DNA of 64,000 nt, taken from an uncultured Gammaproteobacteria bacterium. GTDB taxonomy: Bacteria; Patescibacteriota; Patescibacteriia; UBA11705. The notes under the pieces are model-generated. The model searched no databases and was not told the DNA's origin. It saw only the letters and a list, made by a program, of their open reading frames with translations. Numbering within the stretch: the stretch's first letter is position 1; every line of letters begins with the position of its first letter. The stretch is from NCBI GenBank assembly GCA_964592195.1, contig CAZQEI010000003.1, positions 20,174 through 84,173 on the forward strand, given 5' to 3'. A program made the translations under genes and the position numbers. Below are positions 1 through 64,000 of the stretch, one piece after another.

Positions 1-123
1 ACCGAAGTCTTGACGAAGGTGGAGGGGATTTTGTAATGTACCCTCAAATGCTGTGTATTGAGTATATCATTTTTACTTTAATTTACCGGTTTTGTCAAGG
101 TAGGCTGTCAAAGCATGCTAACA

Positions 124-591
124 CTAATTCAATCTCCAAACAGCAAAATTTAACGCGGTAGCCAGAGAAACCCAACCCAAATATGGTACCAATAACCATG
201 CCGCTGGCCTGGAAATTGGGTAAAATTGCAGGATTGTGAAAAGAATCATGATCCACATCAAAGCGATTATTACCAACCCGCCCAGAATATTATGAGCACC
301 AAAGAAGACCGGTGTCCAGATGGCATTTAACGCCAATTGAACCAGAAAAATGATTAATGCCCACTTACCTACTCCCTTAAAGCCTGAAGTTTTCCAAATT
401 AGAAAAATGGCAATACCCATAAAAGTATACAAAGTTATCCACATGGGTCCAAACAACCAATTGGGCGGGGTAAAGCTGGGTTTATTCAGATGCACATACC
501 AGTTGGTAATTTCTTTGGCTGTGAACAATGAGCCTAGTAAACCTGCCAGTTGGCAGATTAAAATTGAGCCGATTAAACGTAAAGTATTCAT
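124..591 (-). CDS. tspO: TspO/MBR family tryptophan-rich sensory membrane protein
   Basis: 155-aa ORF, about five hydrophobic helices, Trp-rich, motifs PPNWLFGPMWITLY and WTPVFFG typical of TspO/MBR. Confidence 0.75.
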   Translation of the reverse strand: MNTLRLIGSILICQLAGLLGSLFTAKEITNWYVHLNKPSFTPPNWLFGPMWITLYTFMGIAIFLIWKTSGFKGVGKWALIIFLVQLALNAIWTPVFFGAHNILGGLVIIALMWIMILFTILQFYPISRPAAWLLVPYLGWVSLATALNFAVWRLN

Positions 592-602
592 ATGTCATCG
601 TG

Positions 603-627
603 GCCACGCAAAATCTTGCGTGGCATT
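603..627. repeat. REP-like hairpin GCCACGCAA-N4-TTGCGTGGC followed by ATTATTT
   Basis: perfect 9-bp stem read directly; near-identical copies at 766-792 and 1021-1046. Confidence 0.7.
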
Positions 628-735
628 ATTTGTTATTCCGTCTGGTGCTTTCTCGTCCGGACGCAATACCTTGCGTCCCAAAGGCCGACACGAACCGACG
701 GTTATTTATTCATCTAAAAATTATGCCTCTTCTTT

Positions 736-1365
736 CTATTCCCAATTCTCAGGATTTGTTTTTTGTGGCGACGCAAGATTTTGCGTCGCATTATTTCCAT
801 TTATTTTTTCTTCTTGCCATTTGGCTGGATTGTTTAAAATATAATCTCGGATTCTATTCAATTCCGCTTCATCTCTAACTATCCGATCGTTAAATCGTGA
901 CCTCCACGCAAATCTAATCTGATTATTTTTAGCAAATTTTGAAACACCAATTTTATAACCTCGAATTATCGAAGATAAATTTCTTTTTTGAGGACCAAAT
1001 TCATTCTTAAAATCACCTATCTGTGACGCAAGATCTTGCGTCACCACAAGCTCATCTTTATCAATACAAATTATACCGTGTATATGGCTTGGCATAATTT
1101 GAAACACATCTAACAGCACAAAAGGAAAATGTTTAGGAATATCCATCCAACAATTTCTTGCGGCCAAACCCAACTTTGAATATACCATCTCAGCATTAAC
1201 AATTTCACCAAAGAGTCTTCGACTATTATGAATATTTATGGTAACAAAATAATAACCATTCTGAGAATAATCATAAGTTGAAAACCTTAAATTCTTTTCC
1301 GTCGACATAAACTTTAACAAATCTATTTGCCCTCTTTCCCCAACTTCTTTATTTTGTCTAACCAA
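736..1365 (-). CDS. REP-associated tyrosine transposase (RAYT, IS200/IS605 TnpA-like HuH-Y1 transposase)
   Basis: HuH motif MPSHIHGII; C-terminal FNDRIVRDEAELNRIRDYILNNPAKW typical of IS200-like/RAYT; flanked by REP hairpins; ORF reads through a REP at its 3' end and contains one internally. Confidence 0.7.
   Translation of the reverse strand: MVRQNKEVGERGQIDLLKFMSTEKNLRFSTYDYSQNGYYFVTINIHNSRRLFGEIVNAEMVYSKLGLAARNCWMDIPKHFPFVLLDVFQIMPSHIHGIICIDKDELVVTQDLASQIGDFKNEFGPQKRNLSSIIRGYKIGVSKFAKNNQIRFAWRSRFNDRIVRDEAELNRIRDYILNNPAKWQEEKINGNNATQNLASPQKTNPENWE
766..792. repeat. REP-like hairpin GCGACGCAA-N4-TTGCGTCGC + ATTATTT
   Basis: 9-bp perfect stem; translated in-frame as ATQNLASP at the C-terminus of the RAYT ORF. 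Confidence 0.7.
1021..1046. repeat. REP-like hairpin GTGACGCAA-N4-TTGCGTCAC inside RAYT ORF
   Basis: 9-bp perfect stem inside 736..1365, translated in-frame as VVTQDLASQ. Confidence 0.65.
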
Positions 1366-1898
1366 CTTTTTCTTTGTACTGGTTTTAAATCTTCAACTCC
1401 ACCAACGCTCGTCAATTTAATCGGTTTAATTCCACAAAAGCTCAAAGCATTTTTCACAGTTTTAAAGCCTGTGTTGCCTTCTAGGCAATTAATTAAACTG
1501 GGAGCCCCCGATGTAATAATAATTCTTGCACTTCGCTTGGTTAAAAACTTCTTTGGCAACTTCGAATTCTTTTCCATATGATAGGCAAATCCTGGGATAA
1601 AAACTCGATCAAAAAATCCTTTTAACAAAGCCGGCATAGATGACCACCAAAGGGGAAAAATAAACACAATGTGGTCTGCCCACTTAATATATTCTTGACT
1701 CTTCAACAAACCCGGCTCTAAAGCTTGAATCACTTGATAGCCTTGATGTAAAATCGGATCAAATTTTAATTTACCAATATCAATTGACTTCACTTCATAT
1801 CCGCCAGCACCAGCACCGTCTCGATACGCCTCAGCTAAAGATCTGCAAAAACTTTTATCCGCGGAATGACCGAGAATGATGAGAATTTTTTTGTTCAT
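1323..1898 (-). CDS. flavodoxin-like fold NAD(P)H-dependent oxidoreductase (NQO/KefF/MdaB-like)
   Basis: N-terminal KILIILGHS...SF, FIFPLWWSSMPALLKGFFDRVF motif characteristic of the Flavodoxin_2 NAD(P)H dehydrogenase (quinone) family. Confidence 0.65.
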   Translation of the reverse strand: MNKKILIILGHSADKSFCRSLAEAYRDGAGAGGYEVKSIDIGKLKFDPILHQGYQVIQALEPGLLKSQEYIKWADHIVFIFPLWWSSMPALLKGFFDRVFIPGFAYHMEKNSKLPKKFLTKRSARIIITSGAPSLINCLEGNTGFKTVKNALSFCGIKPIKLTSVGGVEDLKPVQRKSWLDKIKKLGKEGK

Positions 1899-2031
1899 AT
1901 TTATAGTTAATTCTATGATAATTATAACACTTTCTGACTATTGAGTAAATTGTACCTGCTTGATTTTTTATAGTTGAAGTGGTAAAGTTGCATCGCACAT
2001 TCACAATTTAACTTCCACAACAGGAGACGAC

Positions 2032-2415
2032 ATGAAAAAGGCTGAAGAAGAGCTAAAATTAGAAATGACCGACTCCGATGATATTGACCATGAATCAGAC
2101 TTCCATGTGATTCGAAGCACAAGATTGATTCTCACGGATCTCAATGGTAATTCTTTTGAGCCGACTATGAACGACATTGAAACGAGAATTCGCGCTATCA
2201 ATGTTTGGTTCGCGATACTAATCGGAGCATTGTTGTTCTTCTTGTCACAAATGATGGTTGGCGCTTGGCAAAAAGATGCCTTTCTCTTGGTTTCCAGTTC
2301 TATTTGTTTTTCGTTAAGTTTCATCATTCTCATCCCCATGATCCTCCAAATTAAAAATAACTATGCCCTTTGTTCACAATTTTTGAAAAGAACTAATCAT
2401 TACGAAGAAACATAA
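2032..2415 (+). CDS. small membrane protein, acidic N-terminus + 2 TM, hypothetical
   Basis: ORF with two hydrophobic helices; one of three consecutive same-strand small membrane ORFs. Confidence 0.4.
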   Translation: MKKAEEELKLEMTDSDDIDHESDFHVIRSTRLILTDLNGNSFEPTMNDIETRIRAINVWFAILIGALLFFLSQMMVGAWQKDAFLLVSSSICFSLSFIILIPMILQIKNNYALCSQFLKRTNHYEET

Positions 2416-2437
2416 ACCACTACCAAAGGAGACGCGC

Positions 2438-2740
2438 ATGGAGAAACTCTTTGGGAACAAGAAAACACGAACATCTGCTCAAGACATGCGTTTGAAGAAA
2501 TTTTACGCCATTCTATGCGTTGTTGCATGGCTAATGTTTGCCGGTCTATTTCCTATTGTAGATACATTCTTTAAGAAATATAACTCAGTGGCTCTATTAA
2601 TCGGAGTCAGTGGCATGTTTCTAAGCTTCTTTTTGTTTTTCATAGCGATACTCAAATATAGAATAGCCAAAGATGAATACCAAAAGTACTATTTCCGGTG
2701 GTTCCCGGAAGAACGACGACTGCCCAACTCATCCCTTTAA
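2438..2740 (+). CDS. small 2-TM membrane protein, hypothetical
   Basis: RBS AAGGAGAC 6 nt upstream of ATG; two TM helices. Confidence 0.45.
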   Translation: MEKLFGNKKTRTSAQDMRLKKFYAILCVVAWLMFAGLFPIVDTFFKKYNSVALLIGVSGMFLSFFLFFIAILKYRIAKDEYQKYYFRWFPEERRLPNSSL

Positions 2741-2752
2741 GGAGGCATAAAC

Positions 2753-3046
2753 ATGCGACGCTTGCCCGCAATTCTTTCCACCGCCATCCTGGGAACAAAC
2801 ATTGCGTTTATCATTACATTGATCGCCTTAATTCTATTTACTGCCTTAGCCTTTGTAACCAAGCAATACCAACCGCATATTTTCCCAATCTATGTCGCCA
2901 CTTGCATTGTAATTTTCATGGGAATATTCCTCACGTTGTTCCCCCTGCGAAGAAAAATCATGAGAGAATTTGTAGTTGAATCAAAACGAATCTATCTACC
3001 ATCAATACGTCTGAAGAGTCATCAACCACCTCCGAACCAAGAATAA
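2753..3046 (+). CDS. small 2-TM membrane protein, hypothetical
   Basis: RBS AAGGAGG upstream; two TM helices. Confidence 0.45.
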   Translation: MRRLPAILSTAILGTNIAFIITLIALILFTALAFVTKQYQPHIFPIYVATCIVIFMGIFLTLFPLRRKIMREFVVESKRIYLPSIRLKSHQPPPNQE

Positions 3047-3166
3047 ACATTAGCACTGATAATCATCAGTGTTTTTCGTTATTGACAAGGTTAGAGTCAC
3101 ATGATAATATCATCTATTGGTCGTTCACAACCAGTCCCGCATGCGGGGCAAACACAAGGGGGATAC

Positions 3167-3697
3167 ATGAGCCAGTCGCGAGATTACAATGTGGTGTTCG
3201 AGTATATTCGTGAAGATGGTTGGAAGGGAATTAGGTACATTTCTATTTACGAAGATGAAAATGACTTCAATGCTCGACCGAATCAACGATATGAAGAAAA
3301 AAATGAAAAAGTGATCGCTAAGGGCATCCCCATCGACGAAGCTCAAAGCCTAGTAGCTCAAGTGCCTTTTCAGTGTAAAGTAAAATGCAGCATTGAAAAA
3401 GCTTTTCTCGGAAATAAATTTGTACCCATCATGTTCCAGATGGAAATCCAAAATCAAATTGGTAACGAACCTGGGCAATTTAAAGAATCCATGGGAGCAG
3501 TTCCCGGAACATTGACATTCATCAATCCTGAAGAAATTGAAGAGAGTCTTCTTCAAAGTGGAAAAATGAAAGACCTTCTATTCCTTTGCGTCGACAAAGC
3601 TACTGATACTGAAAACAACAAATTCTATTGGGACGCACTTGTTCACAACCTGGAAATTTTGAGAATGGCAACTGGCCTAACTATTCTAATCGATTAA
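3167..3697 (+). CDS. hypothetical cytoplasmic protein
   Basis: ORF 3101..3697; preferred start ATG 3167 (MSQSRDYN) preceded by AAGGGGGA RBS. Confidence 0.5.
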   Translation: MSQSRDYNVVFEYIREDGWKGIRYISIYEDENDFNARPNQRYEEKNEKVIAKGIPIDEAQSLVAQVPFQCKVKCSIEKAFLGNKFVPIMFQMEIQNQIGNEPGQFKESMGAVPGTLTFINPEEIEESLLQSGKMKDLLFLCVDKATDTENNKFYWDALVHNLEILRMATGLTILID

Positions 3698-3704
3698 TTT
3701 TAAC

Positions 3705-3770
3705 TGCAGGATAAACTCCTGCTTTTTTGTCAGCCGGAGGCTGATCCGCCTTTGGCGGATTTTATTTTGA
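3705..3770 (+). terminator. tandem intrinsic terminators (GCAGGA-N5-TCCTGC-T6, then ATCCGCC-TTTG-GGCGGAT-TTTATTTT)
   Basis: two GC hairpins each followed by U-tract directly after the stop of 3167..3697; second hairpin belongs to dispersed GC-palindrome family. Confidence 0.65.
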
Positions 3771-3862
3771 ATAAAAAAAATACTCTATGATTGACAAATT
3801 AACCAGTAATTGCTATGCTATATAGTCGTACTTTAACAAAACCAAAACACCTAGGAGGGTGC

Positions 3863-4579
3863 ATGGACCTGTTCACTCTGGATAATTTAATTGCCTTAAT
3901 CACGTTGGCTGGTCTCGAGATCATCTTGGGGATTGACAACATAGTGATGCTATCGATTCTCAGCAACCGTTTACCCGTTGAAAAACGTCATCGGGCAAGA
4001 AAAATTGGACTGCTCTTAGCAATGATCATGCGAATTCTACTGCTTTGTTCCCTCAGCTTTATCATGAAGCTAACAGAACCTCTCTTCACAATCTTTACAG
4101 TAGAAATCAGTGGCCGCAGTTTGATCTTGATCGTTGGTGGACTTTTCTTGCTTTACAAGGCAACGAAGGAAATTCACGAACACTCCAACGATGAACATGA
4201 AGAGCATGAAAAGATCAGTCGCGCCGCTTCCTTTGCCAAGGTGTTAATTCAAATCATGCTTTTTGACCTAGTATTCTCTCTCGATTCTGTCATTACCGCA
4301 GTTGGCATGGCACAAAATCTGATTATCATGATTGTTGCCATTGTCATCGCCATTCTGGTCATGATGCAATTCTCTGGTCAAGTCAGCAAATTCATTGACC
4401 ACAATCCCAGTATTAAAATCTTGGCGTTGTGTTTCCTGAATCTGATTGGCTTCATGTTGGTAATGGAAGGAGTGGGAAAACACATTGAGAAGGGATATAT
4501 TTACTCTGCCATTGGATTTTCCCTAGTGGCAGAATTGATCAACATTAAAAAAACAAAGAGTAAACGACCTCAACACTAA
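3863..4579 (+). CDS. TerC family integral membrane protein
   Basis: multi-TM; LEIILGIDNIVMLSIL and GGLFLLYKATKEIHE motifs typical of TerC/UPF0053; RBS TAGGAGGG before ATG 3863. Confidence 0.7.
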   Translation: MDLFTLDNLIALITLAGLEIILGIDNIVMLSILSNRLPVEKRHRARKIGLLLAMIMRILLLCSLSFIMKLTEPLFTIFTVEISGRSLILIVGGLFLLYKATKEIHEHSNDEHEEHEKISRAASFAKVLIQIMLFDLVFSLDSVITAVGMAQNLIIMIVAIVIAILVMMQFSGQVSKFIDHNPSIKILALCFLNLIGFMLVMEGVGKHIEKGYIYSAIGFSLVAELINIKKTKSKRPQH

Positions 4580-4597
4580 AATTCTCATTAAAAAACA

Positions 4598-4627
4598 TCC
4601 AGCTATCAGGCTGGACTTTTTATTTTC
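4598..4627 (+). terminator. intrinsic terminator TCCAGC-N6-GCTGGA-CTTTTTATTTT
   Basis: hairpin + U-tract immediately after TerC stop. Confidence 0.7.
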
Positions 4628-4752
4628 ATATAAAGATTACAACGCTACAGATGCTACAGATTCAAAATTAAATTAATTTCCTACAGATACTACCGATAAA
4701 GACATCCGTAGTATCCGTAGAGATTCGTAGATCCGTAGAATCAGTAGCCTTA

Positions 4753-6381
4753 TTATCGGGCTTTGGATGATCGTCGACTATACCATTTTCTTTTCAACAT
4801 CCCCTTAATATAATTCATCTCCTTTGACTTCATAATTAAGTTAGCCAAAATAAACACCACACCGGAAACAATGGTAATCATAAACACATCAAATAACAAA
4901 GAAGACAACGCCGCATGCAAAGTAGTTTTGAAAAACCAAGTTTTCAATCCCCAAATTACTGCACCCATTAAAACTGAACTTCCAACAATTTTCATCAATG
5001 AAGTTAACAACACAGGAATTTCAAAATCACCAATGGCTCTCTTTAATGTTATAAACAAAACTACAAAATCTAAAATTGCCCCAATACTGAAGGCCAAACT
5101 CAATCCCATCACTCCAAACTTCGGTGTTAACCACCAAGCGAAAAATACCGTTCCGATAGCACCGACAATTCCAGCGAGCAATGGCCACATGGTATTGTGC
5201 CGAGCAAAAAAGGCGCGCGCAAATAATGGAATTAAAGCCTGAGCAAATAAACTTAGAATAAACCAACCAAAAGCGTTAGCCGTAGTTTGAATATCTGATC
5301 CGGCGAACTTACCAGCGCCGAGAATTATCCGCACAATTTCTGTTCTTAACAACAAGAAAAGCACTGACAACGGAATTATCGCGAACAAAATCAAACGAAA
5401 ACTATCATTAAAAGTGCTATTAAATTTAAATAAATCTTTTTTATTATAATAGTTTGATAATGTTGGAAAAGCGGCGATGGCAAAGGATACTCCGATTAAA
5501 CCAACAGGTAATCCTTGTAAATTATTGGCTAAGTTAAAAATAGCAATACTCCCGGTGGCAATCATTGAACCAAAAAATGTGATAACGATCAGATTGAACT
5601 GCGTGGTAGCTAGACCAAGAATACGCGGTAACATCATTTTTCCAATAGCCCGCACATTTTGATCTTTCCAATCCCACAAGCGTTGATATTTAAAACCTAA
5701 ATCAAATAACGCTGGTAATTGAATCAATAAATGCAACAAAGCACCCAGGGCAACACCCCAAGCCAAACCGTAAATATCAAACCATTTAGTTAAATACACT
5801 GCGCCGATAATAATACCAACATTATACATTATTGGAGATAATGAAAAAATAAAGAAACGTTTAAACGATTGCAACACCGCGCCTACAATTCCACTTAACC
5901 CCAAAAATATCGGACTTAGAAACATTATTCGCGTCATGTTCGTAGCAATACCAACTTGCATGGGTGTAAAACCGGGAGAGATTAAATGAACCAAATCTTT
6001 AGCGAAAATAAAACAGATAACGGAAATTATCAAAACAAAAAACGAAAAAATATTGATAATATTATTGGTCAATTTCCAAGCCACGCTATTATCCACCTCA
6101 ACGGTTTCACCAAATTCATTTTTAACTTCTTCCTTCATTAACGAAGTAAAAATCGGAATAAAGCCGGCTGACACTGCGCCAAGAATTATTAAATTGTAAA
6201 TTAAATCCGGGATACGAAAAGCGGAATAGTAAATATCCAAAGCGGCGCCTGCGCCAAATTCACCAGCTAAAACCCGATCACGGAATATTCCCAGTACGCG
6301 GCTGGCTAATGAAGTGATGGCAATCACCATAGCAGCATTGGCAATAGAACCAGAGCGGCCGTAAAGTAGTTTTTTAAGCAT
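4753..6381 (-). CDS. murJ: lipid II flippase MurJ (MviN)
   Basis: 542-aa, ~14 TM; N-terminal SRVLGIFRDRVLAGEFGAGAALDIYYSAFRIPDLIYNL is the MurJ signature. Confidence 0.85.
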   Translation of the reverse strand: MLKKLLYGRSGSIANAAMVIAITSLASRVLGIFRDRVLAGEFGAGAALDIYYSAFRIPDLIYNLIILGAVSAGFIPIFTSLMKEEVKNEFGETVEVDNSVAWKLTNNIINIFSFFVLIISVICFIFAKDLVHLISPGFTPMQVGIATNMTRIMFLSPIFLGLSGIVGAVLQSFKRFFIFSLSPIMYNVGIIIGAVYLTKWFDIYGLAWGVALGALLHLLIQLPALFDLGFKYQRLWDWKDQNVRAIGKMMLPRILGLATTQFNLIVITFFGSMIATGSIAIFNLANNLQGLPVGLIGVSFAIAAFPTLSNYYNKKDLFKFNSTFNDSFRLILFAIIPLSVLFLLLRTEIVRIILGAGKFAGSDIQTTANAFGWFILSLFAQALIPLFARAFFARHNTMWPLLAGIVGAIGTVFFAWWLTPKFGVMGLSLAFSIGAILDFVVLFITLKRAIGDFEIPVLLTSLMKIVGSSVLMGAVIWGLKTWFFKTTLHAALSSLLFDVFMITIVSGVVFILANLIMKSKEMNYIKGMLKRKWYSRRSSKAR

Positions 6382-6386
6382 ATTTA

Positions 6387-6824
6387 CTAATAATTTATAT
6401 AATCTTTAATTCGACCATACTCTTTTCTAGCTGGCCAAATTTTACCCGGTACTTGTTTAATTGCGCCACCTAAAACCTTTGCCATTGGCGACAATTTTAA
6501 TCTTTTATCTAAGACTTTAATATATGGGAAAAAATTTTGCGCTATTTTGTTATTGATTTGAAAATTGTGTCCAATATAGAAATTAACGTTGCCATGGGGG
6601 TCAATGATTCCCCTAATAACTTCGTTTATCAATTTGTCATTTCTAACAGTCATCCAATCATTTTTCACAAACCATTCTGCGTGTGAATATCCCACTCCTT
6701 TACGCGCTATATACAATTTACCTTGATAAATGACAAACATGCGACGTTGGCGGTGATAGTCTTTTATTTGTTTGTTTTCTTTAGTGCTGTATTGGTTTTC
6801 AACTATGCTCATATCTATTAACAA
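6387..6824 (-). CDS. hypothetical protein
   Basis: 145-aa ORF, 5 nt downstream of murJ on same strand. Confidence 0.45.
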   Translation of the reverse strand: MLIDMSIVENQYSTKENKQIKDYHRQRRMFVIYQGKLYIARKGVGYSHAEWFVKNDWMTVRNDKLINEVIRGIIDPHGNVNFYIGHNFQINNKIAQNFFPYIKVLDKRLKLSPMAKVLGGAIKQVPGKIWPARKEYGRIKDYINY

Positions 6825-6930
6825 TGAACTGATAATTTAGATAAAGGGTCTCGAAGACGAGCCAAGGTAAGTTCGCAAATTAGACACACGAACCCGGACT
6901 AAAGTCCGGGGTAAAATAATTTTACGTATT

Positions 6931-8043
6931 CTAAACAATCTTTTTCACAATCATCAATTCCTCATTTGTAGGGATCACAAACGCTTTAGTTTTGATCGGC
7001 AAGTTCTTCATAATCAAATTGCGCACAATCGCACTGCGTTCCCCAATTCCGGCGGTAAAGATAATGGCATCCACTTTCCCCAATTCTACAAAATACGCGC
7101 CAATATATTTTCTCACTCGATCAACAAAAATTGATAAAGCTAATTCAGAATAAGCTTTTTGTTTGACTGAATATTTTTTGTTTTCATAACCTTCAACTTT
7201 ATAACCGGCAGCAGACAAAACATCCCGCAAATCTTTAAACCCAGTCAAACCAACAAAGCCCGACTCTTTATTCAGTAAATTATCCACTTGATCAACTGTA
7301 TAGCCATGTCTTTGCAAAAATAACGGAATGGAAGCGTCAATATCACCACAGCGAGTGCTCATCATTAACCCTTGCAAAGGTGAAAAACCCATAGTGGTAT
7401 CCACTACTTTGCCATTTTTAATCGCCGCCATACTGGAGCCACTACCCAAATGACAAGTAATCAAATTTAATTTTGCCAATGGCTTCTTCAACTTCTTTGC
7501 GGCTTCATGGGCCACAAATTCATGGGACAAACCATGAAAGCCATAGCGACGAATATCAAACTTTTTATACAATGCAATCGGCAACGGATAAATATAGACT
7601 TTGGCCGGTAACGTGGCATGGAATGCCGTATCAAACACTGCATAATTTTTCGCTTGCGGTAATAGATTTAAACATGATTTGATACCTAAAATATTTGGCG
7701 GATTGTGCAACGGCGCCAATTTATTATACTTTTCCAGTTGTTTCAAGTTTTTCTTTGTAACTAACATTGGTAATTGAAAATCTTCACCACCATGGACCAC
7801 ACGATGACCAACTTTTTTTATTTCTGATAATTTCACACCGCATTTAGTTAACAAAAACAAGACTTTATTCAAAGCTTGTTCATGGTTGGCGCAAGTAAAA
7901 GTTTCTTTTTGATCATCAAAATCAATAAAACTTCCTGTTTGACCAATTTTTTCTACTAATCCCGAATGTTTAACTGCCAGCTTTTCATTGAATAATTTAA
8001 ACTTCAAACTGGAAGAACCAGAATTAATGACTAGATAAAACAT
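6931..8043 (-). CDS. ackA: acetate (or short-chain acyl) kinase, ASKHA family
   Basis: N-terminal LVINSGSSSLKFKLF, GFHGLSHEFV motif; 370 aa. Confidence 0.8.
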   Translation of the reverse strand: MFYLVINSGSSSLKFKLFNEKLAVKHSGLVEKIGQTGSFIDFDDQKETFTCANHEQALNKVLFLLTKCGVKLSEIKKVGHRVVHGGEDFQLPMLVTKKNLKQLEKYNKLAPLHNPPNILGIKSCLNLLPQAKNYAVFDTAFHATLPAKVYIYPLPIALYKKFDIRRYGFHGLSHEFVAHEAAKKLKKPLAKLNLITCHLGSGSSMAAIKNGKVVDTTMGFSPLQGLMMSTRCGDIDASIPLFLQRHGYTVDQVDNLLNKESGFVGLTGFKDLRDVLSAAGYKVEGYENKKYSVKQKAYSELALSIFVDRVRKYIGAYFVELGKVDAIIFTAGIGERSAIVRNLIMKNLPIKTKAFVIPTNEELMIVKKIV

Positions 8044-8056
8044 ATTTTTATTTTAT

Positions 8057-8623
8057 TTAAACAATCAATTCCCCTTCGCTTTCCATGGGCAACAACGCGG
8101 AGTTACCTTCATCAGTATCTAAATGTACGGAAGCGTTAAAAGAATCTTTAATTCGCACTTCCACATTTTCAAAAGTCAAAGCCCGAGGACTGTCAATTTT
8201 AACTTTCACTTCTTGTCCATTTTTTACACCATAGCGCAAAGCTTCAGATTCATTCAAATGAACATGTCTTTTGGCAACTATCACACCTTTTAACAAATCT
8301 AACTCACCTTTTGGACCGACAACTTTAATTGCGCCAGAACCTTCAATTTTTCCAGATAAACGCAAAGGTGCTTGCACTCCGAGAAAGAAACAATCTGTGC
8401 GAGCTAATTCTACTTGAGTAAATTGACGGCAAGGTCCAAGAACACGAACCGACTCAATTTGGCGTTTTGGACCCACCAGCTTAACCTCAGCTGTGCTGGC
8501 GAATTCACCGCCCTGTGATAAATCTTTCAATTTTTCCAACTGATATCCCTCACCAAAAAGTATTTCTAAATCATGCTGCGTCAAATGCAAATGACGCGCC
8601 GAAACTTCCACGCGAATTTTCAT
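8057..8623 (-). CDS. PduL-type phosphate acyltransferase (phosphotransacylase)
   Basis: two PduL repeats with SARHLHL / AKRHVHL histidine motifs; directly upstream of acetate kinase. Confidence 0.7.
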   Translation of the reverse strand: MKIRVEVSARHLHLTQHDLEILFGEGYQLEKLKDLSQGGEFASTAEVKLVGPKRQIESVRVLGPCRQFTQVELARTDCFFLGVQAPLRLSGKIEGSGAIKVVGPKGELDLLKGVIVAKRHVHLNESEALRYGVKNGQEVKVKIDSPRALTFENVEVRIKDSFNASVHLDTDEGNSALLPMESEGELIV

Positions 8624-8716
8624 ATGTTTTATAGCTATTTATGCTAATATAATTATAGCATTTTTTTAACTGAGACGGAACAGAAATTTAGCCTATTTAA
8701 CCACAGGTTGCCAATA

Positions 8717-8745
8717 TTGACAATTTAATACTTTCATTATACAAT
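8717..8745 (+). promoter_or_regulatory. sigma70-like promoter TTGACA-N17-TACAAT
   Basis: read directly ~40 nt upstream of ATG 8787. Confidence 0.5.
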
Positions 8746-8786
8746 AAGCTGTTCATTGACAATCACACCAAAGAAAGGATCGTATC

Positions 8787-9422
8787 ATGGAAATGCGACG
8801 TCAAAAGTTCTTTGAATTGGTACATCGCCAAGTCGAAAATGATCGCTATCGAGTTGCCATTGAGTTTGCTTATGAGCTGGCCAAAGTCGCTCATTACAAA
8901 CAACCGCCACGTGCTAATGGTGAAAGATATTTTAGCCATGTAAAAGCCGTCGCTGCAATCATTCTGCAAGAATTGAATCTGTCCTTATATAATGAAAATG
9001 AAATTACAACATTGATCATTGCCGCTCTTTTGCATGACTTGATGGAAGATACTTTCGTGGCCAAAAGACGCCATTTGGCTTTCATTTTTGATCAAATCAA
9101 CCCAGAAATTACGATGATTATTGAAACAGTCACAAAAGTTGAAGGCCCCAATAAGTTTGCCAAATTGCTGAGTTGCTGTCATAAATTAGTTAAGATCATC
9201 AAAGGCGCTGACCGTTTGCATAATCAGCGCACACTTTGCTATTGCACACCGGCCAAGATTCGGCGTAAGAATGCTGAGACGCGGAACAAGATCCTGCCGT
9301 GGCTGAAGTTCCGTTCTCGTGATCCGAACTTACTGCATCTGATTGATCAGATTGAGAAGCAGACTGCGTTGAATGAATCTGGGCTCAACACCACCACACC
9401 CACGAGGAGGGCGTCATGTTAA
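8787..9422 (+). CDS. HD-domain phosphohydrolase (RelA/SpoT-type (p)ppGpp hydrolase-like)
   Basis: GERYFSHVKAVAAII ... ALLHDLMEDT = HD-domain H...HD...D motifs as in SpoT/Mesh1 hydrolase domain. Confidence 0.6.
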   Translation: MEMRRQKFFELVHRQVENDRYRVAIEFAYELAKVAHYKQPPRANGERYFSHVKAVAAIILQELNLSLYNENEITTLIIAALLHDLMEDTFVAKRRHLAFIFDQINPEITMIIETVTKVEGPNKFAKLLSCCHKLVKIIKGADRLHNQRTLCYCTPAKIRRKNAETRNKILPWLKFRSRDPNLLHLIDQIEKQTALNESGLNTTTPTRRASC

Positions 9423-9766
9423 AAGAATTTGCTGGTGCTGTTAACGCTGCGGTTGAAAAGAGAAAAGAGGAGAAAGCAAAAATTGAAAAAAATCGACCTT
9501 TTGAATCTCAAAAAAAAGCGCGCGCGTTAATTCGTTCTCTACTTCATGCGATTGAATGTGGATATTCGTATTTTGAACATCCATTAAATCCTTGCGCTGA
9601 GATTGATTTCAAAGGCGAAGATCGAACCAAGTTGGAGAGCCTTCAGGATCCTTATCAATTGTTTATTGAATACTGCAGAAGTGAAGGACTAAATGACATT
9701 AGCATTGGATATACGAGGGGAGAAAGAGTACTCCGACCACTTAAGTTGTTCGTTGCTCTTCCATAA
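9416..9766 (+). CDS. hypothetical protein (overlaps preceding gene by 7 nt)
   Basis: 116-aa ORF, translationally coupled to HD-domain gene. Confidence 0.4.
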   Translation: MLKEFAGAVNAAVEKRKEEKAKIEKNRPFESQKKARALIRSLLHAIECGYSYFEHPLNPCAEIDFKGEDRTKLESLQDPYQLFIEYCRSEGLNDISIGYTRGERVLRPLKLFVALP

Positions 9767-9769
9767 AAA

Positions 9770-9800
9770 AAATCAGCCTAAACCGGCTGTTTTTTATTTT
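9770..9800 (+). terminator. intrinsic terminator CAGCC-N5-GGCTG-TTTTTTATTTT
   Basis: hairpin + U-tract right after stop at 9766. Confidence 0.55.
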
Positions 9801-9909
9801 ATGAGTTTTTAATATATATTCACCCCATTGCCGTGCAGTGGGGTGGCTCAAAGACTTAAATAAAAATTTGTCATTCGCCGACTGCTCGGCAATCGGCTAG
9901 TGTAAACAA

Positions 9910-10929
9910 TCAAAAAACTCTACCCTTCAACAACCCGGTTTGCGCGCCGACGGCAGATAGAACTGCGGCGCTGTTTTTAATTCCCCACTTCATAGCTTTG
10001 CCAAAATCATTGGTTTTAATTAACGCCGCCAAGAAACCAGAGCCGAACGCATCGCCAGCTCCCACTGTATTTACCACTTTTTTGGCTTGGCTACGCTCAT
10101 AGTAATATTTATCTTGTGAATCATGTCCGTAAGCACCGTTCTTGCCATCAGTAATCACCAAATTTTTCATTCGTAACAATTTCAATAAATCTAATAAATA
10201 TTTAGCGTTATTTATTTTAGTTTTGTTGGCGCGTCGTCCAAAGACATTTAGAGCCAACTCAATCGCCTCATCCTTATTCAAGATTAAAAGCTCAACCTTG
10301 GGCAGGAAATGAATCAATTTTTTAAAATCCTTCAATTGTCTACTCCCAGGATTCCACGCAATTTTAATGGGATGCAAATCTTCACGCGTGCGATCTACCT
10401 GTTTAATTATTTCCCTCATTTGAATAGACCAATCGTCCATAGTTAATGATGAAATATAGTACCAATTGGTTTTAACATGGCGTAAATTGGGAAAACGATG
10501 AAAAGTACTGCAACCTTTGTGGGTAAAAATTACGTGTTCATGATCCAATTCAGCATTTAGAACAAAAGAAAAACCAGTTGCATGTTTAGAATCAACAGTA
10601 ACTAAATCAGTTTCCAAACCTTCTTTTTTCAAAAAGTAATAGATTTCTTGGCCATTCCAATCTTTACCAATGCAAACCATAGGCGCGACTTTCAAACCGA
10701 AATTGTGCAAGCCAACCCCAACATTTAACGCACCGCCACCATAAGTTAACGCCACTTGATCAACCGCAATCTTGGCGCCATATTCCATGGCCATTAATTT
10801 TTGTCTGGTTAAATCTTTTTTATTGTTAATAACCGAAATCTGGTCGCTGGCCATAGTCACGTCTTTCAACGCCGCCCCGACCGTCACCACCTCCACTTTA
10901 CGCATATTTTTTGTTTGTGTTTTTATCAT
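9910..10929 (-). CDS. PfkB-family carbohydrate/nucleoside kinase (ribokinase-like)
   Basis: C-terminal VVNTVGAGDAFGSGFL (PfkB signature 2), N-terminal GG..NVG glycine motif. Confidence 0.8.
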   Translation of the reverse strand: MIKTQTKNMRKVEVVTVGAALKDVTMASDQISVINNKKDLTRQKLMAMEYGAKIAVDQVALTYGGGALNVGVGLHNFGLKVAPMVCIGKDWNGQEIYYFLKKEGLETDLVTVDSKHATGFSFVLNAELDHEHVIFTHKGCSTFHRFPNLRHVKTNWYYISSLTMDDWSIQMREIIKQVDRTREDLHPIKIAWNPGSRQLKDFKKLIHFLPKVELLILNKDEAIELALNVFGRRANKTKINNAKYLLDLLKLLRMKNLVITDGKNGAYGHDSQDKYYYERSQAKKVVNTVGAGDAFGSGFLAALIKTNDFGKAMKWGIKNSAAVLSAVGAQTGLLKGRVF

Positions 10930-11021
10930 ATGTAATTATAACATTTTTTTTACAAAATAAAAACATTTTTGTTTTTTTTATTGACAGCACCGCTGTCAAC
11001 TACGGGAATATGTTTATAAAA

Positions 11022-11055
11022 AAATAAAAACGCCCGGGTCGGGGCGCTTTTGAAA
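11022..11055 (-). terminator. bidirectional intrinsic terminator GCGCCC-N6-GGGCGC flanked by A/T tracts
   Basis: hairpin with T-tract on minus strand directly after glyQS stop. Confidence 0.7.
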
Positions 11056-11058
11056 ATA

Positions 11059-12366
11059 TTAATTTAATTTACCATTAAAATATTCCACCAACTGATCAAC
11101 TGCAATTCTTTCCTGTTGCATGGTATCACGATCACGAACTGTGACCATATTATCTTTTTCAATGGTGTCAAAATCAACTGTCACACAATATGGCGTACCA
11201 ATTTCATCTTGGCGGCGATAGCGTTTACCAATGCTTTGCGTTTCATCGTAATCAACTGACCATTTACCATTCAAACTTTGCCACACTTCATTGGCTTTCG
11301 CCGATAAATTTTCTTTCTTTGACAATGGTAACACAGCAATTTGATAAGGCGCCAACATTGGCTTCAAGCGTAACACGACACGCGTTTCACCGTCTATTTC
11401 TTCTTCGTCATAAGCTGTTAACAATACTGCCAACAAAGTGCGATCTAACCCCATACTGGGTTCAATTACATGAGGTAAAAACTTTCGTTTCGTATCTTGA
11501 TCAAACCAAGTCAAATCTTCACCTGAAAATTCTTGATGTCTACCTAAATCATAATCAGTGCGATATGCAATGCCCCAAAGTTCTTCTTGACCGAAGGGGA
11601 AATCATATTCCATGTCAATCGTTCGCTTGGAATAGAAAGCGCGATCTTTATCCGCAATTTCCACATCATGTAACAATTCACGTTTTAAACCAAGTGCATC
11701 AAAGAAGCGGTGCATTTCTTCCACCCATTGTTCAAACAATTTATTCCAATCACCAGATTCGGGGTCAAAGAAATATTCTATTTCCAATTGTTCAAATTCA
11801 TAAGTGCGGAAAATAAAATTACCAGAAGTGATTTCATTTCGAAACGCTTTACCAATTTGACCGATGCCAAAAGGTAATTTCAAATTCTTGGCTTGCCAAA
11901 CGTTTTTATAGTTAGCAAAAATGGCACCTGCAGTTTCTGGTCTTAAATAGGTAATCAAACCTTCACCTTGAGTAGCACCAATTTCAGTTTGAAACATACC
12001 ACTAAACATTTTCTGTTCAGTAAATTCGCCGCCGCAATCAGGACATTTTGAAGCATCTTTTAATTTATCCGGACGAAAACGATTATGGCATTTTTTACAT
12101 TCCACCAAGGGATCTTTGAAGTTAGTCACATGACCGCTGGCCTCCCAAATCTTCGGACTCATCAAAATACCGCCATCAATACCTACCATATCGCGTCGTT
12201 GACGAATAAACATTTGCCACCAAAGTTTTTTGATGTTATTTTTTAACTCCACGCCCAATGGGCCATAGTCATAAGTACTGCCCAACCCGCCATAAATTTC
12301 CGATCCCGGAAACACAAAACCCCGGCGCTTGCACAGACTGACGATTTTATCCATCGAATTGTTCAT
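11059..12366 (-). CDS. glyQS: glycine--tRNA ligase (dimeric GlyQS type)
   Basis: MDKIVSLCKRRGFVFPGSEIYGGLGSTYDYGPLG N-terminus, class II aaRS motifs; ORF extends to 12429 but likely start is MNNSMDKI (12366) or MDKI (12354). Confidence 0.9.
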   Translation of the reverse strand: MNNSMDKIVSLCKRRGFVFPGSEIYGGLGSTYDYGPLGVELKNNIKKLWWQMFIRQRRDMVGIDGGILMSPKIWEASGHVTNFKDPLVECKKCHNRFRPDKLKDASKCPDCGGEFTEQKMFSGMFQTEIGATQGEGLITYLRPETAGAIFANYKNVWQAKNLKLPFGIGQIGKAFRNEITSGNFIFRTYEFEQLEIEYFFDPESGDWNKLFEQWVEEMHRFFDALGLKRELLHDVEIADKDRAFYSKRTIDMEYDFPFGQEELWGIAYRTDYDLGRHQEFSGEDLTWFDQDTKRKFLPHVIEPSMGLDRTLLAVLLTAYDEEEIDGETRVVLRLKPMLAPYQIAVLPLSKKENLSAKANEVWQSLNGKWSVDYDETQSIGKRYRRQDEIGTPYCVTVDFDTIEKDNMVTVRDRDTMQQERIAVDQLVEYFNGKLN

Positions 12367-12471
12367 AATGATATTAATTACGAATGTACGAATTTGTTTC
12401 GAATATTTACGAATTACATCCCTAGCCAATAATTCGGAAAAATTCGTAATTGATTCGAAAATTCGTATTGA

Positions 12472-13026
12472 CTATACCGTCATTATTTCCTTATCCTTCG
12501 CTTCCGCGATATCCTGAACCGTCTTGTTCCAACCTTCAATTTCCTTATCCAATTCTTTCAGGTAATCAAACTTATCATCTTCAGTTAATTCTTTATTCTT
12601 TTCCGCGCTAATAATTTCTTCGCGAATATTTTCACGAATGGAGCGCAAAGCGATTTTTGATTCTTCCAATCTTTCTCTTAAAAGTTTAACCAAGTCTTGT
12701 CGATTCTCCTCGGTCATCATAGGAATATTAATGCGAACGACATTACCATCCACACTGGCCTTCACGCCCATATCAGATTCGTTAATGGCGATTTCAATGG
12801 CTTTGGTAATACTCTTGTCCCAAGGTTCAATACGAATGACTCGTGGTTCTGGGATTGAAATACTAGCCAATTGATTCAATGGCATTTTGGAACCGTAAGA
12901 TTCCACTAAAATTTTCTCCACCATATTCGGATTAGCCCGACCGGTGCGCAAACCATTGCATTCATCTTTAAAATGCTCAATGGCCTTTGTAACAGATTCT
13001 TGATGTTTAACAATATAACTGTTCAT
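12472..13026 (-). CDS. frr: ribosome recycling factor
   Basis: 184 aa, LRTGRANP...RIEPWD...MGVKASVDGNVVRINIP classic RRF. Confidence 0.9.
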   Translation of the reverse strand: MNSYIVKHQESVTKAIEHFKDECNGLRTGRANPNMVEKILVESYGSKMPLNQLASISIPEPRVIRIEPWDKSITKAIEIAINESDMGVKASVDGNVVRINIPMMTEENRQDLVKLLRERLEESKIALRSIRENIREEIISAEKNKELTEDDKFDYLKELDKEIEGWNKTVQDIAEAKDKEIMTV

Positions 13027-13117
13027 ATTACGTCTACTAATGACAAATCAGCTACGAATCTACGAATACAAAATACTAATTCGTATTATTTGTATTGATT
13101 TGTAATTTGTAACTATA

Positions 13118-14182
13118 TTATTTCTTAACTTCTTGATATCCCAAATACACAATTTTATCATTCTTCAAATGCACTTGCATATCGGTAATACGGCTCACGG
13201 ATGGCAAAGCGCGAGTTTCCCAAGTTTCACCACCATTAACACTACGATACAAGGTCTTATCATCGACTAAGAAAATTACCCCCGTATTAACTGAAGACGC
13301 GGCAAAAGCATAGAATGTCGTCTGATCCACTCCGGTAATTAACTTCACTTGAGACCAAGATTGACCGCCGTCTAGGGAACGAACTAAGCCAAACCGGCAA
13401 GTATAGTAAAGTGTATTAGGACTACCTTTAACTAAGTCTAAATCAAAGCCATCATTGACATTACCAGCAAAATCTTTCATATTATCAGCCAAACTCACCC
13501 AGCTGGCACCGCTATCAATAGATTTGTATATATTAGCATTTTCTAGCAAAGCGTAAAGGGTAGTCGATTGATTTGGTTCAATAATCATTTTCTTTATTTT
13601 CTTGTTGAAATCAAACAAGTTTACCCAACTCTGACCGCCGTTCAAGCTTTTATAAACCGTACCATCAGTGGCACCGGCATAAACCACGGTTGGATCAAAG
13701 GGATCCACGATAATTGATATGATTACATCACCACCGTTAGGTGTGTTGAATTTTTGAGACCAAGTACGACTGCAATCACCGCTCTTAAAAACTTTATTAT
13801 CAACACCAGCGTAAACATTACATTTATCTTTTGGATCAATAGCAATACTTACCACTTTTCCGGCCGACAACTTACCAGCCTTGTTCCAACCTTCACCACC
13901 ATTATAAGAATACAACAAACCATCGGTTACAGAACCAGCGTAAATCGCGTCAGTATCAGTCGGATCCATGACAATGGTCGTGATTTGACCACCAGGAATA
14001 TTGGCTTCTACCGCCCCTGCTGTCATCATTTTCACCCGTTGATACCATGTTTCACCACGATCAGGCGTGGCAAAAATACCAGTGGAAGAATTAACCGTGG
14101 GAGCCGCAGTTTTTAACTTGATACATCCGGAGATAGACACACTCAAAGCTACTAACAGAACAAACAATAAAACTTTTTTCAT
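13118..14182 (-). CDS. BNR/Asp-box repeat lipoprotein (sialidase-like beta-propeller)
   Basis: lipoprotein signal MKKVLLFVLLVALSVSISGC; seven S-x-D/N-G-G-x-(S/T)-W Asp-box repeats. Confidence 0.65.
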   Translation of the reverse strand: MKKVLLFVLLVALSVSISGCIKLKTAAPTVNSSTGIFATPDRGETWYQRVKMMTAGAVEANIPGGQITTIVMDPTDTDAIYAGSVTDGLLYSYNGGEGWNKAGKLSAGKVVSIAIDPKDKCNVYAGVDNKVFKSGDCSRTWSQKFNTPNGGDVIISIIVDPFDPTVVYAGATDGTVYKSLNGGQSWVNLFDFNKKIKKMIIEPNQSTTLYALLENANIYKSIDSGASWVSLADNMKDFAGNVNDGFDLDLVKGSPNTLYYTCRFGLVRSLDGGQSWSQVKLITGVDQTTFYAFAASSVNTGVIFLVDDKTLYRSVNGGETWETRALPSVSRITDMQVHLKNDKIVYLGYQEVKK

Positions 14183-14205
14183 AGTTTTTATTTTTATATA
14201 AATAT

Positions 14206-15231
14206 TTATGTTAAAAATAGATTTTCAAAAACAAATTTCGGATTCACATTCTGTTCCAGATATTCCCGAGATTGCGCCAATTTCCAAAACCAATTCTGGG
14301 GTAAAGGTAAAAAGTTTTTTATATCACTCATTAAATTCACATTGTTCACGTGCGATTCATTCCCGGTCATTAACACATAATAATCTCTGGTTAAATGACT
14401 AATTATTTCTAATTTTCGCAACGCTTCATCTCGATTAAAATCTTTAGCGGTTAAAGTTTCAAGCGCTTTCACTCGCTCCCAATTTTTTGTTTGTAATAAG
14501 GGCAAGCACGATTGAATTTGTTCTTCGTAGGCTTGGTAAAATTCCATGTCAGTATTTAAATTTTCTGCCAACGTGGGTCTTCCAGCTGTTACTGCAGAAA
14601 TAGTTCTCGCTCGGTTACGATCAACTCCTTTTTTAACTAAATCATCGTAAACTTTTTCTTTTCCGATGGGTAAAAATTTAACCAACTGACTGCGGGAAAT
14701 TACTGTTGGCAACATGGAATCAATTGAAGTGCTGATCAAAATAATTACAGTCTTCGGCGTTGGTTCTTCTAAAAACTTTAATAAACTATTACTAGCGCCG
14801 TCACTTAGATATTCCGCTTCAGGTACAATAATTACTTTATATCCATTACTGAAAGAATGGTTTCCCAACCGTTCCAATAAATTTCGAACTTGCTCCACTT
14901 TGATCATCTGCTTATTCCCCTTTTCTTCACTGACACCACGTTCCAGTAAATAGTAATCCGCATACAAACCTTTCTGAAATGCTCGACAACTGGGACACTC
15001 ACCGCAACCTAAAGTATTTAATTTTAATTTATCACCATCAAATAGATCATTGTAATTTTCACAAATCAGAAAATTTGCTAATCGCGTGGCCACCGCCATT
15101 TTGCCAATCATTTTTGGACCAGTAAATAAATATACTTGCGCCAACCTTCGTTGTCGTAAACTTGATTCCAACAGATTCAAGATTTTTTCATGGCCGAGAA
15201 TATTCCACTTGGCCTGCGGTTTGTCTGACAT
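14206..15231 (-). CDS. holB: DNA polymerase III delta' subunit
   Basis: clamp-loader AAA+ N-terminus, zinc module GCGECPSCRAF, 341 aa. Confidence 0.75.
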   Translation of the reverse strand: MSDKPQAKWNILGHEKILNLLESSLRQRRLAQVYLFTGPKMIGKMAVATRLANFLICENYNDLFDGDKLKLNTLGCGECPSCRAFQKGLYADYYLLERGVSEEKGNKQMIKVEQVRNLLERLGNHSFSNGYKVIIVPEAEYLSDGASNSLLKFLEEPTPKTVIILISTSIDSMLPTVISRSQLVKFLPIGKEKVYDDLVKKGVDRNRARTISAVTAGRPTLAENLNTDMEFYQAYEEQIQSCLPLLQTKNWERVKALETLTAKDFNRDEALRKLEIISHLTRDYYVLMTGNESHVNNVNLMSDIKNFLPLPQNWFWKLAQSREYLEQNVNPKFVFENLFLT

Positions 15232-15267
15232 AACTGTAATTTATTACAAAATTATTATGTCATTTAC

Positions 15268-15382
15268 TTTTGAACAAGGGGTCTTGACCCCTTGTTTATC
15301 TCAATCTTTCGAGAAAGTAAATGCTTAATAAATATTTTTCGACAAATTATATTTCCAAGGGGTCAAGACCCCTTGTTCAAAA
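15268..15382. repeat. ~115-bp element with perfect 25-bp terminal inverted repeats TTGAACAAGGGGTCTTGACCCCTTG (MITE-like or long hairpin)
   Basis: both arms read directly; each arm itself contains CAAGGGG/CCCCTTG stem. Confidence 0.5.
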
Positions 15383-15420
15383 ATATTTATATCTTCTTGT
15401 TATTATCTAGTATATCAAAA

Positions 15421-16575
15421 CTATCCAAGATTTTCAAAAACTTTCAAAGTTTCGCGCGCAGTTTTTTCCCAAGAAAACTTTTTTATTTGTTCATAACCAG
15501 ATTCGATTAACATTTCTTTCACTTCTGGATTGTCAACCACAGTTTCAATGGCTTTGATAATCGCTTCTTGATTATGAGGATTAAATTTAATCGCCGCTTC
15601 ACCCACGACTTCTGGTAAAGATGCGGCATTGGAACAAACTACTGGGCAACCGCAAGCCATGGCTTCCAATGGCGGAATACCAAAGCCTTCATAGAATGAC
15701 GGAAAAACAAATAAGTCAGCCGTATTATACAATAGCACCATATCAGCCACATTGATGTAATCTAAAAATTTAATATCTTGCGCTTGACGAGAAAGTTCCA
15801 AATTCAATTCAATTTCTTCAAAACTCAAACCTTTCTTACCAGCCAAGACTAATTTATGTTTATCTTCAGGATGACGTTTTTTATATTCCAAAAAAGCAGA
15901 AATCAAACCTTCGACATTTTTCTTTTTTTCCAAGCGACTGACAAACAAAAAGAACGGCGCATCCAAACCATATTGTTCTTTTAATTTATTTTTCTTTTCT
16001 TCTTCAGTTAACTCCAATCGCTTAAACGCTTTTTCATTGTAACTAATTGGAATTACAACGATTCTCGATTCTTCAATACCGTAAACTTCCATTATTTCTC
16101 GTTTAGAAAATTCAGACACAGTAATAATCTTGGTAGCATTCTTCTTAATAAACTTCGCAGTCCAGTTGTGATACAGTTTATCCGCCCAATGATAATACTC
16201 AGGAAACCGAGCAAAACCAATATCGTGCATAGTTACCACTGAAAATCTAGGATTAGCGAGTGGAATTGTATGTGCGGGAACGAATAAAATTTCAGGTTTA
16301 TTGTGAGAAAATTTCATTTCCCAAGTTAAACGAATCAAAGTCCAGAAACGAACAGGCAACCACCATAATATTCTTTCAAAAAAATTCGCCGGGCAAACTT
16401 TCAAATCCCCTTCCAGTGGTCGATCAGAATACAAAAAATACTGATTGGTATTATCAATCTTTTTCAAATTTTCAATTAAGTTGAACGCATACCACTCCAC
16501 GCCTGTTTTAATAGGGCGATTGGCGCGGGAAGCGTCGATGCCGATTAACATATTGGGACATTGACCATTGATCAT
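15421..16575 (-). CDS. GT4-family glycosyltransferase
   Basis: [21 protein letters not shown] motif; GT-B fold signature. Confidence 0.8.
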
Positions 16576-16595
16576 TGACCATTGATCACGGAAAA

Positions 16596-17165
16596 TTATT
16601 TAATACTTCGTATTTCTAAATTTAAATTTGTTGGGGCAATAACTTCAACAGAATCAAAACCTTCATCAGTAGTTGGATTTTCGGTCATAGCAATAAACTG
16701 GTTAATCAATAAGTGCGCGCGTTCATTAAAATCGCCTTGTCTCTCGCCTGCGGTTAAAGTTTTAAGGTGTCGTTCAATAAAAGTTTGTTCATCCAGAGGT
16801 AAAGCAATCGCTTTGATCTTGTAACCGAACTTTTTCAGATCTAAAACACCTTTTCGTGTCGCACGTTGCAGATTAGTGCCGTCATAAATGATTTTTTCCG
16901 GTTTTTCCCTTTCAACAATGGCTTCAATTCTAGCGTTTAACATTTTAGTGGCAACTTCATTCTTTATATCAAATATTTTTTTCTTATTTTCTGCAATATC
17001 AGGAGTAATTAACGCTTTTACTTGTTCATCAAATTCCGAAGAAGCCACAATTTCTTTTATTAACTTATCACGCTCAATCAAAAAATAACCCTGCTCAACA
17101 TACTTTTTTGCCAAAGTGCTTTTACCCGAATATGGCAAACCAATTGTCATGATTATTTCTTTCAT
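16596..17165 (-). CDS. P-loop NTPase, predicted kinase (AAA_33/PNK-like)
   Basis: Walker A GLPYSGKST, Walker B-like IIYDGTN. Confidence 0.5.
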   Translation of the reverse strand: MKEIIMTIGLPYSGKSTLAKKYVEQGYFLIERDKLIKEIVASSEFDEQVKALITPDIAENKKKIFDIKNEVATKMLNARIEAIVEREKPEKIIYDGTNLQRATRKGVLDLKKFGYKIKAIALPLDEQTFIERHLKTLTAGERQGDFNERAHLLINQFIAMTENPTTDEGFDSVEVIAPTNLNLEIRSIK

Positions 17166-17220
17166 AATACCAATTTAACTTTTTGGAATTTAGAATTTGG
17201 TGCTTGGAATTTACGATCCA

Positions 17221-18228
17221 TTATCTCGTAGCTAATATGGATCGTTTATACATATCCAGATTATCAAGAGCAATACCTGTCCCCTTCGCTACGCACAACA
17301 TGGGATCGTCGGCAATGTAGACGGGAACACCGATGGCGCGAGACACGAGCTGATCAATGTGGCGAAGCATACTACTACCACCACTCATAATTATACCTTT
17401 ATCAATCACATCAGCAGAAAGTTCCGGTGGAGTTTGATTCAACACTTCTTTCACAGCGGTAATGATTCCTTCCAAATCTTTTTGCAACGCTTCAGTCACA
17501 TCGTTCGAACTGACAGAAATAGTTTTTGGTAATCCGGAAACCATATCCCGACCACGAACTTCTAAATAGGCTGGTTCTTCGGTATATAACGCACTGCCAA
17601 TTTCAATTTTAATACTTTCCGCTGTTCTTTCCCCTATCGCTAAACCATATTTACGTCGAACATATTCAGAAATAGACGCGTCAAATCTGGTACCACCAAT
17701 GCGAACTGACTTCGAAGCTACAATTCCTCCGAGGGAAATAACTGCCACTTCGCTGGTACCACCACCAATATCAATAATCATGTGACCGGAAGCTGTGCCG
17801 ATCGGAATATTGGCGCCAATAGCCGCCGCAATTGGTTCTTTGATAATGTAAGCTGCGCGCGCGCCAGCCGCAATCGTCGCATCGATCACTGCGCGTCGTT
17901 CAGTGGACGTAATACCGGCGGGAACTGCCACCATGACTTCTGGACGGAAAATTTTAATACCGCCGACCGCTTTGTTAATAAAATACCGCAACATGGCTTC
18001 TGTAGCTTTGTAATCCGCAATCACCCCATCTTTCAACGGTCGTGATGCAATAATTGATTCCGGCGTGCGACCAATCATTTCCTTGGCTTCATCACCCACA
18101 GCTAAAATTTTCTTATCCAAAATCGAAACCGCCACGACTGACGGTTCGTTTATGACAATGCCTTTTTTGGGTAAATGGACCAACGTGTATGTTGTCCCCA
18201 AATCAATGCCGATTTTCTTGATGAACAT
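17221..18228 (-). CDS. mreB: rod shape-determining actin homolog MreB
   Basis: IGIDLGTTYTLV N-terminus, actin-fold phosphate motifs, 335 aa. Confidence 0.9.
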   Translation of the reverse strand: MFIKKIGIDLGTTYTLVHLPKKGIVINEPSVVAVSILDKKILAVGDEAKEMIGRTPESIIASRPLKDGVIADYKATEAMLRYFINKAVGGIKIFRPEVMVAVPAGITSTERRAVIDATIAAGARAAYIIKEPIAAAIGANIPIGTASGHMIIDIGGGTSEVAVISLGGIVASKSVRIGGTRFDASISEYVRRKYGLAIGERTAESIKIEIGSALYTEEPAYLEVRGRDMVSGLPKTISVSSNDVTEALQKDLEGIITAVKEVLNQTPPELSADVIDKGIIMSGGSSMLRHIDQLVSRAIGVPVYIADDPMLCVAKGTGIALDNLDMYKRSILATR

Positions 18229-18230
18229 AA

Positions 18231-19196
18231 TTATTTATCCTCTTCCAATTGCCCCTCCTCTTTCAATCGAATTAATTGATCTGTTTTAAGCTTACTTTCT
18301 TGTTCAATGAAAAATTTATTCACTCCGGGAATCATTCCCAACCAACGACGGATTAAATCCAGGATTTCAACTACCTTAACTTTTACCGACTTCAATAACT
18401 TCCAAACTTCAGCCGAAGTTTCCTCACCAACTTTTTTAAATTCTGCTTGTTTATTAACTGGCATTTTGACGAAATAAGCATCCAAACCATCAGACAACAC
18501 ATCTTCAATCTTGGCGATAGGTTTGGGTTTAGTCTGTTGAGCTGTTGCATGTTGCTGAGCTTGTAAAACCGTGCCCATGTCTTCTTTATGAGCTTCAAAA
18601 TCTTTCTTCTCAGCTTCAGTGGCTTCCAAAATTTCACGACCTTCTTCTTGGGACTCTTCCAAAGTCTCTTCTTCATCCAAGGTTTCTTCTTCCATTTCTT
18701 CAGGCGTAGCCTTCGTTTCTCTACCTTCCATAACCGCCGTTTTCCAAGGTTGAATAGGTTTCTGCACTGGTTCTTCTTTTTCAACTTCATCTAACGAATC
18801 ATCAGAATCACTTTCATTTTCCTGATTTAAAGTTTCTGTCACCCCCAGCGACTTGTCCTCCGTAGCCTTGGCGAAGGAGGAATGCGGGGGCTCTTTATCC
18901 TCTTCCACCACTTCTGGTAATTTTTCTTTCGCCATTTCCTTATCAATTTCCTTCAATGCGGCCTTGATATCAGAATCATCATCTTCTTCCTCATCCAAAA
19001 GATCATCTTCTGTCTCATCTAAATCAGAAACCGGCTCGCTCATGGGAGCTGGCACTGAATCGATTTTTTTTATTTTTGGTTCCTCTTCAATTTTGGCCAA
19101 ATTTGGCGTTTCAAACACCCCTTCTCCGACGGAAGTAGTATCGTCGTTTGCGGCGTTCGAAGTTGTCGCTTTTGTTTTTGTATCGTTAGTCGCCAT
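18231..19196 (-). CDS. highly acidic low-complexity protein (E/D/K-rich), hypothetical, co-transcribed with mreB
   Basis: 321-aa ORF ending 2 nt before mreB ATG; no mreC/mreD recognisable. Confidence 0.5.
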   Translation of the reverse strand: MATNDTKTKATTSNAANDDTTSVGEGVFETPNLAKIEEEPKIKKIDSVPAPMSEPVSDLDETEDDLLDEEEDDDSDIKAALKEIDKEMAKEKLPEVVEEDKEPPHSSFAKATEDKSLGVTETLNQENESDSDDSLDEVEKEEPVQKPIQPWKTAVMEGRETKATPEEMEEETLDEEETLEESQEEGREILEATEAEKKDFEAHKEDMGTVLQAQQHATAQQTKPKPIAKIEDVLSDGLDAYFVKMPVNKQAEFKKVGEETSAEVWKLLKSVKVKVVEILDLIRRWLGMIPGVNKFFIEQESKLKTDQLIRLKEEGQLEEDK

Positions 19197-19308
19197 GGTC
19201 GTATTTTTAAGTTTAAAGTCAATAATATTATAGCAATCATAATTGACAAAGTAAAGCTATAAAGTGAATAAATTTAGGCTAATTTTCATTTAAATTTACA
19301 GATTATTC

Positions 19309-19340
19309 TTGACCGATTTTACTCTATGTGCTATAAATAC
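19309..19340 (+). promoter_or_regulatory. sigma70-like promoter TTGACC-N17-TATAAA(T)
   Basis: read directly; drives a ~340-nt unit ending at hairpin CTCGACG-N8-CGTCGAG + T-tract (~19640-19690). Confidence 0.45.
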
Positions 19341-19774
19341 TTGGTAAAACAAAACGAGGTAGCTAGTGGATAACATCCTCTGGCTCGCAGTGATACACTT
19401 GATGCTCTGGGGATTTTCCCTAATTTTAACGCCAATCACAGATCTAATTCGCCGAGCTGGCTTCAAACAGATGGCTCATCACATGACCCACCTCCATCTC
19501 TTGCCACTCTTGGCTCTGACTTCCCTGTTTCAAACTTTATGGCGTGAAATACGTAACGCTATGCGATAGTCGCTGGACCGCCCCCACAATCACTCTCCCC
19601 CGCGTTCGTGCTTCAAGCACTCTGCTGCGCAATCCCTCCACAAAAAAGAGCTCGACGTCAACTGGCGTCGAGTTCTTCCTTTTTCTGGTAAATTGGCAAT
19701 TAGTAAAGAGGTAAATTAGTACATTGAAATATTTCAAATAACTTCCTTGTACCATTTTACCAGTATACCAATTA

Positions 19775-20767
19775 CTAATCACCATTCTTCAAACCTTTTA
19801 AAATCATTTTCAACTCATCAATCGACACCACCTGCACTAATTTCTGACGCCATTCGCTGGCATTGGGAAAACCACGGAAGTACCACAATAAAAATTTTCG
19901 TAATTCAACAATACCGTGATCGCCCTTGGTTTCATACAACAATTTCGCGTGCTCGAGCGCGACTTTTTTTATATCTTTTAATTCAAAGTCTGAATATTTT
20001 CCAGTATTTAAAGAATCTTTCACTTGATTGAATAACCACGGTTTACCATATAAACCACGTGCCAAGGCAATACCATCAACTCCGGTTAAATCTAACATTT
20101 TCTTGGCGTCTTCAGGAGTGTTAATGCCACCATTACCAATAACAATTCCGTTAAATCGTCTTTTTGCCTCAGCCATGATTTCATAGTTAACTGGACCGGA
20201 AAAACCTTCTTCGTAAGTTCTACCATGCAACATTAACGTGGTAACTGGCAGGTCTTTTATTTTATCAATAAAATCCAACACCGTAATGGTGTCTTTTTTT
20301 GAAGAATTAATTTTACCATCCTCTTTCTTGTTAATACCGGCTCGAGTTTTAACTGAGACTGGAAGTTTTGTTGATTCGCAAACAGCATGAACTAATTCAT
20401 GCACTAAATTTAAATTTCTCAACAGCTCAACTCCACCGCCATGCGCGACCACTTTTCTAGCCGGGCAACCAAAGTTCAAATCAATGCCATCAAAGCCGGC
20501 AGCTTCAACATGCTTCACGGCTTTTTCAACTAAGTTCGGCCGCTTGCCAAACAACTGCAAAACCGTTGGCTTTTCCTTTTTCGTGCGCGCCAAACGAGCG
20601 AAAGTTTTTTCACTGTCGTAATATAAAGCATCGATGGACGTCATTTCAGAATAAACAACGTCTGCGCCGTACATTTTGCAAAGAGTTCGAAAAGCGGCGT
20701 CGGTGATACCGTCGAGTGGGGCTAAAGCGAGAATTGGTTTTTTGAGTTTTAACCAGAAATTGGGCAT
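19775..20767 (-). CDS. tRNA-dihydrouridine synthase (Dus family)
   Basis: LAPLDGITDAAFR, DLNFGCPARKV catalytic Cys motif. Confidence 0.85.
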   Translation of the reverse strand: MPNFWLKLKKPILALAPLDGITDAAFRTLCKMYGADVVYSEMTSIDALYYDSEKTFARLARTKKEKPTVLQLFGKRPNLVEKAVKHVEAAGFDGIDLNFGCPARKVVAHGGGVELLRNLNLVHELVHAVCESTKLPVSVKTRAGINKKEDGKINSSKKDTITVLDFIDKIKDLPVTTLMLHGRTYEEGFSGPVNYEIMAEAKRRFNGIVIGNGGINTPEDAKKMLDLTGVDGIALARGLYGKPWLFNQVKDSLNTGKYSDFELKDIKKVALEHAKLLYETKGDHGIVELRKFLLWYFRGFPNASEWRQKLVQVVSIDELKMILKGLKNGD

Positions 20768-21012
20768 AAAAGATCACTATTTTTGTTACATCCCCATTTA
20801 TGGGGGAGTGAAAGATTGAACGAAAAGGTTGAAATAAAAATATTACTTTTTCCTAGGATTAAGACTCTTACTCCCACCTGAAGGTGGATGTAAGGAATTA
20901 CATTTAATTCAATTAAACTTGTTAAAATTATACCAAAACCACCAAATTTTCGCTACTTATTGACACGAAAGACACATTTATTCTCTAAAACTAGCTAATT
21001 TTCATAGACATG

Positions 21013-21045
21013 GTATTGACTTTTTCAAAAAAGTATGCTATAATT
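21013..21045 (+). promoter_or_regulatory. sigma70 consensus promoter TTGACT-N17-TATAAT
   Basis: read directly ~45 nt upstream of ATG 21090. Confidence 0.55.
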
Positions 21046-21089
21046 AATAGTCAAAGTGGACTTTAACAACCTGAGAAAAGAGGCATAAA

Positions 21090-21719
21090 TTGGACGAATC
21101 CAAAGGCCGCAAACTGCTTCACTGGTTTAAAAACTGTCAAATTCAGGTCATCTCTGAATTTACCAGACAAAGTGGTCGAGTCAGACAAGGCCATTGGGTC
21201 GAAGCTGTCGGATCTACTGATGTCCGGGGTAATAACTATCGCAATGAAAGACACTGGAGTACCAGAACCGGCCACCTTGGAGGATTCGTCAAGTTCAATT
21301 TCTACCCGAACTGGCAGTGGACAAATCCGACTGAAGTATTTCCGACTGCCACCATCGTAGCCAATATAAAGGTCATTCAGTACCCTGATACTGGAGCCAT
21401 CATTTTCCAAATTCGTGAGTTGGAACAACCATACCCAAAGCCGGAAGCTCTGATTACGATTACTCGATACGAACATCGGATCGAACACTGTGAAAAGATT
21501 GAGATCGTTCCCGGATTATATGTCCGGAAGTTCCCCCCCCTTGAAATTAACTACGAACAAAGCACTTTCAAGAAAACGTGTTTGTTCTGCGGAACAGTGA
21601 GAGATATTGATCTGAACCATAAGAACTTGAAAGATGATCAGCTGAAAGCAGAAGTAGAGGACTGTCCTCACTGCCCAGAGTTCAGAGCGAAGCAAAAATC
21701 GATAGCAGCAGCTGCATAG
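21090..21719 (+). CDS. hypothetical protein with C-terminal CxxC...CxxC zinc ribbon (AT-rich paralog)
   Basis: 209-aa ORF; CLFCG ... CPHCPEF; homologous to downstream GC-rich ORF. Confidence 0.55.
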   Translation: MDESKGRKLLHWFKNCQIQVISEFTRQSGRVRQGHWVEAVGSTDVRGNNYRNERHWSTRTGHLGGFVKFNFYPNWQWTNPTEVFPTATIVANIKVIQYPDTGAIIFQIRELEQPYPKPEALITITRYEHRIEHCEKIEIVPGLYVRKFPPLEINYEQSTFKKTCLFCGTVRDIDLNHKNLKDDQLKAEVEDCPHCPEFRAKQKSIAAAA

Positions 21720-21860
21720 TCATATTTTCCTTATGGGATCTGGTGTATCGGCACTTTCCGTATACACCCCCATACGCCATGGGATAAAGCATACTTGGGC
21801 TGTTCCAAGGCATGCTGAGTCCTCTCCGCAACAGGCGGAGTTTTCAGGAAGGAGGCCATC

Positions 21861-22676
21861 ATGGCCAAGGATCCCCGTGTTCTTCTCCTGTCGCGCAATG
21901 CCTGCCAGATCCGCGTCGAAAAGGGCGGTGGTGGCACCGGCACCTGGCTCGACCCCAAACAGGTGGCCCCCGACGTGCTCATCCCCGAGCGCTTCCACGT
22001 GGGGCGTCAGGGCACGAGGCGGGTACAGATGTACTCGGTGAAAAATGGCGCGTTCATGGGGAAAGAAGTCTTCAACTGCTACTACTACCCCAACCCGAAC
22101 CAGCCCAGCAAGTTCGTCGGCGGCTACTACATCATGGCGGACGTCTTCGTCTTCGAGAAGACGATGACGCGAACCCTGCTCGACGAGCAGGGCGAGCCGG
22201 TCGTGGACCTCGACACGGGCGAGCCGTGCGTCGAGGACCACACCTTCCGCTACGTCGACATCGTCGAGTGCGAGAGCAACTCGATCCCGGCGCAGCACTT
22301 CGTGCGCTTCAGCGACGAGAAGCTGAGCGCCGAGGCCTTCGAGATCGGCCAGGGCTTCTGGATCAACATCGACCAGCCCGAGCCCCTCAACCTCGAGACC
22401 GACATGTTCGAGTACACCTGCACCTGCGGCAAGAGCTTCGATCTCAAGAAGCCCTGGCGCAAGGAAGGCGTGCCGCTGTGCGAAGACTGCCGGCCGACCG
22501 ACACCAAGCCCGGCTACGCGCCCTCGTCCAAGAAGGCGGCGCCCGAGCCCACGAAGGACGAGCTCGACGCCATCAACGCGGCGCTCGGTGGCAGCAAGAC
22601 CAAGCGCGTGACGCTGGCCGACGTCAAGGGCGGCGAGGTCTTCAAGGATCTCGCGGACAAGCTCGCGACCTTCTAG
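21861..22676 (+). CDS. GC-rich (~65% GC) homolog of preceding gene, zinc-ribbon protein, hypothetical
   Basis: RBS GGAAGGAGG before ATG; shares NCQI(Q/R)V, F(N)xYYPNxxQ, CxC...CxxC blocks with 21090..21719; codon usage completely unlike neighbours. Confidence 0.6.
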   Translation: MAKDPRVLLLSRNACQIRVEKGGGGTGTWLDPKQVAPDVLIPERFHVGRQGTRRVQMYSVKNGAFMGKEVFNCYYYPNPNQPSKFVGGYYIMADVFVFEKTMTRTLLDEQGEPVVDLDTGEPCVEDHTFRYVDIVECESNSIPAQHFVRFSDEKLSAEAFEIGQGFWINIDQPEPLNLETDMFEYTCTCGKSFDLKKPWRKEGVPLCEDCRPTDTKPGYAPSSKKAAPEPTKDELDAINAALGGSKTKRVTLADVKGGEVFKDLADKLATF

Positions 22677-22712
22677 CTCACCTGTTCCTTCGTTCTTTTG
22701 ATCAACTACAAT

Positions 22713-22745
22713 GAAAGGGGCCCCCATATCGCTGGGGGCTTTTCT
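22713..22745 (+). terminator. intrinsic terminator GGGGCCCCCA-N6-TGGGGGC-TTTTCTATT
   Basis: hairpin + U-tract at the end of the GC island. Confidence 0.65.
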
Positions 22746-22866
22746 ATTACTACGAATAACAAATCGGCTACGAATCTACGAATATTATAAAAACAAAAAC
22801 CGATTGCGAACAATCGGATTCAGTATATTGTCGTGATGAATGATCATTGATCAATGTTCCATGTCT

Positions 22867-23382
22867 CTAAATTTTATAAACATAAATAGGCAACTGATTT
22901 TCAAGTTTGGAAGATTCAAGTAGTTTGTCTTTCAACCATTCGATTGGGAAAGTATAACTAATTACATATTGGCCGGGTTGGAATTTTTCGAGCATGGCTG
23001 ATTCGTATTTTTCAAAACTCTTTGGGAGCCAGAACATAAATAAAGCGTCATAACCACTCCAATCGTATTTAAAACAATTACCGAATTTGATTTGAATATT
23101 TTTTTTTGTAATCAAGCGAATCTTGGCTAAGAAAAAAAACAACGGTGAAATTTCAATGCCGCAGAATTTTCCAGTTGGAAACTGGTTGTTTAAATAATTT
23201 AATATACCGCCTAAACCACAACCTAAATCAAGCACTGATTTAATTTGATATTTTTCAATCAATTGTTTTACCCTTTCCAAATCACGGCCATGACTGGGGA
23301 CATAAGGAGCGGTCATTTTAGTGGCTTTGATTAAAAATAAAACGCAGAAGGACATGATTAAGATTAGAAAGAATAAATCCAT
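22867..23382 (-). CDS. class I SAM-dependent methyltransferase with N-terminal TM helix
   Basis: motif I VLDLGCGLGG; 171 aa. Confidence 0.55.
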   Translation of the reverse strand: MDLFFLILIMSFCVLFLIKATKMTAPYVPSHGRDLERVKQLIEKYQIKSVLDLGCGLGGILNYLNNQFPTGKFCGIEISPLFFFLAKIRLITKKNIQIKFGNCFKYDWSGYDALFMFWLPKSFEKYESAMLEKFQPGQYVISYTFPIEWLKDKLLESSKLENQLPIYVYKI

Positions 23383-23645
23383 AGATTTTTTGAATGAAAG
23401 ATAAGAGAGAAGAGGGTGACGAGGGAGATGAGAGATGGAAAATAATTTCTATTTCACCACGCCTTCTTTCTAATCCGCCTCTGGCGGAAGGCGGGGAGGA
23501 GAGCTTGGTTCCCTCCGTAAACGGAGGGTGAACATCAAAAATATATAGAGATTGCCGCGTCGTCTCGATATTCATCGCGACTCCTCGCAAAAAAGAATAC
23601 TCTTCTGCGAGTCACACGAAGTGGGACGTGGCAGTCTCTTTAAAA

Positions 23646-24752
23646 TTATTCATCAAAAGACTCAAGCATTTCTTTTTGTTTGCGGGATAATTTCTTTGGG
23701 ATGGTAACAACGACGTTCACATATAAATCACCACGATTACCATTATCCATCGACGGCACACCGCGACCGCGGATGCGAAGTTTGGTATTAGGTTGAGTAC
23801 CAGGTTGAATCTCCAAATCCACCTTACCATCGAGAGTTTCAAACTCCACCGTCTTTCCCAATATTGCTGAGGTAAAAGGAATCTCAATATCGGTAAATAA
23901 ATCTTGTGCTTCACGATCAAATCTTTTATCTGGTTTAACTCGAATACTAATCATCAAATCCCCTGGTCGACCACCTGCCATACCAGCATTCCCCTGCTCT
24001 CGCAAACGCAAAGTCATACCATCATCCACACCAGCTGGAATTTTGACAGATAAATTTTTATTTTCTCGCTGTAAACCTTTGCCACCGCAAGCAGTACATT
24101 TCTTCTTCGAAGTTTTTCCCTCACCATTACAACCAGGACAAATAGCCGCAGTTTGAATATTACCAATAAATGTTCTTTGAACTTGAATAATTTGACCTGA
24201 ACCTCCGCATGTTTGGCAAGTTTCAATTGGAGTGCCGGGTTCAGCTTGATTACCGTGACAATGAGAACAAACCGTAGTTCGAGGTAAATTCAATTCTCGC
24301 TCCAAACCAAAGACTGCATCGCGAAAATCAATAGTTAACTCTACATGAATATCCTCACCATGACGAACGCGAGAACCGCGTTGGGAGCGACCACCCCGAC
24401 CGCCGGAAGCAAAACCGAAAATATCGCCAAACATATCACCCATGTCGCCAAAGTCGAAATTGATATTTTGAGAGCCACCGCCTTGGCGTGCCGCACGCAT
24501 GAAGTCTTCCCATCCCATACCTTGACCAAAACCGCCTTGTTGATCAAAGGAAGAACCAAATTGATCGTATTTCGATCGCTTATCCGGGTTACTCAAAACC
24601 TGATAAGCTTCATTTATCTCTTTGAACTTCGCTTCATCGCCACCTTGTTTATCTGGATGATGTTGGTGAGCCAACTTGCGAAAAGCGGTTTTTATTTCAT
24701 CAGGAGAAGCGTTTTTTTCGACTCCTAATGTTTTGTAGTAATCTTTGGACAT
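23646..24752 (-). CDS. dnaJ: chaperone DnaJ
   Basis: J-domain with HPD, G/F-rich region, four CxxCxGxG zinc-finger repeats. Confidence 0.95.
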   Translation of the reverse strand: MSKDYYKTLGVEKNASPDEIKTAFRKLAHQHHPDKQGGDEAKFKEINEAYQVLSNPDKRSKYDQFGSSFDQQGGFGQGMGWEDFMRAARQGGGSQNINFDFGDMGDMFGDIFGFASGGRGGRSQRGSRVRHGEDIHVELTIDFRDAVFGLERELNLPRTTVCSHCHGNQAEPGTPIETCQTCGGSGQIIQVQRTFIGNIQTAAICPGCNGEGKTSKKKCTACGGKGLQRENKNLSVKIPAGVDDGMTLRLREQGNAGMAGGRPGDLMISIRVKPDKRFDREAQDLFTDIEIPFTSAILGKTVEFETLDGKVDLEIQPGTQPNTKLRIRGRGVPSMDNGNRGDLYVNVVVTIPKKLSRKQKEMLESFDE

Positions 24753-24857
24753 ATGGGCTACGGATGCTACAGATATAAATATTTAATAATACTGAGCTAC
24801 AGATGCTACAGATGGAAATGTTTATCTATTGCTTTCTTGATTTCTTGTTTTTTTGTT

Positions 24858-25271
24858 TTATTTCCTAAAATAGTTGTAAGCAGACAGATCTAAATCATCT
24901 TCATCGGGCTTTTCCATGGGATCAATTTTAACATTTTGCGAGTCATTTATCAATGCGGAAAAGTTGTGACATTTAATAGTTTGAATATTTTTTTGTCGGG
25001 CGTAATAGAGAATATCTTTATCATCGGTAACTAATGAATAGCTGTTGGGATTTTGGCACGCATCAATTTCAAACTTTATTTCATCATCCGCATTACCGGC
25101 AAAGCGAACTTCTAGCAGTGGTGTGCTTAAATCTTCTGGGGAAAAACCATCAAAAATGATTAACCCGCTTTTATGACTACGGCGTAAATAGTTATCCACA
25201 GCCCAAATCAAGTCTTCGCGTTTTTCGAAGTCGGATTGGTAGAGCAAGTTGTATCCATCAATAATTATCAC
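24858..25271 (-). CDS. NYN/YacP-like PIN-fold RNA-binding protein
   Basis: MIIIDGYNLLY N-terminus typical of YacP/Rae1 NYN domain. Confidence 0.5.
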   Translation of the reverse strand: MIIIDGYNLLYQSDFEKREDLIWAVDNYLRRSHKSGLIIFDGFSPEDLSTPLLEVRFAGNADDEIKFEIDACQNPNSYSLVTDDKDILYYARQKNIQTIKCHNFSALINDSQNVKIDPMEKPDEDDLDLSAYNYFRK

Positions 25272-25394
25272 ACTATATTTTATTAACCCACCACAACTAA
25301 CAAAGATCCCCGCCTGCGCAGGGGATGACGGTGTGGTGAGTTTTTGCTTTTTTGTTTTATTGTCAGCCGGAGGCTGATCCGCCTCTGGCGGGTT

Positions 25395-25955
25395 TTATTG
25401 TTTTGTTGTTTTCTTTTTCTGAATCAACATACAATACTCAATATTCCCGCCCTTTTCACCGCGGATGGGAGATTCGATTATTTTTTCTACTTTAACGGGC
25501 AATTCTTTTAATACTCGCTCCACAATCTGAGGTAATAATTCTTCATTCACTTTTCCTTTGAATAATTCTGCGCGTTCTGCTTCGTAGTGGGGTTTCAACA
25601 ATGAGATAATCACTCCCCCGTCTTTGACTAAACTTAAAGCTTTAGGTATCACCAATCTTTGTCGTGTCCAACCGATATCGATCACGGCTACGTCAACTAA
25701 TTCTGGTAAGTCAACTTCCAGGGCGTTTGTTCTTTCCATGACAACCACGCGTTCATTGTTACGAAGCTTCCAATCAACCGTGCCATAACCTTTTTCCACA
25801 GAATAAACTTTCTTCGCGCCATGTTGTAATAAGCAATCAGTAAAGCCACCGGTGGAAGCACCAAGGTCAACGCAAACTTTACCTTCAACGTTGATATTGA
25901 ATTCTTGCAAAGCTTTTTCTAATTTTTCCCCGGCGCGGGAAGCGTATGTGGGCAT
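25395..25955 (-). CDS. TlyA-family (FtsJ-like) rRNA 2'-O-methyltransferase lacking the S4 domain
   Basis: SRAGEKLEKAL...GKVCVDLGASTGGFTDCLLQHGAKKVYSVE matches TlyA core; only 186 aa. Confidence 0.65.
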   Translation of the reverse strand: MPTYASRAGEKLEKALQEFNINVEGKVCVDLGASTGGFTDCLLQHGAKKVYSVEKGYGTVDWKLRNNERVVVMERTNALEVDLPELVDVAVIDIGWTRQRLVIPKALSLVKDGGVIISLLKPHYEAERAELFKGKVNEELLPQIVERVLKELPVKVEKIIESPIRGEKGGNIEYCMLIQKKKTTKQ

Positions 25956-26143
25956 ATTGATAAGAGTATAAAGAGAATAAAGAGTAAATGAGAATAAAGA
26001 GATTTAAAACTCATATTTACTCACAGGCGACGCTCGAAGTGAACGCCGCCTGTTGGTAATTTTCCCTGCCATGCTTCGTCAGGCTCAGCACGACAGGGGG
26101 TACTATTTGCTTTATTGCTTTTTTGATTTCTTGCTTTCTTGCC

Positions 26144-28069
26144 TTACTTCTTCTCAGTAAACTCAGCATCCTGAACATTATCATCCTTTTTATCATCCTT
26201 TGGTGGTTGTTCTGGGTTTGGGTTCTGGTTAACTTCAGGATTTGGGTTTTGACCTGGTTGTGGCTGTTGTTGTTGATATAAAGCAGCACCCACTTTTTGA
26301 ACCACTTGAGATAATTCTTCAGTAACTTTCTTCATTCCTTCTAAGTCATCTGTATCCTTCAATTTCTTCAACGCTTCTACTTTTTCTTCCACTGGTTTAC
26401 AATCTTCTTCTTTAATCTTTTCTTTATTCTCACGTAAAACTTTTTCTGATGTGTAAATTAAAGTGTCAGCAATATTTCGCGCTTCAGCGAGCTCACGTTT
26501 TTTCTTGTCGTCAACAGCATGCGCTTGCGCATCTTGTTTCATTTTTTCAATTTCTTCTTTATTCAAACCGGAAGATGAAGTAATGGTAATGCGTTGTTCT
26601 TTGTTGGTCGCTTTATCCACCGCTTTCACATTCAAAATACCATTGGCATCAATATCAAAACTAACTTCCACTTGCGGAATACCGCGAGGAGCTGGTGGGA
26701 TACCATCGAGGATAAAAGTTCCCAATGTCTTATTATCACTAGCCATTTCGCGTTCACCCTGCAATACGTGAATTTCAACTTGGGTTTGATTGTCAGCCGC
26801 GGTGGAGAAAATTTGTGATTTGGCAGTTGGAATCGTGGTATTTCTTTCAATTAACTTGGTCATCACACCACCCAAAGTTTCAATACCAAAGGATAATGGT
26901 GTTACATCTAACAATAAAACATCTTTCACATCACCTTGCAACACACCAGCCTGAACAGCGGCACCCAAAGCCACCACTTCATCTGGGTTAACGCTAATGT
27001 TTGGTTTTTTGCCAAAAAATTCTTCCACTTTTTTCAAAACCAACGGCATACGAGTCATACCACCGACCATGACCACTTCTTCGATTTCACTCAAAGAATA
27101 TTTGGAATCAGCAATGGCTTTGCGGCAAGGATCAAAAGTGGCGTCGACTAAATCTAAAACCAATTCTTCCAATTTCGCTCGAGTTAAAGTTTTCACTAAA
27201 TGCACTGGATTACCACTACCATCTTGAGCAATAAACGGTTGATTAATTTCCGATTCATTAGCAGTACTTAATTCAATTTTGGCTTTTTCACCAGCATCTT
27301 TAATTCTTTGCAAAGCAATAGGATCCTTGGACAAATCAATACCAGTTTCTGCTTTGAATTCATTTAAAATCCAGTTAATAATGCGTTGATCAAAATCATC
27401 ACCACCTAAGTGAGTATCGCCGTTCGTTGACTTCACTTCAACAGTGTCTTCCGCGACTTCTAAGATTGAAATATCAAAAGTACCGCCACCCAAATCATAG
27501 ATAGCAATCTTTTGACCTTTTTTCTTTTCAAAACCATAAGCCAAAGCGGCCGCGGTTGGTTCGTTAATGATACGTAATACTTTTAACCCGGCGATTTCAC
27601 CCGCGTCTTTAGTTGCTTGTCTTTGCGAATCATCGAAATAGGCTGGGACGGTAATAATAGCTTCATCAATTTTTTCACCTAACTTGTCCTCAGCATCAGA
27701 CTTCAACTTTTGCAAAATCATAGCGGAAACTTCTTGCGGAGAATATTCTTTGCCGCTCATATCGACTTTGACGCCAACACCGGCTTGTGAAATTTTGTAT
27801 GGCAAAACTTTTGCATCGCGAGTGACCTCAGCATCATCAAAATGCCGACCAATCAAACGTTTTATCGAAGCAATAGTATTTTGCGGATTGGTAACAGCTT
27901 GTCGCTTGGCCAATTGACCGACTAAGCGTTCACCTGTTTTGGAAATCGCCACGACAGACGGCGTAGTACGCGCGCCTTCTTTATTTTCTAACACTTTTGG
28001 TTTACCGCCTTCCATGATAGCCATGCAGGAATTGGTGGTACCCAAATCAATACCTAAAATTTTTCCCAT
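26144..28069 (-). CDS. dnaK: chaperone DnaK (Hsp70)
   Basis: [19 protein letters not shown], full-length Hsp70; Q/P/N-rich C-terminal tail. Confidence 0.97.
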
Positions 28070-28147
28070 ACTGATATTTTCGTTTAATTAATAAAATTAG
28101 ATTATAGATTAGAGATTATAGTTTTGAAGATTATTAATAAGCTAGAA

Positions 28148-28438
28148 TCAACTTTCAAACGTAACCAACTGACTACCTTTGATTTTATTTCCATTTAAAT
28201 ACACATTAATCGCGGAAATGAACCAAAATACTTTTTGATAAATAACTTGGACATTTTCTGAATTGGCAGTTTTGAATGTTTTGCCCATTTTGATTTCATC
28301 CATGGTGCCAAATTCACCTAACAAAGCTTGATCCTGAAAAACTTGCACTGGACCAGACTTGAACATAATACCGCCGTCCCATTCTACGGTAACAGAACGA
28401 CCGGTGGCTTTGTCTACGAAGTTGAAGACTGTTTTCAT
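28148..28438 (-). CDS. hypothetical small protein
   Basis: 96-aa ORF. Confidence 0.35.
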   Translation of the reverse strand: MKTVFNFVDKATGRSVTVEWDGGIMFKSGPVQVFQDQALLGEFGTMDEIKMGKTFKTANSENVQVIYQKVFWFISAINVYLNGNKIKGSQLVTFES

Positions 28439-28553
28439 ATTTGTGCATTACGAATTTTCGAATCCTTTACGAATGTGTTCGAATTATTGTTAATCGGGTT
28501 TTGATGATAATTCGTAAAAATTCGCAATAAATTCGTATATTCGAATTGATCTA

Positions 28554-28961
28554 TTACTTTTTTAATTTAACAACATTGGTTCTTTCTTTTTTCAAATCTG
28601 ACAGCAAGGTAACGAGAGCTAAGATCCAATACCTATTAGATTCATGAAATTCGTGAGTCAACATATTGTTAAGATACTCAGTTTCTGTTGGTGCTAATAA
28701 TCCAGATGAGCGCATTTCATTAATTACCGAACTTAACTGAGTCTTCAAATACGTGCTTTCACCAGTTTTAAGCTCACCCAACAATCGAACTATTTCAACT
28801 TTGATTTGATCGGCATTCCAATCTTTTTCTTCAATCATTTCATTGGCAGTTTTAATATACTGAGTAAAACGAGTACCCAATTGATCACCATTTTCCGGTA
28901 ATTCAAACGGGTTACTCTCAGATGATGACCGTTTACCTACAAACACATCAAATAATCCCAT
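28554..28961 (-). CDS. hypothetical protein
   Basis: ORF 28554..28991; likely start MGLFDVF. Confidence 0.4.
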   Translation of the reverse strand: MGLFDVFVGKRSSSESNPFELPENGDQLGTRFTQYIKTANEMIEEKDWNADQIKVEIVRLLGELKTGESTYLKTQLSSVINEMRSSGLLAPTETEYLNNMLTHEFHESNRYWILALVTLLSDLKKERTNVVKLKK

Positions 28962-29054
28962 ACATTTAATTCTTGTCCTCCGAAGTTTCAACGAAGGAGG
29001 ATTAATATTTACTTAGCCGAGTCTCCAAGAGATCAGAGACTCGATAATTAAACA

Positions 29055-29483
29055 TTATTTTTTCTTCTTTTTAATATTGACTTTAAGTTTTTTGACATTC
29101 TCCTGTTTCAATTTCGGAATAGTCACAGTCAAAACGCCTTCAGCAAAGTCAGCTACCGCATTTTGCCCTTGCACGTGAGCAGGTAATGCTACAGAACGAT
29201 AGAAACTGCCAGTATGGATTTCTTTGCGGTAATAATTTTTCTCATCCACTTCTGACTTGTGTTCTGACTTGCCTTGAATAGTGAGAACGTCGTTTTCCAC
29301 ACTCACTTCGACTTTATCCGGATCAATGCCCGGTAACTGGGCCTCGACCACGAGATTGTCGCCTTTTTCATAAACATCGAGCGCCGGGGCAAAAGCAGAT
29401 GGCGTCCCACGGCGGAAATCCTCAAAGAAGCGATCCATATCGCCAAACGGTTCGAGGAAAGGCGTCCATTTGATGATAGACAT
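29055..29483 (-). CDS. Hsp20/alpha-crystallin small heat-shock protein
   Basis: ACD domain, GVLTVTIPK C-terminal motif. Confidence 0.9.
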   Translation of the reverse strand: MSIIKWTPFLEPFGDMDRFFEDFRRGTPSAFAPALDVYEKGDNLVVEAQLPGIDPDKVEVSVENDVLTIQGKSEHKSEVDEKNYYRKEIHTGSFYRSVALPAHVQGQNAVADFAEGVLTVTIPKLKQENVKKLKVNIKKKKK

Positions 29484-29584
29484 AGAGTTGTTTAATTATT
29501 TATTAGCTGATCAAATTCCAAATCTCAAATTACAAATTCCAAAGTTGGTATAAATTTGGTTAAAGAGAATAAAGAGAGACAGGA

Positions 29585-29812
29585 GAAACGGGCCTGCCTG
29601 CCGGCAGGCAGGGGTGACGAGAGTGACTGGTGAAGGAATCGGAATTTATTTAATTTGCTTTCATTAGAGATTGCCACGTCCCGATAAATCGGGACTCGTC
29701 CCAAAGGGATCCCTTCGGGACAAAAGAGGTAAGCAAATATTTTATCCGTAATATCCGTCGTGTCATTCGACACGACTGGCATGTCGGATGACATGCCGTA
29801 AAATCGGTAAAA
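29585..29812. other. structured non-coding region (>=5 stable hairpins incl. GC palindrome CCTGCCTGCCGGCAGGCAGG)
   Basis: hairpins GTCCCGA/TCGGGAC, GTCGTGTC/GACACGAC, GGCATGTC/GACATGCC read directly; no convincing ORF. Confidence 0.4.
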
Positions 29813-29831
29813 ATCAGTATATCGGTAATCA

Positions 29832-30323
29832 CTATTTACCAACTACCACTTTCGCCACTTGAATAACTTTACCATTTAATTTATAACCAGACTTAGTTTC
29901 TTTAACAATGACATCACCATCTTTATCCTGATGTTCGACTGCTTCGTGAATCTCGGGATTAAACTTTTCACCCACAGTTTTTATTTCTTCTACGCCGTTG
30001 TTAACTAGGAAATCACCCATCATCTTTTTAATATGTCCGAAACCCACCACCCACGCATTACTCTTCTGCTCTTCTGGAATACTATTTAACGCTGATTTAA
30101 AATAATCAAATACTGGTAATAACTCAATCAACAAATTTCCATTGGCGTATTTAACAAAATCTTCTCGATCGCGAGCAGATTCTTTTTTCAAATTTTCATA
30201 ATCAGCCATGGCGCGTTTCCAGCCGGCTAGATATTCTCCAGCTTTAGTTTGTAAATCGTTGATTTGGTTATCTGCGTTATCGTTGCTTTGAGTACTGTTT
30301 TGTTGTTGTTTTGACTTCTTCAT
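29832..30323 (-). CDS. grpE: nucleotide exchange factor GrpE
   Basis: C-terminal GrpE beta-domain GYKLNGKVIQVAKVVVGK. Confidence 0.9.
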   Translation of the reverse strand: MKKSKQQQNSTQSNDNADNQINDLQTKAGEYLAGWKRAMADYENLKKESARDREDFVKYANGNLLIELLPVFDYFKSALNSIPEEQKSNAWVVGFGHIKKMMGDFLVNNGVEEIKTVGEKFNPEIHEAVEHQDKDGDVIVKETKSGYKLNGKVIQVAKVVVGK

Positions 30324-30404
30324 AAATTACGAATTTTCGAATTTGTTTCGAATGTGTACGAATTATTGTTTTTATAATGTTGCGAGTATTTATTTGATCA
30401 ATGG

Positions 30405-31091
30405 TCAATGATCATTGTTCAATGTGGAAAAAAAATGAATTAAATTAAAATTCAATTGATAATCCATGCGGGATGGACCGAGGATGAATAAGCGGGCATC
30501 AGCGGCGGCTGGGATTTTACTACCGACCACGGAACATTGGCCACCGAAGGGGCAATTCTCACCGATCAACACATGCGGTTCATTCGTAGATTCAAATACT
30601 TCATTAATCACTCCCTCAAAATGATCCAACACGCGGGACAAATCAATCACCGCATTTTTATCGGCAAACTCAGGTTGAGAAAATAACATTGATAATCCGG
30701 TGTAATAAATATCATTTTCAGAAAATGCCAAAATGACTGCTTCATTGACTAACTCGGAAATTTTCTTGGCTAGTTGCTTTTGATTTTCTCGTGAAATATT
30801 CTCAGATACTAAATCATCAAAAACGTCTTTGATTTTAGCACTTAATTTTTCTACCTTTAAAAAGTTATCCACATAGTATTGATAGCCTTTAGCAGTTGGA
30901 ATTCTCCCTGCGGAAGTATGTGGAGAAACTAAAAAACCCAACTTTTCAAGTTCAATCATCTCATTGCGCATGGTGGCTGAGCTGATGGGCTCTGGCCATT
31001 TGGACGCCAAAAATTGAGACGCGACCGGTTGGGCGGTTTTGATATATTCTTCAATAATAACCTGTAATAATTGTGATAAACGTTCTCGCAT
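30405..31091 (-). CDS. hrcA: heat-inducible transcription repressor HrcA (short form)
   Basis: N-terminal wHTH LSQLLQVIIEEYIKTAQPVASQFLA; CIRCE immediately upstream; start taken at ATG 31089-31091. Confidence 0.75.
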   Translation of the reverse strand: MRERLSQLLQVIIEEYIKTAQPVASQFLASKWPEPISSATMRNEMIELEKLGFLVSPHTSAGRIPTAKGYQYYVDNFLKVEKLSAKIKDVFDDLVSENISRENQKQLAKKISELVNEAVILAFSENDIYYTGLSMLFSQPEFADKNAVIDLSRVLDHFEGVINEVFESTNEPHVLIGENCPFGGQCSVVGSKIPAAADARLFILGPSRMDYQLNFNLIHFFSTLNNDH

Positions 31092-31093
31092 AG

Positions 31094-31120
31094 TTAGCAC
31101 TCAGTTTAATAGACTGCTAA
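31094..31120. promoter_or_regulatory. CIRCE operator TTAGCACTC-N9-GACTGCTAA (1 mismatch to consensus)
   Basis: read directly, abutting hrcA start. Confidence 0.6.
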
Positions 31121-31288
31121 CTACATTATATAGGAATAAATGAGGGTGTCAATAGTCAATGAACATTGATCATTGATCACGGGATAAGCACTAAATCTTA
31201 AATTCTAAAGTAGGAAATATTCTTTTAAATAATAACTTCCATCCCTTTTTCTCATTATACTCTTTTACTCTTTATTCTCACATTTCCA

Positions 31289-33139
31289 TTACCAAACGAC
31301 CCCATTACCCTTCGGTATTTTATCACTAATTGGTAATTCAGTAGTTAAATCAGACAAAGCATGTGTCACTCTCTTGCCGGTCAAGGCGTCGGTGCCGGAA
31401 ATGGTAATGTTTTCTAATAAATTAACCACATCTCCACGTTGGTCAGCAGATGGCGTTAACCCTAGTTCAAAAGCTAAACTTATATTAGCCGGGTTAACTT
31501 TCACTTTACTTAATGCCCACGACACAGTTTTTGTCGCCGCGTCGTAGTTTATATTTTTTCCAATGGTAACGCTAGTTTGATTGGTCCATACCACATTCGC
31601 CGCTAAATTCGCGCTTAAACGTACATCATTCATATCCCGCACATCATTGGTGACCTGCATAAAGATCCAATATTTTGTAGTTTGACCAACTTGCGGAGGA
31701 ATTGGACCGCGACCAAGTTGATCGCCCTCGGGTGAATAGTAACGAACGCTGGATTTTAACCCTAAATTATTTTCCAAAACAGCCAGTGCCGGTGCCGCGG
31801 TCAAGCTTAAAGCATTTTTATTTATTTCAAAATTTATTTTTGGCGTAATACTAATCTGATTGTCAGCGCTAGAAAAACTGGAATTAGTTTTCAAAGCTAA
31901 AGTTATTTCTCGTTTTTCACCTGGAGTCAACAGATCAAACCAAGGGAAATCTAAATTGTTGAAAATAATATTCCCGTCTTTAATTACTGGTTGACGAGAT
32001 GAGGCTGTTAACCATTGACCAACATTGTTATCCTCGGGTAATAATAAAGAAATATTTTCAATATTATTTGATCCTGTATTTTCAAATTTTAAATTTAAAG
32101 TTAAATTCTGTCCTGGTTGAATAGATGATTCAGTTAACGCCGCGGTAAACTTCAATCCCGGATTATAAATCACCAACGTTTTTTCTTCTTGCCATTGCAA
32201 ATAATATTCACCATTATACTTCACATAAAAACTTAACTTTAATGGCACGGTCAAATCTGAGCCAGTCACTTGCCAAGTAGAATCAATCGTGACTTTTTCT
32301 TCCGGCGTAACTCCATATTTTCGCCAGACACCGTCCAGGTAACTTTCACCACCATCAATCACTTTTAAATTATTAGCCGGGAAAACTTGCCAATACACTT
32401 CATCAAAATTTTCCGCCACGTTGATCAAACCAAATTGCATCGCGAAATTTTCTCCGGCAATCGCTTGAGTTGGCGCTAACCAAGAAGTTTTAAATTCGCT
32501 GCCGGCGAAAGAATATTCAAACTGTTTATTGGTATTAAACTTTCCCCATAAACGCGCGCCGTATTTATTGGTTTTGTAATAGCTAAAGGTGGTGTAAATA
32601 GACTGCTTCTCGTTAACATTGCCCAGGACTCTCCCAGTAATCGTCAATTTACCATTCGCCCCCGGAGCCAAATCACCAAGGAACAAAATATTTTTCTCTC
32701 GATCATAATCAGTGCGAGACACATCTTGGAAATTAAAATTCTTTGGAAGTTTCACGGCCAAGGACGCTAATTGCAAATCAAAAGGATTATCATTGGTATA
32801 TTCAATTACAAAACTGGTTAAACCGGCGCTTTTAATTTCTTGTGATTGAGAATAAACATTCACATTTAGTTTATCCACAAAATAATGACTACCACCAATC
32901 CAGTAGAAAATATTGGCAACAATAGCTAATAAAATTGTTATCGCAATCAAACCATCAATGAATAGATGTTTTATATTAAAACGATAACGAACGTTCCACC
33001 TTTGTCTCCACCATTTTCCCGGGGCGGTAAAAACATTGATATTTTTTATTTCAATTTTGTCATCCTTGCCCTCGCGTTGCAGTTCATCGCGAATATCTTT
33101 GAAGTCGTCGGGGCGGATTTCGAGTAAATTGTTTACCAT
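31289..33139 (-). CDS. membrane-anchored (N-terminal TM) large extracytoplasmic protein, hypothetical
   Basis: 616 aa, single TM at ~res 60-85, beta-rich body. Confidence 0.5.
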   Translation of the reverse strand: MVNNLLEIRPDDFKDIRDELQREGKDDKIEIKNINVFTAPGKWWRQRWNVRYRFNIKHLFIDGLIAITILLAIVANIFYWIGGSHYFVDKLNVNVYSQSQEIKSAGLTSFVIEYTNDNPFDLQLASLAVKLPKNFNFQDVSRTDYDREKNILFLGDLAPGANGKLTITGRVLGNVNEKQSIYTTFSYYKTNKYGARLWGKFNTNKQFEYSFAGSEFKTSWLAPTQAIAGENFAMQFGLINVAENFDEVYWQVFPANNLKVIDGGESYLDGVWRKYGVTPEEKVTIDSTWQVTGSDLTVPLKLSFYVKYNGEYYLQWQEEKTLVIYNPGLKFTAALTESSIQPGQNLTLNLKFENTGSNNIENISLLLPEDNNVGQWLTASSRQPVIKDGNIIFNNLDFPWFDLLTPGEKREITLALKTNSSFSSADNQISITPKINFEINKNALSLTAAPALAVLENNLGLKSSVRYYSPEGDQLGRGPIPPQVGQTTKYWIFMQVTNDVRDMNDVRLSANLAANVVWTNQTSVTIGKNINYDAATKTVSWALSKVKVNPANISLAFELGLTPSADQRGDVVNLLENITISGTDALTGKRVTHALSDLTTELPISDKIPKGNGVVW

Positions 33140-33312
33140 ATTTTATAATTTATTTCGCTACTACGAATGACAAAGTGGCTACGAATCAACGAATCTTAAA
33201 AGCATAGAAAGCAGAGTAACAATAACAATGTTTTTGAAGTATAGATATTCGTAGATACCTGCCTGCGCAGGCAGGCGTAGCAGATACGTTATTGGTAGCA
33301 AAGACCTATCAT

Positions 33313-35352
33313 TTACCTTACAAAAGAAAAAGCATTGTTGGTCGTGGCAATAATTTCCAACTTATCATTTCCGTCAATATCGGCGACAGCCACAGCTACG
33401 CCGTCGGTATTATTTTTATCAAAAGCAAAGAATTGTCCGAGTTTTAATTCACCTTTAATATCAAAAATCTTCACATGAGGTGCACCGCCTTTACCTGGAC
33501 CGGTAATTATTTCCGCTTTGCCGTCATTATCCAAATCACCCACTGCCACGTTCACCCCACCGCGGAATTTTTTGTCATAAGCAAAGAACCCCGGATTGAC
33601 TAACTTGCCATTCACGCTGAAAATTCTCACATGCGGACCGCCTCCAACTCCAGCACCAGTTGCAATTTCAAAGTTGCCATCACCATTCACATCACCCACA
33701 GCCACATTCACACCACCACGATATTCTTTAGCATAAGCGAAAAAGCCGGGATTGATCAACTTTCCACTTGAATTAAAAATTCTCACTTGCGGACCACCGC
33801 CGTCTTTCGTTCCCGTAATTATTTCTTTTTTACCATCTTTATCTAAATCAGCCACGACAAAGTTTATTCCCTGGTTAAAAGTCTCACCGTAAGGATAAAA
33901 TGATGCTTGCAAATTATAGTTGGAATTGTAAATTTTAATTTGATTTGAGTTAGCCACAATAATATTACGATCGCCATCATTATCAATATCTGTTTGCGAA
34001 ACCATGACACCGCCAAGGAACTGATTCAAGTAAGCGAAAAATCCGGATTGCACAGATTGACCATACAAATCGAAAACCCGAGCAAAGGAACCATTGGAAT
34101 AAGTGGCATTATTAATCTCAGAAGTATTTTTTAATAAGATCAAACCATCCTCACCTTTCAAGGTTACTTGATTCACAAATGATCCATCGTTGATCACAGT
34201 ATCTTGTTTTCCCTTTAACTTGGAATATTCAGCTCGTAAATCAATGGTATATTCTTTCTTTGTTGAGTTAACTAACACTACACCCTTCTCAAAATCTCTT
34301 CGCCACACTCCGTCAGTTAACTTTTGACTATTAGTTAAAATATTCAAAGGCTCTCCGATAGGTTTTCCCAAATACACATCATATTCATCATACCACCACA
34401 TCTCCGTATGTGTCTGATCACCGTTATCAAAACTGTAAAAACCATCACTAAGCAAGGCGCTGGCTAAGCCATAACGCATTTTTTGATAATCGCTTCGCTT
34501 CTGAGTATTGTTAACATTACTATTTAAAATACCAATAGTCGGTGAATAACCGTCTTTCACGATCGTGCGGTAACGATTCATGGTGTAGGCCCAACCTTGA
34601 TACGGGAAATGCTCGTAAAGTGACCCATTAATATATTTATAATAACCTTCTCCCCCATTACCCACAATAGTCACATCCGATCCAAACAACTGACGAGAAT
34701 TACTTAACAAAGTACTCATCCCCGCTCTCCAAGCCGCTGTCTGCTCTACTTTGGTTTCTGCTTTGCCGTCCCGATTCAAATCAATATTAAAACTTTCGAG
34801 GAAATCAATGCCCATCCAGACATTATCATAAAAAACTCCATCCCAAAGTCCGGTGCTTAATATTTCATTTTTTACAAACCACGGAATGTAATCATAATAT
34901 TTCTTACCATCAACAGTAGGACAATTATCTGTAACATTTAAAATCGGATTACCCGGCCACCAGTAAACCTTATTACCATCTTTATCTCGCAACCACCATT
35001 CGTTCGGTATGCCATCAATAAATTTCTTGCGCAAAGTTCCCGGTAAATTCGAAGAATCACCGCGCACTTCTTGACTGGCCAAATAAGCTAACAATTTAAT
35101 TTTGGGATTATATTTTTTTAACAAGCGTAAACTATTCGGCGAATAATGCTGCACTTCCATGTCAATCAACAAAACATCCCACTGTGCCAAGGTTTTCGCC
35201 TCAGCCTCGGTAATATCCCAACGAAAAAAAATGTTGGCCAACTTCGGAGAGTCAACATTGAGAGCCGCGCTTCGAGCGGGCAAATCACTGACAGCTAAAC
35301 AACCGGAAACTAACATCACAATTAAAATAATTTTGGTGAATATTTTTTTCAT
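33313..35352 (-). CDS. secreted protein with C-terminal FG-GAP/VCBS-like repeats
   Basis: signal peptide; 4-5 repeats FFAYxxxxRGGVNVAVGDxxxDGxxEIxTGxGxGGxPHVxIF. Confidence 0.6.
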   Translation of the reverse strand: MKKIFTKIILIVMLVSGCLAVSDLPARSAALNVDSPKLANIFFRWDITEAEAKTLAQWDVLLIDMEVQHYSPNSLRLLKKYNPKIKLLAYLASQEVRGDSSNLPGTLRKKFIDGIPNEWWLRDKDGNKVYWWPGNPILNVTDNCPTVDGKKYYDYIPWFVKNEILSTGLWDGVFYDNVWMGIDFLESFNIDLNRDGKAETKVEQTAAWRAGMSTLLSNSRQLFGSDVTIVGNGGEGYYKYINGSLYEHFPYQGWAYTMNRYRTIVKDGYSPTIGILNSNVNNTQKRSDYQKMRYGLASALLSDGFYSFDNGDQTHTEMWWYDEYDVYLGKPIGEPLNILTNSQKLTDGVWRRDFEKGVVLVNSTKKEYTIDLRAEYSKLKGKQDTVINDGSFVNQVTLKGEDGLILLKNTSEINNATYSNGSFARVFDLYGQSVQSGFFAYLNQFLGGVMVSQTDIDNDGDRNIIVANSNQIKIYNSNYNLQASFYPYGETFNQGINFVVADLDKDGKKEIITGTKDGGGPQVRIFNSSGKLINPGFFAYAKEYRGGVNVAVGDVNGDGNFEIATGAGVGGGPHVRIFSVNGKLVNPGFFAYDKKFRGGVNVAVGDLDNDGKAEIITGPGKGGAPHVKIFDIKGELKLGQFFAFDKNNTDGVAVAVADIDGNDKLEIIATTNNAFSFVR

Positions 35353-35354
35353 GT

Positions 35355-36572
35355 TTAACCACTAGGCATCTCACGATTAATAGTTTCCAAATAAATATCT
35401 TGCAAACGTTCTACATAATGCTCATTCATTTTTTCGATCTTTTCTCGGGCTTGTTTTCCGACTGATTCGATTTGATTCACATCATACCAAACATCTTTAA
35501 TGGTTTGTCTTAAATCTAAATAATTACCCGCTTCAAACACCCATCCAGTTTGTCTGGGCGTCACCAACTCTGGCACACCGCCCAAGTCGCTGGCAATCAC
35601 TGGTTTACCCCACGCCATAGCTTGTGTCACCACATACGGACTATTCTCTCCCAATTCAGACGGGAAAACTACTAAACGGCTGTGACGTACATAATCAGCA
35701 ATCTCGCTTTGATTTTTGTAACCAAGGAATTCCACATTGCGAATACGATTCTTTTCCACTAACTGTTTTAATTTTAATAAATCTTCCCCTTCGCCAATGA
35801 TTTGCACAGGAATATCTTCCAACTCTTCAACCGCTTTCAACAAGGTTTCAATTCCCTTGCCATACACCAACCGTGATACGCAAACTAATTTTTCTCCCGG
35901 AATAAACTGCGGACTATATTTATCAATAGCTAACGGATTATTCAAATAGGAAATATTTTTCACGCCATGTTGCTCCATGGTTTTCAGCATAAATTGGCTG
36001 GGCGCCAGAAACCAATCAATTTTTTCTTGATATAAATTAAAAACTTTAATTAGCCAATGTTCAATATCTGCCCACAAACTAATCAAATAGGAATTTTGCA
36101 CTTGTTTTTCTTTTAAGGTTTGCCAAGCATCAGCCGGTTGACAGACACCGCGATAGCAACGCAAATTGTAAGCTGGAGAAATCATTTGAAAATCATGCAA
36201 AGTTTGCACCACCGGCACTTTATGTTTTTTCAAGACAGTTAAAATTGACGGCGTTAAATGATGCAAAAAATTATGCAAATGAGCAATCTCTGGCTTTTCC
36301 GCGATGATTATTTTTTCTAATTGCTCGGCCGCGGGTTTGGAATAAAATGATCGACAAGCTTTTTTCAATTCTTTCCACCAACCTTCACGCATAGAAAAAT
36401 CAATTTCCGGCGCAAAGTAACCAGCAAAGGGCGATTCTAAGTTCCTCGAATTCGCCATGCTAAAAACTATCACCTCGTGCCCGGCCGATTCCAACAAGCG
36501 TTTAGTGTCATACATGGCTATTTCCGCGCCACCGCGTTCGTAGTAGAATTTGTTGATTAGGAGAATTTTCAT
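35355..36572 (-). CDS. GT4-family glycosyltransferase
   Basis: C-terminal E-x7-E GT4 motif region PSELGENSPYVVTQAMAWGKPVIASDLGGVPELV. Confidence 0.8.
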   Translation of the reverse strand: MKILLINKFYYERGGAEIAMYDTKRLLESAGHEVIVFSMANSRNLESPFAGYFAPEIDFSMREGWWKELKKACRSFYSKPAAEQLEKIIIAEKPEIAHLHNFLHHLTPSILTVLKKHKVPVVQTLHDFQMISPAYNLRCYRGVCQPADAWQTLKEKQVQNSYLISLWADIEHWLIKVFNLYQEKIDWFLAPSQFMLKTMEQHGVKNISYLNNPLAIDKYSPQFIPGEKLVCVSRLVYGKGIETLLKAVEELEDIPVQIIGEGEDLLKLKQLVEKNRIRNVEFLGYKNQSEIADYVRHSRLVVFPSELGENSPYVVTQAMAWGKPVIASDLGGVPELVTPRQTGWVFEAGNYLDLRQTIKDVWYDVNQIESVGKQAREKIEKMNEHYVERLQDIYLETINREMPSG

Positions 36573-36584
36573 ATTTTTTTATTT

Positions 36585-36770
36585 CGTAATTCGTAAAGCT
36601 TAACACGTTATTCGTTAAACGTGAAACGAGATACGTGAAGCGTTAATCGTAATTCGTAATTCGTTATACGTAATTCGTGAAGCGATAAATACCTACCCGA
36701 TTAAGGCCTATATTCTTGATTCTTAATTCTTAATTCTTAATTCTTGATTCTTAATTCTTCTCCCTCACCC
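36585..36770. repeat. low-complexity tandem repeats (CGTAATTCGTAA units; TAATTCTTGATTCT units)
   Basis: read directly. Confidence 0.6.
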
Positions 36771-36778
36771 CCTCATAC

Positions 36779-37870
36779 CTATTTAACCAACCACTGATAC
36801 AAATTCTCATATTCTTTGATCAGTAAATTGATATCAAATTTTTCATGCACCCGGGATTGTAATTTCACTGCCATTTTCTGAGCTTCGTCGCGATGGGTAA
36901 AAATCCAATTCATAATATTCACCAAACTTTCAAGGTCATTCGGCTCAAACATTCTACCGTTAACGCCATCGGTAATAATTTCCGGCACACCACCGACTCG
37001 AGAAGCAACAACAAACTTCCCCAAGGCAGCGGCTTCAATCACTGACAATCCCATGCCTTCACTGCGACTAGCAAGAACAAAGACATCAGACTTTTCCAAG
37101 TATTCTCGAATATCGGGAATAAAACCGGTGAATAAAATCTTTTCTTCCATTTTCTGTTGCGTGACCATCTCTTGCAACTTCGAACGTTCCGATCCATCAC
37201 CGACTAAATACAATTGCCAATCATCACGTTTCAAATACTTACAAGCGCGAACTAACGTTCTATGATTTTTCAATGGTACCAAGCGACCGACAGAACAGAA
37301 AGTCACTTTATCATGACGTAAAATTGGTGGCGCTTCCTTACTGAATTTCGACATATCAATACCATTGTAGATTACGGTAATTTTTTCCCCCGGATACTTA
37401 TTGAACTTCACCAAAAAATCACGGCTGGCATTCGAAATCGCCACGATACGGGAATAAAATTTTCGCACTTGACCCAACAATATTTTTTTAATAAACGGAT
37501 CCGGTAAAACATCATGTTTAGTTCCAATAATAACCGGCACTTTTGCCAACTTAGCGGCCCAGCCACCCCAGAACTCGCCACCGAATAAATGCAAGTGAAC
37601 AATATCGGGTTTTTCCTGTTTAAAAAATTGTTTCAAGCGACGAACCACAGTCCAATCACCTTTGAAATGTTTGGAAATAACGGTCACTTTAATCTCCGCC
37701 ACGTTAAAATCACGCACCAGCTTGCCACCGCGACCGATGGTGACCACTTGAAAATCAAATTTGGATTTATCAATCTTGCGACCCAAATCCAAAAGCAACC
37801 GCTCAGCACCGCCGTAGTTTAATTCACTGATAACATGAATAATTTTTATTTTTTTGGACATAAAATTCAA
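36779..37870 (-). CDS. GT4-family glycosyltransferase
   Basis: SEGMGLSVIEAAALGKFVVASRVGGVPEII; overlaps next gene upstream by 4 nt. Confidence 0.8.
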   Translation of the reverse strand: MNFMSKKIKIIHVISELNYGGAERLLLDLGRKIDKSKFDFQVVTIGRGGKLVRDFNVAEIKVTVISKHFKGDWTVVRRLKQFFKQEKPDIVHLHLFGGEFWGGWAAKLAKVPVIIGTKHDVLPDPFIKKILLGQVRKFYSRIVAISNASRDFLVKFNKYPGEKITVIYNGIDMSKFSKEAPPILRHDKVTFCSVGRLVPLKNHRTLVRACKYLKRDDWQLYLVGDGSERSKLQEMVTQQKMEEKILFTGFIPDIREYLEKSDVFVLASRSEGMGLSVIEAAALGKFVVASRVGGVPEIITDGVNGRMFEPNDLESLVNIMNWIFTHRDEAQKMAVKLQSRVHEKFDINLLIKEYENLYQWLVK

Positions 37871-38889
37871 TCGTAATAATGTTCAGTTTGACTAAAGGCA
37901 AAAGCATTAACTATAAGATGAAAATCATCTGAATTAACTGTCGCAATTGTTATATGCCTATGATTACCGTTTTGTGAACCAAGTAATGTTGCTAATTCCG
38001 ACTCACTTTTAGTTTGCCCGGGAAGCCCGATCAAAGACCGAGAACAGACGCCATTAAGATAGATTGGTTGATAATCATTATTCATGTATGTTAACAAAAA
38101 ATCATAATACATTTCCACGAAGGTCGGACAAAATTTCTGAAAAGGAACCAACTTCATAAGTTCATCTAAAGGAACTTCCTCATCTTTCCGTTTCCAGATA
38201 TTAAATTTACGACAACATTGAGCCAATTGAAGTTCAGGTATGTCTTTAAGACCGACAGATTCTATATATTCAATATAATCATAGAATGCCTTTAATGTCA
38301 CATCCGAATCATCTTCTTCTTTGATAGATGAATTGTCAGGTCGTATCAATGCCCACCTTGAAGAAAATACTTCTGATGAAAACACCGGATCAAGTAGATC
38401 TATTGAATTCGCATTATGTTGTTCTAATTCAAACGAACCTGATATCATATTTAAACGATTATCAACTATTCTTTTCAACAGACCGGCATTCATTTTGTGT
38501 GCGTGTTTTTCCGGCGTCCAACGAAGCACTAACAAATGCCCCAAGTCTTTGGCTTTTTTCAATTCTGAATCAGAAAAAGGAATTGGTGGAATTTCATGCT
38601 CGGGAATTTCAAATCCAAACGCTTTTGTGACCGACTCAGGTCCAAAGAAACTCTCTTTTCCCATTATTTCAAGAGCTCTATCCATTTGGACTTCAACATT
38701 GCTTAATGTTTTTTCTTTTAATGGAGATAATCGTTCCAACTGTCCCAGTATTTCTTTCACTTGTTCTGGTGACGGCGGGTTGCCTTTATTACTCTTAACA
38801 ATATCATGCAGACGACTCGAAACTTCCGCGTAGGTATGAGCTACGGGTGAATCAGTTGATAAAGTTAAGTTTTGTATATTTTCCGGCAT
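37867..38889 (-). CDS. family-A paralog 1 (shared N-module + variable body), function unknown
   Basis: MPENIQNLTLSTDSPVAHTYAEVSSRLHDIVKSNKGNPPSPEQVKEILGQLERL then unique body. Confidence 0.75.
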   Translation of the reverse strand: MPENIQNLTLSTDSPVAHTYAEVSSRLHDIVKSNKGNPPSPEQVKEILGQLERLSPLKEKTLSNVEVQMDRALEIMGKESFFGPESVTKAFGFEIPEHEIPPIPFSDSELKKAKDLGHLLVLRWTPEKHAHKMNAGLLKRIVDNRLNMISGSFELEQHNANSIDLLDPVFSSEVFSSRWALIRPDNSSIKEEDDSDVTLKAFYDYIEYIESVGLKDIPELQLAQCCRKFNIWKRKDEEVPLDELMKLVPFQKFCPTFVEMYYDFLLTYMNNDYQPIYLNGVCSRSLIGLPGQTKSESELATLLGSQNGNHRHITIATVNSDDFHLIVNAFAFSQTEHYYD

Positions 38890-38896
38890 AAATATT

Positions 38897-39868
38897 TTAA
38901 TATCTATTGACCACCAATTTTATATTATGGCTATCACATGTCAACATATCTGTTTTCTCAAAAACAGAAAGAATCTTTTCATAATGTCCCAAAGTTCTAT
39001 TTTCACGAAGATATAGACAAGCGGCTTTTTGAGTACCTGATGGACCCTCTCTCCTACTTGTTCTGGTTAATATAGTTCCCAATTTCATTTTATCTCCCAG
39101 CAGTACCGCGTCATAAACCACCTCATTCAAAGTGGGTAAAAAATCTTGAATAACAGGCACATTCAAAAAATTTGATTGCCATAAAAATCCCGGGGTCTTA
39201 AAATACTCTTTCGTATCTTCAAAAGACGCCTTAACCTCTCTGGCGGGTACATACTTTGAGAACTGATCTCGAAACCAATCCATTAAATCAGGATAATTCG
39301 TTTTGTCTACAGTATCAATATATTGTCCATAGGGGCCACAAAGTGCCCAACCAAGACGAACAGCCTCATTTACTCCACTAGAACGGACATAATCTACCAT
39401 ATCATTAATATTTGCGCCGGTGCCTACTTTGAATCTACTAATCCAGACCAAACACAATTTATTTATATCTAACCATTTACGATCTGGTGTAATGTCCCAA
39501 CGTAAAATTAAACTGAGTCCTTGTTTTTTGGCCTTCATTAATTCCTTCTCTGAAAAATTTATAGTCGGTATCTGATCCACAGGCACATCAAAACCAAAAA
39601 CTTTTCTAATAGCTTCAGTTCCATAAAAGTTTTCTTCTCCCATAATATCTCGAGCATCATCCATCTCCACAGCACCTACAAATGGCGCTTCATCATCGAA
39701 ACTATCCAACCCTTCCAATTGTTTTAACATAAACTTCACCTGTTCCGGTGACGGTGGTTTACCATTGTTGCTCTTCACAATTTCATGCAACCGACTCGAT
39801 ACTTCCGCGTAGGTGTGAGCTACGGGTGAATTGTCGGGTAAAGTTAAGTTTTGGATATTTTCTGGCAT
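38897..39868 (-). CDS. family-A paralog 2
   Basis: same N-module; body shares FGF(D/E)(V/I)P...IP(T/P)I(N/P)FSE.EL..AK, GWALCGPY blocks with paralog 3. Confidence 0.75.
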   Translation of the reverse strand: MPENIQNLTLPDNSPVAHTYAEVSSRLHEIVKSNNGKPPSPEQVKFMLKQLEGLDSFDDEAPFVGAVEMDDARDIMGEENFYGTEAIRKVFGFDVPVDQIPTINFSEKELMKAKKQGLSLILRWDITPDRKWLDINKLCLVWISRFKVGTGANINDMVDYVRSSGVNEAVRLGWALCGPYGQYIDTVDKTNYPDLMDWFRDQFSKYVPAREVKASFEDTKEYFKTPGFLWQSNFLNVPVIQDFLPTLNEVVYDAVLLGDKMKLGTILTRTSRREGPSGTQKAACLYLRENRTLGHYEKILSVFEKTDMLTCDSHNIKLVVNRY

Positions 39869-39876
39869 GTGTTTTA

Positions 39877-40848
39877 TTAGTTACAATATCTATTAATCAC
39901 CATCTTTACATTATGACTGCCACAAGAAAGCATATTCGATTCATTGAAGACTGATAGTCTCATTGTTACGTTACCCGAATTTCTTTGTTCACGAATATTA
40001 AGGCAGGATATCTGTTGAACACTTCCCAAATCGCTATGACTATTTGTCCTAGTTAAAAAAGTTCTTCTGCTCATAAATGGTCCCAGTAATACAGCGTCAT
40101 AAAGAACTTCAGACAAACTAGGAAGGAAATTATTTAGTATTGGCAAACTTATTAGGTCAGCTTTATGCGTATAACCAGGGTGTTGATCTAAAAATTGATT
40201 AGCAGCTACACGCGCTTTATATATATCCGTTTGTGGAACAAAAACATTAATTTTCTCATTAAACCAATCCAGTAATGCCGGGAAGGAACTAAAATCACTC
40301 ATATCAATACTATCTACATATGGGCCGCAGAGCGCCCAGCCAGTGCGCGGGGCTCTTTCACTTAGTGCCACTGCAGAACTGCTCATTAATTGGATGTCTG
40401 TTTTAACCGGAAATCTCGTTTTCCAAACCGCTTGCAATCTATCAATATCTAAAGCCTCTCCCTCTGGTATTTCTCCCACACGTAAAATCAAACTAAACCC
40501 CAACTCTTTTGCATATATTAATTCCTGTTCTGAAAAATTTATCGCTGGGATATTTTTTTTGGGAATATCACTTTTGAATGCATATTTAATTTCTTTTGGT
40601 CCTAAAAAATGACCTTCACCCATAATCTCTAGAGCACGTCCCATTGTTACATTGCCAATAACCTCTTTACCCATATTGTTAATAGGCAACCGCCCCAACT
40701 GCGCCAACATTTCTTTCACCTGCTCCGCTGACGGTGGTTTACCATTGTTGCTTTTAACAATTTCATGCAATCGACTCGAAACTTCCGCGTAGGTGTGAGC
40801 TACGGGTAAATCAGTTGGTAAGGTTAATTTTGAGATATTTTCCGGCAT
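39877..40848 (-). CDS. family-A paralog 3
   Basis: same N-module. Confidence 0.75.
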   Translation of the reverse strand: MPENISKLTLPTDLPVAHTYAEVSSRLHEIVKSNNGKPPSAEQVKEMLAQLGRLPINNMGKEVIGNVTMGRALEIMGEGHFLGPKEIKYAFKSDIPKKNIPAINFSEQELIYAKELGFSLILRVGEIPEGEALDIDRLQAVWKTRFPVKTDIQLMSSSAVALSERAPRTGWALCGPYVDSIDMSDFSSFPALLDWFNEKINVFVPQTDIYKARVAANQFLDQHPGYTHKADLISLPILNNFLPSLSEVLYDAVLLGPFMSRRTFLTRTNSHSDLGSVQQISCLNIREQRNSGNVTMRLSVFNESNMLSCGSHNVKMVINRYCN

Positions 40849-40854
40849 ATTGAG

Positions 40855-41820
40855 CTACACTCTGACGTTACCAAATTTATTAATTGATAAAAATACTTTA
40901 TGCATAGAAAAACTATCTAAAGAAGGTAAAATATCATAATTTAACACCCTAGGTTGTGTTAACTGTTGAGAATTATCGTCTTTAAAGTCACAAACATAAG
41001 GATAAACAGTTGTTCCCATTGTTTTATTGAAAAAGAATGAACTGGTCATCAAATTATTAGAAGTTTTTCTAGATGCCGGCAACACCGCTTTATCATATAT
41101 AACTTCAACAAGTCTAGGCACAAATCTTCTAAGAACAGGATAGTCCATAATCAAAGGTCCATTTTCTTGTGTAAACAACTGGTTGCTAACATCCAAATCA
41201 AATTTTTCCAGTTCCTCAAGTTTAAGATCACCTAACATCTCAACAAACCATTTATAAAACTCGCGATTATTATCAGTATCAGGGACAGGAATTGGTTCTC
41301 CGCACAAAGCCCAACCACGCCGAGGAGTTGCAACATAATTATATTTATCTTGAAGACTGCTAATCAAATCATCGACTTGGTATTGAGAAGTTAGAAAGCG
41401 AAAAAGATAACGTAAGTTGATAAAACTCATTGATCCATCAGACTGAGTCGCTATATCCCACCTTAAAATTAAATACTGGCCCTTCTCCTTTGCCAATCGC
41501 AATTCTTCCGTAGAAAACGGGATGGGAGGAATTTGGTCATTTGATATTTCAATTCCTAAAGTCTTTTTAATCTCAGCCGGACCGAAAAAATTTTCATTCC
41601 CAATTACCTCTCGAGCCAGTCTCAAACTCATTTCTTTTTCACTATCTCCCGTAGAGGTCAAACGCTCCAATTGTTTTAACATAAACTTCACCTGTTCCGG
41701 TGACGGTGGTTTACCATTATTTCCCTTAACAATATCATGCAAGAGACTCGAAACTTCCGCGTAGGTGTGAGCTACGGGTGAATTGTCAGGTAAAGTTAAA
41801 TATGATTCACTTCTTGGCAT
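40855..41820 (-). CDS. family-A paralog 4
   Basis: N-module MPRSESYLTLPDNSPVAHTYAEVSSLLHDIVKGNNGKPPSPEQVKFMLKQLERL. Confidence 0.75.
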   Translation of the reverse strand: MPRSESYLTLPDNSPVAHTYAEVSSLLHDIVKGNNGKPPSPEQVKFMLKQLERLTSTGDSEKEMSLRLAREVIGNENFFGPAEIKKTLGIEISNDQIPPIPFSTEELRLAKEKGQYLILRWDIATQSDGSMSFINLRYLFRFLTSQYQVDDLISSLQDKYNYVATPRRGWALCGEPIPVPDTDNNREFYKWFVEMLGDLKLEELEKFDLDVSNQLFTQENGPLIMDYPVLRRFVPRLVEVIYDKAVLPASRKTSNNLMTSSFFFNKTMGTTVYPYVCDFKDDNSQQLTQPRVLNYDILPSLDSFSMHKVFLSINKFGNVRV

Positions 41821-41821
41821 A

Positions 41822-43219
41822 TTAAATAAAACGTTCCACGGATTTGGGATGATAAATTCTTAATCCTGCCAAAACAACTCCCAGCGGTATCCACATTCTC
41901 GGTAAATAGTATGAGGTAGAAAATAACTCAAAGAAAATTATTCCCACTGTTAACATTATCAAACACAAAATATAATATCTTTCTTGTTCACGAAACGCCT
42001 GGAAATAGGCACGGACTAAACTGGTTATAATATAGATTAATAAACCGCAGAAACTAATTAAACCTAAAATACCTTGTTCAACAATTAACTTTTGCACAAA
42101 ACCATGAGAATCCAGAGGATCGCCAAAATCCACCACGTAAACAAACGTTGCCCCAATAATATTCATAAACGATCCGACACCATTACCAATAATCGGATGT
42201 TCTAGAAAAGCGTTCCAAGCAATCTCGGACAACGCCAAACGGTTAACATTGGAACTTTGCACGAAGTCAATATTTTGCCAAACAGAGAAATATATAGTTA
42301 ATGGAATCGCAATAATTAAAACCAAGGTACTCCAAAAAACTTTTGGTTTAATTCTTTTTTTCAACCAAAACACCGAAAATATTATTATCTCCAATAACAA
42401 AGCTAAATATCCAGAACGTGATAAAGTTAACAATAGAATTAACAACAAAAATATAATAGACAACAACCACCAACCTTGACCGCGATAGGAATGCGTTTGA
42501 GGTAATAAAAATAAAATTAAAGGTAACGTCACAACAATAATTTCCGCCACCGCATTTTGATTGCCACCCACTGGTTCAAAACCAGAGAAGTTGAATGGCA
42601 CCGCGCGCCCAATAAACGATTGATTATTACTAAATAAAACAGAAAGTGCACCTAAAAATCCAACTATCAAACCCGTTACAATCATTATTTTCAAAACCCG
42701 TTTAAATTGATCAGAGGTTTTTATTAGATTAAAAGGTAAATACACAAACATTAAATAGAAAAAAGCTAATGGACGTAGTAAATACTTAATGGCTAAACCA
42801 ATAAATTCAGCATTGAACATGGACAATAAACCGGACAACAAAAAAGCCACAATAAATAATACCCCTGGGAAATCTTTTAACCGCGGTTTCGCCGTCTTCC
42901 AGTTAACCATGGTTTTAACTATAAACCCAACCAATACTAGGATAGCCATCAAATCCACATAAGGCACATTCACTGATCCCCAAACAAATTGCCAACCAAT
43001 ATAGGGATACAAGAAAATCATTAAATAAAAAAGCCACTGATTCAAAAATATCCCAGCGGCCACGCCAATAATTACAACGTTAATAAAACCCAACAATTTC
43101 CAATCAATCAAATTGACGGCAATTAAATTGAATAAAACCAAAACAAACAACGAAGACAATAACCACTTGGCTGATAGCTCTGCCAGTTTTTCTTTATGCC
43201 AAAAATTGAGTAAATTCAT
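41822..43219 (-). CDS. O-antigen ligase / O-oligosaccharyltransferase family (Wzy_C) membrane protein
   Basis: ~12 TM; periplasmic loop NRLALSEIAWNAFLEHPIIGNGVGSF and HGFVQKLIVEQGILGL resemble Wzy_C motifs. Confidence 0.65.
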   Translation of the reverse strand: MNLLNFWHKEKLAELSAKWLLSSLFVLVLFNLIAVNLIDWKLLGFINVVIIGVAAGIFLNQWLFYLMIFLYPYIGWQFVWGSVNVPYVDLMAILVLVGFIVKTMVNWKTAKPRLKDFPGVLFIVAFLLSGLLSMFNAEFIGLAIKYLLRPLAFFYLMFVYLPFNLIKTSDQFKRVLKIMIVTGLIVGFLGALSVLFSNNQSFIGRAVPFNFSGFEPVGGNQNAVAEIIVVTLPLILFLLPQTHSYRGQGWWLLSIIFLLLILLLTLSRSGYLALLLEIIIFSVFWLKKRIKPKVFWSTLVLIIAIPLTIYFSVWQNIDFVQSSNVNRLALSEIAWNAFLEHPIIGNGVGSFMNIIGATFVYVVDFGDPLDSHGFVQKLIVEQGILGLISFCGLLIYIITSLVRAYFQAFREQERYYILCLIMLTVGIIFFELFSTSYYLPRMWIPLGVVLAGLRIYHPKSVERFI

Positions 43220-43259
43220 ACTCGATCGGGTATTAAGTTATGGTGAAATTATACCATAA

Positions 43260-43440
43260 TTACCAAGCATCTACAAATCAATTACAAATCTACGAACACG
43301 ATTAAATACATGGCTACGGATGCTACCGATTGCAAAAATTAATAAGTTCTTCTACCGATGCTACTGATACAATAAACTAATTATCAAATAATTCTTCGAT
43401 CCGTAGTATCAGTAGTATAGATCTGTAGCATCTGTAGTCA
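43260..43440. repeat. CTACAGATGCTAC / CCGTAG short tandem and inverted repeats
   Basis: read directly; related arrays at 4645-4750 and 24755-24830. Confidence 0.6.
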
Positions 43441-43471
43441 TGTAATCTGGCTCGGGATAATTCAACAAATG

Positions 43472-43500
43472 AAAAAGCCCCGACGATAACGGGGCCTTAG
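43472..43500 (-). terminator. intrinsic terminator GCCCCG-N8-CGGGGC-TTTTT (minus strand)
   Basis: perfect hairpin + U5 immediately after stop of GC-rich gene. Confidence 0.7.
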
Positions 43501-43522
43501 TTGAGAACGTTAAAGAACTTGA

Positions 43523-45852
43523 CTACTTGTTACAGGACAGCCCGTAGAAGTGAGCCGTCTGCTTACCGCCACCGTCAGGGTGCGCGGTAATGGTGGGGGT
43601 GGAACTGCACTCGAGGAGGGCCTTGTCGCCGCTTCCCCACACGCAGTTGAAGTCGAACACGGGAACGGGAGAATCCCAGCTGCAGAGGTCTCCGACGGTC
43701 GAACCGGTGAAGGTGCCGCCGTTCACGATCTGGATCGAGGTCTGGCCGTGCCACACCATGACCGCATCGTATCCGGACGGACACGTGATCTTGCACGTGA
43801 CCTTGCTGGGATCGACATCGCACTTGCCAGCCACGCAGGACAGGGATCCGCACTCGGAGTCTGTCGTGCAGGAACTGGTGAAGGCGCAGGTGTTGGCGAC
43901 GCAGTGATCGTAGGTCAGCGGGTTGTTGTCGTTGCACTGGCTGTCGCTGGAGCAGGTCTTGCACAGCGACTGCACATCATGATGGCACTGGGTGCCGGTA
44001 GAGAACATGTTGGTACCGACGCAGGAGTCGACCGTGCACGCGTCGCCGTCGTTGCAGTCGAGGCTGTCGAGGCACTCGCCGCAGAACGCGCGCGAGTACT
44101 TCTGGAGCGACGTGGCCGTGTAGTCGGCGTAGAGGCAGGTCAGCGGCAGATTGCCACCGCATCCCAGATCCGCGACTCCCACGTCAGGCGTTCCCGAGGT
44201 CGGCACGTACGGCTTGCACGCCTGGCAGAACTTCTGTCCGCCATGGTACGAGTCGGTCGTGCAGTAGTGACCGGTGGCGTTGCCCACGCAGTCGGCGTCG
44301 GTATCGCACTGGGTCAGGTCGGCCTGGCAGTTGGTCTTGGCCACGAACTGGCACTGACCGGCGTTGCAGGTATCGGTGGTGCAGAACTGGCCGTCGTCGC
44401 AGTTGACATCGGCCACGCACTCGCGGCACTGGTTGCCTTCGCACCCGAGGGGGCACTCCAGCAGATCCGAGTACTCGCAGAGGCCGTCGGTCTGGCACTC
44501 GCCGCTCGCCTTGGCCAGGTGAGCGGCATCCACGCAGTAGTCCTGGTCGAGGCACTGGCTGTCGGCGGTGCACTTCTTGCACACCAACTTCATCGGGTGC
44601 TGGCATTCGCCATCGACACACGAATCGTCGGAGCACGGGTTCGCGTCATCGCAGTCGGCGTTGTTCACGCAAGCACCGAGGCACTTCGCGTTCTCGCAGC
44701 CGTTCGCGCAATGCTGCCACGTCCGCTGACACACGCCCTCGATACACTCACCGTTGAAGGTGTAGAGCACCGTGGTGGCGGTGGTCGAGCAGACCTTGGC
44801 GTTGTTCTGGCACTGCGAATCGTTGACGCACGCCGTGCAGTTCTCGATATCCGAGTAGAAGCACCGGGCCGCGTCGCAATATCCAGTCTGACACGCGTTG
44901 CCTTCGTTGCAGTCGATGTCGGCTGCACACTGAGGCGGCAGAACGTGGCAGTTCGGGATCGCGACGTGCTTGCACACGCCGCTGTTGAACGAATCGGTCG
45001 TACACGCGTCACCGTCGTCGCAGTTGAAGTCGACGCAGGCGCCGTTGACGCAGTACTCCCAGGTCGCCCCTGAAGTGCACGGCACGTAGTCCGGCTTGTC
45101 ATGCCGAACGCACGTACCGTTCACGCACTTGTCCGGGAGCGTGTTGTCCGCGCCCGTGCAGGGGTTGTGGTCGTCGCAGTCGAGGTCGGTCGCGCACTGG
45201 TTGCACGCGCTCAGAGGCGTGTGCGAACACGAATACGAATCCGTCCCCGTGCTGGTGCACACGTCCGCCGTGCACGGGTTGTTGTCCGAGCACACGATCG
45301 ACGAGTTGACGCACTGGCCGTTGATGACCGCGTCGGCCGTGCACGGGTTGGCGTCGTAGCAGCCGCCCGCGACGGTGTTGTTCTTGCACTCGACGGAATG
45401 GCACAGGCCATTCTCTCCGCCGATGAAGCAACCTTGACCGTCGGGCTTCGCCGCTCTGGCGCACTGTTCGTTCACGCAGGCGTCGAGCGTGCAGGTGTTG
45501 CCGTCTTCACACGCAACCGGGTTGCAGACCACGGGGGTGGTCTCTTCCTCGGTCTCGTTGGTGTCGACGGACTGCAGATCGCAACCTCGCGGGCCGCACT
45601 GCGGATTCGTGTCGGTGGGATCGGTGGTGTCGGCAGGCGAAACATCGCAGCCTCGCGGGCCGCACACTTCGACCGAAGCCTCGTCCGTCACGTCACCCGA
45701 CGTGCCGGGGTGAAAGGGCTCGGGAGTGTCCGACTCATCGGTCACGTCCGCGCCATTGCCGGGGTTGTTGGGATCGTTGGCTTCCGAACCGGTCACACAA
45801 CCGGCGAGCGCGAGCACCAGAACCGCGAGCAGAGCGAAAACGGACAGCTTCA
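43523..45852 (-). CDS. GC-rich (~62%) cysteine-rich-repeat lipoprotein (Myxococcus-type D-x-N-x-C-T-x-D-x-C-x-x-G-x-C repeats)
   Basis: lipobox LALAGC; >15 repeats of DxNPCTxDxCxxGxC; RBS AAGGAGGG before ATG 45852; ORF 43523..45904 extends further upstream. Confidence 0.7.
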
Positions 45853-46178
45853 TGGACCCTCCTTGCATCCAGACCTTCGAGAAGGGCTGGACTTCCCGGT
45901 TCAAACGGGAATCGGTTGTACAGGAACACTCTGGGTGTTAAGCCCATTAAGATTTACCCGAGTTATTCACAGTCAAATTGGACAGACCTAGCCAAAGTCG
46001 TAAAATATCAATATTAGACACCAGTAATCTCAGTCGTTTTTTCCGGTAAATTTTAATGTTTTTAACTATATAGTATAGCAAATTTTTAGCATTTTGTCAA
46101 CCATTTTCAACACCCAACAACCCTTAGTGTTCTTTGACTACAAACAATGGCTAAAATTAGCCAAAAAGGAGGCGCCAC

Positions 46179-46673
46179 TTGGCCAGTGCCAGTACCAATC
46201 CTCACCAGAAAACTAAGCATCACCTCTACCCCACCTCCAGATGCAAAATCAAGGAAGTTAAAGGTCGAAAAAACCTTCGTGTGGTAGAGCGTCGCTTTCA
46301 TGAGGCTTGGCACTCACTATTTTACAACATGACACCCTTTGAAATCGTAGCCGGCATCATCAGACTGTGGGCGCCTGAAGGTTATTTCACCAAAGCCAAA
46401 ATTGTGGCTGAATGGGAAGACTGCCAATACGAATTCATTCTAGATGGTCCTCTGGATTTTCAATCAGAACGCATTCTCGCTTGTTATGAAAATTCCGTAT
46501 TAAAAAAGAAGCATCTATGGCATGTCTTGTTCCGGAATAAATCATTCCTCGATGTCATCAGTGAAGTCGTCAATGTCTGGGCCCCTCCGGATTTTTTTGA
46601 ACTAGTGGAAGTGGAAGCGAAAGAGAAGAATCAAGTATTGAAGTTTTCTTATGAAAAGAAACAACTGTCCTAA
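46179..46673 (+). CDS. hypothetical protein (TTG start after AAGGAGG RBS)
   Basis: 164-aa ORF. Confidence 0.4.
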   Translation: MASASTNPHQKTKHHLYPTSRCKIKEVKGRKNLRVVERRFHEAWHSLFYNMTPFEIVAGIIRLWAPEGYFTKAKIVAEWEDCQYEFILDGPLDFQSERILACYENSVLKKKHLWHVLFRNKSFLDVISEVVNVWAPPDFFELVEVEAKEKNQVLKFSYEKKQLS

Positions 46674-46682
46674 ATGGGGCAG

Positions 46683-46880
46683 TTTTTTGTTGAGCTACGA
46701 ATAACAAATCAGCTACGAATCTACGTATCGGAAAACTTAAACGCTATAGCTTTAAATCTGATTTCTTACAAATGAAACTGTTTTTGTTGAGCTACGAATA
46801 ACGTATCCGCTACGAATCTACGTATCGGAAAATTGTAACACTACAAATTTAAATCTGGTTTTGTAAAGACAGAAATACTA
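46683..46880. repeat. 2 x ~100-bp tandem units each containing GCTACGAATAAC...GCTACGAATCTACGTATCGG
   Basis: read directly. Confidence 0.65.
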
Positions 46881-47263
46881 TTCAAAACACGTTGGAACTT
46901 AACACCCTCCTTAGTTAAACAAAACAAAATGCCAAGTTCGTGTCCCGTGCTTGATAAATATTTTTTAACCTGATCATAATCACTTTTCAATAATCTTTGT
47001 TTTACTTTTAATTCAACAACAATTTTACCTTCAACTAAAAAATCTAAATAATAATACCCAACTCTTTTTCCAGCATATTCTAACTTCTCATAAACTTGCT
47101 CTTTGTATTTGATCCCTTGCTGATCAAAAGCAGCTGCAAAAGCATTTTGATAAACACTTTCCGGATGATCTGGTCCAATTGTGTTAAATACATTAAAAGC
47201 AATTTTTACAATTCTATAACTTAAATCTGGATATAATATATTAGTATTATTTAATGTGCCCAT
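46841..47263 (-). CDS. GxxExxY-family protein
   Basis: YRIVKIAFNVFNTIGPDHPESVYQNAF ... GYYYLDFLVEGKIVVELK resembles GxxExxY/PD-(D/E)xK-like family. Confidence 0.5.
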   Translation of the reverse strand: MGTLNNTNILYPDLSYRIVKIAFNVFNTIGPDHPESVYQNAFAAAFDQQGIKYKEQVYEKLEYAGKRVGYYYLDFLVEGKIVVELKVKQRLLKSDYDQVKKYLSSTGHELGILFCLTKEGVKFQRVLNSISVFTKPDLNL

Positions 47264-47267
47264 ATTA

Positions 47268-47450
47268 TTTGTATATACACAGCTGATTTGTTATTGGTAG
47301 AAAGTCACAATTTTAATTTTATACATAATATTCGTAGATTCGTAGCTGATTGGTTATTGGTATAGGAAGTCACAATTTTAATTTTATGCATAATATTCGT
47401 AGATTCGTAGCTGATTTGTTATTGGTAGGAAGCCACAATTTTATAATAGA
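47268..47450. repeat. ~2.7 x 62-bp tandem repeat (AGCTGATTTGTTATTGGTAGAAAGTCACAATTTTAATTTTATACATAATATTCGTAGATTCGT)
   Basis: read directly; contains ATTCGTAGATTCGTAGC motif. Confidence 0.7.
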
Positions 47451-47457
47451 TAAACTT

Positions 47458-47889
47458 CTAACCAATTCGCTCCCAACTTTCCACATTACCTCTAACAACA
47501 ATAAACAACGGATGTGGTTCAACTTTGTTTGTTAATTTAATTTCTTCAAACTGAACAGAATTTCTGTCTTTCAATTTTGTTAATAAATGTTGCCATTCGA
47601 AATCAATCTGTCCGCTTGTAACAGGAATTTGACTTATTAATTTATTATCAGCAAATTTACTTTGGTCAAACTTATATCGCCGACGAACACTTTCTTCAAA
47701 GATTACCGACAAATAATTATCAATAAAATAAACAGGATCATCCATTTTTTTAAATCGAATTAACTGCGGATGATTTTTATAACCAATAGTGTTGCCCAAT
47801 AAAACTTTTTTCGCCAACAAAGCCTCTCGCCAAACAGCGACTAAACCGGCGGGATCTAAATATTTTGGATGCAGACTCCACAATCTCAT
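47458..47889 (-). CDS. pyrimidine-dimer DNA glycosylase-like (T4 endonuclease V / Pyr_excise family)
   Basis: N-terminal MRLWSLHPKYLDPAGLVAVWREALLAKKV parallels T4 endoV [26 protein letters not shown]. Confidence 0.5.
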   Translation of the reverse strand: MRLWSLHPKYLDPAGLVAVWREALLAKKVLLGNTIGYKNHPQLIRFKKMDDPVYFIDNYLSVIFEESVRRRYKFDQSKFADNKLISQIPVTSGQIDFEWQHLLTKLKDRNSVQFEEIKLTNKVEPHPLFIVVRGNVESWERIG

Positions 47890-48254
47890 ATTTCAAAACT
47901 TATAGAATAAAATTTCATTATTAACCAAGCATGAATCAACGTTGCCACCATTAAAACCACAATATACACAATTTGACTTTTCTTATGCCGAAAAACAATC
48001 ATCCCCAACCACCCGCCAACAAAACCACCGACCAATGATAAACCATTCAAAATTATATTCGGAATTCTTAAGGCTCGACTGGTGGCGGCTAATTTATCGT
48101 AGGCGTAAAAAAAGAAAGTTAACAAACCACTTGTCATTAACCAAACTAAATACAAAGACCATCGCGTATACCACCAAATTCCCAAACCAAAAATCAACGA
48201 TAACGCTACGCTTGCAATTAACCAAAATTTGTATACGTTAAAATGTTTTCTCAT
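47886..48254 (-). CDS. DUF1294-family small membrane protein
   Basis: FFYAYDKLAA...RIPN..L...GG.VGGWLGM.VFRHKK.K motif; 3 TM; 6 nt downstream of family-B paralog 1. Confidence 0.55.
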   Translation of the reverse strand: MRKHFNVYKFWLIASVALSLIFGLGIWWYTRWSLYLVWLMTSGLLTFFFYAYDKLAATSRALRIPNIILNGLSLVGGFVGGWLGMIVFRHKKSQIVYIVVLMVATLIHAWLIMKFYSISFEI

Positions 48255-48260
48255 AATTTT

Positions 48261-49835
48261 CTATTTCTTTGGCGTTGGTAGCTGTATTTGTTTAATGGAA
48301 ATTTTTCCTTTGATACAATCGAGATAAAAATATTTTCCTTTTGAATAAACCACCTTCCAATTTCCAACACTTGGCTGATCACTACGTTTACCATCTATCC
48401 ACAAAAAATTATCATCTACACAACTCCAAAAAACATGTTCCCCCGACGCACAGAACTTTGAGACTTCACCTTTTGGCATTTCAACTTTTACATTATCAAT
48501 ATATAAATAGTTGACCCGATCACTTTTCGGAGTACCCACATCTTCACTAACATAAAACAATGATCCTTTATGACCCAGAACTTCTATTGGTTTTTCTGTA
48601 GAGTAAACTCCGTTAAAATCACCAACAATACGAGTATCATCAACATTAAAACGAACCTCGGAAAAACCGTCACCACAGATGATGTAATCCAAAGTACCAC
48701 CCAAGTGATGTTGCGAAACCATAACCAATCTGCCATTGGATATACTTTTTTTTAATATCAGAGTATCCGGAGGATTCAGTCTTTCTATGTGATGACTACC
48801 TTTGACAAATTTATAAACATCTTGGTAAGCAACTCTACTGCTTTTCTTTCTACTATTTAAAATAAAATAAAGATTATCACCATTTGTAATTATTTCACCA
48901 ATGGTTAAGATATTTCCATCATGTCGATCATGTATCTGTGTCTCAATTAAATTATTCCCTCCAGTTAAATCATTAACAAACACATCATATAATTGTTTTG
49001 AAGGACTAAAAATTGACTGGAGACAACATAAATTCCCATCATAAGTAAAAGGCAAACTAAAATCATCCAATTTCGAATCAGATTCTATCTCGTTATTACC
49101 CAATACCAATTTTCGTCCTTTGTCTTTGCGATTATTACTGACATAAGCCAATCGCCCGTCAACCATTCCGACTTTTTCATATTGTTGTTGATTCTTAGTT
49201 AATAAACTTCCGTCTAAGTCAAGCACCATACCAACATCAATATCTCTATACTTGCCTAAAAAAGCTTTTAACTCATTATTTTCATCGGTCACTGGATTCA
49301 TCGTACCGCTCGGCGTATCGGATAAATTCTCATCCCCAATATGCTTCCCCTCCGCATCAACAATATCACCTCTTAATTGTTGACCTTTATCCAGATATTT
49401 AAAATAAAAGCAGGGACGACCGTTATATATAATCGGTTGACGTTCAACCACTCGTTGATTCCTATCACAAGGAAACTCATTTAAACGTTTTCCATCAATA
49501 TTAATTAACCCCGAAGATTTGCCATCTCTGGTAATCAAATCAAAAAACACTTCATCGTTAACCACAATAAGATCATCAGTCAAATTGGCTGTTTTGAATT
49601 CAGTGCCAGTCAAATCAATGGTGGCTTCATGAATAAATCTGGGCTCAGGAATTATCTCTTCCGTCATCCCTTCCACCTCCCTCAGCAACTCCGTGACAAA
49701 TCTCGGATTACGGGCGCTAAGTCCGGCGGCTTTTCTTTTAGCCACTAATTCGCGCAAACGTTCAGAACGTTCAGCGTAGTTTAATATTTGATCTTTATCT
49801 GTTGAATCCAATGTTAGGCTTAAATACTCACCCAT
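48261..49835 (-). CDS. family-B paralog 1 (N-module + WG-like beta repeats + conserved C-terminus)
   Basis: MGEYLSLTLDSTDKDQILNYAERSERLRELVAKRKAAGLSARNPRFVTELLREVEGM ... LWIDGKRSD..WKVVYSKGKYF. Confidence 0.8.
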   Translation of the reverse strand: MGEYLSLTLDSTDKDQILNYAERSERLRELVAKRKAAGLSARNPRFVTELLREVEGMTEEIIPEPRFIHEATIDLTGTEFKTANLTDDLIVVNDEVFFDLITRDGKSSGLINIDGKRLNEFPCDRNQRVVERQPIIYNGRPCFYFKYLDKGQQLRGDIVDAEGKHIGDENLSDTPSGTMNPVTDENNELKAFLGKYRDIDVGMVLDLDGSLLTKNQQQYEKVGMVDGRLAYVSNNRKDKGRKLVLGNNEIESDSKLDDFSLPFTYDGNLCCLQSIFSPSKQLYDVFVNDLTGGNNLIETQIHDRHDGNILTIGEIITNGDNLYFILNSRKKSSRVAYQDVYKFVKGSHHIERLNPPDTLILKKSISNGRLVMVSQHHLGGTLDYIICGDGFSEVRFNVDDTRIVGDFNGVYSTEKPIEVLGHKGSLFYVSEDVGTPKSDRVNYLYIDNVKVEMPKGEVSKFCASGEHVFWSCVDDNFLWIDGKRSDQPSVGNWKVVYSKGKYFYLDCIKGKISIKQIQLPTPKK

Positions 49836-49837
49836 AT

Positions 49838-51412
49838 TTATATTAAATTTTTTATTTCTCTAATCGAAATCTTTTTGTCTTTGTGACTAATATGAAAATA
49901 TTTTTCTCGTGAATACACCACTTTCCAATCTGCCGGGTAACACGGGAAATCAGTTTTCTTGCCGTCAATCCAAAGGACTCTATTCTCTTTATCCGAGTCA
50001 TCGTCCCAGAAAAAATGTCCATTTACAACATTAAAATTATTAACAATACAGTTTGGAACTTCCACCTTTTCATTATCAATGTATAAATAATTCATACCTC
50101 CGTCCTCTCTTCTTATCATCTCCAAACTCATATAAAATAATGTACCAGTATGTCCCAAAATTTCCACCGGTTTTTCCGTAGAAAAACAGCCGGAGTGGGA
50201 TCCTAACAATTCATCCTGATTTATTTTTACGGGAAATTTGCCTTCCATTCCAATTACATAATCCCAACCTTCCATGGCCATGGATGGTTGTTCGCCGATA
50301 GTTGTAATTCTACCTCCGGATAAAAACATTTTTGCGATTGCATTTTGCTTTACAATTTCCTGCATTATACCATTTGAAAATTTTAGAACAGAATACGCGC
50401 CATCGTCGGTATTTTTATCACTAATATACGCCAAACAGTAAATATTCTCACCATTCACAATAACATTTTCAATTCTTGAAACTTGACCGCCATTGATCCG
50501 ATCTTTAACTTCTCCCACAGTCAGACATTTACTGGTAACCATATCCATCAAAGCAAACTGATGATTATCTGATGATCCATCATAGTGCGAATATATTGCG
50601 TAAACATTGTCACCAACAACAAAAGGCAAGCTGTAATTATCATCCTCATCTACATATTCAATTTTATGCGACCCCCAACAAACTCTTCGACCTCTGTCCT
50701 TTGCCACATACGCCAATTCATCTTTAACTACTGACGCTTTTTCAAAAAAGGCTTCCTTGGTTAAATTTTCACCCTTTAAATCCACAATTCTTTGTATCAT
50801 ACTTTCTCCATCTGACAACAGTCTAGTCTTCACAAAATAACGCAACTCGCCGTTTTCATCCAAGACAGCATCAAAACTATGACTACCTGATTCATCAATA
50901 ATTTTATTCCCACCCGCATGTTCACCGACCGATGTAACAAATTCACCAATTTCATCATCTTCTGTTATTTTATAAAGCAACTTAAAACATGGTTTACCTT
51001 GGTATAAGATGGGTTCATTTTGATTCAGATGAAAACTGGAAGTACAAGGCCTGGGGTTAACAAATTTTTTATCTAATGTCATCACGTCAACCGACTTGCC
51101 GTTTTTAGCATGAACTGTCACAAAAATTTCATCGTTTTGAAAGATTACATCTTGGCCAACCGAGGTTATATATGAATCAATTTCATTCAAATCAATCTCC
51201 GCTTCATGAATAAACATTGATTCATCCAATGTTTCAATCGCCATCCCTTCTACCTCACGCAACAAATCTGCTACATACCTCGGATCATGGGCGCTAAGAC
51301 CGGTGGCTTTTCTGCTTGCCACCAACTCACGCAAACGTTCTGAACGTGCGGCGTAGTTTAAAGTTTGGTCTTTATCTGATGGATCTATAGTTAGACTTAA
51401 ATGCTCTCCCAT
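49838..51412 (-). CDS. family-B paralog 2
   Basis: same N- and C-terminal blocks; 2-nt spacer to neighbour. Confidence 0.8.
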   Translation of the reverse strand: MGEHLSLTIDPSDKDQTLNYAARSERLRELVASRKATGLSAHDPRYVADLLREVEGMAIETLDESMFIHEAEIDLNEIDSYITSVGQDVIFQNDEIFVTVHAKNGKSVDVMTLDKKFVNPRPCTSSFHLNQNEPILYQGKPCFKLLYKITEDDEIGEFVTSVGEHAGGNKIIDESGSHSFDAVLDENGELRYFVKTRLLSDGESMIQRIVDLKGENLTKEAFFEKASVVKDELAYVAKDRGRRVCWGSHKIEYVDEDDNYSLPFVVGDNVYAIYSHYDGSSDNHQFALMDMVTSKCLTVGEVKDRINGGQVSRIENVIVNGENIYCLAYISDKNTDDGAYSVLKFSNGIMQEIVKQNAIAKMFLSGGRITTIGEQPSMAMEGWDYVIGMEGKFPVKINQDELLGSHSGCFSTEKPVEILGHTGTLFYMSLEMIRREDGGMNYLYIDNEKVEVPNCIVNNFNVVNGHFFWDDDSDKENRVLWIDGKKTDFPCYPADWKVVYSREKYFHISHKDKKISIREIKNLI

Positions 51413-51414
51413 AG

Positions 51415-52974
51415 TTATATTAAATTTTTTATTTCTCTAATCGAAATCTTTTTATCTTGATTATTAATGAGAAAATATTTGCCGCGAGAATATACCACCT
51501 TCCAACTTCCAAATTGACACGGTAAATTAGTTTTCTTGCCATCAATCCACAAAGTTCTATTGCCATCATTATCAAGATTATCCCAAAATAAATGATTCCG
51601 CACAACCCTAAATGCCCGGACTTCACAATCAATCATTTCAATCTTATTGTTATCCACATATAAATAATTCACAGAATCACCTTCAACGTTAGTTTCTTCT
51701 GTCATATAGAATAAAGTCCCAGTCTGACCGAATATTTCAATCGGTTGGTCTGTAACAAAAATACCATCTTTCCCATTTAAAATATCTTTATCCTGATTTA
51801 AAGACGCAGTTTCTCCATCTTCTAATTCAATGATTATCATATCGTCTTCATCAATGTGTTGTTCTCGGACTGTTACCAATTTACTTCCAGTTAATGCAAT
51901 TTTTTGTAAAACCCCACCTCCGGTAATTATTTCCATCTTCCCATTCCCAATTTTACAAACAACACAATCAGTTTCACCAAGATTATCGCTATTTAGAACA
52001 CAATAAACTGCGTTACCACAGATTAATACATTTTCAATGGAAATATCATCATCTTCATTCGTACCAGGCAAAATTTCACTACCCGTAGTTTGACCTGTTA
52101 CAATGTCTTTAACACACAAGACATAATGTTCATTTCTTGGATCAAACATTGATTGAATTACGCATATTTGCCCATTAAAATCAAAAGGCAAACTAAAATC
52201 ATCTTTTTCGTGCTGTGATTGAATTTCATTTTTACCCCAAATTATCCGCTTGCGTGATTTATTTGGTAATTTCAATTCATATGCTAACTCGCCTCGAACA
52301 TAGGCAACCCTAGAATATGGAACTATCCCCTCTGGTGAAATTTTGTTTCCATTTAAATCTAAAATCTCTTTCATATCATGTAAACCACCAGCGTTCCGAA
52401 CTCGCATAAAGGCCTTCAATTCCATATTCTCATCCACCACTTCAGTCAACTGGTCTGAGGATGCGAAGACTCCCTGATTAATCGATTTTCCTTGCGAATT
52501 TACAAATTCAATTACTGAATGATCAGACATATCACGATGTTTCATTCTGAAAAATGGAGTTTTATTTACGTAACCACAAAATTCGATTGAGCCCGATATA
52601 CATGGGACATTATTAAGATGAATTCCCTCAATATTTAACAAATGCTCAAACTGGGGGGTGCCGTATTTTTTTACTTTAAAAAATACTTCATCACCAGCTA
52701 CAATCACATCGTTGGAAACACTTGACAATTGAAGATCATTTTCACTCAAATCAATCACCGCTTCATGAATAAACATTGATTCATCCACCGATTCAATCGC
52801 CATCCCTTCTACCTCACGCAACAAATCCGCCACAAATCGCGGATCGCGGGCGCTAAGACCGGCGGCTTTTCTGCTTGCCACTAACTCACGCAAACGTTCT
52901 GAACGTACGGCGTAGTTTAAAGTTTGATCTTTGTCCTTCGGGTCAAGGGTTAATTTTTGTTCGCCAATAGGCAT
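51415..52974 (-). CDS. family-B paralog 3
   Basis: MPIGEQKLTLDPKDKDQTLNYAVRSERLRELVASRKAAGLSARDPRFVADLLREVEGM. Confidence 0.8.
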   Translation of the reverse strand: MPIGEQKLTLDPKDKDQTLNYAVRSERLRELVASRKAAGLSARDPRFVADLLREVEGMAIESVDESMFIHEAVIDLSENDLQLSSVSNDVIVAGDEVFFKVKKYGTPQFEHLLNIEGIHLNNVPCISGSIEFCGYVNKTPFFRMKHRDMSDHSVIEFVNSQGKSINQGVFASSDQLTEVVDENMELKAFMRVRNAGGLHDMKEILDLNGNKISPEGIVPYSRVAYVRGELAYELKLPNKSRKRIIWGKNEIQSQHEKDDFSLPFDFNGQICVIQSMFDPRNEHYVLCVKDIVTGQTTGSEILPGTNEDDDISIENVLICGNAVYCVLNSDNLGETDCVVCKIGNGKMEIITGGGVLQKIALTGSKLVTVREQHIDEDDMIIIELEDGETASLNQDKDILNGKDGIFVTDQPIEIFGQTGTLFYMTEETNVEGDSVNYLYVDNNKIEMIDCEVRAFRVVRNHLFWDNLDNDGNRTLWIDGKKTNLPCQFGSWKVVYSRGKYFLINNQDKKISIREIKNLI

Positions 52975-52976
52975 AC

Positions 52977-54530
52977 TTATATTTTGATTTCACGCACAAT
53001 TAATTTTTGATCTTTCAATCCTAGCATAAAACATTTACCGCCATGAGATACGACTTTCAAAATTTTTTCCGCTGAATATTGCGTTTGTTTACCATCCACC
53101 CAGAGATACGAATCCCCGTCAACAATAGTTCTCGGTCCTGTTGTTCTGGTTTTAGTATATGACCAAAAAACGTGATCTTCAATAACATCAAAATTATCAT
53201 AATTCCCCACAGGTAAATCACTCGATTGATTATCTATCCATAATTTCGGACATTCGCTACCATGGGCATTACTGAGAAAGAATATTTCTCCGGTTTTACC
53301 TTCAATGGTAATAGGTTTATTGGTGTTTTTAATATAACCAGAATCTCCACCACCACCACGGATATGAGTCGTCGCATTTTGTGTTACACCTTCAATATAC
53401 ACTTCAGATTCTTTTTGATTTTCAACATGACTTAAAACCACTAACCGATTATTAAGCAAAAAGAAATCCTCAATTTCTGCGTCTTTAGAACATGGAACAT
53501 CGACTGGTGTAATCTGTTGCCCATCAAATTTAAATAATTTCACAATCCAATCACTATCTTTGTTCACCGAAGCCGTGAAGTATACCGCCTTTTCACCGGC
53601 AATAACTTTCACTATTCGAAAAACATTCCCATCCTCAACATTAATACCGATACCAATATCTCTATCTTGCTGGTCTATAGCCCAAATATAACTTGAGTAC
53701 ATTACCGCATTTGGATCAGAATCATCATTGTCATTATTAGCTTCAATAAATAAAATCTGGTTATTAAAACGAAATGGCATACTGACATTACCTTCCTTTG
53801 TTATATGATTGCCCTTTCTATCCACAAAACCAGAAACACTTTCTCCAGCCCACCTATCACCCCGGTAATACAAAACACCAGATTCATATGAACAATTACA
53901 ATCTTCTAGAAAATCACTTTCAAACCTCCCTGCCATATCCAGCAACCGATAGTTACCACTAACACTTTCATCCTGATCTGGAAAATATTGTCTCACATAA
54001 CCAATCTCGCCAGACTCATCAACTATTACGTTGGGATTATTTTCAAATTTACGAATATCCAAGGAAATTTGTTCTCCTTTTTTATTTAAAAACTTCAATG
54101 CGCCACTGTCCGCATCAGTCAAAGGGAAAATCAATTCGCCTTTATATAAAAAGGTTGAAATAAAAGAACGCGCCGCTGGAAAATCATTTATTGGTTTTCC
54201 TTCAATATCTAAAATTGATTCCTTTTGGTCCTCATTTTTCACCCGCAAAAACAGCTCTCCCTGATTAAAAATTATACACTCGCCGGCTGGACTAAAACCA
54301 TCCAACGGAATATCGACTGAATGAATATATTTTTTATCAAACACCAGCCCATCAGCCATCCCATTCACCTCCCTCAACAAATCCACCACATACCTAGGAT
54401 CATGAGCACTAAGACCAGCGGCTTTATTCCGCGCCACCAATTCGCGCAAACGTTCTGAACGTTCAGCGAAGTTTAAAGTTTGATCTTTGTCATTTGGATC
54501 GAGGGTTAATTTTCGTTCACCAATGGGCAT
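52977..54530 (-). CDS. family-B paralog 4
   Basis: same module. Confidence 0.8.
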   Translation of the reverse strand: MPIGERKLTLDPNDKDQTLNFAERSERLRELVARNKAAGLSAHDPRYVVDLLREVNGMADGLVFDKKYIHSVDIPLDGFSPAGECIIFNQGELFLRVKNEDQKESILDIEGKPINDFPAARSFISTFLYKGELIFPLTDADSGALKFLNKKGEQISLDIRKFENNPNVIVDESGEIGYVRQYFPDQDESVSGNYRLLDMAGRFESDFLEDCNCSYESGVLYYRGDRWAGESVSGFVDRKGNHITKEGNVSMPFRFNNQILFIEANNDNDDSDPNAVMYSSYIWAIDQQDRDIGIGINVEDGNVFRIVKVIAGEKAVYFTASVNKDSDWIVKLFKFDGQQITPVDVPCSKDAEIEDFFLLNNRLVVLSHVENQKESEVYIEGVTQNATTHIRGGGGDSGYIKNTNKPITIEGKTGEIFFLSNAHGSECPKLWIDNQSSDLPVGNYDNFDVIEDHVFWSYTKTRTTGPRTIVDGDSYLWVDGKQTQYSAEKILKVVSHGGKCFMLGLKDQKLIVREIKI

Positions 54531-54532
54531 AA

Positions 54533-56098
54533 TTATATTTTAATTTCACGAACAATTATTTTTGCATACCCTTTATTTTTTTCTTTACCAATAAAATAGT
54601 ATTTATCATTTACAAAAACCACTTTCAAAATATCATTCGACTGATATTGCGTCGGCTGACCATCGATCCATAGAGACGACACCCTATGTTTCCCGGGATT
54701 TAATTTTTTATTTTCAGCTTTGGGAATTTTATGCGCCCAAAACATATGGTCATTGACACTAGCCGAATAAGTAATTTCACCTGCTGGAAAATCTTGCGGC
54801 TCACCATCGACCCACAAAGTTATTTTTTCTCCATCAACGGTCAAAAAAAACACTTTACCGGTATGCCCCATCACAGTTCTTTCATCTTCAAAAGCAAATA
54901 TTTCTCCACATGGTTTATCTGTGGGACTGCCGAGTTTAACTTTTCCTAAATTGTGTAAATAGTAAAAAAATCCTTTACCAGGAAGATACCCGGTATAGAC
55001 CACTTGCCCATTAACCATCCTAAAATCCACAAAATCACTATTCCTGGGAATTTTACGATTTTTTTCATTTAGAATTTCAATATGTGTACCGTCAAAATGA
55101 AACAATAAAACACCATTTTGTGAACTATTTCTCCAACCTTTAGTTTTAATAGTAAAACACACATCCTTGCCATTCACAATAACATTTGAAGGCACAGCGA
55201 CTTCTGAAACATGAAAATTAAAATACGTAAAATTTATATTTCCAAAATTTTCGATCGATACCTTTGAATTTTCAACTTGAATACAAAAATGTTCACCTGA
55301 CTTTCCATACTTAAATGGAATACTTACATTTTCACCTCGTACGTTTTGTTTTTCCCCTCTACCAAGTACATTATAACCAGCCTCATCCTTACCTTTTTTG
55401 TACTGTCCACTCCAAGTCAAAGTATTATCCTTTTCCATTACAAAAGTATAATCAGTCAACCACTCTGTTATAGGCTCCTTGTTCAAATTTATTGCACGGG
55501 CTGTCAACTGCGCATCACCATTGACTGTTTGTTCCAATAAAGCACATAGATTGCCATCATCATCAGTCATTAATTCATATCTTTTATAATCAGAAGCTTC
55601 ACCTTTAAACAATATTTCCTCACCATTCAAATTTACAAATCTAGATGGATTCTCATCTGAAGCGTGAAAAACATCAAACTTTACTCCAAGCTGACCATTC
55701 AATTTAAACGTTTCTATAGGGAAATCGGGCAAAGGTTCTTTATTTATCATCTCGCCTGACAAGCGGCAAACATCCATGCCTTGTTTATCTTGTCTTGGAA
55801 GAGTGAACAAAACTTGATCACCAATCAAATGCACATCGCTTGATTTTACTTTGTTTAATTTATATCCAGGTAATTCCAAATCTTTTTCACAAAGTTCATT
55901 TTTATCCGGCGCCAATTCGACCGCCATGCCTTCAACTTCTTTTAACAAATCCACCACATATCTCGGATCATGGGCGCTAAGTCCGGCGGCTTTTCTTTTG
56001 GCCACCAATTCGCGCAAACGTTCTGAACGCTCGGCGTAATTTAAAGCTTTATCTTTGTCGTTCGGGTCAAGGGTTAATTTTTGTTCATTGAAAGGCAT
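54533..56098 (-). CDS. family-B paralog 5
   Basis: same module. Confidence 0.8.
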   Translation of the reverse strand: MPFNEQKLTLDPNDKDKALNYAERSERLRELVAKRKAAGLSAHDPRYVVDLLKEVEGMAVELAPDKNELCEKDLELPGYKLNKVKSSDVHLIGDQVLFTLPRQDKQGMDVCRLSGEMINKEPLPDFPIETFKLNGQLGVKFDVFHASDENPSRFVNLNGEEILFKGEASDYKRYELMTDDDGNLCALLEQTVNGDAQLTARAINLNKEPITEWLTDYTFVMEKDNTLTWSGQYKKGKDEAGYNVLGRGEKQNVRGENVSIPFKYGKSGEHFCIQVENSKVSIENFGNINFTYFNFHVSEVAVPSNVIVNGKDVCFTIKTKGWRNSSQNGVLLFHFDGTHIEILNEKNRKIPRNSDFVDFRMVNGQVVYTGYLPGKGFFYYLHNLGKVKLGSPTDKPCGEIFAFEDERTVMGHTGKVFFLTVDGEKITLWVDGEPQDFPAGEITYSASVNDHMFWAHKIPKAENKKLNPGKHRVSSLWIDGQPTQYQSNDILKVVFVNDKYYFIGKEKNKGYAKIIVREIKI

Positions 56099-56101
56099 AA
56101 A

Positions 56102-57661
56102 TTAAACTACTATTTCTTTTATCACTAATTTCGTACCCACCAAACCAATCATGAAATATTTATTTTCCGTATAAATAAACTTTAAAATTTTATCAGCACA
56201 ATACTTGGTTTTCTGACCATCGAGCCAAACATACTCTGTTTTATCTTGTACTTTCTTTTTATCAGGCTCTTTCTCAATAAATTCCCGAAAGCCCCAGAAT
56301 AAATGATCCTTGAGGACTATTTTGTTAGAGAAGACACCGAAAGGCAACACCACAGATTGATTTTCTATCCAAAATTGATAATCACCTTCATCTTTATGAC
56401 TACCAAAGAAAAATACTTCACCGGTTTTGCCCAAAACATTCACCGGTTTAGAAGTTTTCAAAATATTCTCTTCACTTTGATCCAGATCAAGCCCGGCTTT
56501 AAAGACTTCAAAAGGTTCAGGCAAACCATCTATATGAATATATTCTTTGTCAGTATCAATTGAAAGGTAATGAACCATCAAACGATTATTCACCATGGTA
56601 AACCCATTCATCACGCAGTTTTCCGGTCCAGTCACTTCCTTAATAGTTTGTCCATCAAATTTAAATAACTTCTCTCCTTGCTCCAATGAATCAGGCATAT
56701 GAATAGTGGCGGTAAAATATCCGACATCATTTCCTGCAACCACTTTTTTTATATTAATAACATTTGATCGCTCTAATCCCAACCATGGTGTGCCAATTTC
56801 TTTACCGGCATCATTGACTAAAGATAATTTCGCCACTTTGGCTTTTGATTTCTTTCGGTATTTTTCTTTCGCTTCTATAAAACAAAACTTACCATTATAT
56901 TTAAATGGTAGACTAACCATCCCCTCCATAAACGCCCTCTCTCCATCATGAGAAATATAGCCGCAAATATTATCTCGATTATATTCTCCTTGATAAGTAA
57001 TATAGCCTGGCTCCACTTGATACTGGAACTGCTCTATAAAAGCCGTCAATTCTTCATTATTCAAATCATTTATAGTACTAAAACTAAAACCATCTTCATC
57101 ATCTACATGATCGACGACAAAATAACGTAAGTCACCATTTTCATCTGCCAACGGATCAATAATTTGCGACCTTGAGAATTTATCGAACTCAATCTGTTTG
57201 CCTTGTGAATTTATATACTTAACGTCACCATCGTTTCGGCTACGAACTTTAAAACATGTTTGTCCCCCCCAACGAAAGGGTTTGGCAGAAACATCTGAAC
57301 ATTGAAACTTTACAATGCCCTCATTATCAATATTAACAATATCCTCTGATCCAATATTATGTCTAACTTTAATAAATAATTCTCCATTTAATAACCCGAT
57401 ATCCTCCCCCAAGATTCTTTGAGCAGTAAAATCGTTAATCTCAATTTCTGTTTCAAAAACTTTTGGTTCTTTGGGCTCCAAATCTTTATTCAACCCTTCC
57501 ACTTCCCGCAACAAATCTGCCACATAATTTGGATCACGAGCGCTAAGACCAGCGGCTTTTCTTTTGGCCACCAATTCACGCAAACGTTCTGAACGTTCAG
57601 CGTAATTTAATCCTTGCTCTTTATCTGCCGGATCAAGAGTTAATTGTATTTTTTCACCCAT
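56102..57661 (-). CDS. family-B paralog 6
   Basis: ORF 56102..57670; family-consistent start is MGEKIQLTLDP (57661), 1 nt after upstream stop. Confidence 0.8.
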   Translation of the reverse strand: MGEKIQLTLDPADKEQGLNYAERSERLRELVAKRKAAGLSARDPNYVADLLREVEGLNKDLEPKEPKVFETEIEINDFTAQRILGEDIGLLNGELFIKVRHNIGSEDIVNIDNEGIVKFQCSDVSAKPFRWGGQTCFKVRSRNDGDVKYINSQGKQIEFDKFSRSQIIDPLADENGDLRYFVVDHVDDEDGFSFSTINDLNNEELTAFIEQFQYQVEPGYITYQGEYNRDNICGYISHDGERAFMEGMVSLPFKYNGKFCFIEAKEKYRKKSKAKVAKLSLVNDAGKEIGTPWLGLERSNVINIKKVVAGNDVGYFTATIHMPDSLEQGEKLFKFDGQTIKEVTGPENCVMNGFTMVNNRLMVHYLSIDTDKEYIHIDGLPEPFEVFKAGLDLDQSEENILKTSKPVNVLGKTGEVFFFGSHKDEGDYQFWIENQSVVLPFGVFSNKIVLKDHLFWGFREFIEKEPDKKKVQDKTEYVWLDGQKTKYCADKILKFIYTENKYFMIGLVGTKLVIKEIVV

Positions 57662-57662
57662 A

Positions 57663-59234
57663 TTAAACATCCAATGCTTTGACTATTAATTTATTATAAA
57701 GCACCGCCACCACAAAATATTTATTATTTGAATAAACCACTTTTAATATTTTATCATATTTTCCTTTCATTTGCTTGCCATCCATATACAATTTTTCACC
57801 GCCAAAATCCAACTGGTCATTCCAAAACAGATGATCATTTACCACGCAAAACATATTGCAAGTCAAAGCGCTATCTTTCTCCAGATCAATCGGAGAGTTA
57901 TCAACAAACAGTGTTTCTCTATTTTCCAGATTCCTCGCCATATAGAAAATTGATCCTTGCTGGCCAAAAATTTCAATTGGTTTGCTGGTAGTATAGATTT
58001 GATGAAACTCAACCATGCCAACTGGAGCATGTTCGCCAACAATGGCGTTCACTGTTTGTTCGCCCAGGCCATCAATTACAATTTTTCGTTTCCTTTTACC
58101 ATCCACATGAACATACGCAACCACCGATAACCGACCTCCGATTTCATGCAAATTCATTGAACGTGCTTCTGTTATTCGAGTAGGTTCAAATTTACCAAAT
58201 TTAAACATGTAAGCATTCGGATACCCAGGATCACCCAACGAATCCCTACACACCACTTTCACTAAACACTTATCTCCCGAGGCGACCACCTGACTGATAG
58301 AACTGATCTCATCATGTAAAGGCTGAGCCAGAGTAACAGCTTCTTTGGTTTGAATATCTCTTATAACTATTTGGTCTGCCCCATCAATACTCTTGTGGCA
58401 ACAAACGCAAACCTTACCATTAAACAGAAAAGGTGCGCTTAACTTCTGTTCATTATGTGTTTCTATTCTATCATCACCCCAAACAGCTGATTGACCATCA
58501 GTAAAATTTAAACCATTATTCGCCAAATATGCCCACTTTCCTTCTAACACAACGGAATTACGAAGTTCTATTTCTTCGTTCGTCACAGCCTCACCATTCA
58601 AGTTGAAAATTTGTCCGGATTGATTACCAATCTCATTAATCGTTTTTACTTTATTAAAACCTAAAATATCTTTGTCATTTTCCAGCACCTCCTCGATAAA
58701 GTCACCGGCGCCGGCCTTTAAATTTTCATCTCCGATAAATTCTCCATGATGGTTGATAAAAGCATCAATCATTTCACCTTCTGAATCATAATAACGCAAT
58801 TTGAAACATATTTTCCCCTGATAAAAAATCGGTTTATCTATACCAGTAATACCGTAATTTTTTAATGCGGGATGGGGGTTTATTGGTTTGCCGTCAATAT
58901 TTAATAAATGAGCAGATTCGCCATCTTTAGATTGGACACGAACAAACAGTTCGTCTTGTTGACAAAATACGCTGTTAATATTTAGTTCCGCTTGATTGTA
59001 TTCGCTTAAATCAAAACTCGTTTCATGCACCAGCTCCAATAGGTTAATCGAAGAAATATTCATAGCCGCCACTTCTCGTAATAAAGAAGCAACGTAAGCC
59101 GGATCCTTTGCATCCAAGCCAGAAGCCTTTCTTTCTTTTACCAACTCACGCAAACGTTCAGAACGATCAGCATAATTCAAAGACTGTTCTTTATTGTTTG
59201 GATCGAGGGTTAATTTTCGTTCTGTAAAAGGCAT
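57663..59234 (-). CDS. family-B paralog 7
   Basis: same module. Confidence 0.8.
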   Translation of the reverse strand: MPFTERKLTLDPNNKEQSLNYADRSERLRELVKERKASGLDAKDPAYVASLLREVAAMNISSINLLELVHETSFDLSEYNQAELNINSVFCQQDELFVRVQSKDGESAHLLNIDGKPINPHPALKNYGITGIDKPIFYQGKICFKLRYYDSEGEMIDAFINHHGEFIGDENLKAGAGDFIEEVLENDKDILGFNKVKTINEIGNQSGQIFNLNGEAVTNEEIELRNSVVLEGKWAYLANNGLNFTDGQSAVWGDDRIETHNEQKLSAPFLFNGKVCVCCHKSIDGADQIVIRDIQTKEAVTLAQPLHDEISSISQVVASGDKCLVKVVCRDSLGDPGYPNAYMFKFGKFEPTRITEARSMNLHEIGGRLSVVAYVHVDGKRKRKIVIDGLGEQTVNAIVGEHAPVGMVEFHQIYTTSKPIEIFGQQGSIFYMARNLENRETLFVDNSPIDLEKDSALTCNMFCVVNDHLFWNDQLDFGGEKLYMDGKQMKGKYDKILKVVYSNNKYFVVAVLYNKLIVKALDV

Positions 59235-59236
59235 AG

Positions 59237-60802
59237 TTAAAAAGTAATTTCACGCACCACTAACTGTTCACCCTCTCTCGCAACCACATAATAAATCCCA
59301 TTTTCTTCCACCACTTTCAGAATATAATCAAACTCATATTTCGATTTCACGCCGTCAATATATAAAGATGTTCTACTTCTTGTTCTGTCATCAATCCAAC
59401 TGGACTGACCATGAAACAATACATCATTAACAATATCAAAATAGGTAAAGTGTGGACCTCTCTTAGTCTCTCCCAAGGAAACTTTTTCATTATCAATCAC
59501 TAAGAACGGTTCAAAGCGACCTTCGTCAATGTAAAATACTTGCCCTGTTTTTCCCAAGACAGTTTTTGGTTTTTGGGTGCTTAAAATTTTACTCAACGCC
59601 AATTTCTCACTTCTAATCGGTGTCCCCATGCCGATGGAAACAGAGTATCCCACCACAGTATTTTTACCATTGCGTTCCTGTCTTAATTCCTTTGTTTGGA
59701 TTAATTTACCAGCCGTAACTTGAATATCAGCTAATATTGTATCCTTATTATCAGGAATAACTGATATAGTGTCGGTAAGAACATCCGCAACAGTGATAGC
59801 TCTCCGACCATTTAAATCAGACGCAATCATATATATTTTCGAATCGACCACGCTAATTGAATTGACATCCTTAAGTCTATAAGCATTAATACACTTGGCT
59901 AAAGTTTCTTTGGTAACTAAATCAATAATCTCAAAAGTCCCGCCTTTATCAAAATCATAGTGCCACTTTGCCACCACCACTTTATCTTGGACAACAAACG
60001 GATGACTCATGTTGCCTGCTTTTAATTCCTGATTTGACAGGGAAATTTTATTATCTCCCCAGACTGCTACTTTTTCTGGAGATCCACTTTGGGTATAACC
60101 CGTATAAGCTAATTGATCTTTTATCACTTCCCATTTTTCCAAGGCTAAAAATTCTGTAGTTATTGGTCGATGATTCAAATCATAAATTTTTCCCACGCGA
60201 TGCGAGCTATCAATCTCCGTAGCCTCGCCTAAATATCGCAGTTCGTTTTTCTCATCCAATACAGGTAATAAAATCATTTTATCACTACCTTTGGATGGCA
60301 AACCAAGGCTTTCACCATTTTCATCGACAATTTCCTCTAGAACTTCACCCTGCTTATTTTCATATTTGAACCGAAAAGCAATCTTACCATTGTAAAAAAA
60401 CGGCTTTTTGAATCTCGGATCATAGCTAGTATTTAAATGTTGTTTATTTACCACTTTTCGATCAATGTCAATCAGATCAACCACACTATGTCGACCATTC
60501 GGATGCAAGCCGAAAAATAACTTCCCGCCAACCAGATGGGCATCATAGTCCCGTAAGTCATAAGGACTATAGCCGTCGAGATCAATCGTTGCTTCTCGAA
60601 TGAACTGAGGTTTTTCCGCTTCAGTTCCGCTGAAATTTTCCAATTCATGAAGCACCTCTGCCACATGTCTCGGATCGCGGGCACTAAGACCGGCGGCTTT
60701 CTGTCTAGCCACCATGTCACGCAACCGCTCAGACATCTCAGCGTAATTGAGTGAACGCTGTGTGTCTCGAGGATCAATGGTTAAATTTATATTTTCTCCC
60801 AT
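59237..60802 (-). CDS. family-B paralog 8
   Basis: MGENINLTIDPRDTQRSLNYAEMSERLRDMVARQKAAGLSARDPRHV. Confidence 0.8.
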   Translation of the reverse strand: MGENINLTIDPRDTQRSLNYAEMSERLRDMVARQKAAGLSARDPRHVAEVLHELENFSGTEAEKPQFIREATIDLDGYSPYDLRDYDAHLVGGKLFFGLHPNGRHSVVDLIDIDRKVVNKQHLNTSYDPRFKKPFFYNGKIAFRFKYENKQGEVLEEIVDENGESLGLPSKGSDKMILLPVLDEKNELRYLGEATEIDSSHRVGKIYDLNHRPITTEFLALEKWEVIKDQLAYTGYTQSGSPEKVAVWGDNKISLSNQELKAGNMSHPFVVQDKVVVAKWHYDFDKGGTFEIIDLVTKETLAKCINAYRLKDVNSISVVDSKIYMIASDLNGRRAITVADVLTDTISVIPDNKDTILADIQVTAGKLIQTKELRQERNGKNTVVGYSVSIGMGTPIRSEKLALSKILSTQKPKTVLGKTGQVFYIDEGRFEPFLVIDNEKVSLGETKRGPHFTYFDIVNDVLFHGQSSWIDDRTRSRTSLYIDGVKSKYEFDYILKVVEENGIYYVVAREGEQLVVREITF

Positions 60803-60835
60803 ATTTAATCAATTGAAATATCTCCGCCTAAGGCG

Positions 60836-60872
60836 CCTGCCTGCCGGCAGGCAGGGATCAGCCTCCGGCTGA
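60836..60872. repeat. composite GC palindrome CCTGCCTGCCGGCAGGCAGG + GATCAGCCTCCGGCTGA
   Basis: only >10-nt spacer inside the family-B array; same modules at 29586-29612, 25352-25398, 3737-3768. Confidence 0.7.
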
Positions 60873-62351
60873 AAATGTGCCGAAATATCCGTTTCTTTTA
60901 CCCAACATTAAATATTTCCCATCTTGAAAAACCACACTTTTTATATCATCGCAAAAATACTGAGTTCTCACACCATCCACATACAAATAGCAATCTTTTT
61001 CACCATTCAAAGTCTCACCCCAGATTACGTGGTTATTTAGCGTTAAGAAAAAAGAAACTTCCCCATCCGGCAATAACCGAGGTTCATTATCCACCCACAA
61101 AGTATTTTTCGATTCATTATTGGTTAAATAAAATATTTGACCGGTAGCACCTAAAACAGTAATTGGATTATCCACAGAATAAATACACTCATCCCCAATA
61201 AAATTTCTAGCTGCCATCCGAGACTTCCCTCCAATGCTGACTTTAGCTGTATCCCTATCAGGACCAAACCAATCTTGTTGAACCACCACTAATTTACCCG
61301 CCACGACATCAAAGTAATCAATGCTTGACTCGCTACATTCAAAATCCAACTTGGAAATATTACTACCATCATAACAATATATCATTGGCTGATCACCACG
61401 ACCATCAGCGCCAGCTCCTGCCCAAATATAAATTTTGTCACCATACACAACCGTCTTTCTAATTTCAGTTATTTTTGGTAACTGTAACGCGATATTATCA
61501 CTCAAAACTTTCTCAGATCGCATGTTAACCAAAGCAATCCCAGTGGCATTATTATCTGGGTTAAAAAAACTACGACAAACCACGGGTTGACTTTGATAAT
61601 AAAAGGGTAAACCAAATTTATAATATTTAACATCAGCCGTCACTTGAGAGTTTCCTAATCGCGCCACCCACAATTCTCCCCAGACACCATGATAAGCCAG
61701 GACTCCATCCACCAACTTGGCTTCTTTCACCATATCAACCGTACTTGAAGCTAGTTGCCCATCCAACTCCAAGACTTCCCCCGCATAGCCACCACCATTT
61801 GGTTGAACATCATTTTTAAAGACATATTTTATTACGCCATTTTCATCTTTTAAAAAATCCAAGAATCGATATCTTTCATCTGATTTTACCTCAGGTAATA
61901 TTTTATCACCGTTTTCATCAATCAAATAGCTACCACTTTTCCCACCAGCGACCACGCTATAACACACATGAAAATCATGCAAACCTACTGTTTCAAACGG
62001 TAATATACTATTTTCTTTGTTCAGTCTTTTTCCCTCAGCATCTAATAAAACATAGGATTTATCCACAAAACTTCTCCCAGAGATGAATAATTTACCCGCA
62101 ACAACCTTGGCTTTATTAAAAACAAAACCATCACTTTCAATTATATTTTTCATGGCTGGTCCTTGGGGAATTAAATAGTCCAATTTGGAAACCTCGTCCA
62201 ACAATTTTTTCACATATGCCGGATTATTTCGCCCTTTACCCTTATTTTCCGCCACTATTTCACGTAAACGCTCAGAAGTATCAACAAAACTTCCAGGTTC
62301 TTTTTCATCCTTCTTATCAAACGTTAAATTAAATTTTACACCTTCTCCCAT
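60858..62351 (-). CDS. family-B paralog 9 (divergent N-module)
   Basis: MGEGVKFNLTFDKKDEK...TSERLREIVAENKGKG; C-terminus LYVDGVRTQYFCDDIKSVVFQDGKY. Confidence 0.75.
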   Translation of the reverse strand: MGEGVKFNLTFDKKDEKEPGSFVDTSERLREIVAENKGKGRNNPAYVKKLLDEVSKLDYLIPQGPAMKNIIESDGFVFNKAKVVAGKLFISGRSFVDKSYVLLDAEGKRLNKENSILPFETVGLHDFHVCYSVVAGGKSGSYLIDENGDKILPEVKSDERYRFLDFLKDENGVIKYVFKNDVQPNGGGYAGEVLELDGQLASSTVDMVKEAKLVDGVLAYHGVWGELWVARLGNSQVTADVKYYKFGLPFYYQSQPVVCRSFFNPDNNATGIALVNMRSEKVLSDNIALQLPKITEIRKTVVYGDKIYIWAGAGADGRGDQPMIYCYDGSNISKLDFECSESSIDYFDVVAGKLVVVQQDWFGPDRDTAKVSIGGKSRMAARNFIGDECIYSVDNPITVLGATGQIFYLTNNESKNTLWVDNEPRLLPDGEVSFFLTLNNHVIWGETLNGEKDCYLYVDGVRTQYFCDDIKSVVFQDGKYLMLGKRNGYFGTFSAGG

Positions 62352-62356
62352 ATTAT

Positions 62357-63976
62357 TTATATTTTAATCTCACGCACGACCATATCCGTGCCATTTACTG
62401 CCACCACAAAATATTTACCTTCGTGAAAGACCACTTTGAGGATTTTATCATACACATATATAGATGGCGTTCCGTCTATCACCAAACGCGACTCTTCCTT
62501 TCTAAATTTGCCACTTCCCACTACTTTGTAATGATTCCAAAACAACACATCATTGGCAATATCAAACATCGTTATCTGTCCATTAAGCACTACATCACCT
62601 AACAAAATCGGGTCATCATCAACCATCAACCATACATTCCCCATATCAATACCAATATGAAATATTTGCCCCACCGACCCAAGCACTTCCTTGGGTTTAT
62701 CGGTGGCAAGAACTTTTGCTCCAATAATTTTATCAGACTGAAGTTCTGTCTTCCCGTCAATTTGGACACCATATCTGGGAGGTAAACCGCCATCCCGAGA
62801 ATACCGAATAAAATAGACCATCTCTCCGGCAATTTTTTGAATATCGGAAACCTCAGTCTTCTCATCTTTTAACATCAAATGATGACTTTTTTGGCCTTCG
62901 ATTATCAATACCATTTTTTGTCCATCTCTGGTCACATGTACATATACCTTATCATCCACTACTTCATATTTATGAATTTCCGTAATGGAAGATTTCTCAC
63001 TGTCATTGTCATGCAATACTTCACTGGTTTCAATATCTATTACTTGGGTATTCCCCATGTCAAAACTTTGATCAAAACCGGTTCTAATAAAACATTTTCT
63101 GCCGTTCCACAAAAAGACGCCACTGAAAACCAGTTGATCTAATTTATTCAATTCATCGGATGATGAATATTTGTGCGAACCGCAAACTACCTGTATATTT
63201 CCAGCCGTATCTTCCGATAGATAACTAAGTTGACCATCAACTATACGTGAAAAGGTGATATGCTGGTTACTATCAGTTACTGGGTTACCGTCAGGAGTAA
63301 ATAACTGACCATAATCTTTTCCGCCTTCAGAAACTAACGAGGTCCCGCAACAAACCAAATTTCTTTTATCATCGAGAACTTTCAATAGCACTTTAAAGTC
63401 ATCATTACTATTTGGCAATCCGACGTCTTTACCTTTTTCATTTACAAACAGACTAGCAACACCATCGTGTTTATCGACATAACCAAACTGAAAAATTAAT
63501 TGATTTTTATAATAAAATGGTCGCCTGCCAAATCCGAAGCCAACACTATGGCATGGATATTTATTAATACTCTCACCGGAAATGTTTTTTAGAGTATGTT
63601 CGTTCATGCCTGTATCACGCAAATCAAAAAACAGTTTTCCATCCATAAATTCAACGCAAGATTCATTGATACCACTGACCTCATAATCTGAAATATCAAA
63701 AGTTGAGTCTCGAATTATATTATCCTCTGCCCCAGATTCCAAACATTCAGCGGTTCGATTGACCAATAACAAAGCCAGACTAACATCTTCAGGCGTAAAT
63801 CTACCCTTGGATTTTATTTGCAGTGATAGCTCATGCAATTGCTCGAAGTTGTCAACTAAACTTCGTCCGGTTTCACGATCGCCTGCCATTAACTTTCCAG
63901 AGGCACTATTAAAACTACCGGCAGATTTTTGATCCTCGTTTCCTGATGCTAAATTAAACTGACCGCCTTCTCCCAT
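62357..63976 (-). CDS. family-B paralog 10 (most divergent N-terminus)
   Basis: MGEGGQFNL...; C-terminus LVIDGTPSIYVYDKILKVVFHEGKYFVVAVNGTDMVVREIKI. Confidence 0.75.
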   Translation of the reverse strand: MGEGGQFNLASGNEDQKSAGSFNSASGKLMAGDRETGRSLVDNFEQLHELSLQIKSKGRFTPEDVSLALLLVNRTAECLESGAEDNIIRDSTFDISDYEVSGINESCVEFMDGKLFFDLRDTGMNEHTLKNISGESINKYPCHSVGFGFGRRPFYYKNQLIFQFGYVDKHDGVASLFVNEKGKDVGLPNSNDDFKVLLKVLDDKRNLVCCGTSLVSEGGKDYGQLFTPDGNPVTDSNQHITFSRIVDGQLSYLSEDTAGNIQVVCGSHKYSSSDELNKLDQLVFSGVFLWNGRKCFIRTGFDQSFDMGNTQVIDIETSEVLHDNDSEKSSITEIHKYEVVDDKVYVHVTRDGQKMVLIIEGQKSHHLMLKDEKTEVSDIQKIAGEMVYFIRYSRDGGLPPRYGVQIDGKTELQSDKIIGAKVLATDKPKEVLGSVGQIFHIGIDMGNVWLMVDDDPILLGDVVLNGQITMFDIANDVLFWNHYKVVGSGKFRKEESRLVIDGTPSIYVYDKILKVVFHEGKYFVVAVNGTDMVVREIKI

Positions 63977-64000
63977 ATTTATTAAACTTTAATTTCCTTC

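Follow-up and report, generated by a model that had tools for sequence, protein, structure and literature searches.

What could lead a member of the Patescibacteria, whose genomes are very small, to give more than 21 kb of one contig (15 genes) to a single orphan protein family, and what is the short N-terminal segment that these otherwise dissimilar proteins have in common? The DNA analysed here (the window, 64,000 nt of a 126,086-bp contig) is part of a Patescibacteria chromosome and consists almost entirely of one tightly packed minus-strand gene run, in which the genes surrounding the family are chromosomal housekeeping genes. Such an investment by so small a genome argues that the family matters to the lifestyle of the organism, and may bear on host recognition and manipulation by Patescibacteria episymbionts. 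An initial annotation, made from the sequence, saw in this family interchangeable bodies joined to one common handle, and offered polymorphic toxins, phage tail fibres and protein O-glycosylation as parallels.

Two tandem arrays and their shared N-terminal module

The fourteen ORFs in two arrays that the initial annotation described are all present, each on the minus strand. Four of them (37867-41820, 321-340 aa) form family A, and ten (48261-63976, 497-539 aa) form family B.

A1, 37867..38889, minus strand: 340 aa; N-module (residues ~1-55), linker, A-type body
A1 helices, residues 17-33 and 41-52: AF2 prediction, low confidence
A2, 38897..39868, minus strand: 323 aa; N-module and A-type body
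A3, 39877..40848, minus strand: 323 aa; N-module and A-type body
A4, 40855..41820, minus strand: 321 aa; N-module and A-type body
Wzy_C (O-antigen ligase family) membrane protein, 41822..43219, minus strand: context, E 2e-16; directly upstream of array A
DUF1294 membrane protein, 47886..48254, minus strand: context, 6 nt downstream of B1
B1, 48261..49835, minus strand: 524 aa; N-module, linker, all-beta propeller-like body (predicted)
B2, 49838..51412, minus strand: 524 aa
B3, 51415..52974, minus strand: 519 aa
B4, 52977..54530, minus strand: 517 aa
B5, 54533..56098, minus strand: 521 aa
B6, 56102..57661, minus strand: 519 aa counted from the MGEK start (database model P0005)
B7, 57663..59234, minus strand: 523 aa
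B8, 59237..60802, minus strand: 521 aa
B9, 60858..62351, minus strand: 497 aa; module diverged but clear (leave-out E 6e-14)
B10, 62357..63976, minus strand: 539 aa; degenerate module, clear B-type body
P0021, 3′ end (…KEIKV, stop), 63981..64000, minus strand: 11th B paralog, 526 aa, extends past the window

Consecutive paralogs abut at gaps of 2-8 nt (55 nt between B8 and B9 being the exception), with no small ORFs interleaved between them, and an alternative ATG for B6 at 57670 would create an 8-nt overlap with B7. The arrays span 3,933 nt (A) and 15,642 nt (B), that is about 19.6 kb, which agrees with the ~20 kb first estimated, and are separated by a 6.4-kb spacer that includes a PD-(D/E)XK gene and an orphan gene. 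While array A sits between the Wzy_C gene (1-nt gap to A4) and two GT4 genes (4-nt overlap), array B is not adjacent to glycosylation genes. There are no partner, secretion system or chaperone genes within the window, and no phage genes nearby. The view of array B as ten genes ending at 63976 is right for the window, but the array goes on, since the 11th copy follows on the same contig.

The module, ~55 residues long and common to both families, is clear in 13 of the 14 proteins and degenerate in B10 (~20-residue insertion; leave-out profile E only 0.05), so that the early statement that one block opens every member stands for all except this last one. The motifs quoted for it are found in the sequences. 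A conserved LTL motif at the tip precedes helix 1 (YAE-x-S-x-RL-[HR]-E-[LI]-V), which a short loop connects to helix 2; the latter terminates in EG[ML]. Homology between the A and B modules, which the initial annotation had put forward as refutable by profile-profile statistics, survives that comparison (hhalign Prob 96%, E 4.2e-9, 50 columns). With a leave-out profile of B1-B8, the matches to A1-A3 stand at about 1e-6 per comparison, while the one to A4 is weak (0.0045). The A profile in turn matches most of the B members with values of 1e-4 to 1e-8, with weaker matches (6e-4 to 4e-3) to B1, B2 and B6. When run over the six-frame ORFs of the window, the module HMM picks up these 14 ORFs and no others.

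The module also occurs on a third body type, short and repeat-containing, in P0022 and P0023, which are encoded on a 20.7-kb NCBI contig; the known modules are thus 17 (A1-A4, B1-B10, P0021, P0022 and P0023). When 1.84 billion representative proteins were searched with a profile, no further credible bearers emerged, and four candidates (P0016, P0017, P0019 and P0020) were rejected, their matches being internal repeats of long repetitive proteins. Homologue searches with B3 and A2 returned same-contig paralogs only, and a search with the 17-module profile a single Logan fragment of B9. No match to the A/third-type module pattern came from a scan of genome contigs, which places this genome outside the GTDB species representatives, and no relatives from two scans of metagenome contigs or a scan of viral contigs. 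The family is lineage-restricted and has been seen so far in one organism only.

Bodies, array evolution and cell location

As first described, the A-type and B-type bodies are unrelated past the module (hhalign Prob 0.1%) and also diverge within each family, identity to the first member being 25-39% in B and 31-37% in A. The B body (AF2, pLDDT 81, about 38 strands) is predicted to adopt a large all-beta, beta-propeller-like repeat fold, a beta-propeller being defined by 4-stranded blades set in a toroid. Weak Foldseek matches include staphylococcal phage receptor-binding proteins with a propeller platform (TM about 0.2). The A body would be of an alpha/beta type, and its AF2 model is poor (pLDDT 49). 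The module itself is modelled, with a confidence of only about 60, as a disordered tip followed by helix, loop, helix and flexible linker, and in both models (A and B) a low-pLDDT linker joins it to the body. The family is made of modular proteins, in which a ~55-residue N-terminal unit and a flexible linker precede a body that belongs to one of three or more unrelated types. The notion of a common handle on interchangeable bodies is supported by the homology across bodies, the third body type and the low-confidence linker.

What keeps the module alike while the bodies diverge? In family B, amino-acid identity is 0.5-0.66 in the module versus about 0.2 in the body, and codon identity at identical residues is about 0.5 in both. 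Since synonymous sites are no more conserved in the module than in the body, constraint acts on the protein rather than on DNA or RNA, and recent gene conversion was rejected as the source of module conservation in B on the same grounds (codon identity at identical residues equals that of the body). In family A, codon identity over the first 40 codons is 0.74-0.82 versus 0.22-0.68 in the body, where most values are about 0.4, and recent gene conversion may have acted on these 40 codons. Within the arrays, neighbouring copies are the most alike pairs, DNA repeats at gene junctions are just 63-86% identical, and a B9 allele with a nonsense mutation at codon 35 is found in a Logan assembly (independent read set). 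The arrays expanded via tandem duplication and diverged via birth and death, with the module held under strong protein-level constraint and the body surfaces drifting. Also rejected were a Shine-Dalgarno sequence inside the conserved C-terminal 'REIK' codons (no AGGAGG-like motif at junctions), and an excess inside array B of promoters (77 found versus 66±7 expected) or of terminators (13 versus 11.4±2.6).

The claim that no member has a signal peptide or TM helix also holds (19-residue Kyte-Doolittle hydropathy nowhere exceeds 1.3 in any of them), and the Cys content of the family (1.1-1.3% versus 0-0.3% in two exported neighbours) is cytoplasm-like. Together with the small helix-loop-helix fold predicted by AF2 and a neighbourhood in which secretion genes were not found, this would fit an alternative account, a purely intracellular oligomerisation or hub domain in the form of a hairpin that would dimerise into a four-helix bundle or dock on a protease or scaffold, turning proteins that are never exported into bivalent or tethered binders acting inside the symbiont. 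Two points speak against this account, which we hold to be less likely than the docking handle proposed below: at least 11 propeller receptors for the organism's own proteins would seem excessive for a very small proteome, and the fast divergence of body surfaces resembles conflict or host adaptation.

Named families and alternative functions

The module matches no credible entry in Pfam, NCBIfam or PDB profile searches, in keeping with the initial annotation, which recognised no named family in it. With whole proteins, no Pfam family was matched by more than one member (best E 0.005) and NCBIfam gave no match for the family; isolated modules matched three unrelated Pfam families, each with one of the 17 modules (E ≥0.11). 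As far as its sequence tells, the module is a previously undescribed two-helix unit.

Two identities nevertheless deserved scrutiny, both of which would make the module a diverged DNA-binding or other known small domain (ribbon-helix-helix, or ParB box-I-like) and the proteins regulators with sensor bodies. The order of a strand-like LTL, a helix, a G-x-S loop and a second helix recalls the ribbon-helix-helix, one module of 17 matches RelB (E 0.15), and the PDB profile search matches a ParB family protein at its N-terminus (E 0.007). However, hhalign against a hand-typed alignment of ribbon-helix-helix sequences (the CopG/Arc/MetJ class) gives Prob 0.1-1.6%, and the strand-to-loop distance is 26-28 residues in the module versus about 16 in CopG, about 10 residues longer. 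The ParB/Srx match is a box-I-like stretch of 33 residues only (domain i-E-value 0.038), with the rest of the ~90-residue fold missing and a helix and linker replacing the beta2/GxxR (box II) region. No Pfam match is consistent across the 17 modules. Both identities were rejected, and a diverged DNA-binding or other known small domain is very unlikely.

Tandem genes whose products keep their N-terminus and vary in their C-terminal parts would also suit polymorphic-toxin cassettes, or phage tail-fibre/receptor-binding proteins sharing a trafficking or anchor domain, and the propeller platform among the weak Foldseek matches could be added on this side. Polymorphic toxin systems are recognised by a C-terminal toxin domain, then a cognate immunity gene, together with a trafficking domain at the N-terminus that belongs to a known secretion route; here neither toxin nor immunity domains were found, small genes do not lie between the paralogs, and the B body is predicted to be a propeller-like repeat scaffold. 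As for phages, whose tail fibres and receptor-binding proteins are recognised by neighbouring phage structural genes or by homology to phage proteins, no phage domain was found, the only PHROG match below 0.01 is an isolated weak one (B7 to phrog_35019, of unknown function, E 9e-4; others ≥0.036), tblastn gave no match in 50,697 phage genomes, and the neighbours are housekeeping genes. Neither of these two parallels drawn by the initial annotation gains support, and the combined scenario is highly improbable.

Least probable of all is that the module is an acceptor peptide which the neighbouring Wzy_C/OTase-family protein and GT4 enzymes would O-glycosylate, in spite of the position of array A between their genes and of a Ser in a Pro/Ala-rich loop of A1-A4, B1-B6 and B8. 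This Ser, which had been taken as conserved, is replaced by Asp in B7 and missing from B9, B10, P0021, P0022 and P0023 (5 of 17 modules), and in the 17-module alignment the strongest conservation lies in the helices rather than the loop. The gene adjacency is real, but its weight as evidence is reduced by the fact that nearly the whole window is one packed minus-strand run, and array B lies away from glycosylation genes. Wzy_C-type ligases and OTases are active at the outer face of the membrane, whereas the family has no Sec or Tat signal. PglL/PilO-type acceptors are exported proteins that carry a conserved Ser/Thr within an Ala/Pro region of low complexity, a description that the family does not fit, given the missing export signal and the absence of the loop Ser from 5 of 17 modules.

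More credible, although still quite unlikely, is a cytoplasmic immunity or sensor repertoire in which the bodies would bind incoming toxins or phage proteins and the module would link each body to one shared effector, along the lines of immunity-gene arrays or of the domains that act as sensors in NLR/Avs-type defence proteins. Tandem arrays of diversified binding scaffolds without export signals fit this scheme, as do the PD-(D/E)XK and orphan genes in the spacer. On the other hand, PADLOC matches none of the members, NTPase and effector domains as well as toxin genes are absent, and we know of no immunity proteins that share an N-terminal handle.

A putative docking handle and its closest known counterparts

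The reading that we consider best, and hold tentatively, is that the module acts as an autonomous handle that docks on a single common, slowly evolving partner. One machine would in this way be equipped with a whole set of diversified binding domains, and these proteins would make up a host-directed repertoire of binders or effectors. This reading is favoured by the homology of the module across unrelated bodies, including the third type, by the helix-loop-helix and linker architecture, by the protein-level constraint and the birth-and-death pattern, and by the lack of a signal peptide or TM helix and the cytoplasm-like Cys content, and it would suit helix 1, in which the conserved polar residues (read from the alignment) exceed the needs of a two-helix core. 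Since the organism is a genome-reduced episymbiont and the bodies look like ligand-binding scaffolds rather than enzymes, their targets would most likely be foreign (host) molecules, and a host-directed role is probable. The partner could be an export or host-contact apparatus, or a chaperone of that apparatus. There are precedents both in Patescibacteria, where tandem arrays of 2-11 diversified VirB2 genes are tied to host interaction (PMC12102498), and in other obligate symbionts, where large effector families share an N-terminal adaptor domain (PMC4209131). Against this reading stand a window that encodes no partner, secretion system or chaperone, the occurrence of the family in one organism only, and the low confidence of the AF2 models for the module and for A. 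Moreover, the known export signals of monoderms do not include, for folded effectors, short helical hairpins at the N-terminus, and those of the T4SS usually lie at the C-terminus. The sequence data suit a purely intracellular role equally well.

A bolder version of the docking handle, which we regard as unlikely, is that the module is a new recognition signal by which a diversified set of binders lacking a signal peptide (propeller, repeat and alpha/beta bodies) would be delivered to or into the host via one dedicated export or host-contact machine. If true, the Candidate Phyla Radiation would thereby have its first recognisable effector family and, in the module, its first 'address tag' for effectors. 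Should the module be a docking or export handle, it would offer direct bait for the partner machine and a sequence tag for finding cargo.

Which known systems come closest? In the F-box and DCAF (H-box) receptors of cullin-RING ligases, the docking module is likewise short (~40-50 aa), helical and N-terminal, and is combined with interchangeable bodies, typically beta-propellers, LRRs or 'other', and DCAFs join an N-terminal helix-loop-helix to a propeller. Unlike these, the present module (isolated modules included) matches no F-box, BTB, SOCS or U-box Pfam model up to E 10, an F-box being recognised by a family HMM match and the LPxE[IL]L motif, it has no known Skp1/DDB1-like partner, and the hosts of Patescibacteria are usually prokaryotes. 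RIIa/DPY-30, a eukaryotic family with no sequence match to the module, is a ~40-50-residue N-terminal helix-turn-helix found on unrelated proteins, which dimerises and docks on the amphipathic helix of a scaffold. The expansions of bacterial F-box/BTB proteins in Parachlamydiaceae are, as here, large birth-and-death families of an obligate symbiont (Domman et al., 2014, PMC4209131).

Type VII secretion substrates (mycobacterial PE/PPE, WXG100/LXG) share with the family an N-terminal helix-turn-helix hairpin, variable C-terminal parts and multi-copy lineage-specific expansions. They are defined by a helical hairpin of ~100-200 aa, a WxG turn or YxxxD/E motif and a family HMM match, whereas the module is half the size (~55 aa), has no WxG or rightly placed YxxxD/E (Y+4 is Ser, not Asp/Glu), matches no Pfam model of this group and was rejected as one of them; no EssC-type ATPase is in view at the locus. 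In Salmonella, SspH1, SspH2, SlrP, SifA and SseJ reportedly share a conserved N-terminal translocation domain on unrelated bodies (some LRR) that serves one secretion machine, as Miao and Miller are said to have described in 2000; that domain is ~140 aa long, belongs to the T3SS of a diderm and has no detected homology to the module. [quoted passage not shown] The design of a shared N-terminal docking unit on varied bodies is thus already known, and it is the module and the family that are new.

Modular architecture of families A and B

The module-bearing genes are arranged as two arrays of paralogs (ORF listing):

37867-38889, 38897-39868, 39877-40848 and 40855-41820 (-): family A, four consecutive ORFs (A1-A4), 321-340 aa
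48261-63976 (-): family B, ten ORFs (B1-B10), 497-539 aa

Identity to the first member, in within-family alignments, is 31-37% in A and 25-39% in B, which makes the members paralogs, and the best-conserved block in both families alike is formed by the first ~55 residues. The initial annotation had taken this block for a common handle fused to interchangeable bodies, a view that the profile comparisons bear out, since the A and B N-terminal blocks are homologous (hhalign Prob 96%, E 4.2e-9, 50 columns) and the A and B bodies unrelated (Prob 0.1%). With a leave-out HMM from B1-B8, E per comparison was about 1e-6 for A1-A3 and a weak 0.0045 for A4; with its counterpart from A, it was 1e-4 to 1e-8 for most B members and weaker (6e-4 to 4e-3) for B1, B2 and B6. 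Over all six-frame ORFs of the window, the module HMM found precisely the 14 array ORFs, so that the original count of fourteen stands, except that the B10 module is degenerate (~20-residue insertion, leave-out E just 0.05). Similarly, the B array does comprise ten genes at 48261-63976 but continues beyond the window: an 11th copy, P0021, lies on the same 126,086-bp contig, and its 3' end fills the last 20 bases of the window. That one contig carries at least 15 genes of a single family, taking up more than 21 kb, is striking in a streamlined genome.

The idea of interchangeable bodies is strengthened by two further proteins, P0022 (250 aa) and P0023 (195 aa), which bear a clear module (MEKSLAIDLSQSAQQTYAEGSLRLHELVVEKNGKLDPEGVKKALKIVEGM…) on a third body that is unrelated to the A and B bodies, has no Pfam match and, on reading of its sequence, appears to have a leucine-rich-repeat-like periodicity. 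Each lies on a 20,765-bp NCBI contig, presumably one and the same. The architecture is modular, and three unrelated bodies share a module that is mobile between them.

AlphaFold2 on the B alignment gave a confident model (pLDDT 81):

Residues 1-16: disordered tip with the conserved E-x-x-LTLD motif
Residues 17-36: helix containing LNYAERSERLRELV
Between the helices: loop AAGLSARDP
Residues 44-57: helix containing YVADLLREVEGM
Residues 58-63: linker, low confidence
After the linker: all-beta body of about 38 strands

The predicted, propeller-like fold of the B body is of the binding-scaffold type. For A the model is poor (pLDDT 49) but has the same helix-loop-helix (17-33 and 41-52), then a disordered linker. 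The sole confidently modelled part of the A body, residues ~66-125 (A2: window 39494-39673; pLDDT 71-85), is conserved (…MGEENFFGPEEIKKAFGFEIP.DQIPPIPFSE.EL.KAKELG..LILRW…) and unmatched in Pfam and PDB sequences; a short 'FFGP' stretch of P0022 aligns weakly with it (hhalign Prob 5%).

In family B the module reaches an amino-acid identity of 0.5-0.66 and the body about 0.2, with codon identity at identical residues equal in both (about 0.5); what is constrained is therefore the protein, not DNA or RNA, and gene conversion is not the cause. In family A, codon identity is 0.74-0.82 over the first 40 codons versus 0.22-0.68 (mostly about 0.4) in the body, likely reflecting some recent homogenisation or later duplication. 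The module is under protein-level constraint and is joined by a flexible tether.

Known families and distribution

No named family accounts for the module. Whole A and B proteins are unmatched in Pfam, and isolated modules, screened up to E 10, match no Pfam family consistently; NCBIfam and PADLOC gave no family match, PHROGs gave a single weak and isolated one (B7, E 9e-4, family of unknown function), and the only PDB sequences to match were designed helical proteins and, over 33 residues resembling ParB box I, a ParB family protein (E 0.007). A ribbon-helix-helix (RHH) fold, suggested by the strand/helix/G-x-S/helix order, was rejected (hhalign Prob 0.1-1.6% against an alignment of hand-entered RHH sequences; wrong spacing). 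The module therefore stays outside named families, as first proposed, and the chance that it is a diverged DNA-binding domain is small. Two analogies drawn in the initial annotation fared no better, toxin trafficking finding no support in the Pfam and PADLOC searches and tail-fibre anchoring none in PHROGs, IMG/VR or tblastn against phage genomes. Toxin or phage readings keep a slight residual probability.

In a search of 1.84 billion cluster representatives, which stand for about 15 billion proteins, the module profile recovered 12 of the 14 window proteins, a fragment (P0018) and, as further credible bearers, P0021, P0022 and P0023. B4 is absent, presumably being represented by a paralog in a shared 50% cluster. 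The remaining matches, internal repeats of long repetitive proteins, were discounted on reading the sequences. No relatives were found by word-indexed protein searches, by scans of species-representative genomes, JGI metagenomes and IMG/VR, or by tblastn against phage genomes; the family is therefore recorded from one organism or population. It seems confined to one organism, with a putative role and a postulated partner.

P0018, whose sequence is that of the B9 start, comes from a Logan assembly contig of SRR12261225. This contig agrees with window 61563-62674 in 1111/1112 bases (99.9%), the sole difference (G->T at 62249, GAA->TAA) placing a stop at B9 codon 35. The stop is either a read error or a true nonsense allele of the population, and the latter would agree with gene birth and death.

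Genomic setting of the arrays

The window is bacterial chromosome, with hrcA-grpE-dnaK-dnaJ, mreB, murJ, ackA, a pduL-type PTA, and genes for RRF, Dus, a class II aaRS, TspO, TerC, an HD-domain protein and a flavodoxin-like protein. DnaK shares 76% identity with its counterpart in a Candidatus Falkowbacteria MAG, and its best matches are all Patescibacteria MAGs, several recorded as 'uncultured Gammaproteobacteria' yet ranked amid CPR genomes. Next to acetate kinase, a PduL-type phosphate propanoyltransferase (PF06130) takes the place of a classical Pta (6931-8623, -), and the window has no microcompartment shell genes.

Both arrays look like long co-oriented gene runs. Adjacent genes are 2-8 nt apart (with a single 55-nt gap, before B9), no Shine-Dalgarno-like motif occurs at the 2-nt junctions, no excess of promoter- or terminator-like sites was found, and junction repeats are just 63-86% identical, long identical tracts being absent. 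The start of B6 is ambiguous between ATG 57670 (MFNMGEK…), with an 8-nt overlap with B7, and ATG 57661 (MGEK…), which agrees with the start in the other members of the family and in the gene model P0005 of the database. GC skew is -0.25 to -0.32 in the B array (48000-64000) versus about -0.03 to -0.26 in the remaining window, an effect, we presume, of Glu/Asp/Gly/Lys-rich propeller-like proteins coded on the minus strand.

The neighbours of the arrays are as follows:

Flanking A: Wzy_C membrane protein (1-nt gap)
Flanking A: two GT4 glycosyltransferases (4-nt overlap)
After B: DUF1294 and pyrimidine-dimer glycosylase

Since nearly all window genes are on the minus strand with minimal spacing, such adjacency is weak evidence of functional linkage. 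Glycosylation of the module, originally suggested by a 'conserved Ser' in its Pro/Ala loop, has lost ground and retains little probability: this Ser is missing in 5 of the 17 modules, the B array lies away from the glycosylation genes, and the proteins lack an export signal that would take them to the outer side of the membrane, where Wzy_C-family enzymes act. Indeed, as first reported, none of the proteins is hydrophobic enough over any stretch to hold a signal peptide or TM helix. Cys content is cytoplasm-like (1.1-1.3%; housekeeping proteins 0.94%, two exported neighbours 0-0.3%). A purely cytoplasmic oligomerisation or hub role, first among the rival readings, is somewhat unlikely, and a cytoplasmic immunity or sensor repertoire, the second, quite unlikely.

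Three other regions stand out:

43523-45904 (-): single-gene island between the arrays, about 64% GC amid 31-39% GC, edges coinciding with the ORF
46179-46673 (+): orphan 164-aa ORF on the opposite strand, with an internal duplication (…WHSLFYNMTPFEIV…WAPEGYF and …WHVLFRNKSFLDVI…WAPPDFF)
21000-22800: raised GC (0.43-0.47), plus-strand ORFs 21090-21719 and 21861-22676

The island, which has no phage match, appears to have come in recently by horizontal transfer from a high-GC organism; its 793-aa product has a lipoprotein-type signal (…LALAGC), many Cys-rich repeats, a Dicty_CTDC match (8e-9) and a weak Myxo_Cys_RPT match. The orphan ORF belongs to no Pfam, NCBIfam, PHROGs or PADLOC family. The third region, whose scanned long ORFs on both strands have no Pfam match, may be another foreign insert because its genes oppose the prevailing minus-strand orientation.

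Proposed function and known designs

We infer that the module could be a docking handle for one common partner, with the bodies as interchangeable recognition domains diversifying by birth and death. The handle would address an export or contact machine, and the proteins would form a host-directed binder/effector repertoire. Among the nearest design analogies are (i) F-box and DCAF substrate receptors, (ii) PE/PPE proteins and (iii) effector families with an N-terminal translocation domain in common, such as Salmonella SspH/SlrP/Sif. The first group includes the F-box/BTB expansions of Parachlamydiaceae, for which a heterologous type III secretion assay is reported to suggest effector action (PMC4209131). 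[quoted passage not shown] Because of these analogous designs and Patescibacteria reports, the host-directed repertoire is the reading that we tentatively favour; that the module is an effector address tag in CPR is unlikely. The orphan family that the arrays encode is real and well delimited, and its N-terminal module is new. The family varies a known design principle in a new way and is not a new kind of system.

Follow-up and report, generated by a model that had tools for sequence, protein, structure and literature searches.

We analysed a 64,000-nt stretch of DNA from a candidate-phyla-radiation (CPR) bacterium, referred to here as the window. Its region 46683-47450 contains a gene on the minus strand (46841-47263) for a GxxExxY protein (PDDEXK_3/TIGR04256) of about 130-140 aa, as judged by NCBIfam, alignments and an AF2 model. 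Arms of about 34 nt flank this gene on both sides. Downstream of it are a proximal 3' arm (46792-46825, plus strand) and its duplicated distal copy (46695-46728, plus strand). Upstream of it are the proximal 5' arm (47267-47300, minus strand), a degenerate copy CTACCAATAACAAATCAGCTGTGTATATACAAAT (nhmmer E 6.8e-07) that stops 3 nt short of the ATG, and two duplicated copies on the minus strand, copy 2 (47330-47362) and copy 3 (47395-47428; 1 mismatch to the consensus). Both 3' arms and copy 2 were detected by repeat search and nhmmer. The arms at 46695-46728 and 47395-47428 are 94% complementary, with the ORF between them. The plus- and minus-strand copies in this region are inverted arms around the GxxExxY ORF, an arrangement overlooked in the original prediction, which had described them as dispersed or tandem copies.

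Tandem amplifications had also been reported at 46683-47450. They are present; TRF put one at 97 bp x 1.8 (46684-46861), given earlier as 100 bp x 2, and the other at 65 bp x 2.6 (47281-47443), given earlier as 62 bp x 2.7, and both duplications were also recovered by repeat search. Besides an arm, the 97-bp unit contains the T-tail of a neighbouring terminator (46663-46684) and the 3' terminus of the GxxExxY ORF. The 65-bp unit comprises one arm and about 30 nt of adjoining DNA, including a start-codon-like ATTATG. Each unit is one arm with the adjacent ORF end, which supports the earlier suggestion that these elements are prone to replication slippage. The loci L054 and L057 from metagenomes support it as well: they are nearly identical except for a difference of a single 8-nt unit.

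The GxxExxY family is annotated as being of unknown function, and its phylogeny contains many transfers (PMC3424549). One profile search returned 4904 clusters at E<=1e-8. The ORF at 46841-47263 matched NCBIfam TIGR04256 over profile positions 2-115 of 116 with 90.4 bits (cut-off 35; E 9.9e-26). The catalytic residues D74, E84 and K86 (the latter two as E84-x-K86) were invariant in 51 aligned sequences, and E35 was also conserved. The AF2 model (pLDDT 87.6) has a PD-(D/E)XK fold. Foldseek placed it nearest to Cas4 (4ic1), lambda-exonuclease-like proteins and Hjc (2eo0), all of them generic PD-(D/E)XK neighbours, and a PDB sequence search with the family profile gave no match. To our knowledge, no PD-(D/E)XK protein of 130 aa is known as a transposase.

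The arm sequence is repeated across the window. The motif CTACGAAT had 18 matches on both strands, compared with 1.50 +/- 1.24 expected from 100 dinucleotide shuffles, none of which gave more than 5. All but one of them (17/18) were intergenic, in a window of which 9.7% is intergenic DNA. The full 34-mer CTACGAATAACAAATCAGCTACGAATCTACGAAT matched five times at <=3 mismatches (13034, 22750 and 46695 on the plus strand, 47330 and 47395 on the minus strand; 0 expected), and an nhmmer profile added copies at 46792 and 33161 (plus) and at 47267 and 33247 (minus). The 34-nt composite occupies nine sites in the window against 0 expected. The dispersed ~35-bp intergenic element of the original prediction is therefore real. 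An Rfam gathering scan of the whole window identified no family and no rRNA.

Arm pairs without an ORF were found at two of these places. One (13034-13113) takes up the 91-nt gap from a BNR-repeat gene to frr and folds with z -3.1 to -4.6; a spacer of 11 nt separates its plus-strand arm (13034-13067) from a degenerate inverted arm (13079-13113). In the other (33161-33298), a spacer of 52 nt lies between a plus-strand arm (33161-33194) and an inverted arm (33247-33298), and a nested GC hairpin (33258-33275) splits the latter. A solo arm (22750-22783, plus strand) lies in a convergent (3'-3') gap, where it adjoins a terminator-like hairpin (22720-22745); the GC-rich gene at 21861-22676 is on the plus strand, as tblastn identified the plus frame as the conserved one.

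Beyond the composites, arrays of short units occupy other gaps. TRF reported periods of 7-9 in 12 gaps of the window, and the arrays are tandem direct repeats of heptamers whose unit sequence varies between gaps, each gap having its own variant. Nearly all arrays consist of direct copies followed by inverted copies, and the clean clusters have one constant, convergent polarity, 5'-CTACNAAT...ATTNGTAG-3' (12/12). The looser TACGAAT/TTCGAAT arrays of the original prediction were confirmed. Two are palindromic, one filling the frr-to-glyS gap (12375-12470) and one identified by TRF and folding (28445-28556). A direct array on the plus strand (30324-30368) lies 5 nt upstream of grpE, and a direct array of TCGTAAT-type heptamers on the minus strand (36580-36680) lies upstream of a GT4 gene and is followed by ATTCTTA x 6.9 at 36712-36759. 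The CTACNGAT arrays were confirmed as well. Four direct and then five inverted units form the palindrome at 4644-4745 (z -6.7 to -7.5), between the convergent ends of terC and murJ; a second palindrome at 43313-43440 (z -5.0 to -6.5) sits between the terminator of a 793-aa gene and the Wzy gene; and a direct-only array on the plus strand (24757-24815; 2+2 units around a 21-nt AT spacer; z about 0) is 5 nt upstream of dnaJ. The gene names given earlier for these surroundings held up (frr, a class II aaRS/GlyRS-like gene, DnaJ, GrpE, GT4 and Wzy_C). The other array families of the window (CTACNGAT, TCGTAAT and TAGATTA) are probably the same kind of element with different unit sequences.

Small GC hairpins are nested within array units and recall the small dispersed repeats of cyanobacteria. 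The direct-only arrays at 24757-24815, 30324-30368 and 36580-36680 are not accounted for by an inverted-repeat model.

We also considered GxxExxY genes from metagenomes, using 80 loci of a single clade with 39-48% identity to the query. Flanking inverted repeats above the maximum of 234 shifted controls were found at 59 of 76 genes. Per 63 nt, forward arm units numbered 2.70 upstream of the genes and reverse arm units 2.72 downstream, compared with 0.14 in the controls. The arm consensus, CTACGAAT-TACGAAT-NNNN-TACGAAT-A-TACGAAT, is about 36 nt long and abuts the ATG and the stop codon; written with conservation, it reads AtCTACGAAT-TACgAAT-tTat-TACGAAT-A-TACgAAT, and left and right arms are 87% identical. 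The architecture is fixed: four TAC[G/A/T]AA[T/A] units, arranged 2+2, with constant outer-to-inner polarity. On the outside, the arms extend as far as the stop codon of one host neighbour and the start codon of the other. These neighbours are mostly co-oriented (52/58 and 54/58 cases), and the gaps have medians of 48 and 44.5 nt for a 36-nt arm.

The closest homologue, L013 (77% aa identity), has different neighbour genes and arms of the window family, which directly abut its ATG and overlap its stop codon. Nucleotide homology between the window and L013 is confined to the ORF and arms, and the two cassettes have the arm-AGT/AAT-ATG junction in common. A cassette in a Bacteroidota MAG has the same arms. 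The arm variant is genome-specific and common to ORF-bearing and ORF-less copies, including the pairs and solo arms of the window; ORF-less pairs outside the window lie at 2586-2690 of L004 and 4923-5000 of L013. Among viral contigs, only eight distant GxxExxY relatives were found, all without arms. Our literature searches (motif, GxxExxY/PDDEXK_3 and CPR repeats) found no description of flanking repeats or of an association of GxxExxY genes with arms. The one mention of GxxExxY in PMC8934634 was unrelated.

Comparisons between loci indicated what the unit is. The ORFs of L054 and L073 are 91% nucleotide-identical in unrelated flanks, and the outer ends of the arms are the exact limits of the homology between the two loci. 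L043 and L068 are likewise homologous only between the outer arm ends. Related cassettes in unrelated contexts thus share exactly the arm-end-to-arm-end unit.

The original prediction had also called for a comparison of motif conservation in related genomes. The gaps upstream of frr and glyS, 91 and 105 nt long and filled by elements in the window, are element-free in the syntenic relatives L009 and L011: the frr gap measures 9 nt in L011 and 20 nt in L009, and the frr-to-glyS gap is 17 nt in L011. The motif is not conserved at these sites. The gap of Falkowbacteria L011 that is orthologous to 33161-33298 is occupied by an entire GxxExxY cassette whose arms are of the ACAGATT type, and in L011 ATCTGTA units stand at the position of the dnaJ array. 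In L007, arrays of this kind are inserted in frame in the IscS gene, as judged against E. coli IscS (1p3w). Other GxxExxY genes, or genes for four-helix-bundle (IVS-protein) proteins, are flanked in relatives by arrays of other unit sequences. An exact 22-mer is present in several CPR lineages of 35-55% GC. Between relatives, the elements thus vary in their presence at orthologous sites; they also undergo or tolerate unit slippage and tandem duplication. A look-up of the exact protein of the neighbouring Pyr_excise gene, aimed at filled and empty alleles, gave no record. The frr look-up gave a single contig of 1.5 kb, whose sequence is identical to the window.

Taken together, the best reading is a mobile, slippage-prone inverted-repeat cassette of IVS/REPIN-like type with non-autonomous derivatives. 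We consider it probable that the ~34-nt element forms the terminal inverted repeats of a compact selfish cassette, arm - GxxExxY gene - inverted arm, from which the dispersed copies derive as ORF-less pairs and solo arms. The second alternative of the original prediction, a small non-autonomous repeat family, is supported by these results and becomes specific, its copies being arms and ORF-less arm pairs of the GxxExxY cassette. We infer that the GxxExxY nuclease itself moves the element and that the cassette spreads as DNA without target-site duplications. At the outer arm ends of 39 cassettes, the best direct-repeat length equalled that of the shuffled-partner control. Most likely, the putative PD-(D/E)XK nuclease would cleave at or between the arms, and homology-directed copying (homing or gene conversion) would then carry the cassette into arm-bearing sites; ORF-less pairs would serve both as targets and as non-autonomous passengers. 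In a polycistronic transcript, the arms may pair and loop out the insert, placing the upstream stop beside the downstream start, by analogy with intervening sequences in 23S rRNA. We propose that insertion inside operons is tolerated because the looped-out insert rejoins stop and start in this way.

Pairing of the arms could also serve the host. The arms would then be mRNA stem-loops that are cut by RNase III and insulate or stabilize cistrons, or that keep translational coupling, and the GxxExxY ORF would be incidental cargo. The palindromic composites folded much better than shuffles (z -2.4 to -7.5), the arms span exactly from stop to start of co-oriented neighbours, and left and right arms agreed at 81.5% of inter-unit positions, even though these positions vary between cassettes. 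The same design, an ORF within a stem, is found in 23S rRNA intervening sequences, which RNase III cuts (PMC4990558). Conservation between species was seen for some positions: cassettes occur at the same locus across species in L064/L075, L017/L099 and rpsG-fusA, which therefore indicates long vertical inheritance as well and would fit a host function. However, the TACGAAT unit is conserved across cassettes whose proteins are ~40% identical and whose hosts range from 31 to 56% GC, and pairing alone needs no such sequence. At variable fourth positions, 30% were uncompensated between the arms. The arm-arm RNA duplexes were unexceptional: -29 kcal/mol in the window and a median of -28.6 kcal/mol among the cassettes, compared with -19.9 kcal/mol in controls. 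This edge is moderate because the arms are AT-rich; pairing strength is therefore not the main signal. The direct-only arrays did not fold, the same gaps lack the elements in relatives, and no Rfam family matched. An element maintained for the host as RNA is, on this evidence, unlikely.

We regard as somewhat less likely still that palindromic arrays pre-exist as landing pads, into whose centre small homing-type genes (GxxExxY, the four-helix-bundle IVS protein and GIY-YIG) insert, with the arms as targets outside the mobile unit. Such a model would fit the ORF-less pairs, the presence of three unrelated small-gene families between inverted arrays, the position of the ORF exactly between the inner arm ends and the absence of target-site duplications. 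It conflicts with related cassettes that share arms as well as ORF in unrelated contexts, with homology stopping at the outer arm ends. Each cargo also has its own arm unit, namely TACNAAT for GxxExxY, AATTTNCA for the IVS protein and GC hairpins for GIY-YIG.

Neutral, microsatellite-like arrays, produced by local slippage and template switching in AT-rich spacers and with neither mobility nor function, would explain the separate unit variant in each gap, the polymorphic unit copy number and the tandem duplications. They would not explain why the same 34-nt composite recurs at nine sites, why an identical 22-mer occurs in several CPR lineages, why architecture and polarity are fixed or why the arrays are tightly associated with one gene family, and we consider this origin very improbable.

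The first alternative of the original prediction, a promoter element or operators bound by a global transcription regulator, is the least credible, and we give it almost no weight: elements occupy 3/4 convergent (3'-3') but 0/4 divergent (5'-5') gaps of the window, the same genes lack upstream elements in syntenic relatives, the unit sequence changes from gap to gap, and elements lie within an ORF in L007. Many copies do lie 3-20 nt from the start codons of housekeeping genes, and upstream of the Wzy gene, ATTTGTAG units can by eye give a -35-like TTGTAG beside TATAAT. However, a scan of 42000-49000 for sigma-70 promoters and terminators showed that the arrays do not match the best promoter positions; canonical TTGACT-17-TATAAT promoters lie elsewhere, and a strong promoter pair is located in the array-free divergent gap 45905-46178. 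The reported position mostly upstream of minus-strand genes was an artefact, arising because 53/61 genes are on the minus strand; each element gap is equally downstream of one gene and upstream of the next.

The cassette resembles several known systems. Like the intervening sequences of 23S rRNA (S23p/four-helix-bundle ORF; Leptospira, Coxiella and Salmonella), it is a small ORF within terminal inverted repeats that could form a long stem. Those sequences are sporadic, horizontally transferred and regarded as selfish (PMC4990558). In relatives, four-helix-bundle (PF05635) genes lie between inverted arrays just as GxxExxY genes do. However, intervening sequences reside in rRNA, whereas the elements of the window, which has no rRNA, are situated in operons between genes for proteins; the cassette carries a predicted PD-(D/E)XK nuclease, and its arms are four conserved TACNAAT units. 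The elements also resemble REP/REPIN sequences and RAYTs (PMC3116915, PMC2817692): short intergenic repeats are scattered as inverted doublets, inverted copies of these repeats enclose a single-copy gene, each genome has its own repeat variant in both the gene-flanking and the dispersed copies, and target-site duplication is absent. RAYTs are HUH/Y1 enzymes (PF01797), whereas the candidate enzyme here has a PD-(D/E)XK fold. REPs are individually GC-rich hairpins, whereas the arms are AT-rich and a single 34-nt arm, read from its sequence, is not self-complementary. Identity with REP/RAYT was considered, as the arms end in GTAG, and was rejected, there being no Y1 transposase and no self-complementary units. 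Among the window ORFs scanned with Pfam, none had a Y1 transposase or any other transposase domain.

MITEs and Rickettsia palindromic elements are small non-coding inverted-repeat elements of intergenic space, some of which lie in frame in conserved proteins. The ORF-less arm pairs are likewise short non-coding elements with terminal inverted repeats, and the in-frame insertion in IscS of L007 is a further likeness. The elements differ from MITEs in that their arms are arrays of 7-9-nt units and that they have no target-site duplication, which sets them apart from classical MITEs of the DDE type. As a candidate parent, a gene-bearing form with the same ends exists; its product is a PD-(D/E)XK protein and not a recognized transposase. 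Free-standing homing endonuclease genes are also alike, in having a small nuclease-fold ORF in the middle of a palindrome and uninterrupted copies of the site elsewhere, except that the 'target' of the cassette is itself a dispersed repeat.

The STRR of cyanobacteria are arrays of heptamer repeats. TAACTGA heptamer repeats occur in Beggiatoaceae, Cyanobacteria and Bacteroidetes, with a patchy distribution across phyla that suggests horizontal spread (PMC4679880); that study presents them as direct repeats to which a post-transcriptional regulator is proposed to bind, and it reports no link to flanked genes (PMC4679880). Both share with the window arrays tandem 7-nt units a few nt upstream of start codons, but the published unit sequences differ and most window arrays are paired with inverted arrays.

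As a wider and tentative proposal, which we hold to be possible and somewhat more doubtful than not, GxxExxY proteins may be the enzymes of an unrecognized class of minimal mobile elements, an analogue of REPIN/RAYT built on a PD-(D/E)XK nuclease. They would recognize the four TACNAAT units of their own arms and copy the arm-ORF-arm unit and, in trans, ORF-less pairs between genes. This class would be common among candidate-phyla-radiation bacteria and would extend to Bacteroidota. It would share its biology with the 23S rRNA intervening sequences that carry an ORF and with the heptamer arrays known from cyanobacteria and Beggiatoaceae.

The cassette reading offers a rationale for GxxExxY genes inside operons, for contig breaks at arrays (the L001 contig ends at the array) and for the repeat-filled spacers of small CPR genomes. 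It links rRNA intervening sequences, REPIN-like doublets and heptamer arrays, which have hitherto been handled apart. For annotation, such arrays should not be taken as promoters or regulator sites, and in-frame array insertions in conserved proteins, such as IscS of L007, are to be expected in these lineages. For GxxExxY/PDDEXK_3, a very large family, the arms as a conserved, sequence-specific pair provide a testable candidate substrate.

The original prediction of a dispersed element with associated arrays was confirmed by word counts, 34-mer matches and Tandem Repeats Finder. The motif CTACGAAT occurred 18 times on both strands of the window (39% GC), against 1.5 ± 1.2 expected from dinucleotide shuffles of the window. 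Seventeen of the 18 copies were intergenic when ORFs were picked greedily with a simple boundary rule, which gave 61 genes (53 of them minus-strand) and 90.3% coding sequence. The full 34-mer CTACGAATAACAAATCAGCTACGAATCTACGAAT gave five matches at ≤3 mismatches and 0 in 100 shuffles, and a profile made from element copies found nine in the window. The element had the layout CTACGAAT-AACAAAT-CAGC-TACGAAT-C-TACGAAT. Tandem Repeats Finder detected arrays of period 7-9 in the other predicted gaps. The tandem repeats predicted at 46683-47450 were present, but their sizes needed slight correction, to 97 bp × 1.8 (46684-46861) and 65 bp × 2.6 (47281-47443). Nearly all window arrays consisted of a run of direct units and then a run of inverted units, for example at 4644-4745, 12375-12470, 13034-13113, 28445-28556, 33161-33298 and 43313-43440. 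The polarity 5'-CTACNAAT...ATTNGTAG-3' was observed in 12 of 12 clean clusters in the window and related loci, and the reverse never. These composites folded much more stably than shuffled sequence (z −2.4 to −7.5); the direct-only arrays, few in number, showed no folding relative to shuffles.

At 46683-47450, the plus-strand and minus-strand copies formed inverted arms enclosing one ORF (46841-47263, minus strand, 140 aa), which matched the GxxExxY family TIGR04256 (90.4 bits, cut-off 35) and Pfam PDDEXK_3. The element is an arm of this GxxExxY cassette. The arms at 46695-46728 and 47395-47428 were 94% complementary. The catalytic PD-(D/E)XK residues D74, E84 and K86 were conserved, as was E35, and a confident structure model of the protein had Cas4, lambda-exonuclease and Hjc as its nearest structures. 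The 65-bp unit contained the arm and ~30 nt carrying both the outer flank GAAG(C/T)CACAATTTTA and an ATTATG that resembles a start codon; the 97-bp unit contained the T-tail of the neighbour's terminator, the arm and the ORF 3' end. Thus, both cassette ends were duplicated, each with an arm plus the ORF end next to it. L054 and L057, loci from other sources, were nearly identical except for a difference of one AAACGAAT unit; together with the tandem duplications, this made the predicted proneness to slippage reasonable.

Directly adjoining the cassette, 47458-48254 contained genes for a T4 endonuclease V-type pyrimidine-dimer DNA glycosylase (PF03013) and a DUF1294 protein, neither of which has, to our knowledge, a link to the cassette. 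The minus strand of 48261-63976 carried ten consecutive paralogous genes (497-539 aa, 0-55 nt apart, 23-43% pairwise identity) with the conserved N-terminus MGE.LSLT.D..DKDQ.LNYA.RSERLRELV; the two members scanned had no Pfam or NCBIfam match. Such a ten-gene tandem family is striking in a small-genome organism.

The arms have a fixed four-unit architecture and polarity and are tightly tied to one nuclease gene family. P0122, the homologue closest to the window protein (77% identity), had other neighbours, an uncharacterised gene and tsaE (locus L013). Upstream of it, CTACTAATAACGAATTTGCTACAAAACTACAAAT stopped 3 nt before the ATG, and the inverted copy overlapped the stop codon. Nucleotide similarity between this locus and the window did not extend beyond the ORF (77%) and the arms (79-87%). 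Two further homologues had TACGAAC arms (L015) and ACAGATT arms (L011, whose protein was only 28% identical). A metagenome-contig scan yielded 80 loci with homologues at 39-48% identity. Flanking inverted repeats were scored by local alignment of 120 nt upstream against the reverse complement of 120 nt downstream, and 234 controls of identical geometry were shifted by 600-900 nt. The score exceeded the control maximum in 59 of 76 metagenomic loci (78%, covering one clade of the GxxExxY family; medians 37 vs 14). TACNAAW-like units occurred per 63 nt at 2.70 forward and 0.33 reverse upstream, and at 2.72 reverse and 0.14 forward downstream (controls, 0.14). Relative to the ATG, the innermost unit typically ended at −2 to +10 nt, and relative to the stop at −1 to +10 nt; it often contributed part of the start or stop codon.

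The arm consensus of 47 cassettes, AtCTACGAAT-TACgAAT-tTat-TACGAAT-A-TACgAAT (median length 36 nt), had the same architecture as the window element. The left and right arms of a cassette agreed at 97% of core, 81.5% of inter-unit and 70% of variable fourth positions, against 37% by chance. Across all the fetched loci, which together contained 548 ORFs, strong flanking inverted repeats accompanied 36% of the ORFs of 110-160 aa and ≤1.6% in other size classes. The same arms were found in a thiolase/3HCDH context in a Bacteroidota MAG. Viral contigs carried only distant relatives (27-32% identity), which served as a negative control and had no flanking arms. Neighbouring genes were co-oriented with the cassette in 52 of 58 and 54 of 58 cases, and the gaps to them (medians 48 and 44.5 nt) barely exceeded the arm length. 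In L024 (991-1896), L028, L044 and L061, the cassette immediately followed the rpsG (S7) stop codon within the essential str operon. An insertion there must leave downstream expression unblocked.

The window encodes frr, GlyRS-like, DnaJ, DnaK, GrpE, HrcA, MreB, MurJ, Wzy and GT4 genes. Its best named DnaJ matches (Falkowbacteria, Magasanikbacteria and Kuenenbacteria, 50-57% identity) place it in Patescibacteria (CPR). The sole other assembly of the organism on record, L001 (Logan contig SRR12261225_285168, 1.5 kb), was 100% identical to 12372-13858 and ended at the edge of a TACGAAT array, which suggests that such arrays disrupt short-read assembly. One 22-mer of the element had exact matches at only seven places in GTDB representative genomes: three contigs belonging to a Parcubacteria MAG, and one place each in a Komeilibacteria MAG, a Liptonbacteria MAG and two MAGs labelled Gammaproteobacteria. 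GC content across all of these ranged from 35 to 55%. In them, the element lay a few nt from start codons, in an inverted pair with a 24-nt spacer or, in the Liptonbacteria locus L007, in frame within an IscS-type cysteine desulfurase (1465-2811). Alignment of that protein with E. coli IscS (1p3w) indicated that its insertions coincided with arrays. The arrays at three of them were AAGATTT/TAAATCG, the 34-nt element plus its inverted counterpart, and GGAACAT ×4 / CCTTGTC ×4; a fourth in-frame insertion lay near a CACTCGC array.

Arm-to-arm homology occurred in new contexts. The ORFs of L054/L057/L076 and L073 were 91% identical in nucleotides with wholly unrelated flanks, and the homology (518 nt, 87%) ran from the outer end of one arm to that of the other. 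The pairs L043/L068 and window/L013 showed the same limits. L064/L075 and L017/L099 shared flanks, indicating that vertical inheritance occurs too. The BNR-to-frr gap was 91 nt in the window, all element, vs 9 nt (L011) and 20 nt (L009) in syntenic Falkowbacteria/Logan loci; the frr-to-glyS gap was 105 nt vs 17 nt in L011. ORF-less derivatives also occurred: between the GHL15 gene and the CLIPPER-domain gene, the window had an ORF-less arm pair (33161-33298) and L011 a complete GxxExxY cassette. ORF-less copies and the resident cassette shared an arm variant specific to the genome (window ...CAGCTACGAATCTACGAAT, L013 ...TTTGCTACAAAACTAC).

A second dispersed element, the GC-rich hairpin CCTGCCTGC(CG/G)..GCAGGCAGG, was present in this AT-rich genome at 29593-29620, 33258-33275 and 60836-60863, in L010 at 3263 and in L011 at 11625. 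At 33258 and in L011 it was nested at the same place inside an arm, in non-orthologous gaps, a pattern similar to that of the small dispersed hairpin repeats nested within heptamer arrays of cyanobacteria. GC-rich stem-loops such as CCCGCCAGAGGCGGATCAGCCTCCGGCTG, GTCCCGAAGGGATCCCTTTGGGAC and CGGCATGTCATCCGACATGCC lay in the gaps 23383-23645, 25272-25394, 25956-26143 and 29484-29831, one of them interrupting a TTACGGAT unit; L009 and L011 contained similar hairpins (GTCACCCTGAAC..GTTTCAGGGT).

Among described systems, those nearest to the element are IVS elements, REPIN/RAYT, MITEs or Rickettsia palindromic elements, and cyanobacterial/Beggiatoaceae heptamer arrays (PMC4679880). In how it works, the element most resembles an IVS or a REPIN. 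The 23S rRNA IVSs bear ORFs, are bounded by stem-forming inverted repeats, are cut by RNase III and are regarded as selfish (PMC4990558); the present element differs in sitting outside rRNA. In relatives, four-helix-bundle IVS-protein genes (PF05635) likewise lay between inverted arrays with unit types of their own, TAGATTATAG or AATTTNCA (L011 12714-13085, L026 460-798, L048 2417-2782), and a GIY-YIG gene (L004 3435-3704) lay between GC hairpins. The TAGATTA unit was also present without an ORF, at 28098-28134 of the window. The element differs from REPIN/RAYT in that the Y1 enzyme is absent and the arms are not self-complementary, and from MITEs in having no detectable target-site duplication at cassette ends and no known transposase; a scan of most window ORFs of ≥100 aa revealed no domain of a transposase, RAYT or integrase.

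The alternative in the original prediction, sites of a global regulator near promoters, was not supported. Elements occupied three of four convergent gaps (4580-4752, 22677-22866, 46674-46840) and none of four divergent gaps, counting 21861-22676 as a plus-strand gene; this is opposite to what is expected of promoter elements. Canonical TTGACT-17-TATAAT promoters and GGAGG ribosome-binding sites lay away from arrays (e.g. L009 8380-8543), the best window promoter match (~46100) lay in a divergent gap without arrays, unit sequence varied from gap to gap, and elements were absent upstream of the same genes in relatives. The 21861-22676 frame belongs to a 61% GC segment (21700-22740) with three long overlapping ORFs; of the three, it was the only one that relatives conserved, with 36% identity to L010 (E 5e-31), and it had no Pfam match. 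Just upstream of hrcA (31101-31170, minus sense), a TTGACA-N17-TATAAT promoter preceded a CIRCE-like TTAGCAGTC...GAGTG inverted repeat; this is the HrcA operator expected at such a place and has no relation to the arrays.

PDDEXK_3 is listed as a family of unknown function with multiple transfers (PMC3424549), and the open-access literature searched contained no description of arms flanking its genes. For the cassette, we infer that the encoded nuclease would recognise the arm units, since unit sequence is conserved despite proteins ~40% identical and host GC of 31 to 56%. The cassette may spread by cleavage together with homology-directed copying into sites that carry arms; ORF-less pairs would serve both as targets and as passengers. 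In the transcript, arm pairing would loop out the insert and juxtapose the upstream stop and downstream start, a parallel to the 23S rRNA IVS, and insertion in operons would thereby be tolerable.

Follow-up and report, generated by a model that had tools for sequence, protein, structure and literature searches.

The window, a 64,000-nucleotide stretch of a 126,086-bp Patescibacteria (CPR) contig, carried at its end a head-to-tail array of minus-strand genes, here called family A, in which a short N-terminal module (N-module) precedes a repeat-type body (Table 1). The initial annotation had described ten ORFs of 497-542 aa; ten intact ORFs were indeed found, and the longest of them encoded 539 aa rather than 542. 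The claimed layout, a co-oriented and tightly packed single string of genes with junctions of 1-5 nt and one 55-nt spacer holding a palindrome, was reproduced in the ORF and junction map, where stop-to-ATG gaps from copy 1 upward were 2, 2, 2, 2, 3, 1, 2, 55 and 5 nt. The 1-nt gap at the copy 6/7 junction turns into an 8-nt overlap, depending on the start of copy 6. All ten copies possessed the N-module (a divergent variant in copy 10), and comparison of the copies bore out a variable, beta-rich middle between this module and a conserved C-terminal block, the latter being present in every copy except copy 9. Further copies had been expected past the window end, and the last 24 nt held the KEIKV codons and stop of copy 11 followed by TAAAT-ATG, with copy 12 on the same contig. 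P0009 (526 aa, C-terminus MVVKEIKV) and P0010 (519 aa) are these extra copies, which brings the array to 12 members or more. Ten uninterrupted ORFs of ~520 codons in DNA of 37% GC, with family profile scores of 534-651 bits, are not due to chance.

Table 1 Genes and other features of the window, numbered from its first nucleotide
Feature	Position	Strand	Evidence or remark
Pyr_excise/Pdg, pyrimidine-dimer DNA glycosylase-like	47458..47889	-	Pfam; 4-nt overlap with DUF1294 gene
DUF1294 small membrane protein	47886..48254	-	Pfam; 6 nt downstream of copy 1
Family A copy 1, 524 aa	48261..49835	-	ORF; N-module + predicted roughly 10-bladed beta-propeller; modelled copy
N-module example (copy 1, codons 1-58)	49662..49835	-	Predicted helices at residues 17-36, 44-57
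Family A copy 2, 524 aa	49838..51412	-	ORF, family profile
Family A copy 3, 519 aa	51415..52974	-	ORF
Family A copy 4, 517 aa	52977..54530	-	ORF, family profile
Family A copy 5, 521 aa	54533..56098	-	ORF, family profile
Family A copy 6, 522 aa from first ATG	56102..57670	-	First ATG gives 8-nt overlap with copy 7
Copy 6 alternative start (MGEK), 519 aa	ATG 57659-57661		Matches public annotation P0003
Family A copy 7, 523 aa	57663..59234	-	ORF, family profile
Family A copy 8, 521 aa	59237..60802	-	ORF, family profile
55-nt spacer	60803..60857	-	Between copies 8 and 9; palindrome CCTGCCTGCCGGCAGGCAGG
REP-like GC palindrome	60836-60855	within spacer	Identical copy at 29593-29612
Family A copy 9, 497 aa	60858..62351	-	ORF
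Family A copy 10, 539 aa	62357..63976	-	Variant N-module common to copies 10, 11, 12
Copy 11, final codons and stop	63982..64000	-	P0009, 526 aa
Family B copy 1, 340 aa	37867..38889	-	N-module + unrelated alpha/beta body
Family B copy 2, 323 aa	38897..39868	-	N-module profile
Family B copy 3, 323 aa	39877..40848	-	N-module profile
Family B copy 4, 321 aa	40855..41820	-	Directly downstream of Wzy_C/O-antigen-ligase-like gene (41822-43219)

With at least 12 co-oriented genes joined by stop-NN-ATG junctions, the array would most likely be a single long operon with closely coupled translation. Promoter-like and terminator-like sites inside it showed no excess over shuffle expectation, and one polycistron across the packed genes is plausible. 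A DUF1294 gene and a Pdg-like gene, reported earlier as following the array co-directionally, were both identified by Pfam, and the former is probably co-transcribed with the array. Its proposed role as a dedicated membrane partner found no support beyond adjacency; a second array carrying the N-module (family B, 37867-41820) has no adjoining DUF1294 gene. No candidate partner gene, whether for secretion, a protease or another function, was visible in the 64-kb window, nor were Esx core genes (EssC/EccC) or T4SS genes. Shine-Dalgarno motifs are lacking genome-wide (found in 7 of 45 genes), and their absence was rejected as a peculiarity of the array. An alternative genetic code was rejected because TGA serves as a stop elsewhere, and a DNA-inversion or phase-variation switch because no relevant inverted repeats occurred in or around the array. 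Rfam yielded no structured RNAs, and no tRNA genes were found.

The 55-nt spacer arose when a REP-like palindrome, a dispersed repeat, inserted here and cut copy 9 short. Beyond the palindrome, the spacer still holds what is left of the original C-terminus and junction (GGDISID and a stop codon, then AT-ATG), and copy 9, which ends in TGA, is devoid of the C-terminal VREIKI motif. A role of the palindrome as an array-specific regulatory element was rejected, since it is a dispersed repeat with a second copy at 29593-29612. Copy 9 may be in decay, since an independent SRA assembly carries a nonsense allele of it, E35* (window 62249 G>T).

The body of family A was predicted to be a beta-propeller of roughly ten blades. 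Structure prediction of one member had been suggested as a check of a propeller fold, and the AF2 model of copy 1 (pLDDT 81, pTM 0.76; about pLDDT 60 in the N-module part) was a toroid of repeated antiparallel blades, each radial and four-stranded, repeating every ~45 aa. This model matched generic propellers only, and its predicted fold class is that of multi-bladed propellers such as the DPP4/POP N-domains, 9-bladed eIF3b/eIF2A and the 10-bladed Vps10p domain of sortilin. The bodies resemble WG/KWG proteins in their beta-hairpin repeats with motifs of the phi-x-phi-D-x-x-G-K/E-x-phi type, but they gave no match to WG_beta_rep, KWG or other Pfam repeat models at E<=1. The membership in WG/KWG repeats raised in the initial annotation was thus not supported, with no Pfam WG or KWG model at that threshold in the ten copies, and P0009 and P0010 were also negative. 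Family A proteins were predicted to be soluble and acidic. No signal peptide, lipobox, TM segment, known anchor or other positive sign of export was detected in the 16 proteins analysed (maximum 19-residue Kyte-Doolittle mean <=1.22), which have 1-10 cysteines each; their N-termini are charged, with no space for upstream extension. Classification as Sec-dependent surface proteins or lipoproteins was rejected because signal peptide and lipobox were lacking.

The N-module, of ~55 aa and with the consensus LTLDPxDxxxxxxYAExSERLRELVxxxKAxGLSxxxPxxVxxLLxEVE, opens every gene of families A and B, and within the window its profile found 14 carrier proteins and no others. The modules of the two families were linked by hmmsearch (E 1.5e-4 to 3e-3, aligned residues 3-58) and, in the comparison of family A with family B, by hhalign (probability 92%, E 5.7e-7, alignment from residue 1 in both), which are moderate statistics over about 55 residues. 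P0015, a beta-rich protein of 603 aa encoded on the same contig, also has the module (hhalign probability 94%, E 1.5e-7). The presence of the same module on family A, the unrelated family B and P0015 makes it a portable handle. This sharing was absent from the earlier reading of the sequence. A PDB profile search with the N-module gave generic designed helical proteins only. The family B array sits inside a cell-envelope glycan cluster: its neighbours are Wzy_C, GT4, GHL15/FG-GAP and DUF11 envelope genes, two GT4 glycosyltransferase genes coming after the array. The structural model of family B was poor (pLDDT 56).

Pairwise identity among the family A copies was 21-43% at the amino acid level, with saturated synonymous sites, and DNA-level similarity was confined to ~170 nt at the 5' ends. 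In the bodies, pS was about 0.7 and pN about 0.55, and even copies 1-3, the youngest subcluster, shared a body identity of 33-37%. The copies are old paralogs. The N-module is under strong purifying selection, with pN of 0.07-0.19 vs pS of 0.36-0.65 in copies 1-6 (pN/pS about 0.25-0.3). Within the propeller, conservation was seen in the first blades and over the final ~110 residues, the middle blades were hypervariable and indels were concentrated in loops, while structural glycines, aromatics and closure blades were kept across copies. Active gene conversion or homogenisation was rejected, as exact shared tracts measured just 17-39 nt and module pS still reached 0.36-0.65.

Searches of Pfam, NCBIfam, PADLOC and PHROGs returned nothing meaningful for family A (no Pfam match at E<=1 in the ten copies; in PHROGs, isolated weak matches to families without annotation), and family B, P0009, P0010 and P0015 had no meaningful HMM-library matches either. 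In PADLOC, the ten family A copies, family B, P0009 and P0015 were without a match, and the single match, of P0010, was insignificant (E 0.0017, 15.7 bits). Searching PDB sequences with the family A, family B and N-module profiles produced nothing but noise (SpoIIE E 0.04; designed helical bundles), and BFVD structures gave generic Kelch/WD40 matches with TM <= 0.32. When the family A profile was run against 5.8e9 proteins in a word-indexed search, only the window copies came back; an exhaustive search of 1.84e9 representative proteins added P0009, P0010 and P0015, all from the same contig, together with weak repeat-level matches to unrelated propeller proteins. Among the 1.84 billion representative proteins, full-length family A occurs only on a single 126-kb Patescibacteria contig. 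The N-module alone retrieved one 34-aa fragment from the same organism and nothing else. No relatives were found in GTDB representative genomes or IMG/VR viral contigs, and JGI metagenomes contained a single 2.5-kb landfill contig with family-B-like tandem genes and nothing else. The best DnaK match of the host genome was 76%, to Ca. Falkowbacteria (CPR). The array is a lineage-specific multigene family of a Patescibacteria chromosome; as all the evidence comes from one contig, it provides no cross-species conservation argument for function. Neither this orphan status on one CPR contig nor the REP-like origin of the spacer had been noticed in the earlier reading.

Several known classes were set aside. 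Phage receptor-binding or tail proteins did not fit, given weak PHROG matches, BFVD TM <= 0.32 and no IMG/VR relatives; no significant PADLOC component match pointed to a known anti-phage defence system; and a polymorphic toxin/immunity locus, with a C-terminal toxin domain and a small immunity gene beside it, did not fit either, since the junctions, at 1-5 nt, are too short to hold interleaved genes and the predicted propeller bodies matched no toxin domain.

Among characterised systems, the Parachlamydiaceae NEX/PEX families are tandem-expanded F-box/BTB-plus-repeat effectors that include a 13-member tandem array (PMC4209131). Family A resembles them as a large lineage-specific expansion in a host-dependent bacterium, with a short conserved N-module joined to a variable repeat-type binding domain and no need of a classical signal peptide; however, its N-module belongs to none of the F-box, BTB and RING domain types (no match in Pfam), its body is a predicted propeller whereas theirs is an LRR, and no T3SS was evident. 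CPR bacteria are believed to live on prokaryotic hosts, which have no ubiquitin system. In Esx/T7SS substrates (LXG/WXG100) and other polymorphic effectors, an N-terminal alpha-helical domain likewise sits on diverse bodies as the handle of one machinery, without a Sec signal, as a general feature (PMC13622651). The present module differs in having ~55 aa and two predicted helices rather than 110-180 aa and in showing no LXG/WXG100 HMM match; interleaved small helical partner or immunity genes are missing, no Esx genes lie in the window, and the bodies are predicted propellers, not toxins. VirB2 pilin arrays of Patescibacteria are divergent and tandem, with 2-11 genes of about 25% identity (PMC12102498), and thus belong to the same phylum as family A, are likewise head-to-tail strings of strongly diverged paralogs and, like family A, presumably serve in cell-cell interaction. 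Yet VirB2 proteins are small hydrophobic T4SS-linked pilins, whereas family A comprises soluble predicted propellers of 520 aa with no TM segment and no T4SS genes nearby.

We tentatively favour the reading that the array encodes a set of variable binders that are transcribed together, with the handle plugging each of them into one common partner, for example a machinery for export or anchoring or a hub. The sequences and the model show the gene anatomy, the fold class, the modular nature of the handle, the orphan distribution and the deep divergence; co-transcription, docking, location in the cell and ligands are inferred. The conserved first and last blades should adjoin at ring closure, beside the N-module, and the variable propeller sector would offer alternative binding specificities. 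The handle would dock every carrier protein onto a single common partner, for which Sec-independent export, loading or anchoring machinery is the likeliest candidate and an intracellular hub the other. The outcome would be a standing set of binders for host cells or other antagonists. Precedents exist both for secretion handles made of a conserved helical domain at the N-terminus (PMC13622651) and for divergent tandem arrays, in Patescibacteria (PMC12102498) and in symbionts (PMC4209131). A bolder proposal, which we regard as quite unlikely, is that a CPR-specific, Sec-independent route of delivery or display uses the module as a hitherto unrecognised, sequence-conserved N-terminal signal for export or loading, with the propellers, family B and P0015 as a cargo repertoire that sets which hosts the epibiont attaches to or manipulates.

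The same anatomy could belong to a cytoplasmic adaptor or sensor family, in which the N-module recruits a shared hub (protease, nuclease or other effector) and each propeller its own target (phage, host-derived or self), in functional analogy to F-box-WD40 or BTB-Kelch substrate receptors or to the propeller sensors of conflict systems. We consider this rather unlikely. Acidic proteins with cysteines and without signal peptide or TM helix would suit it, propellers are typically protein-interaction platforms, BTB-Kelch proteins were among the BFVD structural matches, and orphan status with rapid divergence suits conflict genes; however, no F-box, BTB or other known adaptor domain, no PADLOC match and, within the window, no hub candidate was found, and handle-bearing family B, lying in an envelope-glycan cluster, points outward rather than inward. 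Poly-immunity loci of polymorphic-toxin systems typically consist of tandem, divergent, signal-less, lineage-specific paralogs, and the strong divergence of the copies would agree with an antidote array whose inhibitors each neutralise a different toxin from competitors or hosts. Such an array is very unlikely here: known immunity arrays are usually mixtures of small, heterogeneous families, whereas these proteins are large (~520 aa), with one architecture and a conserved handle; no toxin gene or toxin domain adjoins them, and the handle on the unrelated family B body would be left unexplained.

Neutral or selfish tandem duplication of one orphan gene, leaving a largely non-functional expansion now in decay, would account for the truncation of copy 9 by the REP-like insertion and for its nonsense allele in the second assembly, and no homologs elsewhere demonstrate long-term retention. 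This is nevertheless very unlikely, as twelve ORFs of ~520 codons are intact despite saturated synonymous sites, the N-module keeps its low pN/pS, and structural glycines, aromatics and closure blades are conserved; moreover, 19 kb of junk would hardly survive in a reduced CPR genome. The initial annotation had also raised the case of a single gene expanded by the assembly. Spurious expansion or mis-joining, for which we found no supporting point, is effectively refuted: assemblers cannot make copies as diverged as these (21-43% identity), and a Logan contig from an independent assembly (SRR12261225) spans the copy 10/copy 9 junction with 1111/1112 identity.

CPR/Patescibacteria genomes are very small, and to our knowledge the ways in which these bacteria recognise and exploit their hosts are largely unknown. 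The array takes about 19 kb, which is 15% of the 126-kb contig and ~2% of a typical CPR genome of ~1 Mb, and it encodes at least 12 deeply diverged, intact binding-type proteins that have no counterpart elsewhere among about 15 billion public proteins. Should the handle serve in targeting or docking, it would give an experimental way into a CPR-specific interaction or secretion pathway, and cargo of that pathway could be recognised by a sequence rule. Should the proteins act inside the cell, they would parallel, in a bacterium, the modular families of substrate receptors. Either way, the array is an example of large lineage-specific innovation in a reduced genome.

The minus-strand array of family A was filled by ten uninterrupted ORFs (copies 1 to 10, copy 10 nearest the window edge). 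Their stop-to-ATG junctions measured 2, 2, 2, 2, 3, 1, 2 and 5 nt, the 1-nt junction alternatively being an 8-nt overlap according to the copy 6 start chosen, and a single 55-nt spacer lay between copies 9 and 8. The initial annotation had described such an array, with a palindrome in the long spacer and DUF1294 and Pdg-like genes close downstream, and these features were confirmed. Its suspicion of more copies past the window end also proved correct. The last 24 nt encode ...KEIKV* followed by TAAAT-ATG, the family A C-terminal motif and junction, and exhaustive protein search recovered P0009 (copy 11; 526 aa, C-terminus MVVKEIKV) and P0010 (copy 12; 519 aa), both encoded on the same 126,086-bp NCBI contig and both with the variant form of the N-module, the ~55-aa two-helix N-terminus of these proteins, seen in copy 10. 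This brings the array to 12 members or more.

Near-identical copies would be expected from a collapsed or expanded repeat, whereas pairwise protein identity within family A was 21-43% and neighbouring copies were similar in DNA only over the first ~170 nt (copies 2 and 3 also at the 3' end). Moreover, a 1112-bp Logan contig, an independent assembly of SRR12261225, matched the window at 1111 of 1112 positions and crossed the copy 10/copy 9 junction. The array is thus a real, unusual feature and not an assembly artefact. Nor is it a compositional island, since at 36-40% GC it does not differ from the genome. Plus-strand GC skew was -0.25 to -0.32 over 48001-64000 and mostly -0.05 to -0.2 in the rest of the window, the more negative values over the array arising because the coding strand is G-rich in all paralogs. 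Internal promoter-like and terminator-like sites did not exceed shuffle expectation, which is compatible with, though not proof of, one long operon. Shine-Dalgarno-like motifs preceded only 7 of 45 genes in the window, and upstream regions were A/T-rich; their absence from the array is not special because they are rare genome-wide, and translation in this genome seems to be initiated mostly without Shine-Dalgarno pairing.

Family A had no match in Pfam, NCBIfam or PADLOC, none meaningful in PHROGs, and no relative in PDB by sequence; with no Pfam match, the suggested WG/KWG membership was not supported. AlphaFold2, run on an alignment of the ten paralogs only, gave a confident model (pLDDT 81, pTM 0.76) with 38 strands in an all-beta body, preceded by a low-confidence N-terminal helix pair (residues 17-36 and 44-57). 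The structural matches were generic propellers, a fold for which the initial annotation had proposed a test: DPP4/POP-type N-domains, 9-bladed eIF3b and eIF2A, large-virus BTB-Kelch and WD40 proteins and, with the best TM-score (0.45), the 10-bladed sortilin Vps10p domain. Profile self-alignment revealed internal repeats at offsets of ~45 and ~130 aa, so that ~450 aa at ~45 aa per blade correspond to roughly 10 blades. Identity across copies was near-even between strands (23%) and loops (20%), with indels mostly in loops. Variation peaked in the middle blades (residues ~240-405; 5-20% identity), and conservation was highest in the last ~110 residues (30-50%) and in the first blades. Because first and last blades adjoin in a closed propeller, the conserved sector would be expected to lie beside the N-module and across from the hypervariable sector. 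No hydrophobic segment was present in any of the proteins examined (highest Kyte-Doolittle mean over 19 residues ≤1.22), and junctions of 1-5 nt are too short to hide an unannotated signal peptide. The proteins are acidic (pI 4.8-6.0), with 1-10 cysteines each. Elsewhere in the window, a BNR/Sortilin-Vps10-type propeller protein is unrelated to the array and was not matched as a family A member.

A search of every window ORF with the family A profile gave weak but specific matches to three of the four adjacent ORFs of a second tandem family, family B, with profile positions 3-58 aligning to their extreme N-terminus. This N-terminus is near-invariant in family B (MPENIQNLTLPxxSPVAHTYAEVSSRLHxIVKSNNGKPPSPEQVKxMLxQLERL), and the alpha/beta body is unrelated to the family A propeller. 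Profile-profile comparison of the two families gave 92% probability (E 5.7e-7), from residue 1 in both. P0015, a 603-aa protein of the same contig, shares the N-module and first strands with family A (94%, E 1.5e-7); beyond these, its beta-rich body could not be aligned. A profile of the N-module alone retrieved exactly 14 window proteins, the family A and B ORFs. The N-module is therefore a portable N-terminal unit, found on two different bodies at a minimum and probably on three. Family B has a Wzy_C-type gene on one side and a pair of GT4 glycosyltransferases on the other, with genes for a GHL15/FG-GAP and a DUF11 protein beyond the latter, and its neighbourhood is thus a cell-envelope one. 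The DUF1294 protein, proposed earlier as a membrane partner, is linked to family A by adjacency only, and the module-bearing family B array has no DUF1294 neighbour.

Among 1.84e9 representatives, the family A profile found members from this contig only, other matches reflecting repeat-level similarity to unrelated propeller-like proteins; no relative was found in GTDB representative genomes or in IMG/VR. Family B had one outside relative, P0021, from JGI 3300014204, a municipal-landfill metagenome (PMC9723747). The landfill contig Ga0172381_10089425 (2568 bp) carries three family-B-body paralogs head-to-tail with 12-14 nt junctions, so B-type tandem arrays occur in at least one other organism. 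Their N-terminus is longer and coiled-coil, and may be a divergent N-module. The N-module-only profile found nothing further in protein search, where sensitivity is limited at 55 residues.

In the body of family A, pS (~0.65-0.75) and pN (~0.5-0.6) were both saturated, and the duplicates are therefore old. For the N-module of copies 1-6, pN was 0.07-0.19 and pS 0.36-0.65, values indicating strong purifying selection with modest homogenisation at most. Exact tracts shared between copies were 17-39 nt. Relatedness clusters ({1,2,3}, {4,6}, {8,10,11,12}) were only partly positional (Spearman rho -0.19, permutation p 0.07). Copy 9 alone is not intact: its C-terminal strand, ...VREIKI, is missing. 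In the spacer that follows this copy lies a 20-nt GC palindrome, CCTGCCTGCCGGCAGGCAGG, identical to a second site; both are intergenic, likeness ends at the palindrome, and none is expected by chance, so CCTGCCTGCCGGCAGGCAGG looks like a REP-like dispersed element. Next to it comes GGDISID*-AT-ATG, which seems to be the ancestral copy 9 C-terminus and junction; the copy 9 3' end was thus interrupted by insertion of a small REP-like element. The sole difference in the SRR12261225 contig, G>T, turns copy 9 codon 35 into a stop; either a nonsense allele in the population or a sequencing error could account for it. The insertion and this allele suggest that copy 9 is decaying.

Positions of features within the window
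Feature	Position	Strand	Description
Family A array	48261-63976	minus	ten ORFs, 497-539 aa
DUF1294 gene			downstream of array, 6-nt gap
Pyr_excise/Pdg-like gene			downstream of array, 4-nt overlap
Family B	37867-41820	minus	four ORFs, 321-340 aa, 31-37% identity, 6-8 nt junctions
CCTGCCTGCCGGCAGGCAGG, spacer after copy 9	60836-60855		
CCTGCCTGCCGGCAGGCAGG, second site	29593-29612		
SRR12261225 contig match	61563-62674		
Copy 9 G>T	62249		
BNR/Sortilin-Vps10-type protein	13118-14182	minus	354 aa, amid housekeeping genes
Cysteine-rich repeat protein	43523-45904	minus	793 aa; 63% GC island (genome 37%)
Sole plus-strand gene of its region	46179-46673	plus	164 aa; sole strong SD motif (AAGGAGG)
PD-(D/E)XK_3 (GxxExxY-type) gene	46841-47263		between the inverted repeats
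34-nt inverted repeats	46695-46728/47395-47428		94% complementary
PD-(D/E)XK_3 gene region	46684-47428		flanking tandem direct repeats, 81 nt x2 and 65 nt x3, TACGAAT/ATTCGTA-rich
Short tandem repeats	36584-36689		ACGAAT/TCGTAA-rich, upstream of GT4 gene

The window is bacterial chromosome, encoding MurJ, AckA, RRF, HolB, MreB, HrcA-GrpE-DnaK-DnaJ, Dus, a class II tRNA synthetase and many glycosyltransferases, with the standard genetic code. Among 185k species genomes searched, the best DnaK match (76%) was Ca. Falkowbacteria, followed by Kuenen-, Magasanik-, Uhr- and Komeilibacteria, all Patescibacteria/CPR. Several other features were observed. The 793-aa protein, with a lipoprotein-type signal (MKLSVFALLAVLVLALAGC), a Pfam Dicty_CTDC match (E 8e-9) and no NCBIfam match, may be a surface protein gained by horizontal transfer. 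The PD-(D/E)XK_3 gene region might form a small mobile cassette or act as a regulatory repeat. ACGAAT/TCGTAA-rich repeats are also present in the 25 nt before several other genes, perhaps as a promoter or regulatory motif used across the genome. The 164-aa product had no family match; inspection by eye shows a segment duplicated within it (…W H S/V L F … W A P … F, twice).

Taken together, family A comprises old, intact, strongly diverged propeller genes, tightly packed and co-oriented, orphan in a CPR genome, and its conserved, portable two-helix N-module occurs in carriers without a classical export signal. The N-module would tie every carrier to a single shared partner, and alternative binding specificities would come from the variable sector of the propeller; the polycistron of variable binding proteins proposed in the initial annotation is reasonable. 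CPR bacteria have an epibiotic lifestyle. For this reason, and because of the envelope-gene context of family B and existing precedents, we favour a role of the N-module in targeting or docking for Sec-independent export, loading or surface attachment. N-terminal helical handles are known on secreted substrates (PMC13622651), and Patescibacteria and symbionts are known to have divergent tandem arrays (PMC12102498, PMC4209131). The 64-kb window, however, shows no secretion machinery. The chief alternative is a family of intracellular adaptors or sensors docked onto a cytoplasmic hub. A poly-immunity array and neutral expansion are both less likely explanations of these genes. Family A is a new, orphan, modular multigene family of one genome, and is best classed under a known theme, that of a conserved N-terminal handle joined to a variable repeat domain and tandemly expanded in a host-dependent bacterium.

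Follow-up and report, generated by a model that had tools for sequence, protein, structure and literature searches.

The conserved 5′ ends of two tandem gene arrays on a Patescibacteria contig are best explained as the coding sequence of a shared N-terminal protein module, a hydrophilic helix-loop-helix of ~55–60 residues. The module heads at least 17 genes on this one contig: 12 of family B, four of family A and one that encodes a 603-aa protein. It is under strong purifying selection, with non-synonymous divergence far below synonymous divergence. Taken as a whole, the data are probably accounted for by a selected, shared module together with old and patchy gene conversion within the DNA blocks that encode it. 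Positions given here refer to the window, the whole stretch of 64,000 nucleotides that was analysed.

Family B occupies positions 48261–63976 of the window, where the list of open reading frames and an alignment define ten tandem genes on the minus strand (B1–B10, ~497–539 aa). Neighboring genes are mostly separated by 2–3 nt; B7 and B6 overlap or abut, and the gap between B9 and B8 is 55 nt. The array extends beyond the end of the window, and the 3′ end of P0009 immediately precedes the start of B10. The 126,086-bp contig also carries P0009, P0010 and P0013, and the family numbers 12 copies over the whole contig. The 5′ blocks, all on the minus strand, encode the N-terminal module with an MGE-type start in B1 (49646–49835) and B2 (51223–51412) and with an MP-type start in B3 (52785–52974), B4 (54341–54530) and B5 (55909–56098). 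The block of B6 lies at 57472–57661; the gene likely begins at the ATG at 57661 (MGEK...) rather than at 57670, and the corresponding database protein, P0005, is 519 aa long. The block of B7 follows at 59045–59234, that of B8, which is more diverged, at 60613–60802, and that of B9, also a diverged version of the module, at 62165–62351. B10 (63700–63976) has the most diverged module, with an insert of 18 residues.

In B1–B10, the first ~190–240 nt are far better conserved than the remainder of the gene. A repeat search recovered a 243-nt unit in seven copies spaced by ~1.56 kb, and DNA identity in sliding windows was 0.70–0.78 in the block and 0.33–0.54 in the bodies, so the much better conserved block that an earlier note on this DNA had described at the head of the family B genes is real. 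The same note called the 5′ DNA of B1–B8 "nearly identical", which overstates the case: the blocks are 54–84% identical in pairwise comparisons (mean 72–73%; bodies, 39–50%), and exact matches between B blocks extend to 29 nt at most. A 68-mer quoted there for family B has matches in two copies only, at up to three mismatches. The strings quoted for the two families had no match in shuffled sequence and neither is therefore expected by chance. The conserved repeat unit extends a further ~30–60 nt upstream, where it takes in the 3′ end of the gene before, and the 3′ ends of B2 and B3 share an exact 39 nt.

The note's claim that family A follows the same pattern was borne out. This array consists of four tightly packed tandem genes on the minus strand (A1–A4, 37867–41820, 321–340 aa), flanked by a Wzy_C-like gene and a GT4 glycosyltransferase gene. 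All four begin with a block of 162 nt that is 78–86% identical at the DNA level and lies at 38728–38889 in A1, where it encodes the same N-terminal module as in family B, at 39707–39868 in A2, at 40687–40848 in A3 and at 41659–41820 in A4 (all minus strand).

That one module heads both families was evident from profile comparisons. The N-termini of A and B aligned with an hhalign probability of 94.8% (E = 5e-8), reciprocal HMM matches between the families always fell at residues 1 to ~60, and the match to P0013, encoded on the same contig, was confined to the module. The bodies behind it are unrelated, a many-bladed β-propeller in family B and ~270 residues in family A. AlphaFold predicted a helix-loop-helix for the N-termini of B3 and A2; the family A model was poor overall (pLDDT 51) and unfit for a fold search. 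We detected no signal peptide on the module proteins. Searches of Pfam, PADLOC, PHROGs and PDB sequences assigned neither the module nor the bodies to a family, and the PDB matches to the module were designed helical proteins that reflect only a generic helix composition. A profile search of 1.84 billion representative proteins returned matches only from the same contig, besides a 34-aa fragment and a marginal partial match (E = 2.6e-4) to P0012, an unrelated repeat protein. With the module alone as the profile, the 34-aa fragment was the sole match. A word-indexed protein search found no relatives of either family beyond the same contig, protein-pattern scans of genome and metagenome collections found no related locus, and a 29-nt DNA consensus had no matches in genome and metagenome collections. 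Among the collections searched, none of which yielded either family elsewhere, families A and B appear to be confined to this 126-kb Patescibacteria contig. The module may be a common handle, a tag by which diversified cargo or binding domains are docked, targeted or assembled.

Most of the conservation of the block is conservation of protein. Across B1–B8, amino-acid identity in the block (73%) is as high as DNA identity, which indicates that the bulk of the signal comes from the protein. For B1–B6, pN and pS were 0.13 and 0.51 in the block and 0.52 and 0.68 in the body. The DNA identity expected for identical residues with random synonymous codons was 69.4% in the block, where we observed 78.5%, and 44.1% in the body, where we observed 44.6%. 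Purifying selection on the module accounts for roughly three-quarters of the extra DNA identity of the block over the bodies. B7 provides an internal control, as its block has kept the amino acids while its synonymous sites are at random expectation: compared with B1–B6, it has a pN of 0.19–0.28, a pS of 0.74–0.92, 61–69% amino-acid identity and an identical-codon excess of 0.002. The block of B7 has retained ~64% DNA identity even though its synonymous sites are fully randomised, so protein constraint suffices to maintain such a level.

The earlier note had further argued that the identity goes beyond what protein conservation requires. This is correct for A1–A4, where the synonymous excess is strong, for B1–B6, where it is moderate, and weakly for B8; it does not apply to B7, B9 and B10, which have none. 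In columns conserved in at least five of the six genes B1–B6, the fraction of identical codons was 0.63 in the block (0.40 expected) and 0.51 in the body (0.50 expected). The resulting excess, 0.23 for the block against 0.01 for the body, differs by 0.22 (bootstrap CI 0.11–0.34; permutation p = 0.00025), with the proviso that pairs of paralogs are non-independent samples, here and in the tract statistics below. In family A, the identical-codon fraction was 0.82–0.85 in the first 35 codons and ~0.4 in the body. The bodies have diverged to synonymous saturation, and the comparison of synonymous divergence along the genes that the note had suggested came out in its favor for A1–A4 and B1–B6, the block being less diverged than securely conserved body codons. 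General codon bias was ruled out as the origin of the shared codons, because those common to several copies (CTT, AGC, GCC and CGT) are rare and B7 has no excess.

Signs of exchange between copies were clearest in family A. The blocks of A2 and A4 share an exact tract of 53 nt that was globally significant in a run test (p < 0.0005), and the pattern A1A3|A2A4 was carried by 12 of the block's 18 informative sites and by 16 of 102 elsewhere (Fisher p = 2e-5). In family B, exact tracts of 26–29 nt connect B4 with B7, B3 with B5, B1 with B5 and B4 with B5 (nominal p ≤ 0.0005 to 0.0015): the block of B4 has an exact 26-nt tract in common with B7 and one of 29 nt with B5, and the block of B5 has exact tracts of 26–28 nt in common with B3, B1 and B6. 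The first ~12 codons of B3 group with B5 and its body groups with B1 and B2. Over the first 36 columns, all 8 sites have the quartet B1B2|B3B5; further along the block, none of 9 sites does. GC3 is 0.39–0.47 in most converted blocks compared with 0.26–0.33 in the bodies and is not raised in the blocks of B7, B9 and B10; nor is it raised in B6, although B6 shares codons with other copies. A formal test of the GENECONV type, as proposed in the earlier note, upheld the A2–A4 tract at the global level but gave only nominal significance for the B pairs, whose run tests (nominal p ≤ 0.0005 to 0.04) fail global correction, and PHI for family B gave p = 0.03 at third positions and p = 0.36 at all positions. 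Within family B, the case for conversion is modest.

The synonymous excess most likely stems from recombination rather than from selection at the nucleotide level. Both the excess and the tracts would follow from interlocus gene conversion that occasionally copied short tracts, or from unequal recombination of neighboring copies, and exchange would be confined to the sole stretch that protein constraint keeps pairable. With a block dS of ~0.6–1.3, such events must be old, and homogenisation is not ongoing. The note's suggestion of concerted evolution or recombination in the 5′ block can therefore be retained for a secondary, historical process, as seen in the synonymous excess and in tracts discordant with the bodies, but not as the main cause of the pattern, which is a protein module under purifying selection. 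This mosaic reading draws on a single genome, with exchange deduced from sequence patterns. A more far-reaching version, which we put forward as speculative and rather doubtful, is that the module is a previously undescribed Patescibacteria address or docking tag that routes or assembles a lineage-specific repertoire (the β-propeller binders, family A and P0013) onto a single partner or path of export, with the DNA that encodes it doubling as a recombination handle for body recruitment, for expansion and contraction of the arrays and for exchange of heads.

The extra synonymous similarity in A1–A4 and B1–B6 could also arise without recombination, if protein constraint were combined with selection on the nucleotides themselves, for example through a cis-acting RNA or DNA element such as a small hairpin, a translational-coupling or reinitiation context or a protein-binding site. 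Translational coupling is plausible in genes that lie 2–3 nt apart and have no clear Shine-Dalgarno sequence, B1–B6 can form hairpins (a B core of CGCTGAACGTT-CAG-AACGTTTGCG, and GGTGGC...GCCGCC), and the recurrence of the same rare codons across copies would fit as well. We nevertheless consider this improbable. The covariation term of RNAalifold was close to 0 (−0.12 for B, +0.19 for A), with predicted pairs that are almost all invariant, folding z-scores over nine copies ranged from −1.78 to +1.47, and Rfam returned no match at E ≤ 1, all of which speaks against the conserved RNA element that the earlier note had offered as its alternative. Moreover, B7 and B9 have kept the protein module but neither the codons nor the hairpins, the family A sequence differs at the homologous position, and a constant element would not yield pair-specific tracts or discordant site patterns.

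Switching systems for surface proteins have been reviewed (PMC4534519), and the note had suspected cassette shuffling or exchange resembling antigenic variation here. In such a scheme, exchange would be programmed and the 5′ block would serve as the recombination anchor that moves variable bodies into an expressed position. Very divergent bodies in tandem arrays do follow a common 5′ block, among cell-envelope genes of a probable episymbiont, and some mosaic tracts are present. All 14 copies in the window, however, are intact full-length ORFs (321–539 aa) of similar lengths with their own ATG starts; spacing is operon-like at 2–7 nt for most copies, and no cassette is truncated or promoterless. 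Homology is also short and diverged, as the 54–84% identical B blocks lack any exact match beyond 29 nt and family A has at most the one 53-nt tract, and recombination drops steeply with sequence divergence (discussed in PMC2568036). The dS of the blocks excludes recent exchange, and since all copies are direct repeats, a crossover would cause gene loss and not a switch. The scan of ~50 window ORFs yielded no Pfam domain of a recombinase, invertase or reverse transcriptase, and the repeat search detected no inverted repeats in either array. Programmed switching is thus very unlikely.

Just as little can be said for a scenario in which the genes duplicated recently and their bodies then diverged very fast by adaptation, so that the block would record the true, young age of the copies. 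The body pN of ~0.52 would fit this, and β-propeller binding scaffolds frequently diversify fast. At securely conserved body codons, however, synonymous sites are at random expectation in all pairs outside the B1–B3 trio (0.51 versus 0.50), which means that the bodies are old at silent sites too and that block and body differ in silent-site depth; we rejected this explanation on the basis of that saturation. An assembly artefact is unlikely, as the bodies are just 39–50% identical and exact repeats are short.

A shared module with probable, patchy conversion in its coding DNA has its closest precedent in the lpl (lipoprotein-like) tandem paralog cluster on the νSaα island of Staphylococcus aureus (Tsuru & Kobayashi, 2008, PMC2568036). 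In lpl, the block occupies a central position, measures 132 nt and is 79–100% identical (mean 88%; PMC2568036). Both systems are tandem arrays in one orientation in which each ORF has a short block, conserved in DNA and protein and flanked by variable sequence; in both, sequences to either side of the block give conflicting phylogenies, and the conserved unit extends from the 3′ end of a gene across the spacer into the 5′ end of the following gene. Unlike in lpl, the block here is at the 5′ end and, in family B, less conserved (54–84%). Exchange in lpl was demonstrated across more than ten genomes, whereas the present arrays are known from one genome, and the lpl proteins have lipoprotein signal peptides that are missing from the proteins described here.

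The mycobacterial PE and PPE proteins form large, lineage-specific families with a conserved N-terminal helical-hairpin domain before highly variable C-terminal bodies, and recombination and gene conversion have been reported among their members. The likeness to our arrays lies in the conserved N-terminal helical module ahead of variable bodies. The PE and PPE domains measure 110 and 180 residues, pair with each other and bear a YxxxD/E motif for export by ESX secretion; here, we found no sequence relationship to them, no YxxxD/E motif and no type VII genes. In Campylobacter fetus sap and Mycoplasma vsp/vlp/vsa, a conserved 5′ segment that precedes variable bodies is the recombination substrate, and the paralogs here resemble them in their conserved 5′ segment. 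There, a single promoter or expression site is accompanied by silent or invertible copies, the near-identical 5′ homology extends for one hundred to several hundred bp, and a dedicated recombinase or opposed gene orientations are frequent; none of these features is seen here. Helicobacter pylori babA/babB have conserved ends and divergent middles, and interlocus gene conversion is limited to the conserved parts, a restriction that our arrays appear to share. The babA/babB loci are dispersed, their conserved segments are nearly identical and conversion has been observed experimentally, in contrast to the tandem, operon-like arrangement seen here.

The arrays are a new case of a pattern already known, not a system for cassette switching, and they hold no evidence for a new switching mechanism. 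Patescibacteria have small genomes and are mostly episymbiotic. In this genome, more than 25 kb of one contig are given to at least 17 module-headed genes with rapidly diverged bodies that our searches found nowhere else, which makes the locus a plausible place to seek proteins for host interaction or surface remodelling together with a common mechanism for handling them. The rule exemplified by lpl, that in arrays of tandem paralogs recombination persists where protein constraint maintains similarity, gains a case from a very different phylum.

The window comes from a bacterial chromosome, has a GC content of about 37%, and includes hrcA-grpE-dnaK-dnaJ, mreB, murJ, and a gene for an aminoacyl-tRNA synthetase. 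The DnaK encoded here shares no more than 76% identity with its counterparts in Candidatus Falkowbacteria, Kuenenbacteria, and other Patescibacteria MAGs, which places the organism among the uncultured Candidate Phyla Radiation bacteria. Two tandem arrays lie on the minus strand. Family B (B1–B10, 48261–63976) consists of ten consecutive ORFs of 497–539 aa, mostly separated by 2–3 nt. The array extends past the window end (63977–64000 and beyond): the 3′ end of the gene for the database protein P0009 (…KEIKV, then stop) immediately precedes the B10 start, and P0009, P0010, and the 603-aa protein P0013 are all encoded on one 126,086-bp NCBI contig. The ORF call places the B6 start at 57670 and so makes B6 overlap the end of B7; P0005, its database entry (519 aa, MGEK…), starts at an ATG at 57661, which matches the family alignment better. 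Family A (A1–A4, 37867–41820) comprises four ORFs of 321–340 aa packed between a Wzy_C-like gene (41822–43219), which is first in the run and followed by A4, A3, A2, and A1, and a GT4 glycosyltransferase gene (36779–37870) that overlaps A1 by 4 nt. This tight, operon-like run (36779–43219) suggests a link to surface-glycan synthesis.

Short AT-rich tandem repeats, some built from units resembling TCGTAATTCGTAA and some from the 14-nt unit ATTCTT(G/A)ATTCTTA, occupy the spacer separating two GT4 glycosyltransferase genes (36584–36759). A 793-aa Cys-rich ORF (43523–45904, minus strand) combines a signal of the lipoprotein type (…LALAGC) with repeats resembling CxDxNxCT (Pfam Dicty_CTDC); its GC content is 63% against 37% for the genome, both strands have open reading frames, and the stretch is probably of foreign origin or else a compositional anomaly. 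A small PD-(D/E)XK gene (PDDEXK_3, 46841–47263) is flanked by inverted-orientation repeats of 65–81 nt (46684–46861 and 47235–47428, up to 94% complementary), with which it could form a small mobile or regulatory unit.

The genes in both arrays begin with a conserved 5′ block. A repeat search recovered it as a 243-nt unit in seven copies spaced about 1.56 kb apart in family B and as a 162-nt unit in four copies in family A, and in a codon alignment of B1–B8 the DNA identity was 0.70–0.78 over the first ~60–65 codons vs 0.33–0.54 in the body. The earlier note, whose claim takes in B1–B8 of family B, had called the blocks nearly identical as DNA. This proved too strong: pairwise identity of the B blocks is only 0.54–0.84, the repeat copies are 63–79% identical to the reference copy, the longest exact match between any two B blocks is 29 nt, and the 68-mer quoted there matches only two genes at ≤ 3 mismatches. 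The amino-acid identity of the family B block (0.73) equals its DNA identity. The repeat units also extend 30–60 nt into the upstream gene, and B2 and B3 have identical 39-nt 3′ ends (…KISIREIKNLI, then stop; 49838–49876 and 51415–51453); the conserved DNA unit therefore crosses the gene junction and is not a 5′ block alone.

Although families A and B had been taken for independent instances of a single pattern, their N-termini are homologous. An HMM built from family B only matched A1–A3 (E = 6e-6 to 3e-4) and marginally A4 (E = 0.04), the family A HMM matched B copies, in every case at the very N-terminus, and hhalign gave the two sets a probability of 94.8% (E = 5e-8). In P0013, the same module precedes a body of yet another, third type. 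The module is hydrophilic, no signal peptide was found in it, and searches of Pfam, PDB sequences, PADLOC, and PHROGs yielded no relative. In AlphaFold models of B3 (pLDDT 81) and A2 (pLDDT 51 overall, about 70–78 in the module), residues ~15–58 are predicted to form two helices joined by a short loop. When 1.84 billion representative proteins were searched exhaustively with a profile, family B turned up on this contig only, as is also the case for family A. A 34-aa fragment identical to the B9 N-terminus (P0011; window 62250–62351) lies on a 1,112-bp Logan contig, so another public sequencing run contains this organism or a close relative; that contig may break at the repeated block.

How much of the DNA identity follows from the protein? 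The block is under strong purifying selection: in B1–B6, Nei–Gojobori proportions are pN 0.13 and pS 0.51 in the block and pN 0.52 and pS 0.68, which is saturated, in the body. B7 is the key internal control. Its block is 61–69% identical to those of B1–B6 in amino acids, with pS of 0.74–0.92, and it has 90 identical codons where 89.7 are expected from codon usage (excess 0.002). With the protein kept and the synonymous codons random, protein constraint alone suffices for ~64% DNA identity. A silent-site signal beyond this is real in a subset of copies only. At columns where at least five of the six genes B1–B6 share the residue, leaving out pairs inside the closer B1–B3 trio, identical codons made up 0.63 of the block (0.40 expected) and 0.51 of the body (0.50 expected), a difference in excess of 0.22 (bootstrap CI 0.11–0.34; column-permutation p = 0.00025). 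In family A, the identical-codon fraction was 0.82–0.85 in the first 35 codons vs about 0.4 in the body. General codon bias was ruled out as the source of the common codons because rare ones (CTT, AGC, GCC) are among them. When identical residues were given random synonymous codons, the expected DNA identity was 69.4% for the B1–B6 block (78.5% observed), 44.1% for the B1–B6 body (44.6% observed), and 68.7% for the A1–A4 block (79.3% observed); protein constraint thus accounts for about three quarters of the gain in identity relative to the body and silent-site similarity for about one quarter. The proposal that identity goes beyond what the protein requires therefore stands for A1–A4 and B1–B6 but not for B7, B9, and B10, in which amino-acid constraint alone explains it.

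Of the sources proposed for the pattern, concerted evolution or recombination in the block has support as a secondary process of the past. Judged from sequence patterns, short-tract exchange is well supported in family A. An exact tract of 53 nt in the block is common to A2 and A4 and is longer than the run in any of 2000 column permutations; 15 of 16 codons are identical over columns 36–55, and the bodies are 44% identical. The A1A3|A2A4 split is backed by 12 of the 18 informative sites within the block vs 16 of 102 elsewhere (Fisher p = 2e-5). For family B, exchange is suggested by exact tracts of 26–29 nt (B4–B7, B3–B5, B1–B5, and B4–B5), with pairwise p from ≤ 0.0005 up to 0.0015 that do not pass global correction. 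A PHI test gave p = 0.03 when restricted to third positions and p = 0.36 over the full set of positions. The B3 body groups with B1 and B2 (34–38% amino-acid identity), whereas its first ~12 codons are the "MP...KLTLDP" haplotype of B5; all 8 informative sites in the first 36 columns favor the B1B2|B3B5 quartet, and none of the 9 in the remainder of the block does. GC3 is 0.39–0.47 in the blocks of B1–B5, B8, A2, and A3 vs 0.26–0.33 in bodies, and is not raised in those of B6, B7, B9, and B10, a pattern that GC-biased gene conversion could produce but that is not decisive. Any such exchange is old in both families: block dS is about 0.6–1.3, even in A1–A4 and B1–B6, so the sequences are far from recent homogenization. 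The closest described case is the Staphylococcus aureus lpl tandem cluster, in which a 132-nt block of 79–100% identity, conserved in DNA and protein within every ORF, serves as the recombination site and the unit of evolution extends across neighboring genes (PMC2568036).

A cis-acting RNA element in the block is unsupported, although a small one specific to B1–B6 is possible. For the B core, RNAalifold predicted hairpins that are formed by AACGTT-CAG-AACGTT and by GGTGGC...GCCGCC, but the predicted pairs are almost all invariant, with a covariation term of −0.12 kcal/mol (+0.19 in family A). Single-copy folds (n = 9) had z-scores from −1.78 to +1.47, Rfam gave no match at E ≤ 1, and B7 and B9 keep the protein module without the hairpins. 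Cassette shuffling or antigenic-variation-like switching through the block is not supported, as all copies are intact, alike in length, and begin with ATG at operon-like spacing, terminator-like sites are not in excess, the B block homology is short and more diverged than that of lpl, no inverted repeats were found within the arrays by the repeat search and no recombinase, invertase, or reverse transcriptase among roughly 50 ORFs scanned in the window, and the copies are direct repeats, so a crossover would delete genes, not switch them.

The nucleotide-level claim is thus partly right but secondary to protein constraint. An lpl-like pattern occurs here in a phylum and a protein family without an earlier record of one. 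The more interesting fact is an orphan N-terminal module common to two expanded families. PE/PPE proteins likewise have a conserved N-terminal helical domain ahead of a variable body, which is a functional analogy only. One module on unrelated, fast-diverging bodies suggests that it may act as a shared handle by which the proteins are docked, targeted, or assembled.
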